From the IMG/VR virus record IMGVR_UViG_3300045988_128440: 52,515 nt of DNA. One strand, given 5' to 3'. The position numbers and the translations under genes were made by a program. The stretch comes from a virus. Below the pieces are notes generated by a model. It was given only the letters and a program-made list of their open reading frames with translations. It was not told where the DNA came from and made no database searches. How positions within the stretch are numbered: position 1 is the stretch's first letter; each line of letters starts with the position of its first letter. Positions 1 to 52,515 of this stretch are shown here, one piece after another.

Positions 1-99
1 AGACATTTATTATTGAATGTGATGGTTATGAATTCCATCAAAAAACAAAAGAACAAGTAGATAGAGATAATAAGCGTACTAGAAGTTTACAAAAAAAAG
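1..99. repeat. terminal direct overlap, identical to 52417..52515 (circular-assembly signature)
   Basis: Bases 1-99 (agacatttattattgaatgtgatgg...gtttacaaaaaaaag) recur exactly as the last 99 bases of the window. Confidence 0.95.
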
Positions 100-209
100 G
101 GTATGAAGTAATTCGATTTAGTGGAACTGAAATATATCACATGACACATAAATGTGCTTTAGAAGTAATAAATATCATTCTATCTAAATGTGAATATAAG
201 AGAGGTTAG
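1..209 (+). CDS. 3' part of junction-spanning gene: DUF559/Vsr-like endonuclease-domain protein (continues from 52101..52515)
   Basis: Frame 3 reads ..TFIIECDGYEFHQKTKEQVDRDNKRTRSLQKKGYEVIRFSGTEIYH.., stop TAG at 207-209. It is the same reading frame as the ORF open at the window end once the ends are overlapped. Confidence 0.8.
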   Translation, partial: TFIIECDGYEFHQKTKEQVDRDNKRTRSLQKKGYEVIRFSGTEIYHMTHKCALEVINIILSKCEYKRG

Positions 210-212
210 AGT

Positions 213-1226
213 ATGGGAATAAAAAGAATAGTTGATACATCTTTTTGGACTGATGATAAAGTTATGGATAAATTTAGTCCTGAAGATAAGTTATTTATGT
301 TGTATCTTATGACAAACCCTCATACAACGCAATTAGGAATATATCAAATTAATCTTAAATACATGGCTTTAGAACTAGGTTATTCACAAGATACAATAAG
401 AGTTTTATTAGATCGTTTTGAAACAAAGTATAAAATTATTAAATATTCTTACAAAACGCAAGAAATAGCGATAAAAAATTACTTGAAATATAGCATTGTC
501 AAAGGTGGAAAGCCTGTTGAAGATTGTTTAATTAAAGAAATAAAACTTGTTAAAGATAAATCATTATTAGGATATATTTATAAAAATATATTTGATTATG
601 AAAATTTAAATCAAACAGTCGATAAAATTATTCATTTATTAAATCAAAATGATAATGAATATGATAATGAGAATGACAATGACAATGATGTATCGTACAA
701 CGATACGTGTAACGATACGTGTAACGATACGTGTAACGATACGTTACCAACTAAATTATCTAATGTTTTTATAACCATAATAACTAACACAAAAGAAGAA
801 TATCCAATTGAATTTAATTTAGTCGCTCAATATAAAGAACTATATCCAAATGTTGATGTTGAACAAGAATTAAAGAAAATGAAAGCGTGGAGTATATCCA
901 ACCCAAGTAAAAGGAAAACAAAAAGAGGTATGTTGAAGTTTGTTAATAATTGGTTATCAAGAGAACAAGATAAACCAAAATTTAATAGCAACACTAGAAA
1001 AGAAGTAGAGCCTAATTGGTTGAATGAAAAACCTAAACCAAAAGAGGAAACATTAGAAGATAAAGCAAGTAAACTTTATAAAATGTGGGAAGTACAATTA
1101 AAATGCAATCAATTAGATCAAGCACAAGAAACAGCTAAACAATATAAAGCATTAACAGGAAAAGACATTGAAGAAGTTAAAAAAGAATTAGATGAAGCAT
1201 TTAATGTGTTATCAAAATTTGATTAA
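213..1226 (+). CDS. phage replisome organizer / DnaD-like replication initiator
   Basis: N-terminus MGIKRIVDTSFWTDDKV..FSPEDKLFMLYLMTNPHTTQLGIYQI is typical of the phage replisome-organizer N-terminal domain. RBS GAGAGG is upstream; an acidic ND-rich linker contains DNA iterons. Confidence 0.75.
   Translation: MGIKRIVDTSFWTDDKVMDKFSPEDKLFMLYLMTNPHTTQLGIYQINLKYMALELGYSQDTIRVLLDRFETKYKIIKYSYKTQEIAIKNYLKYSIVKGGKPVEDCLIKEIKLVKDKSLLGYIYKNIFDYENLNQTVDKIIHLLNQNDNEYDNENDNDNDVSYNDTCNDTCNDTCNDTLPTKLSNVFITIITNTKEEYPIEFNLVAQYKELYPNVDVEQELKKMKAWSISNPSKRKTKRGMLKFVNNWLSREQDKPKFNSNTRKEVEPNWLNEKPKPKEETLEDKASKLYKMWEVQLKCNQLDQAQETAKQYKALTGKDIEEVKKELDEAFNVLSKFD
690..746 (+). repeat. 12-bp tandem iterons (aacgatacgtgt x 3.8) plus flanking inverted repeat; candidate replication origin
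   Basis: Units at 699-710, 711-722, 723-734 and a partial unit at 735-746. Inverted repeat gtatcgt(690-696)/acgatac(700-706). Locally GC-richer than its surroundings and lies inside the initiator gene. Confidence 0.6.
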
Positions 1227-1229
1227 TGC

Positions 1230-1242
1230 TTCAAATAGTAAA
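1230..1242 (+). repeat. TTCAAATAGTAAA motif copy (perfect)
   Basis: Exact 13-mer 4 nt after stop 1226; abuts SD AAGGAG; 15 nt before ATG 1257. Confidence 0.9.
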
Positions 1243-1256
1243 AAAGGAGAGATAAC

Positions 1257-1433
1257 ATGAATTTAATCATAGGTGTAGTAATTGGAGTATGTATCACTAA
1301 AATATATATAAATATTAGAAATTATTTAGAGTTTAAAAAACTAATTAAACAAGCTAATGAACTTTTGAAAATTGTTGATGAGCAAATTGAAGAGCATGAG
1401 GAATTATTAAAACAGCAAGAAGAAGAAAAATAG
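1257..1433 (+). CDS. small membrane-anchored coiled-coil protein (58 aa)
   Basis: ATG preceded by AAGGAGAG. Translation MNLIIGVVIGVCITKIYINI.. gives a hydrophobic N-terminus then a charged helix. Below the ORF-track length cutoff. Confidence 0.6.
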   Translation: MNLIIGVVIGVCITKIYINIRNYLEFKKLIKQANELLKIVDEQIEEHEELLKQQEEEK

Positions 1434-1446
1434 TGAGGTAATAGCT

Positions 1447-1746
1447 ATGGAATTTGGAGAACTACAAAATAAAGTATTATTAGTATTAGAAAAATATGAG
1501 GAAATAAGGAGTGATGATTTTAAGCTATATTTTCATGTATGTAGGTCAATAAATGAGAATGTAGCAATCATGGATAGATTTTCTTATGTAATGCTAAATC
1601 ATAAAGAATTAGGCTTTCCATCTTTTGAAAGCGTGACACGTTGTAGAAGAAAGGTGTTTGAGTTATACCCTAATTTAAAGCCTGAAAAAGTAACAAAATT
1701 TAGAAAGGAAAAAGAAGAAGAATTTAAGGAGTATGCAAAATCATGA
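1447..1746 (+). CDS. hypothetical protein
   Basis: 99-aa ORF with RBS GTGAGG upstream; its stop overlaps the next start (ATGA). Confidence 0.75.
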   Translation: MEFGELQNKVLLVLEKYEEIRSDDFKLYFHVCRSINENVAIMDRFSYVMLNHKELGFPSFESVTRCRRKVFELYPNLKPEKVTKFRKEKEEEFKEYAKS

Positions 1747-2884
1747 ATGATAACATAAAAAAATTTAACCCATTAAATGTAAGTAGTAAATTTGCTATAT
1801 GTGGTTTACCAATTAGGATTGACTCATATAAAACGTGTTCGTTTGGTTGTAAATATTGTTTTGCCGAAAATAGAAAAATCATGGAGTATGAGAAAAAAAT
1901 CCAAGTAGCAAATATTAATCAAGTAAAGAATAAATTAAAAAAAGTGTTTGATGATAAAAAGGTTGACCAAACAAATTTTTTAGAAACTTTAATTGATAAT
2001 GGCATAACGTGGCATTGGGGGGGATGAGCGATCCGTTTCAACCATGCGAAAAGAAATTACAAATAACAAAGCAATTATTAGATATTACTAATAAATATGG
2101 TATTCATGTATTGTTTTCAACTAAAAGTAATACAACGTATGATTGCGATATTAGACCTGATTTACACACGTTCCAATTAAGTATTACAAATGTTGATGAT
2201 TTAAAAAACATTGAACCTAATGTACCAAGTATAGAAAGTAGATATAAATTTTATAGGGAGCTAAAAGACAAAGGCTTTAAAGTTGGAATAAGAATACAAC
2301 CATTTATACCTAATATATCAACATTAAAAATAGTTGAAATGTTTAAGGACGCTGATAACTTTACTTTAGAGGGTATAAAAATTGTTCCACAAAACAAAGA
2401 ATGTAAAGAGTTTATTTTAAAAGAAATGAATTTAGAAAAAGAAAACTTTACTCAAATGGGATTATTAAATTTAAAGCCTACAATTAGACTAGAAATGTAT
2501 AAACCATTTATAGAATATTTTGAAAAACATAATATACCATATTCAATAGCGGATAATGATTTACATTTTATAGGCACGAATAAATGTTGTTGTGGAGATA
2601 GATTAGTACACAAAAGCACATCGTTTAATAATACAGCAATGATTAAATGTTATGGAGAAGATTATGCAAAAGAACAGTTAGATGATGAATTGTTTGAGTG
2701 TGGTGTACGTGATTGTAAATGTAACCATCTATTCACTTCAAATAGACAAGAGGGTTGTATAAGCGTTCAAGATTTCTATGATAAAAGATTTTATAGAAAA
2801 TCAAGTCCATTTTCTCCAATGTTTCAATATAAATTAGAAAGTGAAAAGAAACAAATAGAACAAATAAGCATATTTGATGTTTAG
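1743..2884 (+). CDS. radical SAM protein (SplB/COG1533-like), reading frame broken by a -1 shift at a G7 run (2017-2023)
   Basis: CSFGCKYC (CxxxCxxC) lies in ORF 1743..2027. GGMSDPFQPCE, the conserved continuation, lies in ORF 2009..2884. One extra G, or a -1 slip, joins them as ..WHWGGMSDPFQP.. Confidence 0.7.
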
Positions 2885-2886
2885 TA

Positions 2887-2899
2887 TTCTAATAGTAAA
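2887..2899 (+). repeat. motif variant TTCTAATAGTAAA
   Basis: One mismatch; 3 nt after stop 2884 and upstream of promoter 2927. Confidence 0.7.
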
Positions 2900-2926
2900 T
2901 TTATTTTAAATATAGAAGCATATTAT

Positions 2927-2955
2927 TTGTATGTGTATCACATATATAGTATTAT
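2927..2955 (+). promoter_or_regulatory. SigA-type promoter TTGTAT-N17-TATTAT with spacer inverted repeat ATGTG-TAT-CACAT
   Basis: Hexamers at 2927-2932 and 2950-2955 with 17-nt spacing, about 40 nt upstream of ATG 2996. Confidence 0.55.
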
Positions 2956-2995
2956 AAATATGTAAGATAAATTCATTCAAAAAGGGGATAGCAAA

Positions 2996-3190
2996 ATGCT
3001 AACATCAAAACAATCTTTATCAAAAATCAAAAAATATTATAGGAACTCAAAATTTTATGAGTATGATGATATTATTGATTGGTACGTTGATAAAGATACA
3101 AAAACATCTTATTCATGGGAATTTGAATTACATGGTGAAAAGCATGAAATAAAATGTAATAAAGAGAATGGAAAAATTGAAGTCCTTTAG
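2996..3190 (+). CDS. hypothetical protein
   Basis: 64-aa ORF with RBS AAGGGG upstream; followed by a terminator. Confidence 0.7.
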   Translation: MLTSKQSLSKIKKYYRNSKFYEYDDIIDWYVDKDTKTSYSWEFELHGEKHEIKCNKENGKIEVL

Positions 3191-3203
3191 GGCTTCTTTT
3201 TTT
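3179..3203 (+). terminator. intrinsic terminator
   Basis: Stem gaagtcc/gggcttc (one G.U pair), loop ttta, then T7. Confidence 0.6.
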
Positions 3204-3205
3204 GC

Positions 3206-3218
3206 TTCAAATAGTAAA
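3206..3218 (+). repeat. TTCAAATAGTAAA motif copy (perfect)
   Basis: Directly after the terminator T-run; 33 nt before ATG 3252. Confidence 0.9.
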
Positions 3219-3251
3219 CTTCGTTTGATAAAATAAACATGGAGGTGTCAA

Positions 3252-3422
3252 ATGAAAGGTATAGATGAATTAGTAACAATAGATGATTATTACCAAGAAA
3301 TAAAAGAAGTTGAAAAGCAACTAAAAGAAACAAATTCAAATTATCGTAAAAACGATTTGATGAAGTATTTATTTTATTTAAGAAAAGAAGTAAAAGATTA
3401 TATCAAGTTTACAAATAAATAA
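3252..3422 (+). CDS. hypothetical protein (56 aa)
   Basis: ATG preceded by GGAGGTG. Translation MKGIDELVTIDDYYQEIKEVEKQLKE.. Below the track cutoff. Confidence 0.6.
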   Translation: MKGIDELVTIDDYYQEIKEVEKQLKETNSNYRKNDLMKYLFYLRKEVKDYIKFTNK

Positions 3423-3424
3423 TA

Positions 3425-4729
3425 TTGGAGTTGTTTTTATTGGAAATAGAAATTGTTAGTATTCATGATTTAATACCCTATGATAACAATGCAAAGGAAC
3501 ACCCAAAAGAGCAAATTGAACAAATAAAGGAGTCTATTATTAAATTTCATAATAATGACCCTATAGCGATTGATGAAAACAATGTAATTATAGAGGGGCA
3601 TGGAAGATATGAAGCTTTAAAAGAGTTAGGTTATGAGCAAGTTGAATGTATTAGGTTAGACCATTTAAATGACGATCAAAAGAAAGCATATAGACTTGTT
3701 CATAATAAACTCACAATGAATAGTGATTTTAATTTTGATTTATTAGAAGAAGAATTAAAGACTATTAACGATATAGATATGGGTTTCTTTGATTTTGATA
3801 TGTCTATGTTTGATGAAATTGAGGAAGAAATAAAAGAGGAAGCAAATAAAAAACTAACTGATGAATTTCTAATACCACCTACAAGCGTTTTTGATACAAG
3901 ACAAGGCTATTGGCAAGAAAGAAAAAGAGCATGGAAAGACATTGGTATATCTAGCGAAGTTGGACGAGATGAAGCTTTATTAGGAAGTGGTTTAAAACTA
4001 TTAGCCAATAAGTTAGGAAGTAAAACATTAACAGGAACAAGCATTTTTGACCCTGTATTATGTGAAATCATTTATAAATGGTTTAATGTTCATCAAGGAA
4101 ATATATTTGATTGCTTTGCTGGTGGAAGTGTAAGGGGTATTGTAGCCGAGAAACTAGGTTATAAATATACTGGAATTGATTTAAGAAAAGAGCAAGTAGA
4201 AGCAAATATATTAAATGCTAATGAATTGAATTTAAACCCTACTTGGATATGTGATGATAGTTTAAACGCTGATTTATACGTTGAAGATAATAGCGTTGAT
4301 TTATTGTTTAGCTGTCCTCCTTATGCTGATTTAGAAGTCTATAGTGATGATGAAAGAGATATATCCAATATGGACTATGAGCAATTTAAAGATGTTTATA
4401 AAAAGATTATTGATATAGCTTGTAGAAAAGTAAAAGATGATCGCTTTGCGGTATTTGTTGTTGGTGATGTAAGGGATAAAAAAGGTTATTATAGAAACTT
4501 TGTTGATTATACTAAAGAGTGTTTTAATAATAATGGTTTCATGACATACAACGAGATTATTTTATTAGAGCAATTAGGAACTATCCCAATGAGAGCAAGG
4601 CTAGTATTTAAAAAAAGAAAAGTAGCAAAGGCACATCAAAACATATTGATATTCTATAAAGGTGATATAAACAACATTCCTTGTAATTACAGTAATATAG
4701 AAGTAGGACAAATAGAAGATACTCAATAG
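3425..4729 (+). CDS. ParB-like nuclease domain fused to SAM-dependent DNA methyltransferase (SPPY type)
   Basis: N-terminus IHDLIPYDNNAKEHP..IIEGHGRYEA is ParB-N-like. The C-terminal half has DCFAGGS (motif I) and FSCPPYADLE (motif IV). The true start is probably TTG 3440, after GGAG. Confidence 0.8.
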   Translation: MELFLLEIEIVSIHDLIPYDNNAKEHPKEQIEQIKESIIKFHNNDPIAIDENNVIIEGHGRYEALKELGYEQVECIRLDHLNDDQKKAYRLVHNKLTMNSDFNFDLLEEELKTINDIDMGFFDFDMSMFDEIEEEIKEEANKKLTDEFLIPPTSVFDTRQGYWQERKRAWKDIGISSEVGRDEALLGSGLKLLANKLGSKTLTGTSIFDPVLCEIIYKWFNVHQGNIFDCFAGGSVRGIVAEKLGYKYTGIDLRKEQVEANILNANELNLNPTWICDDSLNADLYVEDNSVDLLFSCPPYADLEVYSDDERDISNMDYEQFKDVYKKIIDIACRKVKDDRFAVFVVGDVRDKKGYYRNFVDYTKECFNNNGFMTYNEIILLEQLGTIPMRARLVFKKRKVAKAHQNILIFYKGDINNIPCNYSNIEVGQIEDTQ

Positions 4730-4745
4730 AGTGTCTTTTTTTGTT

Positions 4746-4758
4746 TTCAAATAGTAAA
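4746..4758 (+). repeat. TTCAAATAGTAAA motif copy (perfect)
   Basis: After the T-run that follows stop 4729; immediately upstream of promoter 4767. Confidence 0.9.
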
Positions 4759-4766
4759 CAAAACAC

Positions 4767-4795
4767 TTGATTATATGTAATACATATATTATAAT
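4767..4795 (+). promoter_or_regulatory. SigA-type promoter TTGATT-N17-TATAAT carrying palindrome ATATGTA-A-TACATAT
   Basis: Hexamers at 4767-4772 and 4790-4795; palindrome at 4773-4787. Member of the reused promoter family. Confidence 0.65.
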
Positions 4796-4828
4796 AAGTA
4801 CATAAGATAAAGAAAGAGGTAAAACAAT

Positions 4829-5116
4829 ATGACAAATTTAGAAATAGTAGCAAATGAAGTTGTAACAAATAATTTATTAACGGAAGAACAAGTTGAAGAA
4901 ATGATAATCAAATTTGGAGCATTACCATATAAAACATATCAAGAATGGAAATATAGTGGTTATCAAGTTAAAAAAGGCTCTAAAGCAATCATTAAAACAA
5001 AACTTTGGAAAAAGGTTAAAGAAAAGAAAGAAAAAGAAGATGAAGAACAAACAAGTAAATTCATTCTAGTAAGTGCTTCATTGTTTGGAGTAGATCAAGT
5101 AGAAAAAATAGCATAG
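4829..5116 (+). CDS. hypothetical protein, possible ArdC-N-like ssDNA-binding domain
   Basis: 95 aa with RBS AAGAGG. YQEWKYSGYQVKKGSKAI resembles the ArdC/antirestriction N-terminal domain motif (weak, by eye). Confidence 0.4.
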   Translation: MTNLEIVANEVVTNNLLTEEQVEEMIIKFGALPYKTYQEWKYSGYQVKKGSKAIIKTKLWKKVKEKKEKEDEEQTSKFILVSASLFGVDQVEKIA

Positions 5117-5136
5117 GGGATTTATTCCCCTAGTGC

Positions 5137-5149
5137 TTCAAATAATAAA
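5137..5149 (+). repeat. motif variant TTCAAATAATAAA
   Basis: One mismatch; follows hairpin gggga-tttat-tcccc; 21 nt before ATG 5171. Confidence 0.7.
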
Positions 5150-5170
5150 TATTAAAGGAGATAGGAAAAC

Positions 5171-5341
5171 ATGAAAACAATCATTAAATTAAAAGGCAAA
5201 AATATTTCAAAGAAAAAAGCGATTGAATTATTCGGTAAAGAAAGAATTGATAATAGAATTAAAGAAGCAAAAGAAAGCTTCATAAATGACCCATACGAAT
5301 TAAATTCATGGATGGACGGAATGGAAATAGAATTCAAATAA
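5171..5341 (+). CDS. hypothetical protein (56 aa)
   Basis: RBS AAAGGAGA. Translation MKTIIKLKGKNISKKKAIELFGKERID..; followed by a terminator. Confidence 0.6.
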   Translation: MKTIIKLKGKNISKKKAIELFGKERIDNRIKEAKESFINDPYELNSWMDGMEIEFK

Positions 5342-5357
5342 TTAGATACAGTTAAAT

Positions 5358-5386
5358 GAGAACTCTTAATTGGGTTCTCTTTTTTG
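5358..5386 (+). terminator. intrinsic terminator (gagaac/gttctc family)
   Basis: Stem gagaac(5358-5363)/gttctc(5374-5379) plus T6. Confidence 0.65.
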
Positions 5387-5417
5387 TTAAAAAAAGTAAA
5401 AAAGTTATTGTGAAATA

Positions 5418-5446
5418 TTGACATTTATATGTAATACATATATAAT
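5418..5446 (+). promoter_or_regulatory. consensus SigA-type promoter TTGACA-N17-TATAAT with palindromic spacer and A-rich UP region
   Basis: TTGACA at 5418-5423, TATAAT at 5441-5446, palindrome ATATGTAATACATAT at 5427-5441. Near-identical to 14509 and very similar to 6285 and 39405. Confidence 0.75.
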
Positions 5447-5479
5447 ATAAGTGTAATAAGAAAGAGAGAGGTACATATT

Positions 5480-5746
5480 ATGAGAACGGTAGAGGTAAAA
5501 TTAAACAATGCATGGAATGGAAAATTAGTAATGGAACCAATAAAAGTTGAAATTGAAAAAGGTTTATATCTTCAATTAAGTTATAAAACAAGTGATAATA
5601 CTTGGAATTTATCTTGTTTTGATTATAGAGCTAAATATCTAAATTTATATGATATTAAAGGTGATTGCAAAAGATTATCAACAATTAATAAAGCAATCAA
5701 AAATTCAGTTATTAATTGGGATGTAGAATTTATTTTAGTTAAATAA
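5480..5746 (+). CDS. hypothetical protein
   Basis: 88-aa ORF with RBS GAGAGAGG; first gene behind the consensus promoter. Confidence 0.75.
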   Translation: MRTVEVKLNNAWNGKLVMEPIKVEIEKGLYLQLSYKTSDNTWNLSCFDYRAKYLNLYDIKGDCKRLSTINKAIKNSVINWDVEFILVK

Positions 5747-5824
5747 AAAGAAAGAAGAGGGAGGACATCAAGAAATCATTAATCAATTAAAAGAATGATA
5801 TGCACCATTAAGTATTTAGAAACA

Positions 5825-5850
5825 AAGTGAAGCGATAACACTTAAAACAC
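5825..5850 (+). repeat. 26-nt conserved inter-ORF element (copy 1 of 2), hairpin AAGTG-N9-CACTT
   Basis: aagtgaagcgataacacttaaaacac matches 14769..14794 at 25 of 26 positions. Confidence 0.7.
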
Positions 5851-5870
5851 TTTAAGAAAGGATAATAAAT

Positions 5871-6257
5871 ATGTGGAAGAATATAAACATTTCAAAAAAT
5901 AATATAGATCATGAAACAGTTAAAGCGGTATTAATCAAAATGCCTAACAAAAGCGATTATAAAGGTTATTGCTTTTGGCACTCATCAAAGCTAGTTAGAA
6001 AGGGAAGAAACAAAAACAGTATATCTATAGGGTATACAAATGATTTCACTTTCAAGCTAATTAAATATGGTAATGGAAAATATAATAAATATGACATTAT
6101 CAAAGAAATAGAAATTAGCGTAGATGAATTTGAAAAAGCCTTTGAGGTGATGAATGAAAACATTAAAGAAAAGACTTTTAAGAATGAATATGAAACATAT
6201 AAACCTCAACATAAAGAAGTTGAAAAAGTAGAGATTGAGCAAGAATTATTAGATTAA
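5871..6257 (+). CDS. hypothetical conserved phage protein
   Basis: 128-aa ORF with RBS AAGGA upstream. Confidence 0.75.
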   Translation: MWKNINISKNNIDHETVKAVLIKMPNKSDYKGYCFWHSSKLVRKGRNKNSISIGYTNDFTFKLIKYGNGKYNKYDIIKEIEISVDEFEKAFEVMNENIKEKTFKNEYETYKPQHKEVEKVEIEQELLD

Positions 6258-6284
6258 AAAAATAAAAAATATTATTGGAAAATA

Positions 6285-6313
6285 TTGACTTTTCTATGTA
6301 ATACATATATAAT
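6285..6313 (+). promoter_or_regulatory. SigA-type promoter TTGACT-N17-TATAAT (reused promoter family)
   Basis: Hexamers at 6285-6290 and 6308-6313; spacer contains tatgtaatacatat. Confidence 0.7.
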
Positions 6314-6363
6314 ATAAACGTAATAGGAAGGGGGAACTCAAAGGAGTTCATAGGAATAAGAAA

Positions 6364-6681
6364 ATGTTAAAAATTAAAAAAGTATGGGTAGCGGATAATG
6401 GAGATATTTTTTTAGAAAGGGAAGTTGATTATAGAAATTACTCTTTAAAAGAAATTGAAGCATTAAAAAATCAAGCTGTAGAAATGCTTGATCGTGGAGA
6501 ATTTGAAAATTGTCATTATGTAAATGATGGGAAAATTAAACATGGTTCTTATTATACTAACGATAATGAATTTATAGGTAATGAACAAATTCACGTTTTA
6601 ACAAAATATGATACTCGTCAAGAAAAGATGTATCTAAATTATAAAGGGAATTTAAAGCCTTTATGGGATACAGCAAATTAA
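6364..6681 (+). CDS. hypothetical protein
   Basis: 105-aa ORF; its 5' leader carries hairpin 6334-6349. Confidence 0.75.
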   Translation: MLKIKKVWVADNGDIFLEREVDYRNYSLKEIEALKNQAVEMLDRGEFENCHYVNDGKIKHGSYYTNDNEFIGNEQIHVLTKYDTRQEKMYLNYKGNLKPLWDTAN

Positions 6682-6779
6682 AAAACCAGCAATTAGCCTT
6701 TGATAAATTATCAAGGTTAAAAGTTGGAGCGTTATTTATATTGAAATATTTTACCTATACCAATATAATATATATATGA
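6663..6779 (+). pseudogene. orphan copy A of the SNF2-like helicase 5' end (MGYSKLKNQQLAFDKLSRLKVGALF..)
   Basis: The 38-codon ORF has residues NQQLAFDKLSRLKVGALF that parallel NQQLAFEKLSKLKVGALF at 7391-7444. It runs into the homing-endonuclease promoter and stops at 6777-6779. Confidence 0.55.
6741..6769 (+). promoter_or_regulatory. promoter TTGAAA-N17-TATAAT for the homing endonuclease gene
   Basis: Hexamers at 6741-6746 and 6764-6769; RBS GAGAGGTGG precedes ATG 6793. Confidence 0.55.
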
Positions 6780-6792
6780 GAGGTGGTAAAAT

Positions 6793-7383
6793 ATGGAAAT
6801 ATGGAAAGATATAAAAGGCTATGAGGGTTTATATCAAGTTAGTAATTTTGGAAGAGTTAAAAGTTTAGCAAGAACGAATGTAAAAGGGAAAGGAAATTAC
6901 TATAGAAAAGAAAAAATCAAAAAACAATATAAGACCAAACATAGTTCAAACAAAACATCTTATTTTCACGTATCATTATCAAAAAATGGAATTATAAAAA
7001 GATACAGTGTTCATAGATTAGTTGCTATTGCTTTTATACCAAACAAGGAAAATAAAGAATATGTAAATCATAAAAATGAAAATGGTTTAGATAATAGAGT
7101 TGAAAATTTAGAATGGGTATCAAATAGTGAAAATCAATTATATTCATTATATGTAACTAAAAGCAATAAAAATACTATTCCTGTAATTGCTAAAGATAAA
7201 AACACTTTAGAGCCTATAAAGGAATTTGAAAGTATAGCTTTAGCTTCTAAATGGCTAATAGAAAGTAAAAAGACAAAAGATAAATATTGTAATCGTGGCA
7301 TTTCTAAATGTTGCAAACATAAAATACCAAGTTATATGGGTTATATATGGAGATGTAAAGAAGAGGTGAAAAACAATGTTTAA
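6793..7383 (+). CDS. HNH homing endonuclease (NUMOD4 + HNH_3 type)
   Basis: MEIWKDIKGYEGLYQVSNFGRVKS (NUMOD4-like); VNHKNENGLDNRVENLEWVSNSEN (HNH); C-terminal GYIWRC. Confidence 0.85.
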   Translation: MEIWKDIKGYEGLYQVSNFGRVKSLARTNVKGKGNYYRKEKIKKQYKTKHSSNKTSYFHVSLSKNGIIKRYSVHRLVAIAFIPNKENKEYVNHKNENGLDNRVENLEWVSNSENQLYSLYVTKSNKNTIPVIAKDKNTLEPIKEFESIALASKWLIESKKTKDKYCNRGISKCCKHKIPSYMGYIWRCKEEVKNNV

Positions 7384-8588
7384 TACTAAAAATCAACAAT
7401 TAGCATTTGAAAAATTATCTAAATTAAAGGTAGGTGCATTGTTCCTTTGAAATGGGAACAGGCAAAACCAAAGTAGCATTAGATTTAATCAATTCTAAAT
7501 CAAATAAAATTGATTATATTCTTTGGATATGTCCGTTCTCTATTAAGAACGAAATTATAAAGGAGCGTGATAAATGGTATCCAGCAATGAAAATAGATGT
7601 TGTAGGATGTGAAACAATAGGCTCTAGTGATAGAACTTATTTAGAAATCTTGAAAAAGGTTGCTACAAGCAAAACATTTATAGTTGTTGATGAAAGCCTG
7701 AAAATAAAAAATATCAATGCAAAGCGTACAAGAAGAATAATAGAATTTGGTGGATATGCTCAATATAAGTTGATATTGAACGGAACACCAATAACAAAGA
7801 ATGTTATTGATCTATGGGCGCAAATGGAATTTTTAAGTCCTAAAATATTGAAAATGTCTTTTAATCAATTCAAAAATACTTATTGTGAGTATTACATAAG
7901 AGGAAGATTGAAAGGCATGGTTAAGAAGCAACACAACATAGAACATTTAATATCATTAATAGAGCCTTATATCTTTGATTGTGATTTAGATATAGAAGCA
8001 AAGAAAATGTATTATAACTATTTCTATGATGTTGATATGTTTCAATATTCAAGCCTTAAAAATGAATTGTTAGAGTGCATAACAAATATAGATTTCTTTG
8101 TATTAACAACAAAGCTACAACAATTCTATACAACGTATAAAGAAGAAATGCTAAAAGAGTTGTTAGGACAAATAAACGATCAAGTTATTATATTTGTTAA
8201 ATATCTTGATAGCATACCAGCAGGAGCAAATAAAATTGTAGGAGATATGAACACAAAGGAAAGAAAACAAGTGATAGATAAATTTGAAAGAGGTGATTTT
8301 AAAGAGTTATATATCACTTATGGTTGTGGTTCATATGGTTTAAATCTTCAATTTTGTAGAAATATTATATTTGCTGAACATTGCTTTGATTATTCCCAAA
8401 GAATACAAGCTGAAGCAAGAATATATAGAATAGGTCAAAATTATGATGTTAATTATTATAACTTGTGGTGCAATGTTGGGTTAGAAAAAATGATACAAAG
8501 TTCATTAAATAAGAAATCAAACTTATTAAATGAAATAAAAAAAGAGATAGATAAGAAAGGAGAAAACAATTTAAAGAAATTGTTGTAA
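7376..8588 (+). CDS. SNF2/DEAD-like helicase; 5' segment (7376-7447) is out of frame by +1 with the body (7449-8588)
   Basis: MFNTKNQQLAFEKLSKLKVGALFL then TGA. Skipping t7448 gives ..GALFLEMGTGKT (Walker A), DESL, LNGTP and a C-terminal helicase domain. The track ORF 7434..8588 lacks a normal N-terminus. Confidence 0.7.
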
Positions 8589-8594
8589 TGATTT

Positions 8595-9248
8595 ATGAAT
8601 GAAACATTAAAAAAAGAACTTGAAAGGATTGATCAATTACCTATTGAAGATAAGGTTAAAGAAATCAATGAATTAAAGAAAGGAATTAAAAAGATTAGTC
8701 CGTTTGTAAAAGAGCCTGTTGATTGTGTTATTTGGGTTAAAAGTGATGAAGTAGTAGCAAATGAATATAACCCTAACCATGTAGCACCTCCTGAAATGGA
8801 ATTGTTGCATACATCAATTAAAGAAGATGGATATACACAACCTATAGTAGTTTATCAACATGACGGAAAATATGAAGTTGTTGATGGTTTCCATAGAAAC
8901 AGGGTTGGTAAGGAATACAAAGATATTAATGAAAGAATTAAAGGTTATTTGCCAGTTGTAGTTATTAATGAAGATGTAGCTGACAAGGGGCAAAGAATAG
9001 CAAGTACAATTAGACACAATAGAGCAAGAGGAAAACACCAAGTAGAAGCAATGAGCGACATTGTTCTTGATTTAAGAAAGAGAAATTGGAGCAATGAAAA
9101 AATAGCTAAAAAATTAGGTATGGACGCTGACGAAGTTTTAAGACTAGCACAAATTACAGGACTTGCCGAAATGTTTGCGGATAAAGATTTTAATGAAGCT
9201 TGGGAATGTGATTTAGAGGAAGAAGAGTTAATAAATGAAGATGAATAG
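8595..9248 (+). CDS. ParB/Srx-fold protein, IbrB-like
   Basis: ANEYNPNHVAPPEMELLHTSIKEDGYTQPIVV..VVDGFHRNRV plus a C-terminal HTH-like segment IAKKLGMDADEVLRL. Confidence 0.7.
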   Translation: MNETLKKELERIDQLPIEDKVKEINELKKGIKKISPFVKEPVDCVIWVKSDEVVANEYNPNHVAPPEMELLHTSIKEDGYTQPIVVYQHDGKYEVVDGFHRNRVGKEYKDINERIKGYLPVVVINEDVADKGQRIASTIRHNRARGKHQVEAMSDIVLDLRKRNWSNEKIAKKLGMDADEVLRLAQITGLAEMFADKDFNEAWECDLEEEELINEDE

Positions 9249-9627
9249 AATATATCACCCATATTGGTTATGGGAGGACTATTTGCATAGAATGTATGAA
9301 ACACCATTGAAAAGTAAAATAAATGGTATTGATGAAGAAGAAAGACTATTGAAAGTTGTTGAGTGTTTAGGTAATGAAAAGACTTGTTATAAATATATGA
9401 AATTGGTTATTGATCAATGGAAATATGCTTGTGAATATAGATTAACTAATAAATCTTTGAATAGGATAGCATGGCTTGGTCAATGTGCTTGTTGTTTGTA
9501 TGGTGGAATAAAGCAAGATGAAACTAAAAAAGCATGGCATTTATTAAGTGAAGAACAACAACAAAAAGCTAATGAAATAGCAAGAAAATTAATTGAAGAA
9601 TGGGAGGTTGAACACTTTGGACAATAG
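9235..9627 (+). CDS. hypothetical Cys-rich protein between the ParB-like and PP-loop genes
   Basis: 130-aa ORF overlapping both neighbours; contains NRIAWLGQCACCLYGG. Confidence 0.7.
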   Translation: MKMNRIYHPYWLWEDYLHRMYETPLKSKINGIDEEERLLKVVECLGNEKTCYKYMKLVIDQWKYACEYRLTNKSLNRIAWLGQCACCLYGGIKQDETKKAWHLLSEEQQQKANEIARKLIEEWEVEHFGQ

Positions 9628-10843
9628 AAGATATTTAGGTATTGATGTATTAACAGCTTCAAAAGAAAGAATTAAATGGGCATTTGATAATTTTGAAAAG
9701 ATATGTATTTCCTTTAGTGGGGGAAAAGATAGTACAGTAATGACACACCTAGTCATGGAAGAAGCAAAAAAAAGAAATAGAAAGGTAGCGTTGCTATTTA
9801 TTGATTGGGAAATCCAATATAAATTAACTATTGAACACGTACAACATATCTATGATATGTATAAAGATTATATTATTCCTTATTGGGTAGCATTACCGCT
9901 ATTAACCGATAATGCTTGTAGTATGTATGAGCCTGAATGGATTTCATGGGATAAAGCAAAAGAAAATCTATGGACTAGAAAACCACCTAAAATAGCAATT
10001 ACTGATGAAAACTATTTCCCATTTTACTATTATAAAATCACGTTTGAGGAATTTGTTCCATTGTTTGGTGAATGGTATGGAGAGGGAAAAAGTACAGCTT
10101 GTTTTGTAGGAATTAGAACAAGAGAAAGTTTAAACCGATATAGAGCATTAACAAACAAAAAGAAAAACAAGTATAAAGATAAAATGTTTACTACTTGTGT
10201 AACTGATAATGTTTATAATGTCTATCCTATCTATGATTGGAGCGCTGAAGATGATTGGAAATACTTTGGAAAGACAAAGAAACCATATAATAAATTGTAT
10301 GATCGTTTCTTTCAAGCTGGATTAACATTACATCAAATGAGAGTTGATGAACCATTTGGAGATACAACAAGAAGAAGTTTATGGCTATACCAAATTATTG
10401 AGCCTGAAACATGGGGAAAGATGGTATTAAGAGTTAATGGAGCAAATAGCGGTAGCTTGTATTCAAGAGATAATGGAAACATTTTAGGAAATAGAAGTAT
10501 TACATTGCCAAAAGGTCATACATGGCAAAGTTTCTCTAATTTCTTATTAGATACAATGCCAAAGAAAACAGCGGAACACTATAAAACAAAAATAGCTGTT
10601 TATATTAAATGGTATATGAATAGAGGCTATGTTGATGGAATACCTGATGAAGTAGACAAACAAATGGAAAAACAAAATGATGTACCATCATGGAGAAGAA
10701 TATGCCAAACGTTATTAAGAAATGATTATTGGTGTAAAGGTCTTGGATTTAGTCCAACAAAACAAAGTGCCTATAATCAATATTTAGAACGAATGAAGAA
10801 AAAAAGAAAAGAATGGGATATATATGGAGATGTAGAAGAATGA
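9593..10843 (+). CDS. PAPS-reductase-family PP-loop ATPase, IbrA/DndC-like
   Basis: ISFSGGKDSTVM PP-loop motif plus a long C-terminal extension. The likely start is TTG 9617, after GGGAGG. TGA is followed directly by TAA. Confidence 0.75.
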   Translation: MKNGRLNTLDNRRYLGIDVLTASKERIKWAFDNFEKICISFSGGKDSTVMTHLVMEEAKKRNRKVALLFIDWEIQYKLTIEHVQHIYDMYKDYIIPYWVALPLLTDNACSMYEPEWISWDKAKENLWTRKPPKIAITDENYFPFYYYKITFEEFVPLFGEWYGEGKSTACFVGIRTRESLNRYRALTNKKKNKYKDKMFTTCVTDNVYNVYPIYDWSAEDDWKYFGKTKKPYNKLYDRFFQAGLTLHQMRVDEPFGDTTRRSLWLYQIIEPETWGKMVLRVNGANSGSLYSRDNGNILGNRSITLPKGHTWQSFSNFLLDTMPKKTAEHYKTKIAVYIKWYMNRGYVDGIPDEVDKQMEKQNDVPSWRRICQTLLRNDYWCKGLGFSPTKQSAYNQYLERMKKKRKEWDIYGDVEE

Positions 10844-11238
10844 TAAAAATAATGAGTGAAAAAGAATATAATTTCTTCTTTCTAATGGGGAAATTCTTTG
10901 CAAATAGAAAATTTATAAAAGAAATGGATTGTCAACTTTATAGCAATGAAGATATGTTATGGTATATCTATTTCAATAAAGAGGGTAAAATTTGTGGCTT
11001 TGCTTCATTAGAAGATAATGAAAAATATTCTATGTTAGATAACTTTCTAGTGCTAGAAGAATATAGAAATAAAGGTATAGGCAAAGAAATTTTAGATCAT
11101 ATCGTTAATGATGTAATTGAAAAAGATATTAGATTAATTTCAAGAAATCCAATAGCAATTAAAATGTTTAAAGAGCGTGGTTTTGAGATTACAGGACATA
11201 ACGGAAGATATGAAAAGATGATAAAGAAGATTAAATAA
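10840..11238 (+). CDS. GNAT-family N-acetyltransferase
   Basis: LVLEEYRNKGIGKEILDHIV (acetyl-CoA motif A-like). ATGA overlaps the upstream stop. The track ORF start at 10813 is probably too early. Confidence 0.7.
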   Translation: MIKIMSEKEYNFFFLMGKFFANRKFIKEMDCQLYSNEDMLWYIYFNKEGKICGFASLEDNEKYSMLDNFLVLEEYRNKGIGKEILDHIVNDVIEKDIRLISRNPIAIKMFKERGFEITGHNGRYEKMIKKIK

Positions 11239-11243
11239 AACGC

Positions 11244-11256
11244 TTCAAATAGTGAA
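11244..11256 (+). repeat. motif variant TTCAAATAGTGAA
   Basis: One mismatch; merges into SD AAAGGAG; 13 nt before ATG 11270. Confidence 0.7.
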
Positions 11257-11269
11257 AGGAGAAAGAAAT

Positions 11270-11527
11270 ATGGAAACAGTTAAAGTTAAAAAAAGTGAAG
11301 TAGAAGAGGTTATTAGACTATTGAAAAAATGGGAAAGAAGTATGGACAGTGATTATTATGCTTTAGCTTTAATAAGTATAAAACCTGTAGGCTATTACAA
11401 AATTGATAACATTGATATTGTAAGAATTATTTGTACTTGTATGAATAGATTTGGCTATTATTCAAAAGGAATTAACGCACGTATCTATTCGTTATTATCA
11501 TTCTATGGTATTGATGTGGAGGAATAG
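11270..11527 (+). CDS. hypothetical protein
   Basis: ATG after AAAGGAGAAAG. Translation METVKVKKSEVEEVIRLLKK.. Confidence 0.7.
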   Translation: METVKVKKSEVEEVIRLLKKWERSMDSDYYALALISIKPVGYYKIDNIDIVRIICTCMNRFGYYSKGINARIYSLLSFYGIDVEE

Positions 11528-11531
11528 AAAG

Positions 11532-11831
11532 ATGAATAAATATGATACTGCTTTATATAGAATAAGAGGTTTAATTTTAGAAAACGGAAAAATCGTGGAA
11601 AACTTTTCTACTAGTGATGTTAAAACATTACAAGAACTTGTAGATAAAGAAACACCAAAGAAAATTTTAGAAGTATCAAAAGAAGAATATGAATTAAGTG
11701 GTTATAAGTATTGTTGCCCAATTTGTGGTCAATTAGTTGGAACTATTACAAAAGATGGAAATATTGAGCCTGATGATTATTGTTGCTCTTGCGGACAAAA
11801 GCTAGATTGGAGGGTTAAAGATGATGAATAA
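11532..11831 (+). CDS. hypothetical zinc-ribbon protein
   Basis: ATG after GGAGGAATAG; contains CCPICGQ..CCSCGQ. The track ORF start at 11451 overlaps the previous gene and is unlikely. Confidence 0.7.
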   Translation: MNKYDTALYRIRGLILENGKIVENFSTSDVKTLQELVDKETPKKILEVSKEEYELSGYKYCCPICGQLVGTITKDGNIEPDDYCCSCGQKLDWRVKDDE

Positions 11832-12237
11832 ATATCAAGAAGCACTAAACACATTAAAAGCAAGTGATATTAAATTATGCGTTTATAAAGAACAAGAGAA
11901 TGTCATAGAAGAACATCAACCAACAATATTTGACTTCTACCATAGTGAAATATTCGCTTTACAAGAATTGATTAATAAATGTTATCAATTAGAAAAAGAT
12001 AATGAATTATTAAAAATAGTACGAAAAGGACAAGAAAATAGGATTATTCAATTAAATAAAGCGCTTGATAAAGTGTGTAGAATTTATGATGAAGAAGTAC
12101 GCGATTGCAATTTCTTCATGATAAAAAATGATATTTGTAATAAAAAGTGCAGACATTGTGACCAAGAAGAAAGAGTTAAATTAATGAAAGAGTGGGTGAT
12201 GAAAAATGAAACCGATAGTTCGAAAATTAAATTATGA
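11821..12237 (+). CDS. hypothetical protein
   Basis: 138-aa ORF; its start overlaps the previous stop. Confidence 0.7.
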   Translation: MMNKYQEALNTLKASDIKLCVYKEQENVIEEHQPTIFDFYHSEIFALQELINKCYQLEKDNELLKIVRKGQENRIIQLNKALDKVCRIYDEEVRDCNFFMIKNDICNKKCRHCDQEERVKLMKEWVMKNETDSSKIKL

Positions 12238-12658
12238 GGGTGGTGAAAACTATTACTGTCCTAAATGTCATAAAATGGTATTTCAAAGTTGGGAAACATG
12301 CCATTTTTGTGATGTTCCGTTAAATTGGCAAAAATTAAATCTATCAAATTTTGAAATAGATATTATGATGAAAGACTTTGTAGAAAAAGTAAACATATTA
12401 TGTAGGGCAATATTCTTTGACCCTCGAAAAATGAAGAAAAATCAAAAGGTATTTGAATATGTCCATAATCTCTATTGTACTAGTGATGAATATGATTTAG
12501 AACTCATGGACGAATTAGCCGAAGAGGGTTATATGTATGTGACGGATAAAATTAAAACACATTATCATTGGGTATCACCTAAAGGCTTTAATTTATTAAG
12601 TAAGATTTACAAAATTGAATTTGAAAAGAAAGAGGTGAAGAATAATGACATCATATGA
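12206..12658 (+). CDS. hypothetical zinc-ribbon protein
   Basis: 150 aa; CPKCHK..CHFCD near the N-terminus. Confidence 0.7.
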   Translation: MKPIVRKLNYEGGENYYCPKCHKMVFQSWETCHFCDVPLNWQKLNLSNFEIDIMMKDFVEKVNILCRAIFFDPRKMKKNQKVFEYVHNLYCTSDEYDLELMDELAEEGYMYVTDKIKTHYHWVSPKGFNLLSKIYKIEFEKKEVKNNDII

Positions 12659-12743
12659 TAACGTACTTGCTTTTAGAAATTATGTAGCTTATGTAACATC
12701 ACATAGAGCGGTAGTTAAGAGAAAGAAAAGAGGTAAAAGATAA
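12645..12743 (+). CDS. small basic protein (32 aa)
   Basis: RBS AAGAGGTGAAG then ATG. Its stop overlaps the next start (TAATG). Confidence 0.4.
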   Translation: MTSYDNVLAFRNYVAYVTSHRAVVKRKKRGKR

Positions 12744-12886
12744 TGAACACTAAAACAGCAATAGTAACAATAAATATAGCAACGCTTATAGCTACAGTAT
12801 ATTTAATTTGTCATTTTAATAATTGGTTATGGGTGTTGTTTTATGTGGTATTTCATGTGTACGAAAGCAAAGAATATGGAGAGTAA
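12743..12886 (+). CDS. small membrane protein (47 aa)
   Basis: MNTKTAIVTINIATLIATVYLICHFNNWLWVLFYVVF.. gives two hydrophobic segments. RBS AAGAGG. Confidence 0.45.
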   Translation: MNTKTAIVTINIATLIATVYLICHFNNWLWVLFYVVFHVYESKEYGE

Positions 12887-12888
12887 TT

Positions 12889-13134
12889 ATGAAACAAACA
12901 TATAGTATTTTACAAAGAGAAGTAAATAAAAGTACAGGTCAAATAGCTGTTAGAGTGTGCAAAAAAGGTACACAAGATTTTATTAGCGAAAGCTTAAATT
13001 ATTGCAAGTTAAGAAGTATCTTCAATGAAGAATTAACTTATTATCTTGTAAAGCAAGAAAATGAGAAAGAAGCTATTAAGAAATTAAAAAATAGAGTTAT
13101 TAAGAAAGATGATCTATACGTTGAGATTAGATAA
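12889..13134 (+). CDS. hypothetical protein
   Basis: ATG after ATGGAGAG. The N-terminal 22 codons of the track ORF overlap the previous small gene. Confidence 0.65.
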   Translation: MKQTYSILQREVNKSTGQIAVRVCKKGTQDFISESLNYCKLRSIFNEELTYYLVKQENEKEAIKKLKNRVIKKDDLYVEIR

Positions 13135-13145
13135 GGAGAAACAAA

Positions 13146-13295
13146 ATGGAATTAAAGAAATTGAAGCATGAATACTTTAAGAGTGCTTTGGCATTGTGTG
13201 ATTTTGTGAATAAAAAAGGCATTAAAAAAGAGGATATAGTTGAAATAATTAATATAAAAGGTATATACCCTTTCTCTATGTTTTATTATGAATAG
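13146..13295 (+). CDS. hypothetical protein (49 aa)
   Basis: RBS AAGGAGAAAC then ATG. Translation MELKKLKHEYFKSALALCDF.. Confidence 0.5.
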   Translation: MELKKLKHEYFKSALALCDFVNKKGIKKEDIVEIINIKGIYPFSMFYYE

Positions 13296-13305
13296 GAGAA
13301 ATAAC

Positions 13306-13485
13306 ATGGAACGTATAGAGGAAATAGAAAGTGCTATCAATCTAATTAATACAATATTAAGAAGTAGTAATTTGACATTAACAGTTAAAGAACGCAAAGG
13401 AAAACACTTTCCTGTAATTGTTGATGAAATCAATAAAAAAGAATATGTAATTATCAAAAAAGAGGAAAAGAACAATGGAAATTAA
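13306..13485 (+). CDS. hypothetical protein (59 aa)
   Basis: ATG after TAGGAGAA. Translation MERIEEIESAINLINT.. Confidence 0.6.
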   Translation: MERIEEIESAINLINTILRSSNLTLTVKERKGKHFPVIVDEINKKEYVIIKKEEKNNGN

Positions 13486-13975
13486 AGAACAATTAACACA
13501 AATGTTTTTAATGCAAGAAACATTAAATCAAAATATTTTAAAAGAGTTCGGTCAAGATAGCATGACCAAAGAAAAATTACAGTTAGCTATTATTGACGAA
13601 TTAGGAGAACTAACACATGAATTAAAAGGTAATTGGTGCTGGTGGAAGAAAACACAAAAGCCTGTTGATAGAAAGCGTGTATTAGAAGAATTAGTAGACG
13701 TTTATCACTTTGTTATGATATGGGAAATGTTTAAACGTGTCGAATATAAAATTGAATATATTTTAAAGGCATACGCAATTGAAATATTAATGTTTGGTAA
13801 AAACGTAGAAAATGAAACGTTAGATTATATCATTTGTAGAATGGAACTAGATAAGCATAAATTAGATTGGTTGTTGAAACTAACCGAACAATTAGGTTTC
13901 TCATTTGATGAAGTATATCAAGAATATCTAAATAAGAATAAAATCAATTATGAAAGGCTAAAAAATGGATATTAA
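13475..13975 (+). CDS. all-alpha NTP pyrophosphatase, dimeric dUTPase (dUTPase_2)/MazG-like
   Basis: FLMQETLNQNI..IIDELGELTHELKGNWCWWKK..LEELVDVYHFVM matches the dimeric dUTPase pattern by eye. Confidence 0.5.
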   Translation: MEIKEQLTQMFLMQETLNQNILKEFGQDSMTKEKLQLAIIDELGELTHELKGNWCWWKKTQKPVDRKRVLEELVDVYHFVMIWEMFKRVEYKIEYILKAYAIEILMFGKNVENETLDYIICRMELDKHKLDWLLKLTEQLGFSFDEVYQEYLNKNKINYERLKNGY

Positions 13976-13977
13976 AA

Positions 13978-14118
13978 ATGGAAATCTTATTAACTATTCT
14001 AGGCTTGTATGGTGTAGGCTCGTTAATGATTATTATTTGGTTAGAAACAAAATATAGAGAATTTATGATGGGAGAGAAAAGCAATGGAAAAAGTGGAGAT
14101 AATGAAAGAGTTGATTGA
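13978..14118 (+). CDS. small membrane protein (46 aa)
   Basis: MEILLTILGLYGVGSLMIIIWLE.. is a single TM segment. Confidence 0.4.
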   Translation: MEILLTILGLYGVGSLMIIIWLETKYREFMMGEKSNGKSGDNERVD

Positions 14119-14221
14119 TCGCTATGAACAACTAAAATCAATGAAAGGTTGTAAAAGCGCTCATGATACAGTTGAATTATATATTAAGAAGCTAGAGTTA
14201 AAACTAAAGGAATTATTATAG
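14084..14221 (+). CDS. hypothetical protein (45 aa)
   Basis: MEKVEIMKELIDRYEQLKSMKG..; overlaps the previous small ORF. Confidence 0.35.
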   Translation: MEKVEIMKELIDRYEQLKSMKGCKSAHDTVELYIKKLELKLKELL

Positions 14222-14236
14222 GTATTACCTTAATGC

Positions 14237-14249
14237 TTCAAATAATAAA
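14237..14249 (+). repeat. motif variant TTCAAATAATAAA
   Basis: One mismatch. In this copy TTCAAA-N17-TAGAAT, with TG upstream, could itself act as a promoter. Confidence 0.7.
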
Positions 14250-14285
14250 TTTAGTATGTTAGAATGAACAAAAAGGAGTGGTATT

Positions 14286-14459
14286 GTGACGGAAGCACAA
14301 AGAAAAGCGTCAAAGAAATATAACGAGAAAAACACAAAGATATACCCTATAAAGGTAAATTTAAAAACCGAAAAGGATATATACGATAAATTAGAAAGTG
14401 TTGATAATGTAAATGGTTATATTAAACAGTTAATTAGAAAAGACATTGAGAACTCATAA
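14286..14459 (+). CDS. ribbon-helix-helix-like small protein (57 aa)
   Basis: GTG after AAAGGAGTGG. Translation MTEAQRKASKKYNEKNTKIYPIKVNLKTEKDIYDKLESV..YIKQLIRKDI. Confidence 0.5.
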   Translation: MTEAQRKASKKYNEKNTKIYPIKVNLKTEKDIYDKLESVDNVNGYIKQLIRKDIENS

Positions 14460-14474
14460 AAGAGTTCTTTTTTT
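14449..14474 (+). terminator. intrinsic terminator (agaactc/gagttct family)
   Basis: Stem agaactc/gagttct, loop ataaaa, then a T-run. Confidence 0.7.
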
Positions 14475-14508
14475 AATGAAAAAAATTGAAAAATATTATT
14501 GTAAAATA

Positions 14509-14537
14509 TTGACATTTATATGTAATACATATATAAT
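14509..14537 (+). promoter_or_regulatory. consensus promoter TTGACA-N17-TATAAT with palindromic spacer
   Basis: Identical core to 5418..5446; A-rich UP region aaaaattgaaaaatattattgtaaaata upstream. Confidence 0.75.
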
Positions 14538-14566
14538 ATAGATGTAAGGTAAAGGAGATAAGAAAA

Positions 14567-14764
14567 ATGTGGGATTATAAAGGAATTAAAGAAAGATTTG
14601 ATCAATTACAAAATGCTAGTGATAGCATTAAATATAGATGGTTGAAAAACCTAGATAAATTAATTTCTATTGAAATTGATGAAGCTGAAACTAGAGAACA
14701 AATTAATACACTTCTAACCTATAGAAGAAAAACAAGATTAGCTTTAAAAAAGTTAGTCGCATAA
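14567..14764 (+). CDS. hypothetical protein
   Basis: 65-aa ORF with RBS AAAGGAGA. Confidence 0.7.
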   Translation: MWDYKGIKERFDQLQNASDSIKYRWLKNLDKLISIEIDEAETREQINTLLTYRRKTRLALKKLVA

Positions 14765-14768
14765 TAAA

Positions 14769-14794
14769 AAGTGAAGCGATAACACTTACAACAC
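14769..14794 (+). repeat. 26-nt conserved inter-ORF element (copy 2 of 2)
   Basis: aagtgaagcgataacacttacaacac; see 5825..5850. Confidence 0.7.
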
Positions 14795-14826
14795 TAACTT
14801 AAATAGAAAGATAGAGGAAAAGAAAA

Positions 14827-15006
14827 ATGGATATTAGTTACGAAATTATCAAACAATTAGAAAAAAAGTTTTATGAAATCCTTTATGAAAAAGGATATGA
14901 TGCAATATCTTTTTTAAAAAAAGTAAAAGTAAATGCTCAATATTTAAATACAATTGGGCATAAGGTAAAATTTTATGGAAGCTTTAAAGAAGCTTTACCT
15001 CCATAG
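14827..15006 (+). CDS. hypothetical protein (59 aa)
   Basis: RBS AGAGGAAAAG then ATG. Translation MDISYEIIKQLEKKFYEILYEKGYD.. Confidence 0.55.
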   Translation: MDISYEIIKQLEKKFYEILYEKGYDAISFLKKVKVNAQYLNTIGHKVKFYGSFKEALPP

Positions 15007-15012
15007 CAATTA

Positions 15013-15037
15013 AGAACTCAAAGAGAGTTCTTTTTTT
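15013..15037 (+). terminator. intrinsic terminator (agaactc/gagttct family)
   Basis: Stem agaactc/gagttct plus T7. Confidence 0.7.
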
Positions 15038-15046
15038 ATAAATAGA

Positions 15047-15074
15047 TTGAATTTTATAATAAATGTGATATTAT
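15047..15074 (+). promoter_or_regulatory. promoter TTGAAT-N16-TGaTATTAT (extended -10)
   Basis: -35 at 15047-15052; TG at 15066-15067; -10 at 15069-15074. Confidence 0.45.
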
Positions 15075-15080
15075 ATTAGT

Positions 15081-15203
15081 GTCCTTTTAGAGATAAAAGG
15101 CGCTTGTACTAATGTATGGTTTAGCAAATTTTCTTATTTTTAAATCCTTTCTAGTATAAAATGACACGAATGCAATTAAGACACTGTAAAAGGTGTCTTT
15201 TTT
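15081..15203 (+). ncRNA. candidate ~120-nt small RNA (promoter-to-terminator unit without a credible ORF)
   Basis: Bounded by promoter 15047 and terminator agacac-tgtaaaag-gtgtct-T6 (15179-15203). Internal hairpin cctttt-agagat-aaaagg (15083-15100). Only 15-19-codon ORFs lacking an SD are present. Confidence 0.3.
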
Positions 15204-15231
15204 GCTTTGTAAATAATTAACATTAAAAGTA

Positions 15232-15244
15232 TTCAAATAGTAAA
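15232..15244 (+). repeat. TTCAAATAGTAAA motif copy (perfect)
   Basis: 47 nt upstream of the endolysin ATG. A TGaTATAAT extended -10 follows at 15249-15257. Confidence 0.9.
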
Positions 15245-15291
15245 TTTATGATATAATTATCATGATAAAAGCAACAAAGGAGGGTTAAAAA

Positions 15292-16098
15292 ATGTCTTTA
15301 ATTATAGGAAGCGCAAGACAAGATGAAAGAGGTAAATATAGAGGAGGTAAAGCAGGAGACCAAACAGGAAGAGAAGTCTCTACACAAGCTTATTATAGAC
15401 ACTCTAAAGGATGGTATGTGTTACGTGCTAAAAATGTATCTCATGCTAACGCTTTAGCGAGTGCAATGCAACAAGCTTGTAACAACAATAATATTGGTTA
15501 TGATCAATATAATCGTGGTGGAGTAATTACTCAAATTAAAAAGTACGGAGCATTAAATAAGATTGCTGTTAAAACTGAATGTGATTGTTCTAGTTTAGTA
15601 CGTGCTTGTGTTATTCAAGCGTGTGGAAAAGATGTGGGCAACTTCACAACATCAAATGAAGCTAGTGTATTAGAAGCTAGTGGGTTGTTTGAAAGTAAAA
15701 AAGCGGTTGATAGTTCAACAGTTTTATACAATGGTGATATTTTAGTCACTAAAACAAAAGGGCATACAGTTATTGTTGTAAGCGGTAAAGCAAGAGCAAA
15801 TACAGTTAATGTACCAACTAATTCATCTAATGATAATTGGGTTAATAGATTAAACGCTGAAATCAAAAGACAAGGCTTTTCTAAATATCCATTAGTTAAA
15901 AAAGGTGCTAAAGGAAACATCACAAGATTAATTCAAGAAAGATTAAATAGTGTAGGTTTTCATTTAAATGTTGATGGAGATTTTGGTACAAATACTTATA
16001 ACGCTGTTAAAGTGTTCCAACGTAATAGAGGTTTAAAAGTTGATGGTAAAGTTGGTCCTAAAACTTGGTCATGGTTAATTAAAGGAACTAAAATGTAA
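15292..16098 (+). CDS. endolysin: NlpC/P60-like cysteine peptidase domain plus C-terminal PG_binding_1 domain
   Basis: ECDCSSLV and GHTVIVV (Cys/His pair). C-terminus GFHLNVDGDFGTNTYNAVKVFQRNRGLKVDGKVGPKTW is a peptidoglycan-binding repeat. RBS AAAGGAGGG. Confidence 0.8.
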   Translation: MSLIIGSARQDERGKYRGGKAGDQTGREVSTQAYYRHSKGWYVLRAKNVSHANALASAMQQACNNNNIGYDQYNRGGVITQIKKYGALNKIAVKTECDCSSLVRACVIQACGKDVGNFTTSNEASVLEASGLFESKKAVDSSTVLYNGDILVTKTKGHTVIVVSGKARANTVNVPTNSSNDNWVNRLNAEIKRQGFSKYPLVKKGAKGNITRLIQERLNSVGFHLNVDGDFGTNTYNAVKVFQRNRGLKVDGKVGPKTWSWLIKGTKM

Positions 16099-16559
16099 TG
16101 GCTAAACGTGGAAGAAAAAGTAAAAAAGATGTTATTGAAGAAAATTTAGATCGTATCGAAGAAATGGCTAGGTATGGAGCAAATGAAGCTGATATAGCTA
16201 AATCTTTGGGTATTTCAGTTTCCACATGGGAGAAGTATAAAAACGAATTTTCACAATTAAAAGAAGTCTTAAAAAATGCAAGGCAAGATTTAGTTGTAGA
16301 GATTAAAAGCGCATTAGTGAAACGTGCTTTAGGCTTCAACTATGAAGAAAAGAAGCAATACATAACCGAAGATGAAGAGGGTTATAAGAAAAAGCATACT
16401 GAAATCACAACTAAATATTGTCCTCCTGATGTGGGGGCAATAAATAGTGCCTTACAAAATTTTGATGATAATTGGTATAGAGATAAAAGACAAATTGAAT
16501 TAAAGCGCCAAGAATTAGAATTAAGAAAACAAATGGCAAATGATAAAGAATGGGAGTGA
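16098..16559 (+). CDS. HTH protein of the family commonly annotated as terminase small subunit
   Basis: ADIAKSLGISVSTWEKYK (HTH); KRALGFNYEE..PPDVGAINSALQNFDDNWYRDK. Its start overlaps the lysin stop (TAATG). TGA is followed directly by TAG. Confidence 0.5.
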   Translation: MAKRGRKSKKDVIEENLDRIEEMARYGANEADIAKSLGISVSTWEKYKNEFSQLKEVLKNARQDLVVEIKSALVKRALGFNYEEKKQYITEDEEGYKKKHTEITTKYCPPDVGAINSALQNFDDNWYRDKRQIELKRQELELRKQMANDKEWE

Positions 16560-16565
16560 TAGCAT

Positions 16566-17390
16566 ATGAAAAATATAATTAACGTAGATTTTCAAAACAC
16601 AATAAATAGCGGTATGTATTGTGTAGCGAATGATACAAACACATTAGATTTATGCCTTACTCCCTCTTTAGTTCAAAAAACAAATTATAGAGTTGAAGTT
16701 ACTGATACTAATAACATTGTTCATACATCAAAAGCTATAGGATTAAACGCAAATGATCAAATTAAATATCAAGTAAGCAACGCTTATTACAATGGCAATG
16801 GTGTAATGAAAATAAGATTATTAAGTAATGAAAGTAATAGTGATTATATAATCTTTAATTGTGTTGAGTTCACAACCGAAGATTTAATTTGTAAATATGC
16901 AAACAATCAATATAACTTTTCAGTTAAAAAAGTAAATCCACTCGAATTACCTATTGCAACGAAAGAGAAACTAGGAGCGGTTATTGTTGGTGATGGTTTA
17001 GAAGTAGATACAGCAGGTAAGATAACCGCAAATGGTGGTGTTAGCAATACATTAAATATTGGTGAAAACTTTAGCGGATATACTGATGGTGAGGGGTATA
17101 TTACCTTGTGTATTCCTCATGTTGTCCAATGGTATGAAGCAAATGGTAAACCTAGCAAAGTTGTAGTAAGCGGTGGCGGTAATTTTAATCTTATTTATGA
17201 TGGTCAAACAAACAAAGGCTCTTATACTGTTGTTCCTGTAAATATAGATACTAGCGAATCAATAGCAACTCAAATATCACAAGGGTATTTGAGAATAAAG
17301 CCAAATTGGACAATAGGTGGTTCTTCTAGCTGGAAAAGATATTTAATTAGTGGCTACACAACCAAAAACATTATTTTAACTGTAAATTAA
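16566..17390 (+). CDS. tail-fibre-like structural protein
   Basis: LPIATKEKLGAVIVGDGLEVDTAGKITA resembles a motif common in phage fibres. Confidence 0.5.
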   Translation: MKNIINVDFQNTINSGMYCVANDTNTLDLCLTPSLVQKTNYRVEVTDTNNIVHTSKAIGLNANDQIKYQVSNAYYNGNGVMKIRLLSNESNSDYIIFNCVEFTTEDLICKYANNQYNFSVKKVNPLELPIATKEKLGAVIVGDGLEVDTAGKITANGGVSNTLNIGENFSGYTDGEGYITLCIPHVVQWYEANGKPSKVVVSGGGNFNLIYDGQTNKGSYTVVPVNIDTSESIATQISQGYLRIKPNWTIGGSSSWKRYLISGYTTKNIILTVN

Positions 17391-17405
17391 AAGAGGTGAT
17401 TTAAA

Positions 17406-17831
17406 GTGTCAAAACATTATGCAATTTGTGAAAATATGTGTATAGAAGAAACTTATTCAAAAAAAGAAATAGATGAAAAATTAAGTAATGTTGTTATTCT
17501 TGAAATTGATGTTAAAGGTGAATATGGTAATGGTAAAGAAATCCTGGAGCCCTTTGAGGCTGGTAATATAAATGACTATTATGTTGTAAGTGTAATGATT
17601 GATAATAAAAAAAGTAACTATCGTCTTTGGTCAAATCAACCATTTGTTAGTTCTAGAAGCGGTACAAATTTAGTTGGTATTGACGAATTTAATGTTAAAT
17701 TGAGCGAATATGGTATAAAAATCAATTATCATTTTGATACACAAGTTTCTAAAGCTGATCCCGTTGATTTTAAAATCATATTAATTTTACAAAATAAAAC
17801 AGGCGCTAAAATATATGAATATGCTGGATAA
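17406..17831 (+). CDS. hypothetical structural-module protein
   Basis: GTG start after AAGAGGTG; 141 aa. Confidence 0.65.
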   Translation: MSKHYAICENMCIEETYSKKEIDEKLSNVVILEIDVKGEYGNGKEILEPFEAGNINDYYVVSVMIDNKKSNYRLWSNQPFVSSRSGTNLVGIDEFNVKLSEYGIKINYHFDTQVSKADPVDFKIILILQNKTGAKIYEYAG

Positions 17832-17873
17832 TATTTATAAATCTAAAAAAAGAAAAATAAGGAGATAAACAAA

Positions 17874-18179
17874 ATGAAAGTAAAAGCAAATTTTGATTAC
17901 AACGATATTTTATTAAAAAGATTAGTAAAGAAAGATGAAGTTATTGAAGTTGATGATGTAAGAGCAAAAGTGCTAACAACTGAATTATACAATGGTGTAC
18001 CTTTTTGTAATATTGTAGAAGAAAAACAAAAAGAAAAAGAGGAAGATAAAGAACCATTAGAGCCTAAAGAACCTTTAGAAGAAAATAAAGATATTTTACA
18101 ACCTAAAGAAGATTTAGATGAAGTTGTAGAAGAAAAGCCAAAAAGAAAAAGAACTAGAAAAGCTAAAGTTGAAGAATAA
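17874..18179 (+). CDS. hypothetical protein with acidic/basic low-complexity tail
   Basis: RBS AAGGAGA; contains EPLEPKEPLEE repeats. Confidence 0.65.
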   Translation: MKVKANFDYNDILLKRLVKKDEVIEVDDVRAKVLTTELYNGVPFCNIVEEKQKEKEEDKEPLEPKEPLEENKDILQPKEDLDEVVEEKPKRKRTRKAKVEE

Positions 18180-18216
18180 GATCGTAAATATTTAACAAGG
18201 AAAAGAGGTGAGACCA

Positions 18217-19305
18217 ATGTATATTCTAGTTAATGCTTATGAAAATAGATGTGTTGAAGTAACTCAAACTACAATAGGAAAAACATTTGAAAACGAAGCA
18301 ACCATATTAAAGATTTTATTTCATGGAGATATGGTTGAAAATGATGTATACCTAGAGTTTAAGAAAGAAGATTGTTCTAAATTCATGACTCAACCTCTTC
18401 AAATAGTAAATGATGAAGATAATAATTATGTTGAATACAAAATGCCTATTAGCTTGTTAGATCAAGTAGGGGATTTAAGAATGGAAATTGTATTAAGAAA
18501 AGATGATTATGTTTGGAAATCATATGCTATTGATTTTCATGTTCTTGATAGTATTAACGCTAGTAATGAAGTAGCACAAGAAAACAACGATTTCTTTTCT
18601 TATGTTATGGATAGAGTTAATGTTATTAAAAAAGACGGTGAGGGTACAAAATATCTTGCTGATGATGGAACATATAAAGAGGTACAAGGTGGAGCAAGTG
18701 ATTATAATGATTTAGCTAACAAACCTATCACAAGAATAGTAAGCGGTGATAGTTCTAATAAATACCCTTTAAGAGATTTAGAAACAGGGTTATATATCTT
18801 AACAGGATATTTTACACCTTATAGCGGTATTGATGTTTCTATGGTTGCAATGGATGTATTCACGATAGTAACAAGAAATGATAGCACATCATATATACAA
18901 ATGATTTTCCCTTTCAACAATCAAATTCAATATATAAAAACTACTGATACATCATATGAAAGTAATTTCTTATCATTGAACGATTTACAAAAGGAAATGA
19001 AAGTTGTAGAAAATACATATTCTACAAGCGTAACAATTCAATTAAATGATAGAAATAGTTTTCAATATACAAAAGACCTTAAAAAGCTAACAGTTAATTT
19101 ACCAGCTGATATTGAAGCTGGTTATAATGCTCAAATAGTCTTTAATAGTGGAAGTACAGCAACTGAATTAGTTTTTAATGGTGATATAGTTTGGATTGGT
19201 GATGATGTTTCAAATAGTAAATTTACACCTCAAGCAAACAAATATTATACTGTTGATGTTTGGAAAGATGTTAATAAACTCATAGCTAAAGTGTTAGCTA
19301 TTTAA
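18217..19305 (+). CDS. tail-fibre/receptor-binding-like protein (paralogue family)
   Basis: ATG after AAGAGGTGAG. LETGLYILTGYF is a module shared with the 20200 and 21686 genes. Confidence 0.55.
   Translation: MYILVNAYENRCVEVTQTTIGKTFENEATILKILFHGDMVENDVYLEFKKEDCSKFMTQPLQIVNDEDNNYVEYKMPISLLDQVGDLRMEIVLRKDDYVWKSYAIDFHVLDSINASNEVAQENNDFFSYVMDRVNVIKKDGEGTKYLADDGTYKEVQGGASDYNDLANKPITRIVSGDSSNKYPLRDLETGLYILTGYFTPYSGIDVSMVAMDVFTIVTRNDSTSYIQMIFPFNNQIQYIKTTDTSYESNFLSLNDLQKEMKVVENTYSTSVTIQLNDRNSFQYTKDLKKLTVNLPADIEAGYNAQIVFNSGSTATELVFNGDIVWIGDDVSNSKFTPQANKYYTVDVWKDVNKLIAKVLAI
18398..18410 (+). repeat. TTCAAATAGTAAA motif copy (perfect, intragenic)
   Basis: Exact 13-mer inside CDS 18217..19305 (codes LQIVN). 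Confidence 0.85.
19209..19221 (+). repeat. TTCAAATAGTAAA motif copy (perfect, intragenic)
   Basis: Exact 13-mer 85 nt before the stop of CDS 18217..19305 and about 100 nt before ATG 19319. Confidence 0.85.
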
Positions 19306-19318
19306 GGAGGTAATTATT

Positions 19319-19477
19319 ATGTTTGTTGATGATTTATATAGTACATCTACTGAAATGGGATTAACAGCAAATATGGGTAGACAATTAAGAGAAATGATTG
19401 AAGAAGTAACTTCACGAGTTGAAGAATTAGAAGCAAGTCAAATTGACTTGTCAAAATATGTTACAAAATTATGGTAG
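19319..19477 (+). CDS. short fibre-N-terminus-like protein (52 aa)
   Basis: RBS AAGGAGG. DDLYSTSTEMGLTANMGRQLREMIE parallels the N-termini of the 21686 and 22433 genes. Confidence 0.55.
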   Translation: MFVDDLYSTSTEMGLTANMGRQLREMIEEVTSRVEELEASQIDLSKYVTKLW

Positions 19478-19489
19478 GAGTAAATAACA

Positions 19490-20197
19490 ATGTCACAAGA
19501 ATTAAACCAAGTTAAAATTAATAAGATTTCAAAAGCTTTATATGATGAAAATGTAGCAAATGGTACTATTACCCCAACAATGCAAGAACAAGAAGTATGG
19601 ATTTTCACTGATGATGAAGTATATACAAGCGCTGAAAAAACTAAATTAAATGGTATTGAAGCAGGAGCGCAAGTAAACCCAACTAAATTAAGTGAATTAT
19701 CTAATGATGTTAATTTCATTACTAATTCAGTAAACAACTTAACAAATTATTATACTAAAACAAATACTTATACAAAAACCGAAGTAAACGATTTGATCAA
19801 TGGTATTACTTCTATGAATGTAGCGGTAGTACAAACATTACCAACAAGTGGTATTAGTGCAACTACAATTTATTTAGTACCTAAATCAACTATCCAAACA
19901 AATAACGCTTATGATGAATATTTATATGTTAATAACAAATGGGAAAAGATTGGTGATACTACTATTGATTTATCTAATTATGCTTTAAAGAGTGAAATTC
20001 CAACAGTTACAAATGATTTAACTGATACATTAAAAGCACATTATGATAGTGCTTATGAACATTCACAATTAGCACACGCACCATCAAATGCACAAGCAAA
20101 CGTATTAGAAAAAGTTAAAGTAAATGGAGTTCAACAAACAATTTCTAATAAAGAAGTCAATATCACAGTACCAACAGCTAAAACTGTTATTTGGTAA
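19490..20197 (+). CDS. tail-fibre-like protein
   Basis: SAEKTKLNGIEAGAQVN and YDEYLYVNNKWEKIG resemble motifs recurrent in phage fibre proteins. Confidence 0.55.
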   Translation: MSQELNQVKINKISKALYDENVANGTITPTMQEQEVWIFTDDEVYTSAEKTKLNGIEAGAQVNPTKLSELSNDVNFITNSVNNLTNYYTKTNTYTKTEVNDLINGITSMNVAVVQTLPTSGISATTIYLVPKSTIQTNNAYDEYLYVNNKWEKIGDTTIDLSNYALKSEIPTVTNDLTDTLKAHYDSAYEHSQLAHAPSNAQANVLEKVKVNGVQQTISNKEVNITVPTAKTVIW

Positions 20198-20199
20198 TT

Positions 20200-20895
20200 A
20201 TGTCTCAAACTTTAAACGGTATTACAGTAAACAAGCTAACTTTAGCACAATACAAAAGTGCTAAAGCTAGTAGTTCACTGAATACTAATGAAGTTTATGT
20301 TATTAGTGATATTGATGAACAATTAGAAAATTTATTAGTTTATAAAGAAAGTTTAGATGTAAACAATCCAATTATTTTAAGAAGTTTAGAAAGTGGATTA
20401 TATAAGATTTATGGCTATTTCAAATATAACTCTAATCAAACAGGAATTAGCGGAGTTGACCCATTCGCATATGTGATTATTGAAAAAGGTAGTTCATTAT
20501 CATATGCAACTATTATTGATACAACAAAGGCGGTTAGATATTCAATTACTGATACAACATATCAAGATTTAGATGATACAAGTTGGATTGATCTAGCTTA
20601 TGTAAGTGGTTATAGTGCTGGTACAGCTACACAATTACAATATAGATGTAAAAATAATATGGTAACTATTAGAGGTGGGGCAACAGGAACATTTGCAAGT
20701 GGTAGTTATGTAACTGTTAATAAAGACTTATTACCAAGCAAATATAGACCTCAAAAAACAACAAGAGGTGGAGCAATGGGGGCAAGTATGAGACCATGTG
20801 GCTTTGAAGTAAATGTTGATGGAACTATCAAGCTAGGAAGTAATTTAACTACTATGCCGTCATGGATTGCCTTTTGTGTAACTTATCCTATCTAG
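20200..20895 (+). CDS. receptor-binding-like protein (paralogue family)
   Basis: LESGLYKIYGYF module; the C-terminal domain with LPSKYRP parallels LPVGYRP of the 21686 gene. Confidence 0.55.
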   Translation: MSQTLNGITVNKLTLAQYKSAKASSSLNTNEVYVISDIDEQLENLLVYKESLDVNNPIILRSLESGLYKIYGYFKYNSNQTGISGVDPFAYVIIEKGSSLSYATIIDTTKAVRYSITDTTYQDLDDTSWIDLAYVSGYSAGTATQLQYRCKNNMVTIRGGATGTFASGSYVTVNKDLLPSKYRPQKTTRGGAMGASMRPCGFEVNVDGTIKLGSNLTTMPSWIAFCVTYPI

Positions 20896-20903
20896 GAGGA
20901 ACA

Positions 20904-21602
20904 ATGAAGTATATTACTAATTTAAGTGATTTCTATAAAACTAAAGAATGGGAAGCATTTAGAAAGAAAGTTATACATGATCGCTTAAATGAATTTGGGG
21001 AAACAATAGACGAGGTAACAGGAAAGCCAATCTATAAAGAGTATGATATTATCTTACACCATAAAATAGAATTGACTTTAGAAAATGTTAATGATGTATC
21101 TATTAGTTTAAACCCTGAAAACATTATGATCGTATCATTCAAGACACATAATGAAATACATAGGCGCTTTGGAAACTATAAAAAGAAAGTCATATTAGTA
21201 CATGGTTCACCTTGTAGCGGTAAATCTACATGGGTTGAGAATGTAGCAACTAAAGATGACATTATTCTTGATATGGATAAGATATGGCAAATGATTTCTA
21301 TTAATCCAAAGTACATTAAACCTAATAGACTTAAAGAGCCTGTATTCGCATTAAGAGAGTCTATGATGGATATTATCAAAATGAGAAGCGGAATGTGGTT
21401 TAACGCTTATGTAATTGTAACCATGCCTAGAGTGATGGAGCGCAAAAGATTAATTGATCGTTTAGGGGTTGATGAAGTCATACACATTAAAGAAGATACG
21501 AGAGTTTGTCTAGAAAGGTTATATGACAATCCTAACGGACGAAATAAAGAAGAGTATGAAAAGTATATAAGAGATTACTTTACATCATATCAAGAAGAAT
21601 AA
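20904..21602 (+). CDS. HNH endonuclease fused to a P-loop NTPase/kinase-like domain
   Basis: ATG after AGGAGG. ILHHKIELT..NPENIMIVSFKTHNEIH is HNH-like; VHGSPCSGKSTW is a Walker A motif. Confidence 0.65.
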   Translation: MKYITNLSDFYKTKEWEAFRKKVIHDRLNEFGETIDEVTGKPIYKEYDIILHHKIELTLENVNDVSISLNPENIMIVSFKTHNEIHRRFGNYKKKVILVHGSPCSGKSTWVENVATKDDIILDMDKIWQMISINPKYIKPNRLKEPVFALRESMMDIIKMRSGMWFNAYVIVTMPRVMERKRLIDRLGVDEVIHIKEDTRVCLERLYDNPNGRNKEEYEKYIRDYFTSYQEE

Positions 21603-21685
21603 TGTATGTAGTACGGAACTAATAATAATTTGTTAGTTCCATAGTGCATATATCGAAAATAAAATATAAAGGAGGATACGAGATT

Positions 21686-22420
21686 ATGGACAATAGAGCA
21701 TTAGTAGGTGTTATTGATGATTTAACGAGTGATAGCACAACGGACGCATTAAGTGCAAACCAAGGTAGAGTATTAAAAGAAATGATAGATAGTACATTAC
21801 CTTTATTAGTAGGGACAATGGACAATGATATTGTTATTGGTAATTTATCTACAGGAGTTTATAAGATCACAGGAGCATATCGTTATTGTGATAGTAGCCT
21901 AACACCTATTGCAACTGATGAACACATATTAGTTATTGTAGTTGATAGGGGTAGTGAAGTACATTATACTTTATTCTCACCAACAGGAGTAATGAGAAGA
22001 GTTATTATAAAAAATGGAGAGATAACAGTAAACCATTATTTACATATACAAGAAAGTAATATTATATCTGATGGAAAGGTAATTCCATTGATAGATAACT
22101 CATATAGCAACATAACTTTAAAGAGTGGTATAACAGCGCATAACTCAACAAACTTTCCTATTAGATGTAAGAAGCAAGGAAACGTGGTATTTATTGAGGG
22201 TGCTGTTAAAGGTATTACAAAAGAAGCATGTGAGATAGGAACATTACCTGTAGGATATAGACCTATTGGTAAGAAGATTTATTATCTACAATCTAGGTTA
22301 GGTGGGAAAATAGATACTTTACAAATAAGCCCTAATGGATTAATAGAGATAATGAACTCAACAGCAACTACATTTAATGCAAGTGATTATCATTTTATTT
22401 CTACATCATTTATTATTTAG
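21686..22420 (+). CDS. receptor-binding-like protein (paralogue family)
   Basis: ATG after AAAGGAGG. Has an ALSANQGRVLKEMID N-terminus, the STGVYKITGAY module and an LPVGYRP C-terminal domain. Confidence 0.6.
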   Translation: MDNRALVGVIDDLTSDSTTDALSANQGRVLKEMIDSTLPLLVGTMDNDIVIGNLSTGVYKITGAYRYCDSSLTPIATDEHILVIVVDRGSEVHYTLFSPTGVMRRVIIKNGEITVNHYLHIQESNIISDGKVIPLIDNSYSNITLKSGITAHNSTNFPIRCKKQGNVVFIEGAVKGITKEACEIGTLPVGYRPIGKKIYYLQSRLGGKIDTLQISPNGLIEIMNSTATTFNASDYHFISTSFII

Positions 22421-22432
22421 GGGGTGATACAT

Positions 22433-22963
22433 ATGAGCGAAAGAGCAATAATAGAAGTAATAGATAGTTTAGATAGTACAAGTGGAACTAATGCGTTATC
22501 AGCAAATCAAGGTAGAGTGTTAAAAGAAATGATAGACACGATAAACGCAAAAGATATTATCACAATTAAATTAGAGGATAGTTTCAATGAGGAAAGCGGA
22601 GGAACATATAAGAACGTTCCAATGATACTATATAACAAAATAGGTGATAAATTATCGTTAAGCAATAATGGAGTATTGATTGGTTCAGGAGTATCTAAAG
22701 TATTAGTTAGTAGTAATCTAAAGGTAATAAGCAATACAACAGGAAACAAACATTCAAGGATATTAAAGAATGGAACTACAATGTGTTGGACTGATAGCAC
22801 ATCAATTAAAGCAGGGCATGAAATAACTATCAACAATACACCAGTGTTAATAGATGTAGAGCAAGGAGACTTAATCACATTAGCTTACTTTGTATTAACA
22901 ACGGATAAGATAAGCGGAGGGCAATATACACCAACGTATCTAACAGTTGAAGTAGTACAATAA
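22433..22963 (+). CDS. receptor-binding-like protein (shares its N-terminus with the 21686 gene)
   Basis: ATG after GGGGGTG. The N-terminus contains ALSANQGRVLKEMID; the C-terminus is divergent. Confidence 0.6.
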   Translation: MSERAIIEVIDSLDSTSGTNALSANQGRVLKEMIDTINAKDIITIKLEDSFNEESGGTYKNVPMILYNKIGDKLSLSNNGVLIGSGVSKVLVSSNLKVISNTTGNKHSRILKNGTTMCWTDSTSIKAGHEITINNTPVLIDVEQGDLITLAYFVLTTDKISGGQYTPTYLTVEVVQ

Positions 22964-22976
22964 AGAGGTAATATAT

Positions 22977-23117
22977 ATGAGTAATGTAAAACCAATGAAG
23001 AATAGTAAGCATAAGTGCAAATGGAAAGAAGAGTATATAAAAGAAAATAAAAATAAAAAGCATAAAGAGAATAGAATGGTTAATCCGTATAAAAGGGATA
23101 GTGTAGAGAGTAGATGA
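22977..23117 (+). CDS. small basic protein (46 aa)
   Basis: RBS AAGAGG then ATG. Translation MSNVKPMKNSKHKCKWKEEYIKENKNKKHK.. Confidence 0.35.
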   Translation: MSNVKPMKNSKHKCKWKEEYIKENKNKKHKENRMVNPYKRDSVESR

Positions 23118-23281
23118 TATACCCTCCCATATGAAAAAAATTTAAAATCATAATGGGGACTGTAAGGGGAGCATATTTTACACGCAAACCCAATTTTTAA
23201 ACTTTTCAAGATAATTTGACTTGAATTTTTGAAAATCATTATATATTTTCGTTAATTATGTTATTTTAATAGTAAATAGTA

Positions 23282-23294
23282 TTCAAATAGTAAA
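23282..23294 (+). repeat. TTCAAATAGTAAA motif copy (perfect)
   Basis: 16 nt before GTG 23311 of terS; preceded by the partial copy aatagtaaat. Confidence 0.9.
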
Positions 23295-23310
23295 TAAAGG
23301 GGTGTTATTT

Positions 23311-23613
23311 GTGACAAAGGAAGAATTGAAAGAAATATTTAAAGGCATAGATGAAACAAAACAAAAAGTATTAGAAACTATGTATGATGATTTTCTTTTT
23401 GAAATTGAACAATTGGAGCAATTAAAACCCCAATTACAAAAAATAGGTGTACCAAAGAATAAAGGACAAGCGGAGCAAAAGAAATATCTTCAAAAAGAGT
23501 ATAGCGATCTTTCACAAAGGCATGATAGCAAAATTAAAATCATGCTTTCTCAATTAAATAAGGAAGATACGAGCGAAGCTGATTTATTGATGGAGAAATT
23601 AAGTAAAATATGA
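23311..23613 (+). CDS. terS: terminase small subunit (P27-family-like)
   Basis: About 100-aa helical protein directly upstream of, and overlapping (ATGA), terL. GTG start after AAAGGGG. Confidence 0.55.
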   Translation: MTKEELKEIFKGIDETKQKVLETMYDDFLFEIEQLEQLKPQLQKIGVPKNKGQAEQKKYLQKEYSDLSQRHDSKIKIMLSQLNKEDTSEADLLMEKLSKI

Positions 23614-25322
23614 TTGGTTACAAGAAAACTAAAGATACTTGGTTAGAAACCTATTGGGATTGTATTCAAAAAGGATATATCTATTTGAATGATGAAAAAG
23701 TACCTTTCATTGTTGGTGATGAAATGAGATTGGAAGTTAGTAAGCTAATCAATGATTTACAAGATGAAAGGTATTATTATGTTACAAAAGAAAGTGATAG
23801 AAGAATTAAGTTTAAAGAAACTCTATGCTTACAAAGTAAAAAACCTTACTTTATGAAACCATTAGAATTAATGCTACACCAAAAAGCATTTTGGGAAGTT
23901 GTCTATGGTTTCAAAATGAAAGATACAGGATTAAGAAGATTTACGGAAGTGTTAGAGGTAATTGGACGAAAAAACGGAAAATCTACCGACATGGCAAGTG
24001 ATGGAATGTTTGACTTGTTTCTTGGTGAGGGTGGAGAAGATATAGTATGTTGTTCAAATGACGATAAACAAGCCAATTTGATATGGAAAGAAATTGGGGG
24101 TATGCGTTCTAGGTTAGATACTAAAAACGTTCTTACAAGGCAAAATTTAGTTGAAATAAGAAACGATACAAAGAACGTTACCATTTTTAAATTAAGTGCA
24201 AAGACTCAAAACAAGGACGGAAGAAATATAGATAAAACTTATTATGATGAAATGCACGATAGTAGAGATGATGAAATCTATATGGCTTGTTGGGAGTCAA
24301 TGTCCGTTAAAGATGAACCATTATTAATAACCTGTACAACCGAGGGATTTTTAAATGATATGCTCATGGACGAGAAAATGAAATATGCTAGAGGTGTCTT
24401 ATATGATGAAATAGATGATATTCATTTCTTGCCTTGGTTATTTACACAAGATAGCGAAGTTGAGATATTTAAAGATAGGTGGACTTGGTGTAAAGCTAAT
24501 CCTAGTTTGATTTATGGAGTTAAGAAATGGTCTTTCATTGAAAAGAACATGACAAAAGCAAAACATAGTAAATCATCAAGAGTACATATGCTTTGTAAAG
24601 ATTTCAATATCAAACAAAATAGTGCCGAAGCATGGTTATTTGATAGTGATTATAAATACGAACAAACACATTTAACATTAGAGGACTTTAGAAATGGTTA
24701 TGCCTTTGCTGGTGTCGATTTATCACAAACAACCGACTTAACTTGTGCAACTATTATGTTAATGAGACCGAATGACGATAACAAATACTTCTTTACTAAA
24801 TACTTTATACCTGAAACCAAACTTGATAGCGATAAAGAGGGAGGAGCAAAATATAGAGAATGGGTAAAACAAGGAATTTGTGAAGTACATGAGGGAGGAC
24901 AAGTTATATTATCTAAAGTAGCTGAATGGTACAAAGATTTATACGATCAATACAAAATTACAGTTTTCAAATTAGGATATGATCAAAGATTTGCAACGGA
25001 CTTTTTAAATACAATGCAATCATATGGTTATGGAAATAAGAAAAATGAAACTTGTGAAATGATTAATCAAAGTAAATTTGTTATGAGTACACCAATGAAA
25101 CACGTAGAAGCTGATTTAAAAGGTCAATTAATACATGGTTTAAATGATATGGATAATTGGTGTTTAGGAAATACAGCTTTAGAAGTTGATGGTAGAGAGT
25201 TAATAATGCCTATCAAGATGAAAACCGACAAGAGAATTGATGGAGCGGTAGCAATTATTATTACCTATGCAATATTTGAAAGATATAAGAGCGAATACTT
25301 AAAATTAATAGGAGGTGCATAA
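23610..25322 (+). CDS. terL: terminase large subunit
   Basis: 570 aa. VIGRKNGKSTD is Walker A-like. The C-terminal nuclease region, size and position before the portal gene fit terL. Confidence 0.85.
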   Translation: MIGYKKTKDTWLETYWDCIQKGYIYLNDEKVPFIVGDEMRLEVSKLINDLQDERYYYVTKESDRRIKFKETLCLQSKKPYFMKPLELMLHQKAFWEVVYGFKMKDTGLRRFTEVLEVIGRKNGKSTDMASDGMFDLFLGEGGEDIVCCSNDDKQANLIWKEIGGMRSRLDTKNVLTRQNLVEIRNDTKNVTIFKLSAKTQNKDGRNIDKTYYDEMHDSRDDEIYMACWESMSVKDEPLLITCTTEGFLNDMLMDEKMKYARGVLYDEIDDIHFLPWLFTQDSEVEIFKDRWTWCKANPSLIYGVKKWSFIEKNMTKAKHSKSSRVHMLCKDFNIKQNSAEAWLFDSDYKYEQTHLTLEDFRNGYAFAGVDLSQTTDLTCATIMLMRPNDDNKYFFTKYFIPETKLDSDKEGGAKYREWVKQGICEVHEGGQVILSKVAEWYKDLYDQYKITVFKLGYDQRFATDFLNTMQSYGYGNKKNETCEMINQSKFVMSTPMKHVEADLKGQLIHGLNDMDNWCLGNTALEVDGRELIMPIKMKTDKRIDGAVAIIITYAIFERYKSEYLKLIGGA

Positions 25323-25323
25323 A

Positions 25324-26601
25324 ATGGGTTGGTTGCAAAAATTACAAAACAAAGCTATAAATAAAGTTTTCTATTGGGCAAATAGCGTTAATGGAACACC
25401 TAGCTTTAGCCAATTTGGAAACAATATCATGAATGATGAAACAGTATTCACGATTACAAATAGGATTTTAGATGAATATTCTAAAATGAACCCTAGACAT
25501 ATTAGGGTTGTAAAAGGTAAACAAGTTGACGTTACTAATAATAACCTCAATGAGATTTTAAAAAATCCTAATAATCTAATGACACAAAGTGACTTTTTAA
25601 GAAAGTGTGCATGGTTACGAGAAACGTATAAGAATTGTTTTATCTATCCAACGTATGATTTATATTACAATCCTACTAATGGAAGAACTAAAAAAGTTTA
25701 TAAAGCATTATACCCATTGCAACCAGCACAAGTTGATTTCTTTGAAGATGATTTAGGAATTATCTATGTTGATTTTACTTTTATGAATGGGGAACATTCA
25801 GGAAAGATAAGATATGATGAAGTCATTCATTGGAGAAAAGAATTTGGTGAAAATGAATATATGGGTGGAGATATTAACGGAACAGCCAATAATACAGCCT
25901 TATTAAAACACCTACAAGAGAATGATAAACTGTTACAAGCAACATTTAAATCTATTGAGGGAAGTTTAAGAATAAATGGTATCTTAAAATTAAACGGTTA
26001 TATTAATAAAGAAAACAGTGAAAAAGAAAGAAAAGAATTTGAAAAGAAACTAGAAACTAATCAAAGTGGAATTTTAAGTTTAGATAATGGAGGAGAATAT
26101 ACACCTATTCCATACTATGGAAGAAACGTATCTAAAGACATTCTTAAATTCTTTGATGATAAAATACGTAGACATTATGGAGTTAGTGAAGCTATTTTAG
26201 ATGGTGACTATACAGCCGAACAAAAAGAAGCTTTCTATGAAACTGTATTAGAAAGCGGTGCTATCTCTTTAGGTCAAGCACTAGAAAGAGTATTATTAAC
26301 ACCATTTGAACGATCAAACGGAAACACTATTATTTGTTACACTAGTGAAATTCAAATGATGAGCGCTCAAAACAAGATTAAAATAGCTGAATTATTGCTA
26401 CCTGTTGGTGGTGTCAACACAAATACTATTTTAAGTTGGTTTGGTGAACCTCCTGTTGAGGGTGGAGATGAATATTATATGTCATTGAATTGGGTTAAAA
26501 AGTCTATTGCTGATGAATACCAAATGTCAAAGTACAATAATAACGCTTCATATAGTCAACAAAATAATGAAAATATTGTTAAAAATGAAAACAATACATG
26601 A
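25324..26601 (+). CDS. portal protein (HK97-family-like)
   Basis: ATG after AGGAGGTG; about 425 aa; lies between terL and the prohead protease. Confidence 0.8.
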   Translation: MGWLQKLQNKAINKVFYWANSVNGTPSFSQFGNNIMNDETVFTITNRILDEYSKMNPRHIRVVKGKQVDVTNNNLNEILKNPNNLMTQSDFLRKCAWLRETYKNCFIYPTYDLYYNPTNGRTKKVYKALYPLQPAQVDFFEDDLGIIYVDFTFMNGEHSGKIRYDEVIHWRKEFGENEYMGGDINGTANNTALLKHLQENDKLLQATFKSIEGSLRINGILKLNGYINKENSEKERKEFEKKLETNQSGILSLDNGGEYTPIPYYGRNVSKDILKFFDDKIRRHYGVSEAILDGDYTAEQKEAFYETVLESGAISLGQALERVLLTPFERSNGNTIICYTSEIQMMSAQNKIKIAELLLPVGGVNTNTILSWFGEPPVEGGDEYYMSLNWVKKSIADEYQMSKYNNNASYSQQNNENIVKNENNT

Positions 26602-26626
26602 TATAATAATAGAGAGGATATAAAGC

Positions 26627-26758
26627 ATGATAAAAGAAAATTACTATTGTTGCCCAAAATGTGGCATGAAACTTTTTAAACTAAAAGATAACTACCAAGT
26701 GAAAAACATTGAAGTTTATTGTAGAAAATGCAAAAAGAAAATAGATGTGAACCTTTAA
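26627..26758 (+). CDS. cysteine-rich KTR-type zinc-ribbon protein (43 aa)
   Basis: MIKENYYCCPKCGMKLF..VYCRKCKKKIDVNL, with paired CxxC motifs. RBS GAGAGG. Confidence 0.55.
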   Translation: MIKENYYCCPKCGMKLFKLKDNYQVKNIEVYCRKCKKKIDVNL

Positions 26759-26795
26759 GGTCGTAACTAATTAATGTTATGACCTTATTTTTATT
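26757..26795 (+). terminator. hairpin terminator between the portal and protease genes
   Basis: Stem aaggtcgtaac/gttatgacctt (one G.U pair), loop taattaat, then atttttattt. Confidence 0.45.
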
Positions 26796-26810
26796 TAGGA
26801 GGTGTGTTAA

Positions 26811-27470
26811 ATGGATAAATCTAAAAAAGATTTTAAAGATAAAAAAGAATTGCGATTAATGGAATTAAGAGCGGTTGAAAATGAAGAAAATAAAATGATC
26901 GTAGAGGGTTATGCGGTACGTTTTAATGAAACAACTTTAATTGGTGATAAAGATTTGGGTTGGTATGAAGTTATCGAACCACAAGCTTTAAATAAAGCCA
27001 ATATGAAAGATGTTCCTTTGAAATATCAACATGGAGATACTAAAGGAGTATTAGCAAGAACAAGAAATAAAAGCTTAACTCTTACTATTGATAATCAAGG
27101 CTTAAAGATTAGAGCCGAATTGATTGATACGCAAGATAACATTGATATTTATAAATCTATTAAAGCTGGATTGTTATATCAAATGTCATTTGCTTTTGAT
27201 GTAGTAGAAGAAGAAATTGATAGAAGTACAAACCCTGTAACTAGAAGAATTAAAGAAATTGGTACTTTATATGATGTTAGCGTTGTGGATTTTGGAGCAT
27301 ATCCTACAACTAGCATATACGCAAGAAGCAAAGAAATTGTTGGAGAACAATTAAGAGCCTTGCAAACATCTTTGGATAAAGATGAAAAAGAAACATTGGA
27401 TAATGTTGAAGAAAGAAAAAAATTAGAATTAGAAAAATTAAAAGCAAAAATTAGAGGAGGACTATTTTAA
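26811..27470 (+). CDS. prohead serine protease (HK97 family)
   Basis: MIVEGYAVRFNE..YEVIEPQAL..VPLKYQHGD pattern; position before the capsid gene. Confidence 0.8.
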   Translation: MDKSKKDFKDKKELRLMELRAVENEENKMIVEGYAVRFNETTLIGDKDLGWYEVIEPQALNKANMKDVPLKYQHGDTKGVLARTRNKSLTLTIDNQGLKIRAELIDTQDNIDIYKSIKAGLLYQMSFAFDVVEEEIDRSTNPVTRRIKEIGTLYDVSVVDFGAYPTTSIYARSKEIVGEQLRALQTSLDKDEKETLDNVEERKKLELEKLKAKIRGGLF

Positions 27471-28774
27471 TGAAAGATTTTTTAAAAAAGCTTATTCAAA
27501 GAAAAAAAGATGAACAAACAAAATTAAATAAGCGCATGGATGAAAGCGAAGATATTAAAGAAGTTCGTTCTATTGGTGAAACATTAAAAACAATTGCTCA
27601 AGAAATTGCCGAAGCGGAAGCACAATTACAAGCAATTGAAAATGAACCAAAAGACGAACCACAAGAAGAACAAAAAGATGATGAAGCTAGAGCTGATGAT
27701 AATTTAGACCCTAACGAAGAAGAACCAACAAATGAAAATGTTGAACGTTCAAAAGACTATGTAAAAGTTGGTGGAACTGACATTAGACATATGGCAACTA
27801 CAAATTTAAGAGGAGGTAACCCAATGGATAAAGAACAACGTGAAGCACAAAACAAAGAAATCGAAGAACGTGCTAAATTATTAAAAGAGGGTAGAGCGGT
27901 TACTGTTGCAAGTGGCAACATTTTATTACCTAAACACCAATCAAATGAATTAGCAACAGTACCATTTAGACAAGTTTCTACTTTCTATGATTTAACTAAA
28001 GTAAGAAACTTACAAGGCGGTGAGTCATACGAAGCACCATTTACTAAATCATATGGTACAGGTGGTTTAACTGAAGAGGGTAGCGCATATACGGTAGCTG
28101 AACCTGAATTTGAAACAGCTAAAATTAACAAAGTTAAAGTTACAGCTTATGCCGAATTTAGCGAAGAATTAGAAAGATTACCAAATGCCAATTATGAAGC
28201 TGAAATTAGAAAAGGTGTTGAAATTGCACTTAAAAAGAAAATGGCACAACAACAAATTGGTGGTACAGGTGAAAGTAATACATTTATGGGTATCACATCA
28301 TCAAACGCTGACAATAAAGCAGTATTAGCAAGTGATGATATGGAACTTTCAAAAATTGATCAAGATACATTAAATAAAATCATCTTTGCTTATGGTGGAG
28401 ATGAAGAAGTAGAACAAAAAGGAGTATTAGTATTAAATAAAGCTGACTTATTAGCGTTCTCATTAGTTAAAAACGATATTGGAGATCATGCTTATAAAAT
28501 TGATTTAGCTAACCAAACAATTAATACAGTACCTTATATTATCAACTCAAATTTAACACCATTAGATACAGCAACAAAAGGACAATACAGCATGATTTAT
28601 GGTATTCCACAATACTATGAAACAGCTATTTTCTCACCTGTTGAAATCAAAAAATCTTATGATTACAAATTCAAAGATGGTATGATTGCTTATCGTGCAA
28701 GTGTATTTGCTGGTGGTAACACAACAGCTTATAGAGGGTTCATGAGAGTTAAAAAAGGTGACCCTGTAGTCTAA
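27470..28774 (+). CDS. major capsid protein (HK97 fold) with N-terminal coiled-coil delta-like region
   Basis: 434 aa; overlaps the protease stop (TAATG); size and order are typical. Confidence 0.8.
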   Translation: MKDFLKKLIQRKKDEQTKLNKRMDESEDIKEVRSIGETLKTIAQEIAEAEAQLQAIENEPKDEPQEEQKDDEARADDNLDPNEEEPTNENVERSKDYVKVGGTDIRHMATTNLRGGNPMDKEQREAQNKEIEERAKLLKEGRAVTVASGNILLPKHQSNELATVPFRQVSTFYDLTKVRNLQGGESYEAPFTKSYGTGGLTEEGSAYTVAEPEFETAKINKVKVTAYAEFSEELERLPNANYEAEIRKGVEIALKKKMAQQQIGGTGESNTFMGITSSNADNKAVLASDDMELSKIDQDTLNKIIFAYGGDEEVEQKGVLVLNKADLLAFSLVKNDIGDHAYKIDLANQTINTVPYIINSNLTPLDTATKGQYSMIYGIPQYYETAIFSPVEIKKSYDYKFKDGMIAYRASVFAGGNTTAYRGFMRVKKGDPVV

Positions 28775-28792
28775 TGAAAGGAGATAGTGCCA

Positions 28793-29065
28793 ATGGAAGA
28801 ACAAGAATTATTAGACAAATGTAAAAAAGGTTTAGGGATAACAGGAACATATCAAGATGATACTTTGAAAATCTATATTGACGAAGTAAAAGAGTATATG
28901 TTAGGTGCTGGAGTTCCTGAACAAATTGTCAATAGTAAAAAAGCTGTTGGTACTATCATTCGTGGAGTTAGTGATTTATGGGATTATGGAAGCGGTAAAA
29001 CTTCCTTATCCCCATATTTCTATGAAAGAGTAAACCAATTAAGAGTAGGTGTTGACAATGTATAG
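28793..29065 (+). CDS. head-tail connector (gp6-like)
   Basis: 90 aa, immediately after the capsid gene. RBS GAAAGGAGA. Confidence 0.6.
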   Translation: MEEQELLDKCKKGLGITGTYQDDTLKIYIDEVKEYMLGAGVPEQIVNSKKAVGTIIRGVSDLWDYGSGKTSLSPYFYERVNQLRVGVDNV

Positions 29066-29408
29066 ACCTAATGAAATAGACGACATGAAAATACCTATCA
29101 AGGTTTACAAAAGAACAAAAGTATATGTATTAGGAAAACCTAAATTTGAGAATGTAGAAATAAATGACCCTATAGTCATGTGTAATTTTAAATCATATGG
29201 TGGAACTGAAAGAGAAGATAACGGAATGATCGTTATTAGAGATACAGCAACTGTTACAACATGGTTTAGACCTGACATTACTAGTGATTGTGTTATTGAA
29301 CATTTACAAACAGGTAAATTTTACGAAGTACAAAACGAGCCTGAAAACTTTGGAATGAGAAATCAATATATGCAATTTAGAGTTGAAAGGATAAACCCAA
29401 ATGTCTAA
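29058..29408 (+). CDS. head closure / head-tail adaptor protein
   Basis: Called from size, order and gene overlap. Confidence 0.5.
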   Translation: MYRPNEIDDMKIPIKVYKRTKVYVLGKPKFENVEINDPIVMCNFKSYGGTEREDNGMIVIRDTATVTTWFRPDITSDCVIEHLQTGKFYEVQNEPENFGMRNQYMQFRVERINPNV

Positions 29409-29796
29409 AAGCGTATGTGACATAAAATTTTATGGCTTTGATGAATTAGCAAAAAGTCTTGATGTAGCCGATAATGTTTTAAAAAAAGCAATAGAGGATT
29501 GCATGAAGAAAAGCGCTGAATTACCAAAGAGAGATATGTTAGATTTTATGTCTAAACATAAATTAACAGGAGTAACGGAAAGAAGTTTCAAAGATTTAGA
29601 TATTACATGGAAAGGGAATGTATGTACAGGTGCAATAGGTTTTGATATACCAAGTGGAGGTTTACCAGCGGTATTTTTAGATAAAGGCACACCAAAAATA
29701 AGACCTAAATATTTTATCTATTATGCTGTTACTAATAACGCTAGGGAAATTGAAAAAATGCAAAGAGAAACATTAAAAAAGATATTGGGAGGTTAG
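29401..29796 (+). CDS. HK97 gp10-like tail-completion/neck protein
   Basis: Called from position and size; contains the segment GFDELAKSL..KKSAELPKRDM.. Confidence 0.5.
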   Translation: MSKSVCDIKFYGFDELAKSLDVADNVLKKAIEDCMKKSAELPKRDMLDFMSKHKLTGVTERSFKDLDITWKGNVCTGAIGFDIPSGGLPAVFLDKGTPKIRPKYFIYYAVTNNAREIEKMQRETLKKILGG

Positions 29797-29801
29797 ATGA
29801 T

Positions 29802-30149
29802 ATGAATGAAGAACTAGTTAATTTGTTGAGTACGTTTGGTTATCCTGTTATTCAACAAGGAAGCATGGGAGAAGATGAAGCTTACCCTGATAGCTTGTTT
29901 ACATTCTATAACATTGATACACCTGATGATGGTTTCTATGACAATAACCCTACACGTTCCATTTGGACATATTACATATATTTTTATAGCAATGACCCTT
30001 TATTAGTTAACACTAAATTAAGGGAAGCAACTGATTTATTAAGAAAAAATAAATGGATTGTAAATCAAAGAAATGGCTATGACATTGAAAGTGATGTTGA
30101 TACACATAGCGGTAGATATACAACTGTTTATTATATAAAGGAGGATTAA
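29802..30149 (+). CDS. tail terminator-like protein
   Basis: Position directly before the major tail gene. RBS GGGAGG. Confidence 0.45.
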   Translation: MNEELVNLLSTFGYPVIQQGSMGEDEAYPDSLFTFYNIDTPDDGFYDNNPTRSIWTYYIYFYSNDPLLVNTKLREATDLLRKNKWIVNQRNGYDIESDVDTHSGRYTTVYYIKED

Positions 30150-30153
30150 GCAA

Positions 30154-30771
30154 ATGACTGAAAAAGGATATACTGAATTTCAAGGGGTAGATAAAGTATG
30201 GATTGCGGAAGTTACCGAAGATAGTGATGAAAATTACACTTGCGGAACACCTGAACATTTAATTCCAGCAGGTGAATTAAGCACAACTTCAAATACTGAT
30301 AAAGCAACAAAATATTATGACAATATTCCTTTCTTGGTTGTAGCTAGTGAGGGTTCAACTGATTTGACATTAACTTGTCCTGTTTTACCTTTAGAAACGC
30401 AATCAAAAATCACAGGGAAATATTATGATAAAACAACAGGAGCATTAATGGATAGTGGTCAACATATTGTTAAATATTTTGCTTTAATGTATAGAGAAAG
30501 ATTTTTAGATGGTACTTATAGATATGTTGTTAGACATAAAACTTCAATCTCATTAAATGATCAATCAAATAAATCATTAGATGACTCAACTGACTCAAAC
30601 GGTATGGAGTTAGCTATTTCATCAATTACAACACAACACGTATTTACAAAAACAGGCACAGTAAGTAAAGCAATGATTGTTGATGAAAGAGATGGAAAAG
30701 CTGATGTATCTAAATGGTATACAGCAGTTGAAACACCTGATACTTTAAAACCTAAAAGCCCATCAATGTAA
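30154..30771 (+). CDS. major tail protein
   Basis: 205 aa with RBS AAAGGAGG; lies upstream of the G/GT chaperone pair and the tape measure. Confidence 0.7.
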   Translation: MTEKGYTEFQGVDKVWIAEVTEDSDENYTCGTPEHLIPAGELSTTSNTDKATKYYDNIPFLVVASEGSTDLTLTCPVLPLETQSKITGKYYDKTTGALMDSGQHIVKYFALMYRERFLDGTYRYVVRHKTSISLNDQSNKSLDDSTDSNGMELAISSITTQHVFTKTGTVSKAMIVDERDGKADVSKWYTAVETPDTLKPKSPSM

Positions 30772-30774
30772 TTA

Positions 30775-30787
30775 TTCAAATAGTAAA
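30775..30787 (+). repeat. TTCAAATAGTAAA motif copy (perfect)
   Basis: 4 nt after the major tail stop; 63 nt before ATG 30851. Confidence 0.9.
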
Positions 30788-30850
30788 TTAAGAGGATAGC
30801 TGGAATATAAATTCCTCTATCTTCTTTTTATATAAAAGGAGAGAAAAGAA

Positions 30851-31195
30851 ATGGAATTAGTATTAAATATCTATTCAAGAGAAAGAGACGAAAACGGAAA
30901 TAGAATTATCTCAAAAACATACAAAGCAAATGATTATGAATTGTTGTATGGAGTGGTTGAAGATGTATTAAATTTATTTGACCCTAACGTGTTAAAAGAT
31001 GAAGAAAAATTACTTGATATTATCCAAAGTGCAAGAAATGAAGTTAATGATCTATTAAAAGATATTTTCTTTGGAATTACTGATGAAGAATTAAGATATA
31101 CAACATTAAATGAAATCGTTGAGGTAGTAGTTAATGTTTTAAAATATTCAATCGTTGGAATTGTTGGTAAGGCAAAAAACGCAGTGAGGGGTTAG
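30851..31195 (+). CDS. tail assembly chaperone (G-like)
   Basis: 114 aa, immediately upstream of the tape measure; contains a slip site near its 3' end. Confidence 0.75.
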   Translation: MELVLNIYSRERDENGNRIISKTYKANDYELLYGVVEDVLNLFDPNVLKDEEKLLDIIQSARNEVNDLLKDIFFGITDEELRYTTLNEIVEVVVNVLKYSIVGIVGKAKNAVRG

Positions 31196-31392
31196 AAGAT
31201 AAGACCCCAACCTATCAAAAATTATTTGAAATGACCCTAGTATTATGTGAAAAATTTCCCTCTTTAAATCCTATAACGATAAGACAAACAAGAGCAAAGG
31301 AAATGTTTAAATTGATACAAAGGTTAAACGATAGTACAAAACCAAAAGCAAAACCAAGAAAAAGGGTTACGGCTGATAATTCATATTGGTAA
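30851..31392 (+). CDS. tail assembly chaperone -1 frameshift product (GT-like): 30851..31180 joined to 31180..31392
   Basis: The -1 frame after A_AAA_AAC reads RSEGLEDKTPTYQKLFEMTLVLCEKFPSLNPITIRQTRAKEMFKLIQRLN.. and stops at TAA 31390-31392. Confidence 0.7.
31174..31180 (+). promoter_or_regulatory. -1 programmed ribosomal frameshift slippery heptamer A_AAA_AAC
   Basis: In the correct X_XXY_YYZ register with the zero frame (codons aaa 31175, aac 31178). Confidence 0.7.
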
Positions 31393-31407
31393 AAGTGAGG
31401 TGATAGT

Positions 31408-34400
31408 ATGCCAAAGAATGAAAATAAAGTAGGTGCTTTGTTTGAATTTAATATTGATGAATTAAAGCAAGGTTTAAAAGAAGCAAAGCAAAGTATCTCA
31501 CTTACTACAAGTGAATTTCAAAAATCTACAGCAGGTTTAAGTAATTGGGCGAAAACTAGTGATGGATTAGGTAAAAAGATAAATGAATTATCTTCAAACA
31601 TGGCACATCAAGAATATGTTATTGCCAATCTAAAAGAACAATATAGACGAGTAGCCGAAGAGCAAGGGGAAAACAGCGAAGAAGCTACAAAGCTATTAAT
31701 TCAAATAAATAAAGCCGAAGCTACTTACAATAAAATGGGTAGTCAATTACAAGATTATCAAAGCAAATTATCACGAGTGCAGGCCAGTGAAAAGGGTGTA
31801 AGTGATGAATTAGCAAAAACAAGTAATGTAGCTGACAAGGCAACAAAAGAATTTCAAGAAGCTACTAAAGGTATGATTGATTGGAAAAGCAATAGCGAGG
31901 GTTTAAGCGCAAAACTTAAACAATTAAATACAATCATTCCTGAACAATCTAACCTTGTAAAAAATCTAGAAAAAAGATATGAGGATTTAGTAAACTCACA
32001 AGATTATACCGAAGAAGAAGCCAAAGCATTACAAAGCGAATGGCAAAAACAAAAAGGGGTATTAAACAGTTTAGAAAATGATGTTAATAAATACTCAAAA
32101 GAGCTTGATAAACTAGAGGGAAATACAAAAGAAGTAGATAACGCTACAAGTGATTTAAATGATGGTTTTACAGTCGCTAAAGGTGTTATGGCTAATCTAG
32201 TAGCCGAGGGAATTAAACAAGTTATAAGTGGATTTAAAGACCTTATAGTTGATGTTGCGAAGTTTTCGGTTGAATATGATAAAGCTATGAATAGCTTTCA
32301 AGCAAAAACAGGTGTTTCCGCTAAAGCTATGGAGCAATTCAAAGGCGAAATAGAGGACTTGTATAAAAATAATTATGGTGAGTCTATTGAAGATGTTGGA
32401 GACGCAATGGCTGTTGTTGCTCAACAATCAAAAGAAGTAGACCCATCTAAAATTAAAGATTTAGCAAAGAACGCTATATTATTAAGAGATACATTTGATT
32501 TTGATGTCAATGAAAGTATTAGAAGTGCTAATATGCTCATGGAACAATTCGGTATTTCAGGAGATGAAGCATATACATTAATAGCACAAGGCGCTCAAAA
32601 GGGATTAGATAAAAACGGAGATTTGTTAGATACAGTAAATGAGTATGCAGTTCACTATAAACAATTAGGCTATACGAGTGAAGAGTTCTTTAATTCATTA
32701 ATCAATGGTTCAGCAAGTGGAACATTCAGCGTTGACAAATTAGGGGACGCTATGAAAGAGTTTGGTATTCGTGCAAAAGATACAGCAAACTCAACAACCG
32801 AGGGATTTGAATTAATTGGTTTAGACGCTGATAAAATGCGTGATAAATTCTCAAAAGGTGGACAAACAGCAAGAAAAGCAACCGAAGAAACATTAAAAGC
32901 ATTATTCAATCTTGATGATCAAGTCAAACAAAACCAAGCAGGTGTAGACCTCTTTGGTACTATGTGGGAAGATTTGGGGATTGATGGAGTAAAAGCTTTA
33001 ATGAATGTAAATGGTGAAGCTAGTACAACAGCCGATACTTTAAAAGAAATTGATGAAGTAAAATATGATGATTTAGGAAGTCAATTTACTCAAATAGGTA
33101 GAAGTATCAAGACTAATTTAGTTCAACCAATTTCACAAAACGCAACACCTGTATTAAAAGAATTTCTAAAAGAAGCAAGTAACAGTAGTGAATTAAAAGA
33201 ATTTGGTCAAGATTTAGTAGATGTAGCAAGTGGTTCTATTGAGTTAGGAGTTAAGGCTTTACCAACAGTAGCAAGTGTATTAAAGACATTAACACCTTTA
33301 ATCGTTGCTGGTGGTAGTGCTTTGTTAGTTTATAACACATATACCAAAACAACCGCAATGCTTACAAAAGGAGCAACAATAGCAACAACAGCTTACAATA
33401 CTGTTATGGGGTTGTTCAAAGTTGCTACAACAACAGCAACAACAGCTACAGTTGCTCAAACAGTTGCCCAAACAGGCTTAAATACAGCTATGAAGATGAA
33501 CCCTGTAGGATTAGTTCTATCTTTAGTAACAGCTTTGGGGGTTGGATTATTCGCCTTATCTAAATCAACCGAAGATTATACAGGAGTTCAAAATAAAGAA
33601 ATTGAAAAAACCAAAGAAAGCATTAAGGAAATAAAAGAAGAAATTAATGCAAGACAAGAGGTTATTGATAAGCAAAAAGAACAAATTAGTTCTAACATGG
33701 CTGAAATGGACAATGTAGCTAATTTAAATAATGAGTTGAAGTCATTAGTTGATGAAAACGGAAAGGTTAAAGAGGGATATGAAAATCGTGTTCAATTTAT
33801 TCTCAATGAGTTATCAAATGCTACAGGTGTAGAAATTTCTTTAATTGATGGGCAAATTAAGAACTATCAAGACTTACAAAAAGAAATTGATAATACTGTA
33901 TTGAAGAAAAAGGCTGAATTGATTTTAAGCGCACAAGAAGAAGCATATACACAAGCTATTGAAAATCGTACAAAGGCTATTGATAAACAACGTCAATTCC
34001 AACAAGAATTAACAAAAAGCGAAAATGAATTAAAGAAAGCTAAAGAAGAATATAACAAGGTTTTAGCTGACCCATACGCAACTCAATTAGATTTAAGTAT
34101 GGCAAGGTCAAGAATGGAAACAGCCACAACTGAAAAAGCCACAAAAGAAAAGCAATACAACGATCAAAAGACTATTGTTGATGGCTACTATAAAGACATT
34201 GCTACTTATGAACAAAACGCTACATTGTTAGCAAGTGACAATGCCGAAGATTGGAAAAAAGTAATCAATAGCGTATCACAAGGTTATAAAGATGGAAAAG
34301 ATAGTGTAGAACTTACTTTAAGCGAACAAATTCAAAACCAACAATTAGCAGTTCAAGCAAATAAAAAGTTGTTAAATCAAGATGTTAAAAATGGAAAAGA

Positions 34401-35322
34401 CGCAAACGATAGCAAGTACAAAGCACAAGTTGAAGCAGGTCAAAAACGATTAGAAGAATTAGCAAATGAATTAGTTACTCAAACATCAACAATCAATGAA
34501 AATTCACCTGATGTTGTTAATGCTTGGAAATCTATGGCTACTGATAGTGAAGAAACATTTAATAATATCATTAGTAAGTTACCACCTGATTTACAATCTA
34601 CTATTAAAAACATGGTCTATACTGTTGATACTGACGGAGACGGAGTAAAAGACAGCTTTGATACAGTAGCAAAAGATAGTGTTGATAAAGTAGCAAATAA
34701 AAAAGGTAACTTTAGTAGCGCTATGAAAGGCAATGTCGATAGTGTTAAAAGCGCTGTTGACAGTAATAAACTTTCGGTAACAGGAGCGGTTGAAACTTTA
34801 GCTAATAACTCGGTAAAAAAACTTGATAAAGAAGCCGAAGCGGAAACAGCAGGTAAAAACTTTGTTAGAGGTGCTAAAAAAGGTATTGATAACAAGCAAG
34901 AACAAGAAAGCTTGTTAAGTAAAGTTGCTGGATTAGGTTCTAGTATTGTTAAATGGTTCAATAATGCTATTGGTAACCATTCACCATCACATATAGCTAG
35001 AAAATCATTGATCTATTTCTTAAAAGGTGGAGAATTAGGTTTAAAAGATGAACAAAACACATTGTTAAATGATGTTAAAAATCTAGGTAGCGAATTAGTT
35101 GGTACATTTAATGGAGAACTTGAAAACGCTATGAGTGAAATGAATACAAGTGTAAATGGAAGCATTAATACTTTAACTAATGGTGATGTTCAATCTCTAG
35201 GAGGTAGACAAGCTACACAAGTAGTTAATAACTTCTATCAAACTAATAACTCACCAAAAGCATTAAATAGATTAGAAATCTATAGACAAACTAGAAATTT
35301 ACAAAAAATGTATAGTAAGTAA
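31408..35322 (+). CDS. tape measure protein
   Basis: 1304 aa with coiled-coil ends and a central hydrophobic Thr/Ala-rich segment; follows the chaperone pair. Confidence 0.9.
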   Translation: MPKNENKVGALFEFNIDELKQGLKEAKQSISLTTSEFQKSTAGLSNWAKTSDGLGKKINELSSNMAHQEYVIANLKEQYRRVAEEQGENSEEATKLLIQINKAEATYNKMGSQLQDYQSKLSRVQASEKGVSDELAKTSNVADKATKEFQEATKGMIDWKSNSEGLSAKLKQLNTIIPEQSNLVKNLEKRYEDLVNSQDYTEEEAKALQSEWQKQKGVLNSLENDVNKYSKELDKLEGNTKEVDNATSDLNDGFTVAKGVMANLVAEGIKQVISGFKDLIVDVAKFSVEYDKAMNSFQAKTGVSAKAMEQFKGEIEDLYKNNYGESIEDVGDAMAVVAQQSKEVDPSKIKDLAKNAILLRDTFDFDVNESIRSANMLMEQFGISGDEAYTLIAQGAQKGLDKNGDLLDTVNEYAVHYKQLGYTSEEFFNSLINGSASGTFSVDKLGDAMKEFGIRAKDTANSTTEGFELIGLDADKMRDKFSKGGQTARKATEETLKALFNLDDQVKQNQAGVDLFGTMWEDLGIDGVKALMNVNGEASTTADTLKEIDEVKYDDLGSQFTQIGRSIKTNLVQPISQNATPVLKEFLKEASNSSELKEFGQDLVDVASGSIELGVKALPTVASVLKTLTPLIVAGGSALLVYNTYTKTTAMLTKGATIATTAYNTVMGLFKVATTTATTATVAQTVAQTGLNTAMKMNPVGLVLSLVTALGVGLFALSKSTEDYTGVQNKEIEKTKESIKEIKEEINARQEVIDKQKEQISSNMAEMDNVANLNNELKSLVDENGKVKEGYENRVQFILNELSNATGVEISLIDGQIKNYQDLQKEIDNTVLKKKAELILSAQEEAYTQAIENRTKAIDKQRQFQQELTKSENELKKAKEEYNKVLADPYATQLDLSMARSRMETATTEKATKEKQYNDQKTIVDGYYKDIATYEQNATLLASDNAEDWKKVINSVSQGYKDGKDSVELTLSEQIQNQQLAVQANKKLLNQDVKNGKDANDSKYKAQVEAGQKRLEELANELVTQTSTINENSPDVVNAWKSMATDSEETFNNIISKLPPDLQSTIKNMVYTVDTDGDGVKDSFDTVAKDSVDKVANKKGNFSSAMKGNVDSVKSAVDSNKLSVTGAVETLANNSVKKLDKEAEAETAGKNFVRGAKKGIDNKQEQESLLSKVAGLGSSIVKWFNNAIGNHSPSHIARKSLIYFLKGGELGLKDEQNTLLNDVKNLGSELVGTFNGELENAMSEMNTSVNGSINTLTNGDVQSLGGRQATQVVNNFYQTNNSPKALNRLEIYRQTRNLQKMYSK

Positions 35323-35333
35323 GGAGGGGTATA

Positions 35334-36191
35334 ATGTTAAAGTGTATTATCGAAAACGCAAAAGGCGATCAATTGGAATTTAATGATGAAACTAAATACC
35401 AATTATATGAAGTTGATGGATTATACCCTCCTAATGCTTCTATATCTTCATCTAATAATGTTGGTGATGGTTCAATTATTACAAATGCTAGAGTACCATC
35501 AAGAAACATTGTTCTTTATATAGCTATAAATGGGAATGTTGAAGTCAATAGACTTAATCTATATCAATATGCACAAGTAGGAAAATATTTAAAAATGTAT
35601 TTTTCAAACAACAGCAAAAACGTATGGATTGAGGGAAGAGTTGAAACAATAGAAACAAGTATGTTTAGCAATAAACAGGTTTGTCAAATTTCAACTATTT
35701 GTCCTGAACCATTCTTTAAAGATTTACAAGAAACAATCAATAGCATTGATACAGTTGACAATAGATTTTATTTTCCTTTCTATACTGTTAAACCTATTCC
35801 ATTTAGTGTATATGAAACTATTCAAATACTAAACTTAATCAATGATGGGAATATTAAATGTGGTATGGAAATTGACATATACGCAAGGGGTACAATCGTA
35901 AATCCTATTGTATATAATCGTGAAACACAAGAGTATATAGGTTTTGGATGTGAAGAAAGACCATTTACAATGCTTAATGGAGATAGAATTATTATTACAA
36001 CTCAAACCAACAATAAAAAAGTTAAATTGATTAGAAACGCACAAGAAACTAACATTTTCAATTCATTAAAACCTAACAGTACATTTTTACAGCTAGATAG
36101 TGGAGATAATACTTTTACTTATTCGGCTGATGATGGAAATGAATTTATTGATATTAAATTTAAACATTATTCACAATATGAGGGTATTTAA
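35334..36191 (+). CDS. distal tail protein (Dit-like)
   Basis: First gene after the tape measure; 285 aa. RBS AAGGAGGGG. Confidence 0.7.
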   Translation: MLKCIIENAKGDQLEFNDETKYQLYEVDGLYPPNASISSSNNVGDGSIITNARVPSRNIVLYIAINGNVEVNRLNLYQYAQVGKYLKMYFSNNSKNVWIEGRVETIETSMFSNKQVCQISTICPEPFFKDLQETINSIDTVDNRFYFPFYTVKPIPFSVYETIQILNLINDGNIKCGMEIDIYARGTIVNPIVYNRETQEYIGFGCEERPFTMLNGDRIIITTQTNNKKVKLIRNAQETNIFNSLKPNSTFLQLDSGDNTFTYSADDGNEFIDIKFKHYSQYEGI

Positions 36192-36193
36192 TT

Positions 36194-37243
36194 GTGCAAG
36201 TTGTATTAGCTAAAAGTAATTTTGAAAGAATAGGTTTAATTGAAAATGCTAGTGTTATATGGAATGATCGTTTTTATGAAAGTGGAGAGTATGAGTTATA
36301 TATGCCTATTACACAAGAACATTTGGAATTATTATCTCAATCTCTATATGTAATAAGGGATGATAACAAAAATAACATTGGAGTTATACAAGATGTTACC
36401 TTAACACATGATAGTGATAATGGAGATAACATAAAAGTAACAGGTAAATTTGCAAGTGGTTATTATCTATCAAAAAGAGTTGTAAACAGTCAAACAATCA
36501 TTTACAACACGATACCTAATATCATAAGAGGACTTGTTGACCAAAACTTAATAAATCCAAGTGAAAAGAGTAGAAAAATTGATAAAATAGTATTAGGTGC
36601 AAGACCTGATACATTTACAACTAATGTAAGTATGCAAATTACAGGTGATAACGTAAATGATAAGGTTGTTGAAATTTGTAAAGCGTATGAAATAGGTTTA
36701 AAAATGCCACTCAAAAACAATAAATTATATTTAGATTTATATCAAGGCACAAATAGATCATACGCTCAATATGATAATCCCTTTGTAGTATTCAGTGATG
36801 ATTATGATAATCTTGATAACGTTGAATATACAAAAACAACAAGCGAGGTTATTAATTTTGCTTATGTTGCTGGTGAGGGAGAGGGAAGTGCAAGAAAGAT
36901 TGTAACAGCCTTTAATGGTAATGAACCGACAGGAGAAGCAAGAAATGAAATTTGGGTAGACCAAAGAAATATGAGTTCAAATGATGGTGAAATTACTGAT
37001 GATGAACTAACCGAACAAATGAGATTGCAAGGGTTAGAAGAACTTAAAACATTTACCGAAAACTTTAGCGGTGATTTGTTAAATACATTAGGCTATGAAT
37101 ATAACAAAGATTTCTTTTTAGGCGATATAGTAACTGTGCAAATGAAAAGATGGCAAGGGTTATATGCAAATGTAAGAATTATTGAAGTAACTGAAAGTGA
37201 AGATGAAAACGGAAAAGTATTTAGTTTCACGTTTGAAATTTAG
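36194..37243 (+). CDS. siphovirus Gp37-like (ReqiPepy6 type) baseplate/tail protein
   Basis: The N-terminus VVLAKSNFERIGLIENASVIWNDRFYESGEYELYMP matches that family's signature by eye. Confidence 0.6.
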   Translation: MQVVLAKSNFERIGLIENASVIWNDRFYESGEYELYMPITQEHLELLSQSLYVIRDDNKNNIGVIQDVTLTHDSDNGDNIKVTGKFASGYYLSKRVVNSQTIIYNTIPNIIRGLVDQNLINPSEKSRKIDKIVLGARPDTFTTNVSMQITGDNVNDKVVEICKAYEIGLKMPLKNNKLYLDLYQGTNRSYAQYDNPFVVFSDDYDNLDNVEYTKTTSEVINFAYVAGEGEGSARKIVTAFNGNEPTGEARNEIWVDQRNMSSNDGEITDDELTEQMRLQGLEELKTFTENFSGDLLNTLGYEYNKDFFLGDIVTVQMKRWQGLYANVRIIEVTESEDENGKVFSFTFEI

Positions 37244-37255
37244 GAGGTGCAAAAA

Positions 37256-38839
37256 ATGGCTATAGAATTAGCAAGTGGATTTTTTAATGCAATAATGCAA
37301 GATGGAGTACCTGATAGAACTTATAATTGTGATGATTTAAACGAGTTTCTAAAAGGTTTGGTAAGTGAAAATGGTATTTATGCGGAGGTTTCAAGCGCTT
37401 GTCAAGTAGTAGCAAGTAGTGGAATGAATGTTGTTGTAAAAACAGGTAAAGGGCAAATAGGCTTTAATTGGTTTGAAATTGAAAGTGATACAACATTAGA
37501 AATTGCAAATAGTGATGTTGTTTTAAATCGTATTGATAGGGTTGTTATTCAAAGAAGTTTAACTAATAGAAATACAGTTATATATGTTAAACAAGGTACG
37601 TTAGCTTCAAACCCTACACCACCAGCATTAACAAGAAATGAAAGTGTATATGAGATTGCTTTAGCTGATATTCTAGTGTCTAAAAATATTAGTGCAATCA
37701 CAACATCTTTAATTACTGACCAACGATCAAACAATAATGTTTGTGGCTGGATTGTAGGATTGATTGAACAATTTGATACAACTACATTATTTAATCAATA
37801 TGAAGAAGCACAAGACAATTTTATAAACAATCAAACACAAAACTTTAACAATTGGTTTAATGGCATTAAAGAAGAAGTAAAAGCAACAAGTTTATATAGA
37901 GAATATCGTTCATTATATGCAACAGTAAATGCAAATGAGCAAGACATTTCTATTCCATCTACAATATTATTTGATAACAACGGATTAGATGTATTAGAGG
38001 TTATTATTAATGGTTTAGTAGCGAATGACAATCAATATAGTATTAGTGATGATGGAACTAGTATTCATTTAACAAGTCCGTTAAGCGTTATTGGTACTAA
38101 AGTTGAGTTTGTAAATAAAAAGTCGGTTGAGGGTACAGTAGCTGAAAGCACAGTTTTAAGAGTTGAAGCATTAGAAAAGAAAGTCAATGATACTTATAAT
38201 TGCTGTTATGAAGCAACAGGGCAAAACGATAACGTTAAACTATCTAATATGGTTCAAGACTTCTTACAAGGGGTTGGAAACTATGCAGGTGTTCAAGATA
38301 CATCTTGCCTTTATATTAAAGTTTGTGATGTGCTAGGAATTACAAGTACGATTGATGGGAATGTATTTGATTTCAATAGTACAGCGACAACAAATAGAAG
38401 AGTTATAGTTGATTTTGCAAGTGCTACAATTCCTTTGATTAATTTAAGTGGAAATATAGCTATTATGAGTTGTACCGATCACATTTCAATTAAACACGCT
38501 AATATTAAAGCAACTAAAAGAAGTGGGCAAACAATGTATGGTTTCTATGGAGGTCATTATGACGATTGCCACATTAATATTGATTGTGCTAGTTCAACAG
38601 GTACTTGCTATGGTGCTTGGTCTTGCAAAGATGTTTCAAATAGTGAAATTAATTTAACAAACGTTTCAAATACAGCGTATGGAATTTATGAATGTGATAA
38701 ATCATTATTTAACAATATCTCTATGAGTTCAGGAACATCAATAAGATTAAGAGGTAAAAAGTTAATGATGGGTAACTTTGTAAATAAATCTATTGATGTT
38801 GACTCAAACGTTACAAATATAGGAACTATTACAGTTTAG
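37256..38839 (+). CDS. tail fibre / receptor-binding protein
   Basis: ATG after AGGAGGTG; 527 aa; last tail gene before the holin. Confidence 0.55.
   Translation: MAIELASGFFNAIMQDGVPDRTYNCDDLNEFLKGLVSENGIYAEVSSACQVVASSGMNVVVKTGKGQIGFNWFEIESDTTLEIANSDVVLNRIDRVVIQRSLTNRNTVIYVKQGTLASNPTPPALTRNESVYEIALADILVSKNISAITTSLITDQRSNNNVCGWIVGLIEQFDTTTLFNQYEEAQDNFINNQTQNFNNWFNGIKEEVKATSLYREYRSLYATVNANEQDISIPSTILFDNNGLDVLEVIINGLVANDNQYSISDDGTSIHLTSPLSVIGTKVEFVNKKSVEGTVAESTVLRVEALEKKVNDTYNCCYEATGQNDNVKLSNMVQDFLQGVGNYAGVQDTSCLYIKVCDVLGITSTIDGNVFDFNSTATTNRRVIVDFASATIPLINLSGNIAIMSCTDHISIKHANIKATKRSGQTMYGFYGGHYDDCHINIDCASSTGTCYGAWSCKDVSNSEINLTNVSNTAYGIYECDKSLFNNISMSSGTSIRLRGKKLMMGNFVNKSIDVDSNVTNIGTITV
38635..38647 (+). 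repeat. motif variant TTCAAATAGTGAA (intragenic)
   Basis: One mismatch; about 200 nt before the end of CDS 37256..38839. Confidence 0.5.
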
Positions 38840-38854
38840 AAAGGAGGTATGTCT

Positions 38855-39022
38855 ATGAAAGAACTAAAAGCCTTGCTAAAGGTTAAAAGTATCATGACAC
38901 TAACAGTCATGGCGGTATTTGTATATATGGCGGTAACAGGGCAATTATCAAATGAATTAACATCAAGTGTAATTACCGCTGTTATTACATATTACTTTAC
39001 TAAAAAAGATGTGGAGGGATAG
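38855..39022 (+). CDS. holin-like small membrane protein (55 aa)
   Basis: RBS AAAGGAGG. Two hydrophobic segments (SIMTLTVMAVFVYMAV, SSVITAVITYYF) and a charged C-terminus. Confidence 0.6.
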   Translation: MKELKALLKVKSIMTLTVMAVFVYMAVTGQLSNELTSSVITAVITYYFTKKDVEG

Positions 39023-39025
39023 ACA

Positions 39026-39352
39026 ATGGACGGAAATACAACAATTAGTGTAGCGTTATTGATTTCAGTTGCAAGTATTGTATTTACCGCATTGAATTTT
39101 CGTAGAAACGCAAAGAAAGATGATGAAGAACATCAAAGAGAAAAAGAGAAGCAAGTAGAAAATAGATTAAAGATGAATATGAAATTAGATCAATTATGCA
39201 ATACAACAAATGAAATAAGAAGCGATACAAAAGCAACATTTGAACAAATGAGGAATTTAGAGAAACGTGTTGGACTTGTAGAGCAATCGACAAAAACATT
39301 GCATGAAAGATTAGATGATCACATTAAGCAAACAAGGGGCATTGATGAATAA
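39026..39352 (+). CDS. XhlA-like membrane-anchored coiled-coil lysis accessory protein
   Basis: N-terminal TM segment TTISVALLISVASIVFTAL followed by a coiled coil. Confidence 0.5.
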   Translation: MDGNTTISVALLISVASIVFTALNFRRNAKKDDEEHQREKEKQVENRLKMNMKLDQLCNTTNEIRSDTKATFEQMRNLEKRVGLVEQSTKTLHERLDDHIKQTRGIDE

Positions 39353-39367
39353 TCAATGTCTTTTTTT
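39340..39367 (+). terminator. intrinsic terminator
   Basis: Stem cattgat/atcaatg, then tc plus T7. Confidence 0.65.
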
Positions 39368-39404
39368 ATTTGTAAAAAAAATTGAAAAAATTTACTGTAA
39401 AATA

Positions 39405-39433
39405 TTGACATATATATGTAATACCTATATAAT
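39405..39433 (+). promoter_or_regulatory. promoter TTGACA-N17-TATAAT (reused promoter family)
   Basis: Hexamers at 39405-39410 and 39428-39433; spacer atatgtaatacctat; A-rich UP region. Confidence 0.7.
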
Positions 39434-39483
39434 AAAGGTGTAATAAGAAAGGGAGTTCAAAGGAACTCATAAGGATAAGAAAA

Positions 39484-39783
39484 ATGAAAATTAGAAAAGT
39501 AGAAGTAAGAACGACATATAATATTGAATACACTTTAAAAGATTTTTGGGAAATCGTTGGAGGTGCATTAAATGATGTAACAAATGTTGAAAAATGTTTT
39601 CATAAATATAATGGTGAAAAATCAACATTAGGGGATGTAAGAAACCTATTCGAGTCATTTAATGGTTTTAACGGTGATGAATTAAGTTATATCGCTCGTA
39701 AATTAGGTTTTGACGGATGGAAAAATGTATTATGTTGTAGAACCTGTTGGATTTCAAGGATTTACAAGAGAAGTACCATGTGA
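39484..39783 (+). CDS. hypothetical protein (moron region)
   Basis: 99-aa ORF behind the family promoter; leader hairpin at 39453-39468. Confidence 0.65.
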   Translation: MKIRKVEVRTTYNIEYTLKDFWEIVGGALNDVTNVEKCFHKYNGEKSTLGDVRNLFESFNGFNGDELSYIARKLGFDGWKNVLCCRTCWISRIYKRSTM

Positions 39784-39822
39784 ACAATGCTATAAATAAT
39801 GGCTATACATTAATTGTATAGC

Positions 39823-39835
39823 TTCAAATAGTAAA
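39823..39835 (+). repeat. TTCAAATAGTAAA motif copy (perfect)
   Basis: Follows hairpin gctataca-ttaat-tgtatagc; 21 nt before ATG 39857. Confidence 0.9.
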
Positions 39836-39856
39836 TTTAGATAGGAGATAAGAAAG

Positions 39857-40252
39857 ATGATCAAACATTATTATATTGAAAATGGAAACAAGGTTTATTT
39901 TACAAAGGAACAAGAAGAAGAATTAACATATGGTAGATTAAGCAAAGAATTAATAGGGAAAGTTGGTGCAATAATCCCTTTTGATGTTACTTGCAAAGTA
40001 AAAAAAGGTGAAAAGTTTGAAGATATTGAAGTAACTAATACTAATATGTATCTTCAAAGAAATATATTAGGTGATTATCAAAATTGCTATGTTTATGTAG
40101 ATAAACAAGGTAATTATTACATTGAAGAAAATGATAGTACAATTACATATTATTTTGAATACAAGGAAGAATTTATACCTTTAATTCCACTAGCTGGTAA
40201 AGATTTAGAAATCATAAATAGAAGATACAACGTAAATTTAGGAGGGAAATAA
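39857..40252 (+). CDS. hypothetical protein
   Basis: 131-aa ORF with RBS TAGGAGA. Confidence 0.75.
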   Translation: MIKHYYIENGNKVYFTKEQEEELTYGRLSKELIGKVGAIIPFDVTCKVKKGEKFEDIEVTNTNMYLQRNILGDYQNCYVYVDKQGNYYIEENDSTITYYFEYKEEFIPLIPLAGKDLEIINRRYNVNLGGK

Positions 40253-40253
40253 A

Positions 40254-40667
40254 ATGATCAAATTTATGGAAGTCAATGTAAACCCTAAAAAAAGAAAAAC
40301 AGGGGATTGCTCAACAAGAGCATTAGTAGGAACTTTAGGTATTAGTTATGATGAAGCTTTAAAACTTCAATGTGAAGAAAGTTTAAAGTGCTACTATGAT
40401 ATAACATCAAAACAAGTTATGGAAAGCATTTTAAATAAGTTTGGGTATGTAAAAATGCCACAACCTAGAAAGCCTAACGGAAAAAAATATAGAGTTGGGG
40501 AAATGGATAAAATCCTAACCGAAAAACAATTATTAGAGGGTGTTTTAATATCAGTCCCAAAACATTATACAGTTATTAAAAATAATCAAGTAGAAGATAC
40601 ATGGGATTGTAGAACTTATGTAGTAGGGAATTATTATGTGAAAGTTGGAGGTGATGAACAATGTTAG
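40254..40667 (+). CDS. hypothetical protein with N-terminal GDC motif (possible papain-like fold)
   Basis: NPKKRKTGDCSTRALVG..HYTVIKNNQVEDTWDC; the function call is weak. Confidence 0.6.
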   Translation: MIKFMEVNVNPKKRKTGDCSTRALVGTLGISYDEALKLQCEESLKCYYDITSKQVMESILNKFGYVKMPQPRKPNGKKYRVGEMDKILTEKQLLEGVLISVPKHYTVIKNNQVEDTWDCRTYVVGNYYVKVGGDEQC

Positions 40668-40959
40668 AAACTATCTTTTGGACATTAATAAAGGGCGCTA
40701 TTTTGATTGTAGTTGTAGCAGGTGCTTTATTATATGCTGATGAACATATAAAAGATTAAGTGAAATTATGTGAAACATCATAATATTATTCAAATTTAAT
40801 TTTATATAAGTATCATAGGATTTGAAAGGAGGAAGAAAACGATAAGTAATATCATAGCTTTTTTTATTGGAAATTCTCCATTAATGAAAGCAATATTTAT
40901 CATAACACCATTTATTGTTATGTGGTTAGGAATTAGAAAGATAAAGAGGGTTTTAAAAG

Positions 40960-41310
40960 ATGAATGAATTTGATGAAATTATGAAAACTGTAAATGAAAG
41001 TTTTCAAATAGTAGAAAAAGAAAAGGAAGAGAAGCCTATTCAAATTAAAAGAAAGAGGACTTTGGAGGATAGCACCATGTATAAGTATTATGAAGCAAAA
41101 AAGAATTTATTAGTACCCATGAAGCTTAAAAATGGAATGTATAGGCTCGTAAAAATACCTAAAGGTAAAAGGTATCGTTACTATGATGAAATCAACAGGA
41201 GGGGCAAAATAACGCTATGTAAAGAGGTGTTTAATAAAGAGTGGTTACGTGATGTTATTACAATGCCTAGAGAAGATTTTAAAAAGTATTTTAAAGAGGT
41301 GAAAAAATGA
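40960..41310 (+). CDS. hypothetical protein
   Basis: 116-aa ORF. Confidence 0.7.
   Translation: MNEFDEIMKTVNESFQIVEKEKEEKPIQIKRKRTLEDSTMYKYYEAKKNLLVPMKLKNGMYRLVKIPKGKRYRYYDEINRRGKITLCKEVFNKEWLRDVITMPREDFKKYFKEVKK
41003..41015 (+). repeat. motif variant TTCAAATAGTAGA (intragenic)
   Basis: One mismatch; near the 5' end of CDS 40960..41310. Confidence 0.4.
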
Positions 41311-41459
41311 AGCATGGTAAGAGATTAAATTTTGAAATGAAAAAGCTGTTAGTTGAAAATGGATTAAACCCAAAAGAATGGCTTTATGTTAAAAATCTAA
41401 ATGATAAATTGGTATTGATCAATACAAAGAACAACACCATTAAGGAGTTAGAAAAATGA
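41307..41459 (+). CDS. small conserved phage/ICE protein (50 aa)
   Basis: MKHGKRLNFEMKKLLVENGLNPKEWLYVKNLNDKLVLINTKN. Overlapping starts and stops on both sides. Confidence 0.55.
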   Translation: MKHGKRLNFEMKKLLVENGLNPKEWLYVKNLNDKLVLINTKNNTIKELEK

Positions 41460-41653
41460 GACCTTATACCAATGAAGAATGTTATCAAGCTTTGTTAGAT
41501 GATTACATTGAATTAGAAAATAAGTATGAGGATTTAAAAGAAGAAATTAAAGGCAAAGAAGAAATCATAGAATTTTTACAAAATGAAAATGATGAACTCT
41601 ATCAAAAGACAAAGAAACTAGAAATTGCTTTAAAAAGGAGTGAAAAAGAATGA
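41456..41653 (+). CDS. coiled-coil protein
   Basis: 65 aa; ATGA overlaps at both ends. Confidence 0.65.
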   Translation: MRPYTNEECYQALLDDYIELENKYEDLKEEIKGKEEIIEFLQNENDELYQKTKKLEIALKRSEKE

Positions 41654-41889
41654 AAAAGAAAATTATATTATGTATTGTATGCCTTGCTAATTTAGTAGTG
41701 TTAAGCATTTCATTTAAAAGGGAACAAACATTGCAAAATGAAAACATGAAGTTAAAAGAAGAAATAGAAACTATAGAAGATGAAAAGCTACAAGTAGAAG
41801 AAGATTATAGAAAATTGGTAGATGGCTACAATGATTTAAATGAAGCATATAGCAAATTAAAAGTTGAATATGACAACCTACCAAAATGA
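41650..41889 (+). CDS. signal-anchor plus coiled-coil protein; probable N-terminal part of a 3D-domain protein via TGA 41887 read-through
   Basis: MKKKIILCIVCLANLVVLSISF anchor. The TGA stop is in frame with the start-less ORF 41890..42174. Confidence 0.65.
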   Translation: MKKKIILCIVCLANLVVLSISFKREQTLQNENMKLKEEIETIEDEKLQVEEDYRKLVDGYNDLNEAYSKLKVEYDNLPK

Positions 41890-42174
41890 ACATCATTAGG
41901 CATTTACAAAATAACTAATTATTGTGGGTGCTATGAATGTAACGGTAAATGGGTAGGAAGTCCAACAAAACTAGGTACTAACTATGTAGAGGGTAGAACG
42001 GTTGGAGTAGATACCGACTATATACCTTTAGGAAGTAAAATTATGATAGATGGTCATGTTTACGTTGCGGAAGATACAGGCTCATTCAATGGGCAAGTAA
42101 TTGATGTATATGTAGATGATCATTCTAAATTTGATATGAAATACAAGGAAGTTTATATATTGGAGGAACAATAA
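41890..42174 (+). CDS. 3D (MltA-like double-psi beta-barrel) domain ORF lacking its own start codon
   Basis: Reads YKITNYCGCYECNGKWVGSPTKLGTNYVEGRTVGVDTDYIPLGSKIMIDGHVYVAEDTGSFNGQVIDVYVDDH. There is no ATG, GTG or TTG before codon ~48. Same frame as ORF 41650. Confidence 0.65.
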   Translation, partial: TSLGIYKITNYCGCYECNGKWVGSPTKLGTNYVEGRTVGVDTDYIPLGSKIMIDGHVYVAEDTGSFNGQVIDVYVDDHSKFDMKYKEVYILEEQ

Positions 42175-42175
42175 A

Positions 42176-42673
42176 ATGACAAAAGAAGAACTAGAAAGTG
42201 CTATTGAAAAACAAGAGCAAATACTAAAAGATACTAAATATTATCTTGATAACCTCAAAGAAGAAGTTAGTAAATTAAAAGATGAAGAAGATTATACACC
42301 TGTAAATTGGAAACCTAAAGATGGTGAAAATGGTTATTTTGCTAATTCATGGTTAAATGTAGTTAATATAGTGTTCTTTGAAAATGAAGATCAAAAGCAA
42401 ATTCTAAAATACAATCGTATCTTTAAAACCGAAGAAGAATGTAAAAAATATTGTGAAATTCAAATAGCATTTAGAGAAAAGGCTAGACCATTTATTTATA
42501 ATGAAAAAAATTTTATACTTCGTTATAAACAGGAAACTAGTGAAATTTTAATATCTACTTTATATTTTGATCAATTTGATACTTTACACTTTGAAAGAAA
42601 TGATTTAAAAGAATTAATGAAACGCTTTAGCAAAAGTGATATTAAAAGATATTACTTGAATATTGATGATTAA
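42176..42673 (+). CDS. hypothetical protein
   Basis: 165-aa ORF with RBS GGAGGAAC. Confidence 0.75.
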   Translation: MTKEELESAIEKQEQILKDTKYYLDNLKEEVSKLKDEEDYTPVNWKPKDGENGYFANSWLNVVNIVFFENEDQKQILKYNRIFKTEEECKKYCEIQIAFREKARPFIYNEKNFILRYKQETSEILISTLYFDQFDTLHFERNDLKELMKRFSKSDIKRYYLNIDD

Positions 42674-42753
42674 ATCGTTGTACTTATCATTTATATAATA
42701 AATATACGTAAGAGTACGTACCTTTTAATTATCATTGAAAAAACCCATCAAAA

Positions 42754-42784
42754 AAACCCTTTAATATCAAGGGTTTCTTTTTTT
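42754..42784. terminator. bidirectional intrinsic terminator
   Basis: Stem aaaccctt/aagggttt, with an A-run upstream and a T-run downstream. Lies between the convergent genes 42176..42673 (+) and the integrase (-). Confidence 0.7.
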
Positions 42785-42790
42785 GCTTAT

Positions 42791-44647
42791 TTATTCAGTT
42801 TCATCAATTAGTATCTTTAAATGAGGTGTAAGTGTGAATTTATCTATAGCTTCCTTGTTCCATCTTCCACCCTCATTTTTTTCATATTCCACTTTTATGA
42901 AAATATCCTTTAATAAATCGTTCTTTTCTTGTATACTTAACTTGTCATATTGTTTTAGGCAATCCGCTATTATAGGGATTGCTTTTTTATATCTAATAAT
43001 CTTATCTTGGTTAGTATCTTTTAAAATTTCTTCCTTTGTTTTTTCTATCTCTTTTAATTCGTTTTCTATATCGTTTTTATCCTCAATATATTCATTATAA
43101 GTAAATTCTTCTCTATTGTATGATCGTCTTAAATTCTTCAATTCTTTCTTTAAATCCTCAATTTGCTTTTCAATTTTATTTAATGTTTTAGCGTTGCTTT
43201 TAGCTTCTTTGATTATTTCTTGCTCATAGTTATCTACATAGTATCTAAAATCATTTAGTTGTATTTCTAATGCCTGTAATAATCTTTTTTCTACAAGTTG
43301 CAACTCACTAGAAACATTGTCACAAAACGGAGTTAAACATATCAAGCTATCATTTTGTTTAACTTTCTTGTTATAGGTGGTTATAATCTTATCCCATTTG
43401 CTGTCTTTGATTTCAAGCACTTCTTTTAATTGATACCAATGATTAGCAAGGTTTTTCCCATCATAGAATTTATCAATGTTAGTAGGAAACCACCCTTTAA
43501 CTGTATCTCTTGATATATTCATTTTTTTAGCTATTTGAGATAAAGAAAGATTAGATTTCTCTTTTGAACTTCTCATAAAGTCTAATAGTTCTTGTTTATC
43601 ATACTTATATTTTCTAAAACCATTTTTTAAATGCTTTTCGTTGTATGGTCTCCTTATCATATGCCTACCGCATTTCTTACAAAAGACAACACCAGCTAAA
43701 GGATTAGAAGCGTTTTTATTTCCACCTAATTTAGATGATGGGTGAGATTTTAATATCTCTTGTACGTTTTTAAATTCTTCTTCACTTATTAATGCTTTAT
43801 GCTTTCCTTTGTAGACATAGTATTTATCATTTAGCTTTCTTTTTTTGACAACCTCACCATTAATAATCTCTTCAACTGTTTTAAACTTTTCCCATGTGTT
43901 ATAACCACAATAAACCTCGGATGTAACTATATTTCTAACCATAGCAGGTGTCCAATATTCATTCTTTCTAGCCTTGTATTTGTACTTATTTAAATGGTTT
44001 GCTAGATTGCTAGTACCAACACCCTCTAAAAGCATTTCAAACATTAAAATAACTGTTTGTGACTCTTCCTCATGAGGTTCTAATATAAAGCGATCTTGTT
44101 CATCATGTAATTGCTTTCTTTTATATCCAAAAGGTGCTGAACTCCCTATGTAATAACCGTCTCTAACCGATTTATGCCTACCTCTATTCATAACATCTTT
44201 AGCATAGTTACGATATTCAGCGGATTGTATCATACGCATTTCAAGATACTTTTTATCCATAGGATTTTTTAGATCATAAGTTTGGTCAAGGGTTGCTATT
44301 AGAGTGTTAGTAACATCAAATATTTTTAAAACATCACCAGCACCATACATACCACTTCTACTTAAACGTTCAGGGTCAACACACCAAACACGTTTTATAT
44401 TTCCATTTTCTAATCTTCTTAAAAGTCGTAAAAAGTCAGGTCTATCTTTTATATTTTCTCCACCTGATACAATTTCCCTATATATATTTTCTTCTTTAAC
44501 AGGCTTTCCTGTGGTTTTTATACATAACTCTTGTAATTGTTCCTCATGCCTTTTTAATGTGATCTCTATTGGTTCTTTTATGTTGTCACTTCTTGATTTT
44601 CTTAATAGCATTAAATCTATTTCTTCAAATATTGGAATTTTGTTCAT
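42791..44647 (-). CDS. large serine recombinase (integrase)
   Basis: N-terminal resolvase motif LLRKSRSD..YREIVSGG, a recombinase domain, zinc ribbon CKKCGRHM and a long coiled-coil C-terminus; 618 aa. Confidence 0.9.
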   Translation of the reverse strand: MNKIPIFEEIDLMLLRKSRSDNIKEPIEITLKRHEEQLQELCIKTTGKPVKEENIYREIVSGGENIKDRPDFLRLLRRLENGNIKRVWCVDPERLSRSGMYGAGDVLKIFDVTNTLIATLDQTYDLKNPMDKKYLEMRMIQSAEYRNYAKDVMNRGRHKSVRDGYYIGSSAPFGYKRKQLHDEQDRFILEPHEEESQTVILMFEMLLEGVGTSNLANHLNKYKYKARKNEYWTPAMVRNIVTSEVYCGYNTWEKFKTVEEIINGEVVKKRKLNDKYYVYKGKHKALISEEEFKNVQEILKSHPSSKLGGNKNASNPLAGVVFCKKCGRHMIRRPYNEKHLKNGFRKYKYDKQELLDFMRSSKEKSNLSLSQIAKKMNISRDTVKGWFPTNIDKFYDGKNLANHWYQLKEVLEIKDSKWDKIITTYNKKVKQNDSLICLTPFCDNVSSELQLVEKRLLQALEIQLNDFRYYVDNYEQEIIKEAKSNAKTLNKIEKQIEDLKKELKNLRRSYNREEFTYNEYIEDKNDIENELKEIEKTKEEILKDTNQDKIIRYKKAIPIIADCLKQYDKLSIQEKNDLLKDIFIKVEYEKNEGGRWNKEAIDKFTLTPHLKILIDETE

Positions 44648-44680
44648 TAATTAACACCTTTTTCTTATTGTCATAAAGTT

Positions 44681-44693
44681 TTCAAATAGTTAA
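44681..44693 (+). repeat. motif variant TTCAAATAGTTAA
   Basis: One mismatch. On the + strand although adjacent to the - strand integrase start; 67 nt before ATG 44761. Confidence 0.6.
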
Positions 44694-44760
44694 TATTTAA
44701 ATATAAAGTATTCATACATAAATCAATCATACATAACATAGAATTTTTTGAGGTGATCAA

Positions 44761-44931
44761 ATGCAAATAGGAAATACTACAATCAATTTTATAAACCCAC
44801 CAGCACAAACAAAAGACAACCTAAAAAATCTATATGATACTTGCAATAGAATATTCAAAGATGAAGCGTTATTTTATTCAAAAGATGAAATAAAAAAATT
44901 AAAGAAAAATAAAAAGAATATTTGGTTATGA
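44761..44931 (+). CDS. hypothetical protein (56 aa)
   Basis: RBS GAGGTG then ATG; followed by hairpin gaagc-gcaat-gcttc. Confidence 0.5.
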   Translation: MQIGNTTINFINPPAQTKDNLKNLYDTCNRIFKDEALFYSKDEIKKLKKNKKNIWL

Positions 44932-44946
44932 GAAGCGCAATGCTTC

Positions 44947-45312
44947 TTATTTTTTTGATTGTTCTTTAGCTTCAAGGTACAATCTCATAAGGCTTTCATA
45001 AAGTTCTTGTTTTTCTTCAAGTGGTATGACCTCATTTGTAAATATCGTTCTTGCACGTTCCAATAAATCAACTGTTTCTATTTCATCAGTTACAAATCCT
45101 AAAGTTTCTAGTGATACATTGAAATAATCAGCAAGTGTTTTAATTTGATGTATATTTAAGTTTCTTCTTCCTGTTTCTAAATTAGAAACTTGTCCTCTAG
45201 ATAACCCACCCAATACAGTTCCCAATTCATCTTGTGTCATAGATCGTGACTTTCTTAAATGTTTTATCTTTGCTCCTATTTCCTTTGTGTCAATACTCTT
45301 TTGTATCTTCAA
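44947..45312 (-). CDS. CI-like XRE-family repressor
   Basis: HTH segment IKHLRKSRSMTQDELGTVLGGLSRGQVSNLETGRRNLNIHQIKTLADYF; divergent from the cro-like gene. Confidence 0.8.
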   Translation of the reverse strand: MKIQKSIDTKEIGAKIKHLRKSRSMTQDELGTVLGGLSRGQVSNLETGRRNLNIHQIKTLADYFNVSLETLGFVTDEIETVDLLERARTIFTNEVIPLEEKQELYESLMRLYLEAKEQSKK

Positions 45313-45358
45313 TATTAAAAACTCCTTTCTAGTAATAATTCTAATATATCATAGTGTA

Positions 45359-45371
45359 TTCTAATAGTAAA
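45359..45371 (+). repeat. motif variant TTCTAATAGTAAA in the switch region
   Basis: One mismatch; the same variant as at 2887. Confidence 0.55.
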
Positions 45372-45400
45372 CTTTTCATACCAAAAATGTATTTTCATTA

Positions 45401-45429
45401 TTGCCAAAAAATAAAAATTATTGTAAAAT
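45401..45429 (+). promoter_or_regulatory. rightward promoter TTGCCA-N17-TAAAAT with TG extension
   Basis: Hexamers at 45401-45406 and 45424-45429, with TG at 45422-45423. Confidence 0.5.
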
Positions 45430-45466
45430 AACATTGTCAAGGGAGCGACAGTTATAATGACATTGC

Positions 45467-45479
45467 TTCAAATAGTAGA
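45467..45479 (+). repeat. motif variant TTCAAATAGTAGA
   Basis: One mismatch; followed by AAGGAGA. Confidence 0.6.
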
Positions 45480-45595
45480 AAGGAGATTGAATAAAGACGA
45501 TTTATAGAAAATTTATGCAATTTAATGGAACGTATGTTCTTATAATTAAAAAAGTTATATCATGATGATATTACATAAATAAAGAGGGCGATTAT

Positions 45596-45769
45596 ATGAA
45601 TAAATTGATTGATGAATTAGAAAAACTTATTTTTGAGGAAAATATCAAATTTCAAAAACATCACATAGAAAGCCTTAAACAAAAGATTGTTGAGATCGAA
45701 CAACAAGCAAATTTTTATGATGATGATATAAGCGAAATTGATTATAAGGAGGTAAAAGGCATGATTTAA
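45596..45769 (+). CDS. hypothetical coiled-coil protein (57 aa)
   Basis: RBS AGAGGG then ATG. Hairpin gcatgat-ttaa-tcatgc overlaps the stop. Confidence 0.5.
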   Translation: MNKLIDELEKLIFEENIKFQKHHIESLKQKIVEIEQQANFYDDDISEIDYKEVKGMI

Positions 45770-45789
45770 TCATGCTTTATACAAAACGC

Positions 45790-45802
45790 TTCAAATAGTA
45801 AA
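45790..45802 (+). repeat. TTCAAATAGTAAA motif copy (perfect)
   Basis: Abuts SD AAAGGAGG of the cro-like gene. Confidence 0.9.
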
Positions 45803-45822
45803 GAAAGGAGGTTTATTGAATA

Positions 45823-46026
45823 GTGAGAAGAAAAAAGTTAAAGATGTGGAGAGTATCACAAGACCTTACACAAAAAGAAGTGGCTAAAGCATTAGATACA
45901 GCACCTAGTCATTATTCACTCATTGAGCAAGGGATAAATAACCCATCATATGAGTTATTAGTTAAGTTTGAAGATGTTTTCAAAACTGAAAACACATTAA
46001 GATTGTTTGAAAAAGAGAAAGGATAA
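45823..46026 (+). CDS. Cro-like XRE-family HTH protein
   Basis: LTQKEVAKALDTAPSHYSLIEQGINNPSYELLVKF. GTG start (an alternative ATG is at 45844). Confidence 0.75.
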   Translation: MRRKKLKMWRVSQDLTQKEVAKALDTAPSHYSLIEQGINNPSYELLVKFEDVFKTENTLRLFEKEKG

Positions 46027-46034
46027 AGGAAATT

Positions 46035-46943
46035 ATGTCACATTTTACAGTAGGAGTTATTTGTAAGGAGTTAAATGATTATGAAAAATTATTAGCACCA
46101 TATCAAGAAAATAATATGGGATATTGTCCAAAAGAATATTTGAAATTTACAAGCACTTCAAAAGAAGAAAAAAAGCGCTATGAAAATGATACAACCGAAC
46201 GATTTGTAACTGATGATGGAAAGTATCTTTATACATGGGATAGTTGTTTTAAAGTAAGAATAGATGAAGAGGAATATGAGAAATTAAAAAATCTCAAAGG
46301 AACAAAAGTATCTTCTTATGGTTGGGGAAGCGAAAGGAAGTTTTACAAACTTGATCATTCACTTTTAAAAGGAGAAGTAAAAGAAGTTCCTTATAAAGAA
46401 TTATGTCCAACTTTTGGTTGTTTTATGGAAGAGTATGGAGATGGTGAATTTGACAAAGAAATGAATGATTACGGTTATTGGGAAAACCCTAACGCTAAAT
46501 GGGATTGGTATGTTATAGGCGGTAGATGGAGCAATAACGTTTTATTAAAAAATGATGGTAGATGTGATTTTGCAAAATTAAAAGATATAAATTTTGGAGT
46601 TGATAATAAACGATATGTAAAAAATATAAGATTTTGGGAAATCGTTGTAGAAGATCAACCTTTAAAAGATGGAGAAGAAAGACCATTTAATCTTTATAAA
46701 AAAGAATATTATTTAGAAAGATACAAAGATAAAGAGGATTATGCAACAAGAAATAGTAAACATAGGACATTCGCATTAATTACACCTGATGGTAAATGGT
46801 ATGAAAAAGGACAAATGGGTTGGTTCGGTTTTGAAGACACAACAAATGAAACAATAAAAAACTATGATAAAAATTTTGAGAATATTGTGAATAGTGAAGA
46901 ATACCGAGATTATTATTTTGTATTAGTAGATTGTCATATTTAA
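46035..46943 (+). CDS. hypothetical protein
   Basis: 302-aa ORF containing WDWYVIGGRWSN; function not recognised. Confidence 0.75.
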   Translation: MSHFTVGVICKELNDYEKLLAPYQENNMGYCPKEYLKFTSTSKEEKKRYENDTTERFVTDDGKYLYTWDSCFKVRIDEEEYEKLKNLKGTKVSSYGWGSERKFYKLDHSLLKGEVKEVPYKELCPTFGCFMEEYGDGEFDKEMNDYGYWENPNAKWDWYVIGGRWSNNVLLKNDGRCDFAKLKDINFGVDNKRYVKNIRFWEIVVEDQPLKDGEERPFNLYKKEYYLERYKDKEDYATRNSKHRTFALITPDGKWYEKGQMGWFGFEDTTNETIKNYDKNFENIVNSEEYRDYYFVLVDCHI

Positions 46944-46960
46944 GAAAGGAACAAAGAAAG

Positions 46961-47857
46961 ATGAAGATTACAAATATTTATAACCTACCTCAACCATTGG
47001 TAGACGCTGTTACAAAGGAATATCAATACAAACCAAAACAATATAGCGTAACAGCATTATTAAAAGGAAGTTGCCAAGCTGTTTTAGAAAGAAGATATGG
47101 GCATTTAGTAGAGCAAGATGTAAGTGAGATGATTTGGGCGCTATTTGGTTCAGCAGTACACAGTATTTTAGAAAATGCACAAGAAACTGATAGCCAATTA
47201 AAAGAAAACTATCTTGTTATTGATGTAAACGGATATAAATTAAGTGGAATTTTTGATTTATATGATGAAAAGACAAAAACAGTAACGGACTATAAAACCG
47301 CTACAGCATGGAAAGTTATTTTTGATGATTGGGACGATTACCGACAACAAACATTAATGTATGCTTATATGTTAAGAAAGATTGGTTTTGAATGTGACAA
47401 AGGAGAAATCATAGCTATTTTAAAAGATCATTCAAAAACAAAGGCTAAAACTGATAGTAACTATCCTAAATTACCTGTATATAAAAAGCAATTTACATTT
47501 ACTGAAAAAGACTTTGAAGAAATTGAAAAATTCATCACATCAAAGTTTATTGATATTAGCGTTGCCGAAGATACGGACACTGATAAATTAGAGCCTTGTT
47601 CACCTAAAGAAAGATGGGAAACACCAACAAAATATGCTGTTAAAAAAGAGGGTAGAAAAACAGCTTTAAAAGTATGTGAAAGCAAAGAACAAGCTGAAAT
47701 ATATATAGAAGCTAAAGGATTAGATAGCAAACATTACATTGAGGAAAGAAAAGGAGAATGTAAAAGATGTAATGATTATTGTAGCGTTAATATCTATTGC
47801 CCATTCTATAGAAAAATGAAAGGGTTAGACAATGAAGAAAACGTATGCAATTTATAA
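46961..47857 (+). CDS. PD-(D/E)XK exonuclease, Cas4/RecB-like with C-terminal Cys cluster
   Basis: GIFDLYDEKTKTVTDYKT (D..D/ExK) and CKRCNDYCSVNIYCPFY. ATG after AAGGAAC. Confidence 0.7.
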   Translation: MKITNIYNLPQPLVDAVTKEYQYKPKQYSVTALLKGSCQAVLERRYGHLVEQDVSEMIWALFGSAVHSILENAQETDSQLKENYLVIDVNGYKLSGIFDLYDEKTKTVTDYKTATAWKVIFDDWDDYRQQTLMYAYMLRKIGFECDKGEIIAILKDHSKTKAKTDSNYPKLPVYKKQFTFTEKDFEEIEKFITSKFIDISVAEDTDTDKLEPCSPKERWETPTKYAVKKEGRKTALKVCESKEQAEIYIEAKGLDSKHYIEERKGECKRCNDYCSVNIYCPFYRKMKGLDNEENVCNL

Positions 47858-48029
47858 CCACAATGATGAATTGATATTTGTTGGTACTTGTAAAGAGTGT
47901 GCTGAATTTCTAGGTCATAGCGTAAATACTTTTCGTTCAATGGCAAGTAAGCACAATAGAGGATTAGTCAAAAAAGGAAGAGAGTTTAAGATTTATACAT
48001 TAGAAAAGGAGAAAGAAGAAAATGATTAA
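47832..48029 (+). CDS. hypothetical protein
   Basis: 65-aa ORF overlapping its neighbours. Confidence 0.65.
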   Translation: MKKTYAIYNHNDELIFVGTCKECAEFLGHSVNTFRSMASKHNRGLVKKGREFKIYTLEKEKEEND

Positions 48030-48441
48030 AAGACAAGAATTAGTAAATGATATTTTAGATATATATGATTATGTAGACCATTTAGAAAAAGAGGTTGAAC
48101 GTTTAAAACCTTATTCAATCAAGGAAGAAAAAGAAAATAGTGAAACATTAAACCATATTGATTATTTAATGATTAGTATAGGAAAACAAAAAACTTTAGA
48201 TAGGTGTTTATATAACTGGAGAGAAGTTAAAGCGAAGTATGATGAAGAAAATGATACTTATAACGTAACTTCATATAATAATTGGTTAAATGAAAAATTA
48301 AGACGTGATGAAATACCTGATAGTATTTCACTTGATGAATTTAGAGTTTATTTTAGAAAAGAATTACAAGAAATATATGAAAAAGAAAAATCAATAGCAT
48401 TAAATAAAGCTAAAGGCATTGAAAATGTGGAGGAAGAATAA
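48022..48441 (+). CDS. hypothetical protein
   Basis: 139-aa ORF. Confidence 0.7.
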   Translation: MIKRQELVNDILDIYDYVDHLEKEVERLKPYSIKEEKENSETLNHIDYLMISIGKQKTLDRCLYNWREVKAKYDEENDTYNVTSYNNWLNEKLRRDEIPDSISLDEFRVYFRKELQEIYEKEKSIALNKAKGIENVEEE

Positions 48442-48448
48442 AATAAAT

Positions 48449-48889
48449 ATGGATTATGAAGAATATATAAAGGAACATTTTCAATATGACAATCAAACAG
48501 GTTTACTTTCTAGGAATGATAGAAAAGGCGGTTTAGGGAGTATTGATAAAGATGGATATTTGATAATTAAAGTTAAAGGGAAACAATTTAAATATCATAG
48601 AGTTGTTTGGCTGTTATGTTATGGCCAATTTCCTAAAAAAGAACTAGATCATATTGATAGAAACAAACTAAATAATAGAATTGAAAATTTAAGAGAAGCT
48701 GATAGGCAATTACAAATTGAAAACCAAAAACCAATTATCAATAAAGATACCAAAGAACAACATATATATTTAGATAAATCAACTAAAGGATTAAAAGCAA
48801 GGTATGTTGTAAGGAAAGGGAATAAAGCTTATAGATTTAGAAATATTGAAGAAGCTAAAAAAATGAGGGATAAATTATGGAAGAAGTAA
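48449..48889 (+). CDS. HNH endonuclease (HNH_3 type)
   Basis: KYHRVVWLLCYGQFPKKELDHIDRNKLNNRIENLREA. Confidence 0.8.
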   Translation: MDYEEYIKEHFQYDNQTGLLSRNDRKGGLGSIDKDGYLIIKVKGKQFKYHRVVWLLCYGQFPKKELDHIDRNKLNNRIENLREADRQLQIENQKPIINKDTKEQHIYLDKSTKGLKARYVVRKGNKAYRFRNIEEAKKMRDKLWKK

Positions 48890-49575
48890 AAGAAGAAACA
48901 AAAAAAGAAAAATCAATATTTGAAACATTAAATAGTATTGATGTAGGAGATAAGATTGAAAAGAAAAATGGATTGTCATATTTAAGTTGGGCATGGGCAT
49001 GGGCGGAAGTTAAAAAGCTATATCCTAATGCAAACTATAAAATCTATGAACGTGATACACAATTTGGATTAGTCAATTATTTTACTGATGGTAAAACGTG
49101 TTGGGTAAAAACAGGAGTTACTATTGGAAATTTAGAACATATTGAAGAATTGCCTGTAATGGATTATAGAAATAAATCAATTCTATTAAACAATGTAACA
49201 TCATTTGATGTAAATAAAGCAATTCAAAGAAGTTTAACAAAAGCGTTAGCAAGACATGGTTTAGGCTTATATATTTATGCTGGTGAAGATTTACCTGAAG
49301 AATTAAAAGAAGAGAATAAAAAACAACAACCAAAGCAACAACCACAACAACAAGGCTTTGAACAAGCTAATTTGATGGCTAACATTGATAATTGCTTGAA
49401 AAAATTAAAAGAATTAGGTGTTGATATTAAAAGCAAAGGTTCATTAGATTTCATTGATAAATACAACAATAATTTACATGACATTAATATCATGACGGAT
49501 AGCGAAAAATACAATTATCTAAAAGTATTAAATGAAATGATTAAGTTAAAGGAGAAACAAAATGGCAATAAATAA
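48877..49575 (+). CDS. Rad52-like single-strand annealing protein (Sak/DUF1071 type)
   Basis: LSYLSWAWAWAEVKKLYPNANY..LPVMDYRNKSI..AIQRSLTKALARHGLGLYIYAGEDLP. Confidence 0.7.
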   Translation: MEEVKEETKKEKSIFETLNSIDVGDKIEKKNGLSYLSWAWAWAEVKKLYPNANYKIYERDTQFGLVNYFTDGKTCWVKTGVTIGNLEHIEELPVMDYRNKSILLNNVTSFDVNKAIQRSLTKALARHGLGLYIYAGEDLPEELKEENKKQQPKQQPQQQGFEQANLMANIDNCLKKLKELGVDIKSKGSLDFIDKYNNNLHDINIMTDSEKYNYLKVLNEMIKLKEKQNGNK

Positions 49576-49969
49576 AGTAGTAATGGTGGGGAATATGACA
49601 AGAGACCCTGAATTAAGAAGAACAGCAAACGGAAACCCTGTAGCTTCTTTCACTCTTGCATTAAATAGAATTCAACAATCAAGTGACGGACAACAAGCCG
49701 ATTATATTTCATGTGTTGTATGGGGTAAGATTGCTGAAAGTACAGCGCAATATTGCTCTAAAGGTTCAAAAGTTGGAGTTGTAGGACATTTACAAAGTAG
49801 ATCATACGATAACGCACAAGGTCAAAGAGTGTATGTTACGGAAGTTGTATGTGAACAAGTTGATTTTATCAATACAAGAAACCAAGAAAATAACGCTCAA
49901 CCTCAACAAGTAGAAAATAACCCTTTTGATCAATCTTTCAATATTATGGATGAAGATTTACCATTTTAA
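49562..49969 (+). CDS. ssb: single-stranded DNA-binding protein
   Basis: MAINKVVMVGNMTRDPELRRTANGNPVASFTLA.., an OB fold with the acidic tail DEDLPF. Confidence 0.9.
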   Translation: MAINKVVMVGNMTRDPELRRTANGNPVASFTLALNRIQQSSDGQQADYISCVVWGKIAESTAQYCSKGSKVGVVGHLQSRSYDNAQGQRVYVTEVVCEQVDFINTRNQENNAQPQQVENNPFDQSFNIMDEDLPF

Positions 49970-49978
49970 ATAAAATGC

Positions 49979-49991
49979 TTCAAATAGTAAA
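49979..49991 (+). repeat. TTCAAATAGTAAA motif copy (perfect)
   Basis: 10 nt after the ssb stop; 55 nt before ATG 50047. Confidence 0.9.
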
Positions 49992-50046
49992 TATTAATAG
50001 AGGTTTGCATACATTGTAAATCTCTATTAATTCAAAAGGAGGACAT

Positions 50047-50238
50047 ATGAGAAGATTAAAATTGTGGATAGTACACCACCCACATTTAACAAGATTTATT
50101 ATAAAAGAATTGATTGTTTTAATTATTTTTGCATTATTTGTTGGAATATATCATTTTTTTATTAGTTCATTTACTTTAAAAGAAATCGTTATTTTACTTA
50201 TAGGTTACCATTTTATACTTTATATATTGGGTAGTTAA
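50047..50238 (+). CDS. small membrane protein
   Basis: RBS AAAGGAGG; two hydrophobic segments. Confidence 0.65.
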   Translation: MRRLKLWIVHHPHLTRFIIKELIVLIIFALFVGIYHFFISSFTLKEIVILLIGYHFILYILGS

Positions 50239-50730
50239 ATGATTAAAATTCAAGCTGATTATACAAGAAAACTAATTAATGAAAATGGTGATTTAGAAGT
50301 CACGTTTACTATTAAAGATTATGCAAGTAAAAAGAGATTTGATGAACTAAACAAAGATATATACCAATTAGAAATAACAAAACCAAGAAGTAAAAGAAGT
50401 CTTAACCAAAACAGGCTCTTTTGGAAAATGGTTGGACTTATTTCAAATAAATTAAATCAAGATGAAATGGAAATATACATTTTATTATTAGAAGATACAA
50501 ACGCAAAATATGAGTACATCATGGGAATAGAAGCTATTGAAGATGAATTAAAAAGGACATTTAGGGCGGTTAAGGTTGTAAGACCTGAATATCATAACGG
50601 AAAGAAATTTATCATTTATAAAGTGTTCTATGGTTCGTCTAAATTTGACACTAAAGAAATGACAATGTTAATTGATAAAGCTATGTCATGGTGTCATGAG
50701 TTGGATATACCTATTGATGATGAATATTAG
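50239..50730 (+). CDS. conserved phage protein (RSLNQNRLFW motif; possibly NinB-like)
   Basis: 163-aa ORF; the function guess is weak. Confidence 0.6.
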   Translation: MIKIQADYTRKLINENGDLEVTFTIKDYASKKRFDELNKDIYQLEITKPRSKRSLNQNRLFWKMVGLISNKLNQDEMEIYILLLEDTNAKYEYIMGIEAIEDELKRTFRAVKVVRPEYHNGKKFIIYKVFYGSSKFDTKEMTMLIDKAMSWCHELDIPIDDEY

Positions 50731-50742
50731 AGGTAAAAGGAA

Positions 50743-51087
50743 ATGGAAATAAGATTACAAGAAAGTATTGATTTTACGTGTAAAGGCAAGTGTTCAAAAT
50801 GCGGAGCGTGTTGTTCAAATTTATTACCTTTAACAAAAGCTGAAATTAGGCATTTAAGAGAAATCGTTAAGAAAAGAAAATTAAAACCTCATTATCATAT
50901 ATTGTATAACGCTAAATATGATATGAATTGCCCATTTTTAAACGATCAAAACAAATGCTCTATTTATGAAGATAGACCATATATATGTAAAATTTTTAAA
51001 TGTGATAAGGAAGCAATGAATGAAAAAGAAGCAAGAAGATTAATTAATGCAAAATTAACCAATTTAAGAGAGGTAATTTTTAAATGA
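50743..51087 (+). CDS. YkgJ-family Cys-cluster (zinc/iron-chelating) protein
   Basis: CKGKCSKCGACCS..CPFLNDQNKCSIYEDRPYICKIFKC. Confidence 0.65.
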   Translation: MEIRLQESIDFTCKGKCSKCGACCSNLLPLTKAEIRHLREIVKKRKLKPHYHILYNAKYDMNCPFLNDQNKCSIYEDRPYICKIFKCDKEAMNEKEARRLINAKLTNLREVIFK

Positions 51088-51359
51088 AATCAATTTTACA
51101 AGATGAAAAGAAATGTTATATCACAGGGGCAAAACATGGATTACATCAACATCATATATATATGGGTGCTAATAGAAAGAACGCTGATAAATGGGGTTGT
51201 TGGGTATGGTTAAGAGCTGATTGGCATAATATGAGCAATTATGGAGTTCACTTTAATAGAGAATTAGATTTAAAACTAAAAAGAGAATGTCAAAAAAAGT
51301 TTGAGGAATTATATGATCATGAAACTTTTATGAAAGTATTCCATAAGAATTATTTATAA
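51084..51359 (+). CDS. conserved phage protein
   Basis: 91 aa; contains CYITGAKHGLHQHHIYMGANRKNADKWG.. Confidence 0.65.
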   Translation: MKSILQDEKKCYITGAKHGLHQHHIYMGANRKNADKWGCWVWLRADWHNMSNYGVHFNRELDLKLKRECQKKFEELYDHETFMKVFHKNYL

Positions 51360-51479
51360 AACGCTCATATTTCGATTTTAAGAGGTTTTTATAAAAACAC
51401 GATTAACTTATCTAAATATATAAAAATCTCTTTATATGATTAAAATAAGCAATAAATAAAACGTATTAAGAGGTGTAGT

Positions 51480-51851
51480 ATGCAAAGATTTATTATTAAA
51501 GGTCGATTAGATGGATTGAACGAGGTTATTTTAGCAAATAGAACAAATAAATATAAAGGTGCGAAAATAAAGAAAGACAATGAAACCATAGTTATATATT
51601 ATGCTAGGCTATATAAACTAAAGCCAATAACTAAATATCCTATTAAATTAAAAATTGATTGGTATGAGAAGAATAAACGCAGGGATATAGATAATGTATT
51701 GAGTGCTAAAAAATTTATTCTTGATGGATTGGTTAAAGCCAAAATATTAAAAGGTGATGGGCAAAAGTATTTTGATGAAGTAATAAAAGAAAATGTATAT
51801 ATTGATAAAGAAAATCCACGTATTGAAGTAACTATAATTGAGAATGACTAA
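51480..51851 (+). CDS. rusA: RusA-like Holliday junction resolvase
   Basis: RRDIDNVLSAKKFILDGLVKAKILKGDGQKY pattern; 123 aa. Confidence 0.6.
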   Translation: MQRFIIKGRLDGLNEVILANRTNKYKGAKIKKDNETIVIYYARLYKLKPITKYPIKLKIDWYEKNKRRDIDNVLSAKKFILDGLVKAKILKGDGQKYFDEVIKENVYIDKENPRIEVTIIEND

Positions 51852-51856
51852 ATGTA

Positions 51857-51869
51857 TTCAAATAGTAAA
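51857..51869 (+). repeat. TTCAAATAGTAAA motif copy (perfect)
   Basis: 6 nt after the RusA stop; upstream of promoter 51888. Confidence 0.9.
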
Positions 51870-51887
51870 TAAAACGTGAAATAGTTA

Positions 51888-51916
51888 TTGATTTTAAATA
51901 ATTATTTCACTATAAT
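51888..51916 (+). promoter_or_regulatory. promoter TTGATT-N17-TATAAT overlapped by a 14-bp-arm inverted repeat (51876..51910)
   Basis: Arms gtgaaatagttatt and aataattatttcac (one mismatch) flank the -35 hexamer. Confidence 0.55.
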
Positions 51917-51951
51917 ATTAGTGTAGAAAAAAATAGAAAAGAGGTGAAAAT

Positions 51952-52095
51952 ATGGAAGAGTATGCTGTTATTAGGATTAAGAAATCAACAAAAGATATTC
52001 TTGATAAAGAAAAAAAAGAAAGTGGTAAATTGTTATGGTATTTAATTGATGAAGCAGTTAGAGATTGTTATTTAACAAAAGAAAGAAAGGAATAA
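51952..52095 (+). CDS. small RHH-like protein (47 aa)
   Basis: RBS AAGAGGTG then ATG. Translation MEEYAVIRIKKSTKDILDKEKKESGKLLWYLIDEAV.. Confidence 0.5.
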   Translation: MEEYAVIRIKKSTKDILDKEKKESGKLLWYLIDEAVRDCYLTKERKE

Positions 52096-52100
52096 GCAAT

Positions 52101-52515
52101 ATGAACAAGTTTAAAAAAATAACATATGATAATTTTGAAAAAATTGATGAATTATTAAAGGATAATGTAAAAGAAACAAAAAGAATTTATACATTAGATC
52201 ATGAATATGGATTAAGTGAATCAATGATTGATTGTGAAAGTCCTATTGAGCAATTATTAGCAATGGAATTTGAAAGAATTGGTTTAATTGATATGAATAA
52301 ATTTAATCCTTTTGTTGATGTTTTAGAAATAGAAAATCAATCAAATATAGTATGTAATGGTAAGCGATATAGAGTTGATTTTGCTATTCATGTTTGGTAC
52401 AAAAATCAAGGAGGAAAGACATTTATTATTGAATGTGATGGTTATGAATTCCATCAAAAAACAAAAGAACAAGTAGATAGAGATAATAAGCGTACTAGAA
52501 GTTTACAAAAAAAAG
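52101..52515 (+). CDS. 5' part of junction-spanning DUF559/Vsr-like endonuclease-domain gene (continues at 100..209 after overlap removal)
   Basis: ATG 52101. Translation ..CESPIEQLLAMEFERIGL..YRVDFAIHVWYKNQGGKTFIIECDGYEFH.. The ORF is open at the window end. Confidence 0.8.
   Translation, partial: MNKFKKITYDNFEKIDELLKDNVKETKRIYTLDHEYGLSESMIDCESPIEQLLAMEFERIGLIDMNKFNPFVDVLEIENQSNIVCNGKRYRVDFAIHVWYKNQGGKTFIIECDGYEFHQKTKEQVDRDNKRTRSLQKK
52417..52515. repeat. terminal direct overlap, identical to 1..99
   Basis: Exact 99-nt identity with the window start. Confidence 0.95.

Follow-up and report, generated by a model that had tools for sequence, protein, structure and literature searches.

A strand-specific 13-nt motif dispersed through a temperate gut phage genome and linked to its repressor gene: candidate stoperator-like operators

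Stoperators of mycobacteriophages were described as 13-bp asymmetric sites present in >20 copies, located in short intergenic spaces and with an orientation tied to transcription (PMC9283540; PMC3029335). Other short phage elements include the start-associated sequences (SAS) of Cluster K, which lie 3–7 nt from the start codon (PMC3203893), and the PeSLs of T4-type phages, a precedent for recombination linkers (PMC2839356). Here, a dispersed motif was analyzed in a 52,515-nt stretch of viral DNA (the window). Bases 1–99 of the window are identical to bases 52417–52515, and the genome is therefore circular at 52,416 bp. At 52.4 kb and 28.9% G+C, the window represents a complete temperate phage; it encodes a serine integrase, an XRE-type repressor and a Cro-like protein (Table 1). 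Forty non-structural proteins were scanned against Pfam, and ten of these also against PHROGs. A Sak annealing protein, a PD-(D/E)XK nuclease and two ParB_N-domain proteins (3425–4729, ParB_N-methylase; 8595–9248, ParB_N) are encoded. The large gene at 9593–10843, just downstream of 8595–9248, was PAPS-reductase-like by eye.

The 13-base word TTCAAATAGTAAA was present in 12 perfect and 10 one-mismatch copies, 22 of 22 on the + strand. Shuffled sequences held a mean of 0.05 perfect copies (maximum 1), 0.74 copies with ≤1 mismatch (maximum 3) and 12.4 with ≤2 mismatches, the last against 36 observed. The minus strand of the window held no match below two mismatches, and its six two-mismatch matches are at chance level. 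The very large enrichment and the strand specificity claimed in a sequence-only reading were thus borne out. All 12 perfect and nine one-mismatch positions of that reading were correct; its list of 21 copies was incomplete, a one-mismatch copy at 35821 (TTCAAATACTAAA, within a CDS) having been overlooked. The GC or TA prefix it described is also real: 117 non-redundant copies, drawn from the whole phage group, have the consensus AAT[G/T][C/A] ahead of the 13-mer, giving an asymmetric full site of ~18 bp, AAT[G/T][C/A]TTCAAATA[G/A]TAAA, with no dyad symmetry. No conserved second block at a fixed spacing was found on either side of the motif in these 117 contexts.

Seventeen of the 22 copies are intergenic (intergenic DNA, 7.8% of the genome in our own gene map), and 16 of the 39 gaps of ≥13 nt carry a copy. 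Copies follow the upstream stop codon or terminator by 2–20 nt in most cases and precede the next start by 7–96 nt. About half lie immediately upstream of a Shine-Dalgarno sequence (SD), which in many cases begins 0–4 nt past the motif. Five copies lie in CDS (Table 1). The two perfect ones are translated in different frames (LQIVN and SNSK) and therefore do not form a protein repeat; two perfect copies in two frames of one CDS are in keeping with a roadblock that acts on DNA and not with a signal for transcription start or ribosome binding. Good sigma-A promoters lie 6–18 nt downstream of several copies (4746, 51857, and, among relatives, L070/L111), in agreement with the SigA-type promoters noted earlier downstream of 4746 and 51857, and the earlier conclusion that ordinary -35/-10 promoters do not explain the motif was upheld. 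The promoter at the 15232 copy precedes a lysin-like gene (15292).

Table 1. Coordinates of motif copies and of immunity-region features in the window.
Feature	Coordinates	Strand	Remarks
Copy, perfect	1230..1242	+	3 nt past replication-organiser stop, 3 nt before SD of 1257-1433; mosaic junction
Copy, 1 mismatch	2887..2899	+	2 nt past stop of 2009-2884
Copy, perfect	3206..3218	+	2 nt past terminator T-tract; mosaic junction
Copy, perfect	4746..4758	+	Past ParB-methylase gene terminator; 8 nt upstream of -35, TTGATT-17-TATAAT
Copy, 1 mismatch (G9A)	5137..5149	+	Past hairpin, 4 nt before SD
Copy, 1 mismatch	11244..11256	+	Abuts SD (0 nt)
Copy, 1 mismatch (G9A)	14237..14249	+	15 nt past stop codon
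Copy, perfect	15232..15244	+	Past terminator; overlaps -35 position of extended -10 promoter TGATATAAT
Copy, perfect	18398..18410	+	In CDS 18208-19305
Copy, perfect	19209..19221	+	In CDS 18208-19305, other frame than 18398 copy
Tandem pair	23264..23294	+	2-mismatch 23264 and perfect 23282; 1-3 nt before SD of terS (23302)
Copy, perfect	30775..30787	+	3 nt past stop of 30154-30771; terminator-like hairpin directly downstream
Copy, 1 mismatch	35821..35833	+	In CDS
Copy, 1 mismatch	38635..38647	+	In CDS
Copy, perfect, intergenic	39823..39835	+	Ahead of 39857-40252; mosaic junction
Copy, 1 mismatch	41003..41015	+	In CDS
Large serine integrase	42791..44647	-	Translation; part of immunity and integration cassette
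Copy, 1 mismatch, TTCAAATAGTTAA	44681..44693	+	Between integrase start and small gene 44761-44931; overlaps spacer and -10 of predicted promoter TTGTCA-17-TAATAT (44668-44696)
CI-type repressor, 121 aa	44947..45312	-	XRE HTH residues 9-70, linker, C-terminal two-helix hairpin
Predicted repressor promoter (PRM-like)	45343..45371	-	TTTACT, 17 nt, TG-extended TATATT
O1, 1 mismatch	45359..45371	+	3' half AGTAAA is -35 (TTTACT) of leftward repressor promoter
Predicted early rightward promoter (PR-like)	45401..45429	+	TTGCCA-17-TAAAAT, back to back with repressor promoter
O2, 1 mismatch	45467..45479	+	~+31 in PR leader, before first early gene
Copy, perfect	45790..45802	+	Past hairpin, immediately before SD of cro-like gene
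Cro-like HTH protein, 67 aa	45823..46026	+	Pfam HTH_3
Copy, perfect	49979..49991	+	9 nt past SSB stop
Copy, perfect	51857..51869	+	5 nt past RusA stop; 18 nt upstream of TTGATT-17-TATAAT

Loci of uncultured gut phages and prophages were collected from IMG/VR, GTDB MAGs and ENA gut metagenomes, with the repressor gene inside the fetched DNA. All ~45 such loci (repressors 62–100% identical to that of the window; 26–40% G+C) carried the motif, on the strand opposite the repressor and at matching positions of the immunity switch: one copy over the repressor-promoter -35, one in the early transcript leader or just before cro, and one beside the integrase. Core switch positions and orientation are therefore conserved in related phages, as the sequence-only reading had proposed to check; the link to the repressor gene, together with the exact mosaic breakpoints and the stoperator analogy described below, is an addition to it. 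At O1, TTTACT/TTTGCT-17-TAnnnT is kept in six diverged subgroups (W, L126, L132, L136, L170 and L171). An equivalent of the PR -35/17/-10 sits 27–29 nt to the right of O1 in 6/6 subgroups, and a copy lies 27–37 nt past the PR -10 in 5/6. Directly before cro, a copy was found in the W, L126, L136/L184/L174 and L170 subgroups, the L170 one being the PR-leader copy itself. The integrase-adjacent copy is present in all repressor subgroups. Integrase relatives in IMG/VR (99–87% and 48% identity) adjoin a repressor, and the integrase that neighbors the repressor of a different subgroup has Resolvase/Recombinase Pfam matches.

Relatives with 34–40% G+C (L136, L174 and L184) carried only three copies, which share one orientation and lie within the immunity region, apart from one opposite-strand one-mismatch match elsewhere in L136 that is at chance level; this restriction to the core points to an operator core function. 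Four low-GC phages without a repressor homologue served as negative controls (L200, L201, L202 and L205; 27–29% G+C; homologous replication protein, 46–65% identity); they contained no copy of the motif, nor any other 11-mer in dispersed form. In L132/L176, where repressor and integrase are consecutive genes of one strand, the copy near the integrase is inverted accordingly; judged from this inversion, motif orientation follows local transcription. A relative carries one perfect copy (L178:5915) that faces the wrong way. Certain copies are decayed in certain lineages, such as that at 4746 (≥3 mismatches in the 89%-repressor subgroup), and not every copy is therefore essential. All motif-bearing loci are from related phages, and shared ancestry contributes to the co-occurrence of motif and repressor.

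The repressor matched Pfam HTH_3 (E 4e-12), was modelled by AF2 at pLDDT 85, and gave C.BclI, C.AhdI, SinR, Stl and DdrO as best Foldseek matches. Its fold (XRE HTH plus helical hairpin) resembles dimeric regulators that usually read palindromes, whereas the site is without dyad symmetry. Across 40 homologues the recognition helix SRGQVSNLETGRRN does not vary; with one helix and one site common to every homologue found, no co-variation of repressor and site could be shown. From co-occurrence and regulatory logic, the 121-aa XRE-type CI repressor is most likely the reader of the motif. We place a probability of about 0.5 on the motif representing repressor operators spread as orientation-dependent transcription roadblocks, similar to stoperators; CI binding and the roadblock mechanism are what we infer from the pattern. 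That a phage-encoded factor recognizes the motif, as proposed earlier, is plausible in this general form and disfavored in its activator or sigma form.

Under the roadblock reading, the motif would be an asymmetric DNA-level binding site of ~15–18 bp belonging to the immunity switch. CI on O1 would cover the -35 of its own promoter and provide autoregulation, a further switch copy overlaps the predicted promoter of small gene 44761, and CI on one or two copies in the PR leader and directly before cro would stop RNA polymerase after initiation. O1, the best-conserved copy, lies beyond a bidirectional terminator and upstream of PR; no sense transcript covers it, and it must therefore act as DNA. 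The core of the predicted early promoter is free of both O1 and O2, and repression of PR has to proceed by roadblock or looping. In the low-GC lineage the site has spread to ~20 places, mostly 3' edges of genes or terminators, all co-oriented with transcription, where the copies would serve as serial, orientation-dependent elongation roadblocks ("stoperators") that keep the prophage silent and cause incoming homoimmune phages to abort. Repressor bound at the 4746, 51857 and L070/L111 copies would not obviously block the adjacent downstream sigma-A promoters.

The main reader of the motif might instead be the Cro-like protein or some other product of the immunity cassette, not CI, with the repressor promoter shut off and early transcription damped in lytic growth. 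In lambda, Cro classically targets a site over the repressor-promoter -35; cro is in the same cassette and co-occurs with the motif equally well, and one copy lies directly before it. This possibility was judged unlikely: the Cro recognition helix differs among subgroups that share the motif (SHYSL, SFFCL, QHYSD, AHYSN, SAYSN and AYINQ) while the motif does not vary, L174 has the three sites but lacks a Cro homologue where cro normally lies, and Cro bound to roadblocks before terS, tail and lysis genes would harm lytic growth.

Copies also coincide with mosaic junctions. Among copy pairs common only in the upstream flank, identity ended 0–1 nt past the motif in 39 of 45; of the 47 that were common only in the downstream flank, 36 lost identity 0 or 5 nt ahead of the motif. 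Thirteen of 104 breakpoint clusters were within 40 nt of a copy (~3.5 expected), and many breakpoints were away from copies. The 3206 junction leads into five different downstream modules among relatives, the 49979 copy is kept after unrelated SSB alleles (L173), and the 51857 copy is kept after 63–65%-identical RusA genes whose downstream sequence differs. Copies are the only sequence common to otherwise unrelated neighboring modules and are therefore used as crossover points, with crossovers probably made by the Sak/Rad52-type annealing protein and the PD-(D/E)XK nuclease; such exchange would drive mosaicism and may account for the spread of the site. The motif could accordingly be viewed as a PeSL-like recombination linker, with no regulatory role outside the switch, that spread by mediating cassette exchange either as short shared homology or as a site that a recombination function recognizes. 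Homology ending exactly at motif edges (92 context pairs) and at syntenic junctions, the excess of nearby breakpoints and the encoded annealing protein and nuclease all speak for this account. It is nevertheless doubtful, as it leaves the fixed switch positions and three-site-only relatives unexplained, many breakpoints are not at copies, and strict orientation and perfect 13-nt conservation exceed what microhomology needs. A linker role is compatible with the operator role and probably secondary to it.

The first of three earlier hypotheses was recognition by a phage-specific activator or sigma; the motif would then serve as promoter or activator site, with a transcript starting at each module head. 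Copies are co-oriented with genes, often past terminators and ahead of genes; positions 5–10 (AATAGT/AATAAT) are -10-like, with a purine at position 9; and an upstream TGCTTCA resembles the T4 MotA box, presumably by coincidence. This hypothesis now appears quite improbable. The 117 contexts lack a second block at a fixed distance, and an SD 0–4 nt past many copies would place the start site in or after the SD, so that a transcript begun there would be without a usable leader. A terminator directly follows the 30775 copy, two perfect copies are within a CDS, and the three core copies are fixed in the switch even in relatives without dispersed copies. No sigma factor, RNA polymerase, late activator, ArpU/RinA or Q-like protein was found among the 40 proteins scanned (Pfam; ten also PHROGs).

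Action of the motif in RNA (processing, antitermination or translation, with Cluster K SAS as the analogue) had likewise been proposed; an effect on RNA stability or RegA/RegB-type control would belong to the same reading. The presence of all copies on the sense strand of mRNAs, the position of about half immediately ahead of an SD, and an orphan AAGGAG after O2 in two subgroups (W and L126) would fit. We consider this very unlikely, given that O1 is on the repressor-promoter -35 and outside sense RNA, and that start codons follow the copies of the window at 7–96 nt, as opposed to 3–7 nt for SAS. Unlike SAS, the motif is without an SD core and is also present in late genes and CDS. Searches for Rfam families, tRNA and complementary RNA found none, and a putative sRNA paired no more than shuffled controls did. 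The third hypothesis, scattered parS/OB-like sites bound by one of the two ParB-fold proteins, resembles the case of KorB of IncP plasmids with its 12 dispersed sites but is highly improbable, since the site is strictly oriented and not palindromic, its conserved copies sit in the immunity switch, its presence follows the repressor gene and immunity cassette, and neither ParB_N protein is partition-system-like (one has a methylase fusion, and the other adjoins 9593–10843).

The closest analogue of the dispersed operators proposed here is found in the stoperators of Cluster A mycobacteriophages, with whose published description the motif agrees. The repressor of the window phage is unrelated to the mycobacteriophage repressor. 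If the roadblock reading is correct, a design so far known only from mycobacteriophages would be present in a temperate phage of the gut.

Copies of the 13-mer TTCAAATAGTAAA, the dispersed motif carried by the stretch AATGCTTCAAATAGTAAA, were counted in the window and in 100 dinucleotide-preserving shuffles, a control proposed in the sequence-only reading. Twelve perfect copies were found (12/12 on the + strand; mean expected, 0.05), and 22 when one mismatch was allowed (22/22 on +; 0.74 expected). The minus strand held six matches, each with two mismatches, which corresponds to chance level. The coordinates and strand of the perfect copies had been reported exactly in that reading; for copies with up to one mismatch its strand bias stands but its list was incomplete, the copy at 35821 having been overlooked. 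Copies were placed relative to genes using a map drawn from the ORF list and translations. Intergenic sequence makes up 7.8% of the window and holds 17 of the 22 copies, and a copy is present in 16 of the 39 gaps of at least 13 nt. Copies in the window usually start 2-20 nt past the upstream stop codon or terminator T-tract, with 7 to 96 nt between copy and next start codon; a hairpin precedes only 5 of the 17 intergenic copies. Perfect copies also occur in the late or structural part or in coding sequence (15232, 18398, 19209, 23282, 30775, 39823). CDS 18208-19305 contains two of them, each in a different reading frame, and the DNA word itself is therefore what is conserved. The 13-mer is a real, strongly non-random and conserved feature.

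The window is a temperate tailed phage (G+C 28.9%). Bases 1-99 recur at 52417-52515, so the genome was taken as circularly assembled, with a length of 52,416 bp. In addition to a large serine integrase, an XRE-type repressor (CI) and a Cro-like HTH protein, it encodes a PD-(D/E)XK nuclease, a Sak single-strand annealing protein, SSB, RusA, a replication organiser, two ParB_N proteins and a dUTPase, with lysin-like, terminase, head, tail and lysis genes further downstream. The + strand carries every gene save integrase and repressor. Both halves of the window were compared by megablast with 50,697 GenBank phages, with zero matches, and tblastn of the repressor matched Butyrivibrio and Bacillus phages alone (35-49% identity); the phage thus has no cultured relative. 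Relatives are plentiful in IMG/VR and in ENA human gut assemblies. A terL search in GTDB genomes gave no match, and the only named genomes with the repressor were three MAGs, labelled Clostridia, Bacilli and, for one bin, 'Bacteroidales'. One repressor allele was indexed in 191 blocks of the contig collection and stands at the head of ~51-kb contigs from several cohorts. A literature search for the 13-mer returned no paper.

Several other features of the genome were recorded. There are two small terminase candidates, a PHROG-309 terS-like gene (16098-16559) beside the lysin-like gene and a small ORF (23302-23613) directly before terL; between the two, and before the packaging genes, lie ~7 kb of tail-fibre-like genes (16566-22963). 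In the window, a radical-SAM-like gene is divided into overlapping ORFs (1743-2027 and 2009-2884) and is continuous in the relative L016 (ORF 777-1469, ...ITWHCGGMSDPFQ...); a frameshift, an error in sequencing or recoding may account for the split. The replication-organiser gene (213-1226) contains ~4 tandem copies of a 12-nt repeat, CGTGTAACGATA (694-741), which are translated as NDTC repeats and are possible origin iterons.

Genes, predicted promoter and motif copies of the integrase-immunity region (O1 and O2, copies at the repressor promoter and in the PR leader; PR, early rightward promoter)
Feature	Position	Strand	Remark
Large serine integrase	42791-44647	-	
Integrase-side copy	44681	+	overlaps, in the window, the predicted promoter of small gene 44761-44931
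XRE-type repressor (CI)	44947-45312	-	
O1	45359	+	supplies the -35 TTTACT of the predicted leftward repressor promoter; 17-nt spacer, TG-extended -10
Predicted PR	45401-45429	+	-35/17/-10, 27-29 nt right of O1
O2	45467	+	inside the leader, 27-37 nt past the PR -10
Cro-proximal copy	45790	+	directly ahead of cro
Cro-like HTH protein	45823-46026	+	

Scanning IMG/VR with the motif pattern brought up related contigs that carry several copies on one strand; the distant ones had little in common with the window beyond a 69-72% identical repressor. The motif was present in all repressor-bearing loci fetched (~45 from IMG/VR, MAG and ENA; repressor identity 62-100%), on the strand opposite to the repressor, which is the sense strand of the lytic genes. 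The layout of the switch is kept in six diverged subgroups. Conservation of position and orientation, proposed earlier as a check, was borne out in that the switch copies persist in all six; all 22 window copies are co-oriented with the lytic genes, and copies in relatives are likewise co-oriented, with the sole exception of a perfect copy in opposite orientation in one related locus (L178:5915-5927). That copy borders an inserted methylase/specificity-subunit module absent from sister contigs, and may be a scar of recombination at a motif copy. Subgroup L132/L176 has its integrase after the repressor and on the repressor's strand, and there the integrase-proximal copy is inverted and co-oriented with its downstream gene; orientation thus follows local transcription, not the genome axis.

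Over 16-20 kb, the co-oriented copies in relatives of 34-40% G+C (L136, L174, L184) number just three, and every one falls in the immunity region; a further match in L136, on the opposite strand and with one mismatch, is at chance level. Four loci with the same low G+C and a homologous replication protein (L200, L201, L202, L205) are without a repressor homologue, and neither motif copies nor another dispersed word were found in them. A link to replication was rejected, since the motif is absent from these phages. Presence or absence of the motif follows the repressor gene across the loci examined, all helices and sites being alike. Because all motif-bearing loci are phylogenetically related, this co-occurrence is partly inherited; some copies have decayed in some lineages. 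O1 lies outside every sense transcript, so the motif acts as DNA, at least there, and it is probably a DNA-level site of the immunity cassette. The core of PR is free of motif overlap. A promoter scan of the window gave 69 matches against 83 in shuffles and is uninformative in AT-rich DNA; only promoters conserved across subgroups were used, and all are predictions.

Two further elements lie near cro. One is a small, acidic coiled-coil protein (45596-45769) in which a (V)IDELG motif is conserved; it has no Pfam or PHROGs match, is found beside cro in most immunity cassettes examined, including those of relatives L132, L136, L173 and L174, and may be an antirepressor or switch component. The other is a perfect 6+1+6 palindrome, TATCAT-G-ATGATA (45558-45570), which closely precedes the SD of the first early gene and is not kept in subgroup L126.

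A position weight matrix of the site was built from 117 non-redundant contexts of this phage group. The conserved block, AAT[G/T][C/A]TTCAAATA[G/A]TAAA, spans ~18 bp. Information is confined essentially to positions -5 to +13, the sole exception being a diffuse G enrichment at Shine-Dalgarno positions outside the block; the motif itself is without GGAG, and the SD stands downstream of it. No second block at fixed spacing was found on either side in the 117 contexts, and inspection of the 18-bp consensus by eye gave no convincing dyad or direct half-site symmetry.

Pfam and PHROG scans of 40 non-structural proteins recognised only two DNA-binding proteins, repressor and Cro. The repressor HTH LGGLSRGQVSNLETGRRNLN is invariant in 40 homologues that differ elsewhere. 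The Cro recognition helix varies among subgroups that have a common motif, and L174 is without Cro at the usual place. Roadblocks before terS, tail and lysis genes would be sensible if occupied in a lysogen and senseless if occupied during lytic growth. On these grounds we infer that the repressor reads the site, and Cro is an improbable reader. In the AF2 model of the repressor (pLDDT 85), a flexible linker joins a five-helix XRE domain to a two-helix hairpin. Foldseek neighbours of the model (C.BclI, C.AhdI, SinR, Stl, DdrO) are regulators that work as dimers or oligomers and as a rule bind symmetric sites, which weakens the simple picture. The repressor family comprised at least 600 matches; the 120 homologues among the matches listed were all at least 68% identical with one common helix, and no variant with altered helix and altered site occurred among them. 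K-mer peaks in L136, L174 and L173, considered as analogous motifs, were start-codon context TTCAAAATGG or coding repeats, and heteroimmune low-GC relatives showed no dispersed motif of their own.

Breakpoints of BLAST alignments between the window and its relatives were compared with the copies. Thirteen of 104 breakpoint clusters lay within 40 nt of a copy (~3.5 expected), the heaviest of these at 1236 and 3212. Syntenic junctions downstream of g2996, the replication gene, SSB and RusA keep the upstream gene and motif, which are followed by five or more unrelated sequences. Flanks were compared in 199 distinct 133-nt contexts. For 45 pairs with only the upstream flank in common, identity stops 0-1 nt past the motif in 39, and for 47 pairs with only the downstream flank in common, it stops 0 or 5 nt ahead of the motif in 36. 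Sak/Rad52-type recombinases act in relaxed homologous recombination, and modules would presumably be exchanged at copies by the phage's own system of this type; the junction behaviour is attributed to the presence of ~20 identical 18-mers in one genome. Such exact mosaic breakpoints are what a motif with a purely recombinational role would produce, a reading to which we give little credence; recombination at copies is likely the route by which the motif spread, not its primary function.

The sequence-only reading had offered an activator or sigma element, an RNA signal akin to the start-associated sequences (SAS) of Cluster K, or a parS array, and each is contradicted. A promoter or phage sigma element would be expected to have a partner block at fixed spacing, whereas none accompanies the motif in the 117 contexts. 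Many copies, in the window and in relatives, are followed by an SD beginning only 0-4 nt past the motif, the copy at 30775 has a terminator-like hairpin next downstream, and others lie inside CDS; the relatives with core sites only (L136, L174, L184) also speak against it. Among 40 non-structural proteins, Pfam and PHROGs gave no candidate factor (sigma factor, RNA polymerase, Q, ArpU or RinA-type protein), a search that remote homologues may escape. A resemblance to the T4 MotA box (TGCTTCA) was set aside, no -10 being present at the required 11-13 bp spacing.

A signal acting in RNA is contradicted by O1, which no sense transcript includes, by the variable distance to start codons (7-96 nt) and by the absence of an SD core from the motif; neither an Rfam match nor a tRNA nor a complementary RNA was found in the window. 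Between the early and late regions (~15050-15205) lies a unit with an extended -10 promoter (TTGAAT-16-TGaTATTAT), ~125 nt without a plus-strand ORF of at least 40 aa, and a strong terminator. It has a stable fold (-34 kcal/mol) and may be a phage small RNA; its pairing with the motif was no better than in shuffled controls. As for a parS array, parS and KorB-type sites are palindromic, 13-16 bp long and orientation-independent, whereas the motif is asymmetric, strictly oriented and tied to the immunity switch.

We favour the reading that the copies in this gut Firmicute phage are repressor sites forming a stoperator-like array, recognised by an ordinary, unrelated XRE repressor, and that they serve as module junctions too. 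From the sequence comparisons, we put the probability of the full mechanism at roughly 0.5. In a lysogen, the repressor would occupy O1 and thereby regulate itself; it would also occupy the promoter of the 44761 gene, O2 and the cro-proximal site, halting transcripts begun at the early promoter. The ~17 dispersed sites would halt stray or read-through transcription at gene boundaries. Copies at 4746 and 51857 and in relatives L070/L111 stand just upstream of good promoters, so silencing of these promoters by roadblock is unlikely. A wider proposal is more tentative: that stoperator-type silencing arose convergently in low-GC gut Firmicute phages, with a small XRE repressor acting on an ~18-bp asymmetric site to give orientation-dependent arrest at ~20 gene boundaries, and with the same sites as crossover points that shuffle modules in a large homoimmune gut population.

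Genome-wide roadblock silencing by a prophage repressor is documented only for Cluster A actinobacteriophages, with a peculiar two-domain repressor. If it operates here, the strategy would be convergent and workable with an ordinary XRE repressor, and a second system with different RNA polymerase and repressor backgrounds would help to test the basis of orientation-dependent arrest. These phages are common in human gut metagenomes, and with one operator and repressor in common they would make up a large homoimmunity group. The coincidence of the sites with exact mosaic junctions ties gene regulation to modular genome evolution. A compact protein with an 18-bp directional roadblock would also be a useful tool for low-GC Firmicutes.

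Among known systems, Cluster K SAS are, like the motif, 13-bp asymmetric one-orientation repeats upstream of many genes, with reader unknown (PMC3203893). SAS include the SD core, are placed 3-7 bp before the start codon and occur in the non-structural half only (PMC3203893), whereas the motif is without an SD, stands 7-96 nt from starts, occurs also at late genes and in CDS, and lies on a promoter -35 in the switch. PeSLs of T4-type phages are short conserved intergenic elements that flank accessory genes at exact insertion, deletion or replacement boundaries, and the motif too marks exact boundaries of module exchange; PeSLs combine a strong sigma-70 promoter with a terminator stem-loop, in lytic phages (PMC2839356, PMC4122927), whereas the 13-mer and its ~18-bp block have neither. 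A closer PeSL analogue in the window is a separate ~104-nt intergenic element (5353-5456, 6220-6323, 14444-14547, 39340-39443; partial, 4771-4816) in which a strong TTGACA-17-TATAAT promoter is combined with a terminator T-run and an A-rich stretch; the promoter spacer, TATATGTA-A-TACATATA, is perfectly palindromic. A small ORF follows each copy of the element (5480, 6364, 14567, 39484, 4829), and most gaps that hold it are without the 13-mer; the element resembles a mobile promoter cassette of the PeSL type that carries an operator for another regulator. In Firmicute temperate phages, the asymmetric operators of the Bacillus phage phi105 repressor and the SPBRE sites of SPbeta MrpR are non-palindromic or repeated and occupy several genome positions; they number ~6-10 and are not known to form a genome-wide one-orientation array at gene boundaries, and the repressors are unrelated.

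Literature matches listed for 'stoperator' concerned actinobacteriophages, bar one Citrobacter phage genome announcement. Stoperators of L5 and Bxb1 are 13-bp asymmetric intergenic sites, 24-34 copies in one orientation, and repression is lost when a site is inverted (PMC9283540, PMC3029335). The motif has the sequence-level hallmarks of Cluster A stoperators (L5 gp71, Bxb1 gp69, TipsytheTRex repressor) and their linkage to the repressor gene: a 13-bp asymmetric site, present more than 20 times in a temperate genome of ~50 kb, for the most part in short gaps between genes and sometimes in CDS, in one orientation relative to transcription, with copies also in the immunity and early-promoter region (PMC9283540, PMC3029335). 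The putative reader differs, being a 121-aa canonical XRE HTH with a helical hairpin here and a two-domain monomeric gp71-type protein (HTH plus Stoperator domain) in Cluster A; the window repressor does not have that build, and PDB sequence search and Foldseek found no similarity between the two. Hosts here are uncultured low-GC gut Firmicutes rather than Actinobacteria, and, in contrast to Cluster A, the site reaches ~18 bp and leaves the early promoter core clear.

Follow-up and report, generated by a model that had tools for sequence, protein, structure and literature searches.

The 9.5 kb between positions 1743 and 11238 of the DNA analysed here (52,515 nucleotides of viral origin, called the window below) consist of three independently mobile units and do not form a single pathway. 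Unit 1 (1743-3206) is a COG1533/PA0069-like radical-SAM cassette, unit 2 (3425-5116) a ParB-N–methyltransferase with an ArdC-N-like ORF, and unit 3 (5871-11238) an operon in the order o128, HNH insertion, SNF2, IbrB, o130, IbrA, GNAT; all are on the + strand. The division is based on sibling genomes, ~190 related loci and terminator-like sites. By homology, unit 3 belongs to the IbrA/IbrB modules (E. coli YbdN/YbdM type), and the genes that it appears to add to the known pair are o130, SNF2 with o128, and GNAT. The reading as a whole, three units of which the third would put a non-methyl mark on DNA, we judge to have about an even chance of being right.

A mosaic early region

The window is a temperate, low-GC siphovirus-like gut phage, frequent in metagenomes, with a mosaic early region made of accessory units and no tRNA genes. 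The GC content is uniform across the region (0.26-0.29), which is thus not a compositional island. Pfam and PHROG profile searches were run, and all seven ORFs of the original prediction were found to be real, with domain calls that hold. Terminator-like sites are present at 3179-3196, 4714-4739 and 5358-5379, the next one only at 12955. The third is followed on the + strand by a promoter-like site (5418-5446), identified by consensus match only, with a perfect sigma-70-type TTGACA-17-TATAAT (12/12), which is a candidate start for the Ibr transcription unit. For comparison we used five sibling genomes (L001-L005), 95-99% identical to the window.

The radical SAM had been described as one gene, and is here two ORFs, broken at a run of 7 G by a conserved frameshift. 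The N-terminal piece (1743..2027, +, 94 aa), with the CxxxCxxC motif CSFGCKYC, ends at this run (2017-2023); its stop codon TGA and the following start codon overlap as ATGA. The C-terminal piece (2009..2884, +, GGMSDPFQP; gene callers' start at ATG 2024) reads in the -1 frame with respect to the N-terminal piece. The family was identified by the CSFGCKYC motif, phrog_13321 for the C-terminal piece, and weak NCBIfam matches (NF033668, PA0069-type radical SAM, 68.9 bits with the joined sequence; 'rSAM mobile pair B', also weak); Pfam Radical_SAM did not match these ORFs. The same 94-aa product was found in at least 24 independent contigs, and codon differences within the frameshifted lineage are 43-47 synonymous versus 14-15 non-synonymous. 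L062 has an unsplit homologue of 380 aa. The sole other radical-SAM copy, with 96% amino acid identity, is in a different phage, where IbrA is just 55% identical. All five siblings miss the block 1747-3206 and have an intact Ibr operon; the indel boundary, at ~3206, is also the end of the terminator-like hairpin and T-run (3179..3206, +) that closes the cassette. We conclude that this cassette is a separate, self-contained mobile unit, outside the Ibr module.

In unit 2, a ParB-N domain is fused to a beta-class N6/N4 DNA methyltransferase (3425..4729, +, SPPY motif; Pfam ParB-N and N6_N4 methyltransferase domains; phrog_498, E 1e-131), and the terminator-like site 4714-4739 lies at the end of the gene. 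The ORF of 95 aa at 4829..5116 (+) corresponds to the ArdC N-terminal domain (PF08401, 27.8 bits, above cutoff; phrog_7245, 'anti-restriction protein'). This domain is an ssDNA-binding, anti-restriction factor. In the sibling genomes the ORF is invariably 3′ of the ParB-methyltransferase, whose methylase half is swapped in two of the five (L001 and L004), an ABC-ATPase and a GNAT taking its place in L001. Unit 2 is probably an ordinary anti-restriction pair, separate from its neighbours.

The extended IbrAB operon

The pairing of a ParB-fold with a PAPS-reductase-fold protein, likened earlier to IbrB/IbrA on the basis of fold, turned out to be a matter of direct homology, with 51% identity to an annotated IbrA. 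IbrB (8595..9248, +) is a ParB/Srx-fold protein (Pfam ParB_N; phrog_2159, E 9e-75) with the invariant motifs NxYNPN, DGFHR and RHNRARGxH and a conserved C-terminal LGMxxDExLRL segment. IbrA (9617..10843, +) is a PP-loop ATP pyrophosphatase of the PAPS-reductase family (Pfam PAPS_reduct, 65.9 bits) with a C-terminal DUF3440 (152.6 bits) and a perfect SFSGGKDS PP-loop. The family assignment was therefore right; the start, placed at 9593 where the longest ORF begins, is likeliest the TTG at 9617, after GGGAGG (408 aa according to gene callers). SFSGGKDS and an Arg/Glu/Ser motif are invariant among 169 IbrA sequences. Four other positions are semi-conserved cysteines, occupied by S, D, C and C in the window protein and by no cysteine in Flavobacterium phage IbrA, so sulfur-relay chemistry is not a family trait. 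The nearest solved relatives, CysD and PAPS reductase, align over the PP-loop alone, and as the predicted structure has a pLDDT of 39, the DUF3440 domain gives no substrate clue.

Between them lies o130 (9235..9627, +), an all-alpha protein of 130 aa with no Pfam family. It had been called Cys-rich, which is not a family feature, C66 being the only commonly conserved cysteine. The tight gene spacing noted originally was recovered: the SNF2 stop at 8588 precedes the IbrB start at 8595, IbrB overlaps o130, o130 overlaps IbrA, and IbrA and GNAT share an ATGA. IbrB is beside IbrA in 92 of the 93 loci of a first survey (163/171 after genomes were added), and o130 homologues, each directly 5′ of IbrA, in 67 of the 93; both linkages are far above chance. 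In 18 loci (15 viral, 3 genomic) o130 is fused to the C-terminus of IbrB. By these patterns IbrA and IbrB are the obligate core of the module, and o130 is its clade-specific third subunit.

The SNF2-type helicase of the original prediction has the expected domains (7434..8588, +; GTGKT, DESL; Pfam SNF2-rel_dom and Helicase_C), in a minimal ATPase/translocase. The ORF is without the N-terminal Q-motif kept across the subfamily, because a free-standing homing-endonuclease cassette (6740..7387, +; NUMOD4 and HNH_3 ORF at 6793-7383, promoter-like site at 6741-6769, +) has entered its 5′ end. It severed the original 5′ end, left as a remnant at 6663..6739 (+, MGYSKLKNQQLAFDKLSRLKVGALF...), and brought a replacement (7376..7450, +, MFNTKNQQLAFEKLSKLKVGALFL then stop) that is out of frame by one base with the SNF2 body, at CTT TGA A; gene callers start at ATG 7452, giving 378 aa. 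No group I intron was detected at the cassette with Rfam. The cassette is missing from four of the five siblings, and in these the SNF2 frame continues uninterrupted into EMGTGKT. Since the cassette/SNF2 junction, identical in 9 independent contigs, leaves the 5′ end out of frame, the helicase may be impaired in the window phage.

The place of the helicase in the module, as proposed, is borne out by its relatives: the best 40 tblastn matches among 50,697 phage records are all (40/40) in IbrAB-carrying phages, beside the pair wherever checked. It abuts IbrA by coordinates in 9 distinct Lactobacillus, Streptococcus, Listeria and Fusobacterium phages, is beside the Ibr pair by annotation in Flavobacterium phages, and the order SNF2, IbrA, IbrB is found in Bacteroidia, Sphingobacteriales, Christensenella and Hathewaya genomes. 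It is a dedicated minimal subfamily, a recurrent optional accessory to IbrAB. The small protein o128 (5871..6257, +, phrog_27058), immediately 5′ of SNF2 in the window clade, L011, L013, L094 and L174, is its conserved upstream partner. The GNAT acyltransferase (10840..11238, +; 10813-11238 in the domain search), coupled to IbrA through the ATGA overlap, also belongs to the module: the Ibr operons of 7 lineages include a GNAT gene, which occupies one or another of 4 different positions, and the copies, with a common N-terminal motif, make up an Ibr-operon-specific subfamily and a recurrent optional component. The stretch from SNF2 to GNAT thus holds as one conserved operon-like unit; a single island or pathway that also takes in the radical SAM and the ParB-methyltransferase is not supported. 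SNF2, o130 and GNAT are each absent from many IbrAB loci, so that none is essential to the core reaction.

The neighbourhood survey proposed for the IbrA/IbrB-like pair covered ~190 related loci and recovered the conserved module. Hundreds of phages carry a member of the family, as do many bacterial chromosomes. The cellular locus nearest to that of the window is L094, in a Ca. Coproplasma MAG, with an IbrA of 75% identity and all six module genes. In the window phage the cassette lies within the early replication and recombination operon, in phage FCOV-F8 it is flanked by the terminase and portal genes, and in Streptococcus, Lactobacillus and C. scindens phages it follows the lysis genes; in enterobacterial chromosomes the pair is under a LysR repressor, beside metabolic genes. 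We conclude that it moves among unrelated genome positions.

What the module may do

No Dnd, Ssp or Dpd partners were found, in agreement with the original prediction. As candidate identities, Dnd was rejected on a DndC membership test and the PAPS–Dam fusion on its own, the module falling outside both. No report on IbrAB biochemistry was found in the literature searched, nor a PDB entry. ParB-like proteins accompany DNA-modifying enzymes in the pairs DndB/DndC and DpdB/DpdA (PMC12839542), a precedent for IbrB/IbrA, and Mom, a GNAT-fold enzyme modifying DNA (PMC7261163), is one for a DNA-directed role of the Ibr GNAT. A further precedent is a phage protein with a PAPS-reductase domain by which Dnd is overcome (bioRxiv 10.1101/2021.05.05.442762). 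Most plausibly, the module is driven by an ATP pyrophosphatase, is directed to DNA and serves modification or counter-defence; the operon probably marks or protects DNA, and 'DNA hypermodification' is an inference. IbrB, as a nucleotide-binding protein, would bring the complex to double-stranded DNA, and the SNF2 motor would move it along or clear proteins off the DNA. IbrA, converting ATP to AMP and PPi, would adenylate a DNA oxygen (backbone phosphate or base carbonyl), a nucleophile would displace the adenylated group, and GNAT, where present, would acylate the product. Against this reading, none of the genes linked to the module encodes a donor of the nucleophile (a cysteine desulfurase, amidotransferase or PLP enzyme), and the enterobacterial setting of the pair is unlike phage counter-defence.

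That all seven genes, radical SAM and ParB-methyltransferase included, make one multi-step hypermodification pathway, as originally proposed, is now very unlikely. They do share one strand within 9.5 kb and nucleic-acid-related folds throughout, in L014 and L015, the two closest relatives apart from the siblings, the Ibr operon is directly followed by a ParB-methyltransferase, and L062 has a radical SAM plus an Ibr module. However, the sibling indels, the terminator-like sites and consensus promoter between units, and the exchangeable methylase half speak against it, and among 174 loci a radical SAM occurs with IbrA only in L062 and the window's frameshift-carrying lineage, and a ParB-methyltransferase in 8, 5 of them siblings. 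A transcription or chromatin device without covalent mark, a 'co-activator of prophage gene expression', is unlikely: IbrB would spread ParB-like, SNF2 would strip silencers or recycle RNA polymerase, and IbrA would supply or consume a nucleotide cofactor. The sole functional annotation of IbrAB, a SEED label, is the activation of prophage eib genes, reportedly described by Sandt and colleagues in 2002. The top NCBIfam match of SNF2 is a 'pilus expression-regulating Snf2 helicase', at just 57.7 bits, several temperate phages carry the cassette at a moron position after the lysis genes, and E. coli ybdNM lies next to the gene for YbdO/CitR, an H-NS-regulated LysR regulator that represses the pair (PMC9068703). 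Yet the invariant PP-loop and active-site set of IbrA favours real adenylation chemistry over regulation alone, a dedicated GNAT is difficult to fit, and gene activation could itself follow from a DNA mark.

Counter-defence against host Dnd, Ssp or BREX type 4, by mimicking or disturbing the DndC/SspD step and with no new mark, is rather improbable. It has a parallel in the vibriophage PAPS-reductase-domain protein fused to Dam, which defeats Dnd (bioRxiv 10.1101/2021.05.05.442762); PAPS reductases of phages are concentrated in anti-defence hotspots (PMC13551039), and IbrA weakly matches DndC and BrxP. The architecture differs, however, with DUF3440, no methylase fusion and an obligatory IbrB, the cysteines are incomplete or absent, and IbrAB is spread over hosts surveyed without regard to their Dnd status. 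An RNA substrate, such as host or phage tRNAs remodelled by a TilS/thiolase-like PP-loop enzyme and a TmcA-like ATPase/GNAT, is remote. Characterised PP-loop nucleic-acid enzymes do act mostly on tRNA, TmcA combines a helicase-like ATPase and a GNAT, and IbrA has weak TilS N-domain and PP-loop matches; but double-stranded DNA is what ParB-fold partners and SNF2 translocases act on, none of the domains detected is an RNA-binding one, and the phage is devoid of tRNA genes. Least probable is a prophage-carried defence or superinfection exclusion benefiting the lysogen, such as modification-only or modification-plus-translocase immunity. The moron-like position in temperate phages, the chromosomal copies and the similarity of SNF2 to DpdE, ZorD and DrmD helicase domains would suit it, whereas the module has neither a nuclease nor any other effector linked to it, IbrA, IbrB and o130 as such are without a matching PADLOC model, the module of the window phage sits in an early operon, and carriers include phages described as lytic (FCL-2, with no integrase or repressor found and lysogeny not detected).

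If the Ibr module does mark DNA as we propose, the non-methyl mark would likely protect the DNA of the phage or prophage against host nucleases, or alter how DNA is read.

Three units in the early region of the phage

The phage is temperate. A large serine recombinase is encoded on the − strand (42791-44647), and a recombination block at 46-52 kb contains genes for a Sak-like annealase, an SSB, NinB and RusA, as well as a second HNH endonuclease gene (48419-48889). The GC content is about 27-30%, and nearly all genes are on the + strand. The region under study (1743-11238) sits within the early (replication/recombination) block, as does, by position, a DnaD-like replication organiser (213-1226); a gene for a MazG-like nucleoside triphosphate pyrophosphohydrolase (13475-13975) is found downstream of the Ibr module. 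Rfam and tRNA scans of the window gave no match. A near-identity search of 50,697 phage records did not find the phage among isolates. It is very common in metagenomes, with more than 100 near-identical IbrA proteins on contigs of 50-54 kb. The top 120 matches of an IbrA protein search were all at least 96% identical, and a profile-based repeat yielded one further protein; the closest cellular IbrA, at 75% identity, is encoded in a Candidatus Coproplasma MAG.

The original prediction grouped seven genes of this region into one pathway. Pfam and PHROG back each domain it named, more weakly for the radical-SAM call, and the genes from SNF2 to GNAT overlap or nearly abut as it described. Its interpretation has to be divided: the Ibr stretch (5871-11238) holds as a conserved module, but siblings and terminator-like sites set the radical-SAM gene (1743-2884) and the ParB-methyltransferase gene (3425-4729) apart as separate accessory units. 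Across the region, the window shares 95-99% identity with five IMG/VR contigs. All five miss window 1747-3206 (the radical-SAM gene and a 64-aa ORF), four miss the HNH gene, two have exchanged the methyltransferase half of the ParB-methyltransferase for other sequence, and one has lost window 7998-9204. In sibling L001, the corresponding stretch (4327-5967; window 3425-4729) encodes ParB-N as a protein on its own, then an ABC-type ATPase and a GNAT (phrog_11143). With this, the phage lineage shows a ParB-fold protein beside an ATP-using enzyme and a GNAT for a second time. Sibling L004 has a 1.2-kb deletion at 9024-9633 (window 7388-9204) that takes out nearly all of IbrB together with the C-terminal half of SNF2.

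Signal scans, which report consensus matches only, agree with the three-unit split seen in the siblings. Terminator-like hairpins with T-runs are found on the + strand at the end of the radical-SAM cassette (3179-3196), at the methyltransferase end (4714-4739) and at 5358-5379. The last is followed by a promoter-like site on the same strand (5418-5446, 12/12 match), after which the scan detected no + strand terminator-like site before 12955.

The radical-SAM gene, a putative member of the COG1533/PA0069 (SplB-like) type, has the CxxxCxxC motif (CSFGCKYC) and a phrog_13321 match. Its matches to NF033668 (PA0069-type radical SAM, 68.9 bits for a cutoff of 360) and to the NCBIfam family 'radical SAM mobile pair B' are sub-threshold, and Pfam Radical_SAM did not detect it. 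The predicted domain is therefore retained as a weak call, but the single intact gene is not: a 1-nt frameshift (2009-2030, G7 run at 2017-2023), also seen in loci L177-L182, splits it into two pieces. Sequencing error was rejected as its source, since at least 24 independent metagenome contigs carry exactly the same shift. Within the frameshifted lineage, synonymous changes exceed non-synonymous ones about 3:1 in both halves. The first piece ends in a stop codon that shares bases with an ATG (ATGA), at a site that also has the form of a −1 slippery heptamer, G GGG GGA. Together, these features indicate that the gene probably yields either a working split enzyme or a recoded (programmed) product. 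The sole other copy found, in phage L062, is intact and 96% identical at the amino acid level, while the IbrA of that locus is just 55% identical.

In the second unit, the product of 3425-4729 consists of an N-terminal ParB-N and a C-terminal N6_N4_Mtase, as in phage and plasmid fusions of phrog_498 (E 1e-131; phrog_620, ParB, over residues 6-151; PF01555, 42.8 bits). Directly after it, a 95-aa ORF that the original prediction did not mention (4829-5116) has the N-terminal domain of the anti-restriction factor ArdC. By virtue of this domain, the unit looks like a common anti-restriction pair.

Composition, linkage and mobility of the Ibr module

Architecture, gene neighbourhood and homology all place the third unit in the IbrA/IbrB (YbdN/YbdM) family. 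In IbrA (9617-10843), PAPS_reduct (PF01507, 65.9 bits) is followed by DUF3440 (PF11922, 152.6 bits), both over gathering cutoffs, with a phrog_2302 match at E 9e-93. The adjacent co-oriented gene (8595-9248) encodes IbrB (ParB_N, 29.6 bits; phrog_2159, E 9e-75). Window IbrA is 51% identical to the annotated IbrA of Escherichia phage PhiR5_2 across 95% of its length, and 44-45% identical to IbrA of S. thermophilus phages. Domain profiles and this identity bear out the likening of the ParB-fold and PAPS-reductase-fold pair to IbrB/IbrA. As to the IbrA gene call, the SFSGGKDS PP-loop enzyme was correctly recognised, and only the start needs changing, being probably the TTG at 9617, after GGGAGG, instead of 9593.

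Gene neighbourhoods of the pair were surveyed in 80 viral and 80 genomic loci retrieved with the IbrA profile, plus annotated phage records; SNF2, o130 and GNAT recur as linked partners. IbrB is found with IbrA in 92 of the first 93 loci, the exception being L004, which has IbrA but no IbrB, and in 163 of 171 overall. Homologues of o130, the 130-aa ORF at 9235-9627, occur in 67 of the 93 loci, always immediately upstream of IbrA, and o130 forms the C-terminal domain of IbrB in 18 loci. The family counts at least 2,570 members in a set of 5.8 billion proteins (849 representatives at 50% identity) and lacks both a Pfam domain and an informative name. Its model is an eight-helix bundle (pLDDT 94.8) for which no structural neighbour was found in the PDB (best E 0.7, TM 0.23), and a single one, from its own family, in a viral structure library. 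The ORF had been described as Cys-rich, but cysteines are not a feature of the family. In 18 loci devoid of o130 (e.g. locus L010, 571-948), the slot directly upstream of IbrA is filled by a family of ~132 aa that has no Pfam or PHROG match; that it would be a divergent o130 was rejected (hhalign probability 0.1%).

Window SNF2 (7434-8588) matches PF00176 (56.7 bits) and PF00271 (43.2 bits) and has the motifs GTGKT and DESL. The 40 best tblastn matches of SNF2 in the phage collection are all in IbrAB-carrying phages. By coordinates, SNF2 abuts IbrA in nine distinct phages of Lactobacillus, Streptococcus, Listeria and Fusobacterium, and the order in Flavobacterium phages is SNF2–IbrB–IbrA. Whether the collection is searched with IbrA or with SNF2, 90 Flavobacterium records and 21 from Streptococcus are retrieved; IbrA/IbrB are also present in 60 Mycobacterium records. 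Among cellular genomes, the SNF2/IbrA/IbrB trio was found in Bacteroidia, Sphingobacteriales, Christensenella and Hathewaya. In five lineages, the gene immediately preceding SNF2 is the small ORF o128 (5871-6257, phrog_27058). GNAT (10840-11238 in the window) is inside the operon in seven lineages and at four positions: after IbrA, or in the o130/IbrA, IbrA/IbrB or IbrB/o130 gap. These operon copies have a common private N-terminal motif. All six genes of the window module are also present in the Coproplasma locus.

The set moves as a cassette, being found at unrelated genome positions. In the Flavobacterium phage FCOV-F8, SNF2–IbrB–IbrA and two small upstream ORFs (3211-6796) occupy the terminase/portal gap, whereas in several temperate phages the cassette follows the lysis genes. 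For accessory genes, the terminase/portal gap is an unusual insertion site. The Fusobacterium phage phiFN37 (L013) carries an IbrA–IbrB–o128–SNF2 set and, ~3.5 kb downstream (10763-13072), a second ParB-like gene together with queuine tRNA-ribosyltransferase-like and queuosine-precursor transporter genes, which we assign, from these gene contents, to a 7-deazaguanine-type module.

The predicted helicase domains of window SNF2 were confirmed, but the 5′ end of the gene is disrupted by an HNH (NUMOD4) cassette (6663-7454), which leaves a 25-codon remnant upstream. The cassette supplies its own copy of the first 25 SNF2 codons, which is shifted by +1 relative to the SNF2 body at CTT TGA A (CUU UGA), the heptamer of prfB-type +1 frameshifting. 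Sequencing error was rejected here too, as 9 contigs share exactly this junction. Every IbrAB-linked SNF2 conserves the Q-motif, but in the window it lies out of frame, and the window SNF2 is therefore predicted to be made without it unless a +1 shift takes place. No Rfam match marks the insert as a group I intron, and it is treated as a free-standing endonuclease cassette.

IbrA and IbrB compared with known DNA-modification systems

All 169 IbrA sequences compared keep the PP-loop (S40-S47), D71, E73, R175, E178, S179, R182 and a YPxYDW motif, and no Cys is fully conserved. We rejected the idea that IbrA has no conserved cysteines at all, most members having a set of four, though not universally: positions 118, 252, 371 and 381 (in the numbering of 9593-10843) are all Cys in 110 of the 169 homologues. 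The window protein has S, D, C and C at these positions, and Flavobacterium phage IbrA has no Cys at any of them. Such a set, common but absent elsewhere, resembles a dispensable metal site rather than a sulfur-relay or radical centre. Toward distant phage homologues, IbrB is more conserved (50-55% identity) than IbrA (36-44%). This conservation, together with the invariant motifs NxYNPN, DGFHR and RHNRARGxH, suggests that IbrB has a conserved nucleotide or small-molecule pocket and may not be a variable DNA-sequence reader. No IbrA or IbrB structure was found in the PDB, the nearest sequences being CysD and PAPS reductase (PP-loop only) and ParB; an AlphaFold model of IbrA from a 6-sequence alignment reached a pLDDT of 39.

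The closest relatives are IbrA/IbrB of the E. coli ECOR-9 island and YbdN/YbdM of K-12, which share a PAPS_reduct + DUF3440 IbrA and an adjacent ParB-N partner; enterobacterial chromosomal loci were retrieved by the same IbrA profile. Compared to the IbrA–IbrB order of E. coli, the window has IbrB–o130–IbrA, with four added dedicated genes (o128, SNF2, o130 and GNAT) and no LysR regulator.

The module also recalls DndB/DndC (and SspD, BrxP), where a ParB superfamily protein and a PAPS-reductase-family PP-loop enzyme form a DNA-linked pair, and IbrA gives weak DndC matches. These are far below what an assignment demands: the DndC equivalog TIGR03183 scores 34.5 bits on IbrA for a cutoff of 290.4, and the PADLOC DndC model matches only over residues 171-234. 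DndC is defined by a 3-Cys 4Fe-4S site and a Cys dyad (PMC10853773), neither of which has a conserved counterpart in IbrA, while DUF3440 is specific to IbrA. No DndA/DndD/DndE or SspA/SspB/SspC was detected by Pfam, PHROG, NCBIfam or PADLOC in the 47 window ORFs scanned, taken outside the structural-gene half, or in conserved neighbour clusters. With its score far under the cutoff, the defining Cys missing and no DndA/DndD/DndE, the module does not appear to be a Dnd system.

In Dpd, the ParB-like NTPase DpdB assists the DNA-modifying DpdA, and the SNF2 helicase DpdE belongs to the cluster (PMC12839542). A ParB-like protein and an SNF2 helicase are thus again in one cluster, and the best PADLOC match of window SNF2 is DpdE, but it spans the generic helicase lobes only. 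The chemistry also differs, base exchange in Dpd against the adenylation proposed for Ibr. Neither the DpdA transglycosylase nor preQ0 synthesis genes were detected in the scanned ORFs, among which the module gives no sign of Dpd as judged by gene content; within that scope, the original prediction was right to see no Dnd, Ssp, Que or DpdA partners.

Protein p0018 of vibriophage 44E38.1 is an anti-Dnd factor in which a PAPS-reductase domain is fused to Dam (bioRxiv 10.1101/2021.05.05.442762); our literature search found no other phage PAPS-reductase-domain protein with an experimental phenotype. It is located in a variable anti-defence region and is a single methylase-fused protein of phrog_424 type, without DUF3440, IbrB, SNF2 or GNAT, whereas window IbrA is of phrog_2302 type. 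The module is not such a PAPS–Dam fusion, the C-terminal half of IbrA being DUF3440 and not a methylase. Finally, phage Mu encodes Mom, a GNAT-fold enzyme whose covalent changes to DNA bases serve to escape restriction (PMC7261163). It is a precedent for a GNAT in a DNA-modification role, likened to window GNAT by fold class, and differs in that it works alone.

Possible functions and significance

We regard the composition, linkage and mobility of the module as established; its function is argued from protein families and analogy. PP-loop enzymes in general split ATP into AMP and PPi as they adenylate an oxygen of their substrate, and IbrA would do the same. IbrB and the SNF2 motor would make double-stranded DNA a likely substrate or track, and GNAT would add an acyl group, a logic that has precedents in DndB/DndC, DpdB/DpdA with DpdE, the Dnd-defeating vibriophage PAPS-domain protein and Mom. 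The reading we favour, with a chance approaching even, is that the module may be a DNA-mark or counter-defence system. A more specific version of it is that SNF2–IbrB–o130–IbrA–GNAT installs a covalent DNA modification not described before, neither methyl nor phosphorothioate: the target of adenylation by IbrA would be a backbone phosphate or base carbonyl on dsDNA presented by IbrB, a nucleophile would displace the adenylate, GNAT would acylate the product and SNF2 would run the process along DNA. In all its detail this scheme is doubtful, and we put it forward tentatively. Were it true, it would also account for the IbrAB/YbdNM pairs of enterobacteria and hundreds of phages. Alternatively, the module could serve gene activation or remodelling. 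The name IbrA/IbrB presumably derives from activation of prophage gene expression, as told by annotation labels only; we consider this reading unlikely, and the remaining ones less probable still.

Our literature search found no biochemical study of IbrAB, and no paper describing the extended composition (o128, SNF2, o130, GNAT). The module is an extended variant of the biochemically uncharacterised IbrAB kind, and the extension is what is new. It defines dedicated partners for IbrAB, namely a minimal SNF2 with a small companion, an all-alpha o130, in some loci fused to IbrB, and a GNAT subfamily of its own. IbrA/IbrB are annotated in hundreds of phages and are present in E. coli K-12 as YbdN/YbdM. 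Tractable carriers are at hand in mycobacteriophage Gaia, in Flavobacterium phages and in the dairy phages of S. thermophilus, and the system is now defined closely enough to be expressed. If there is no DNA mark, the module would still be a widespread ATP-dependent machine; if there is one, it would represent a new class of phage epigenetic protection, with a bearing on phage therapy and on dairy-phage resistance.
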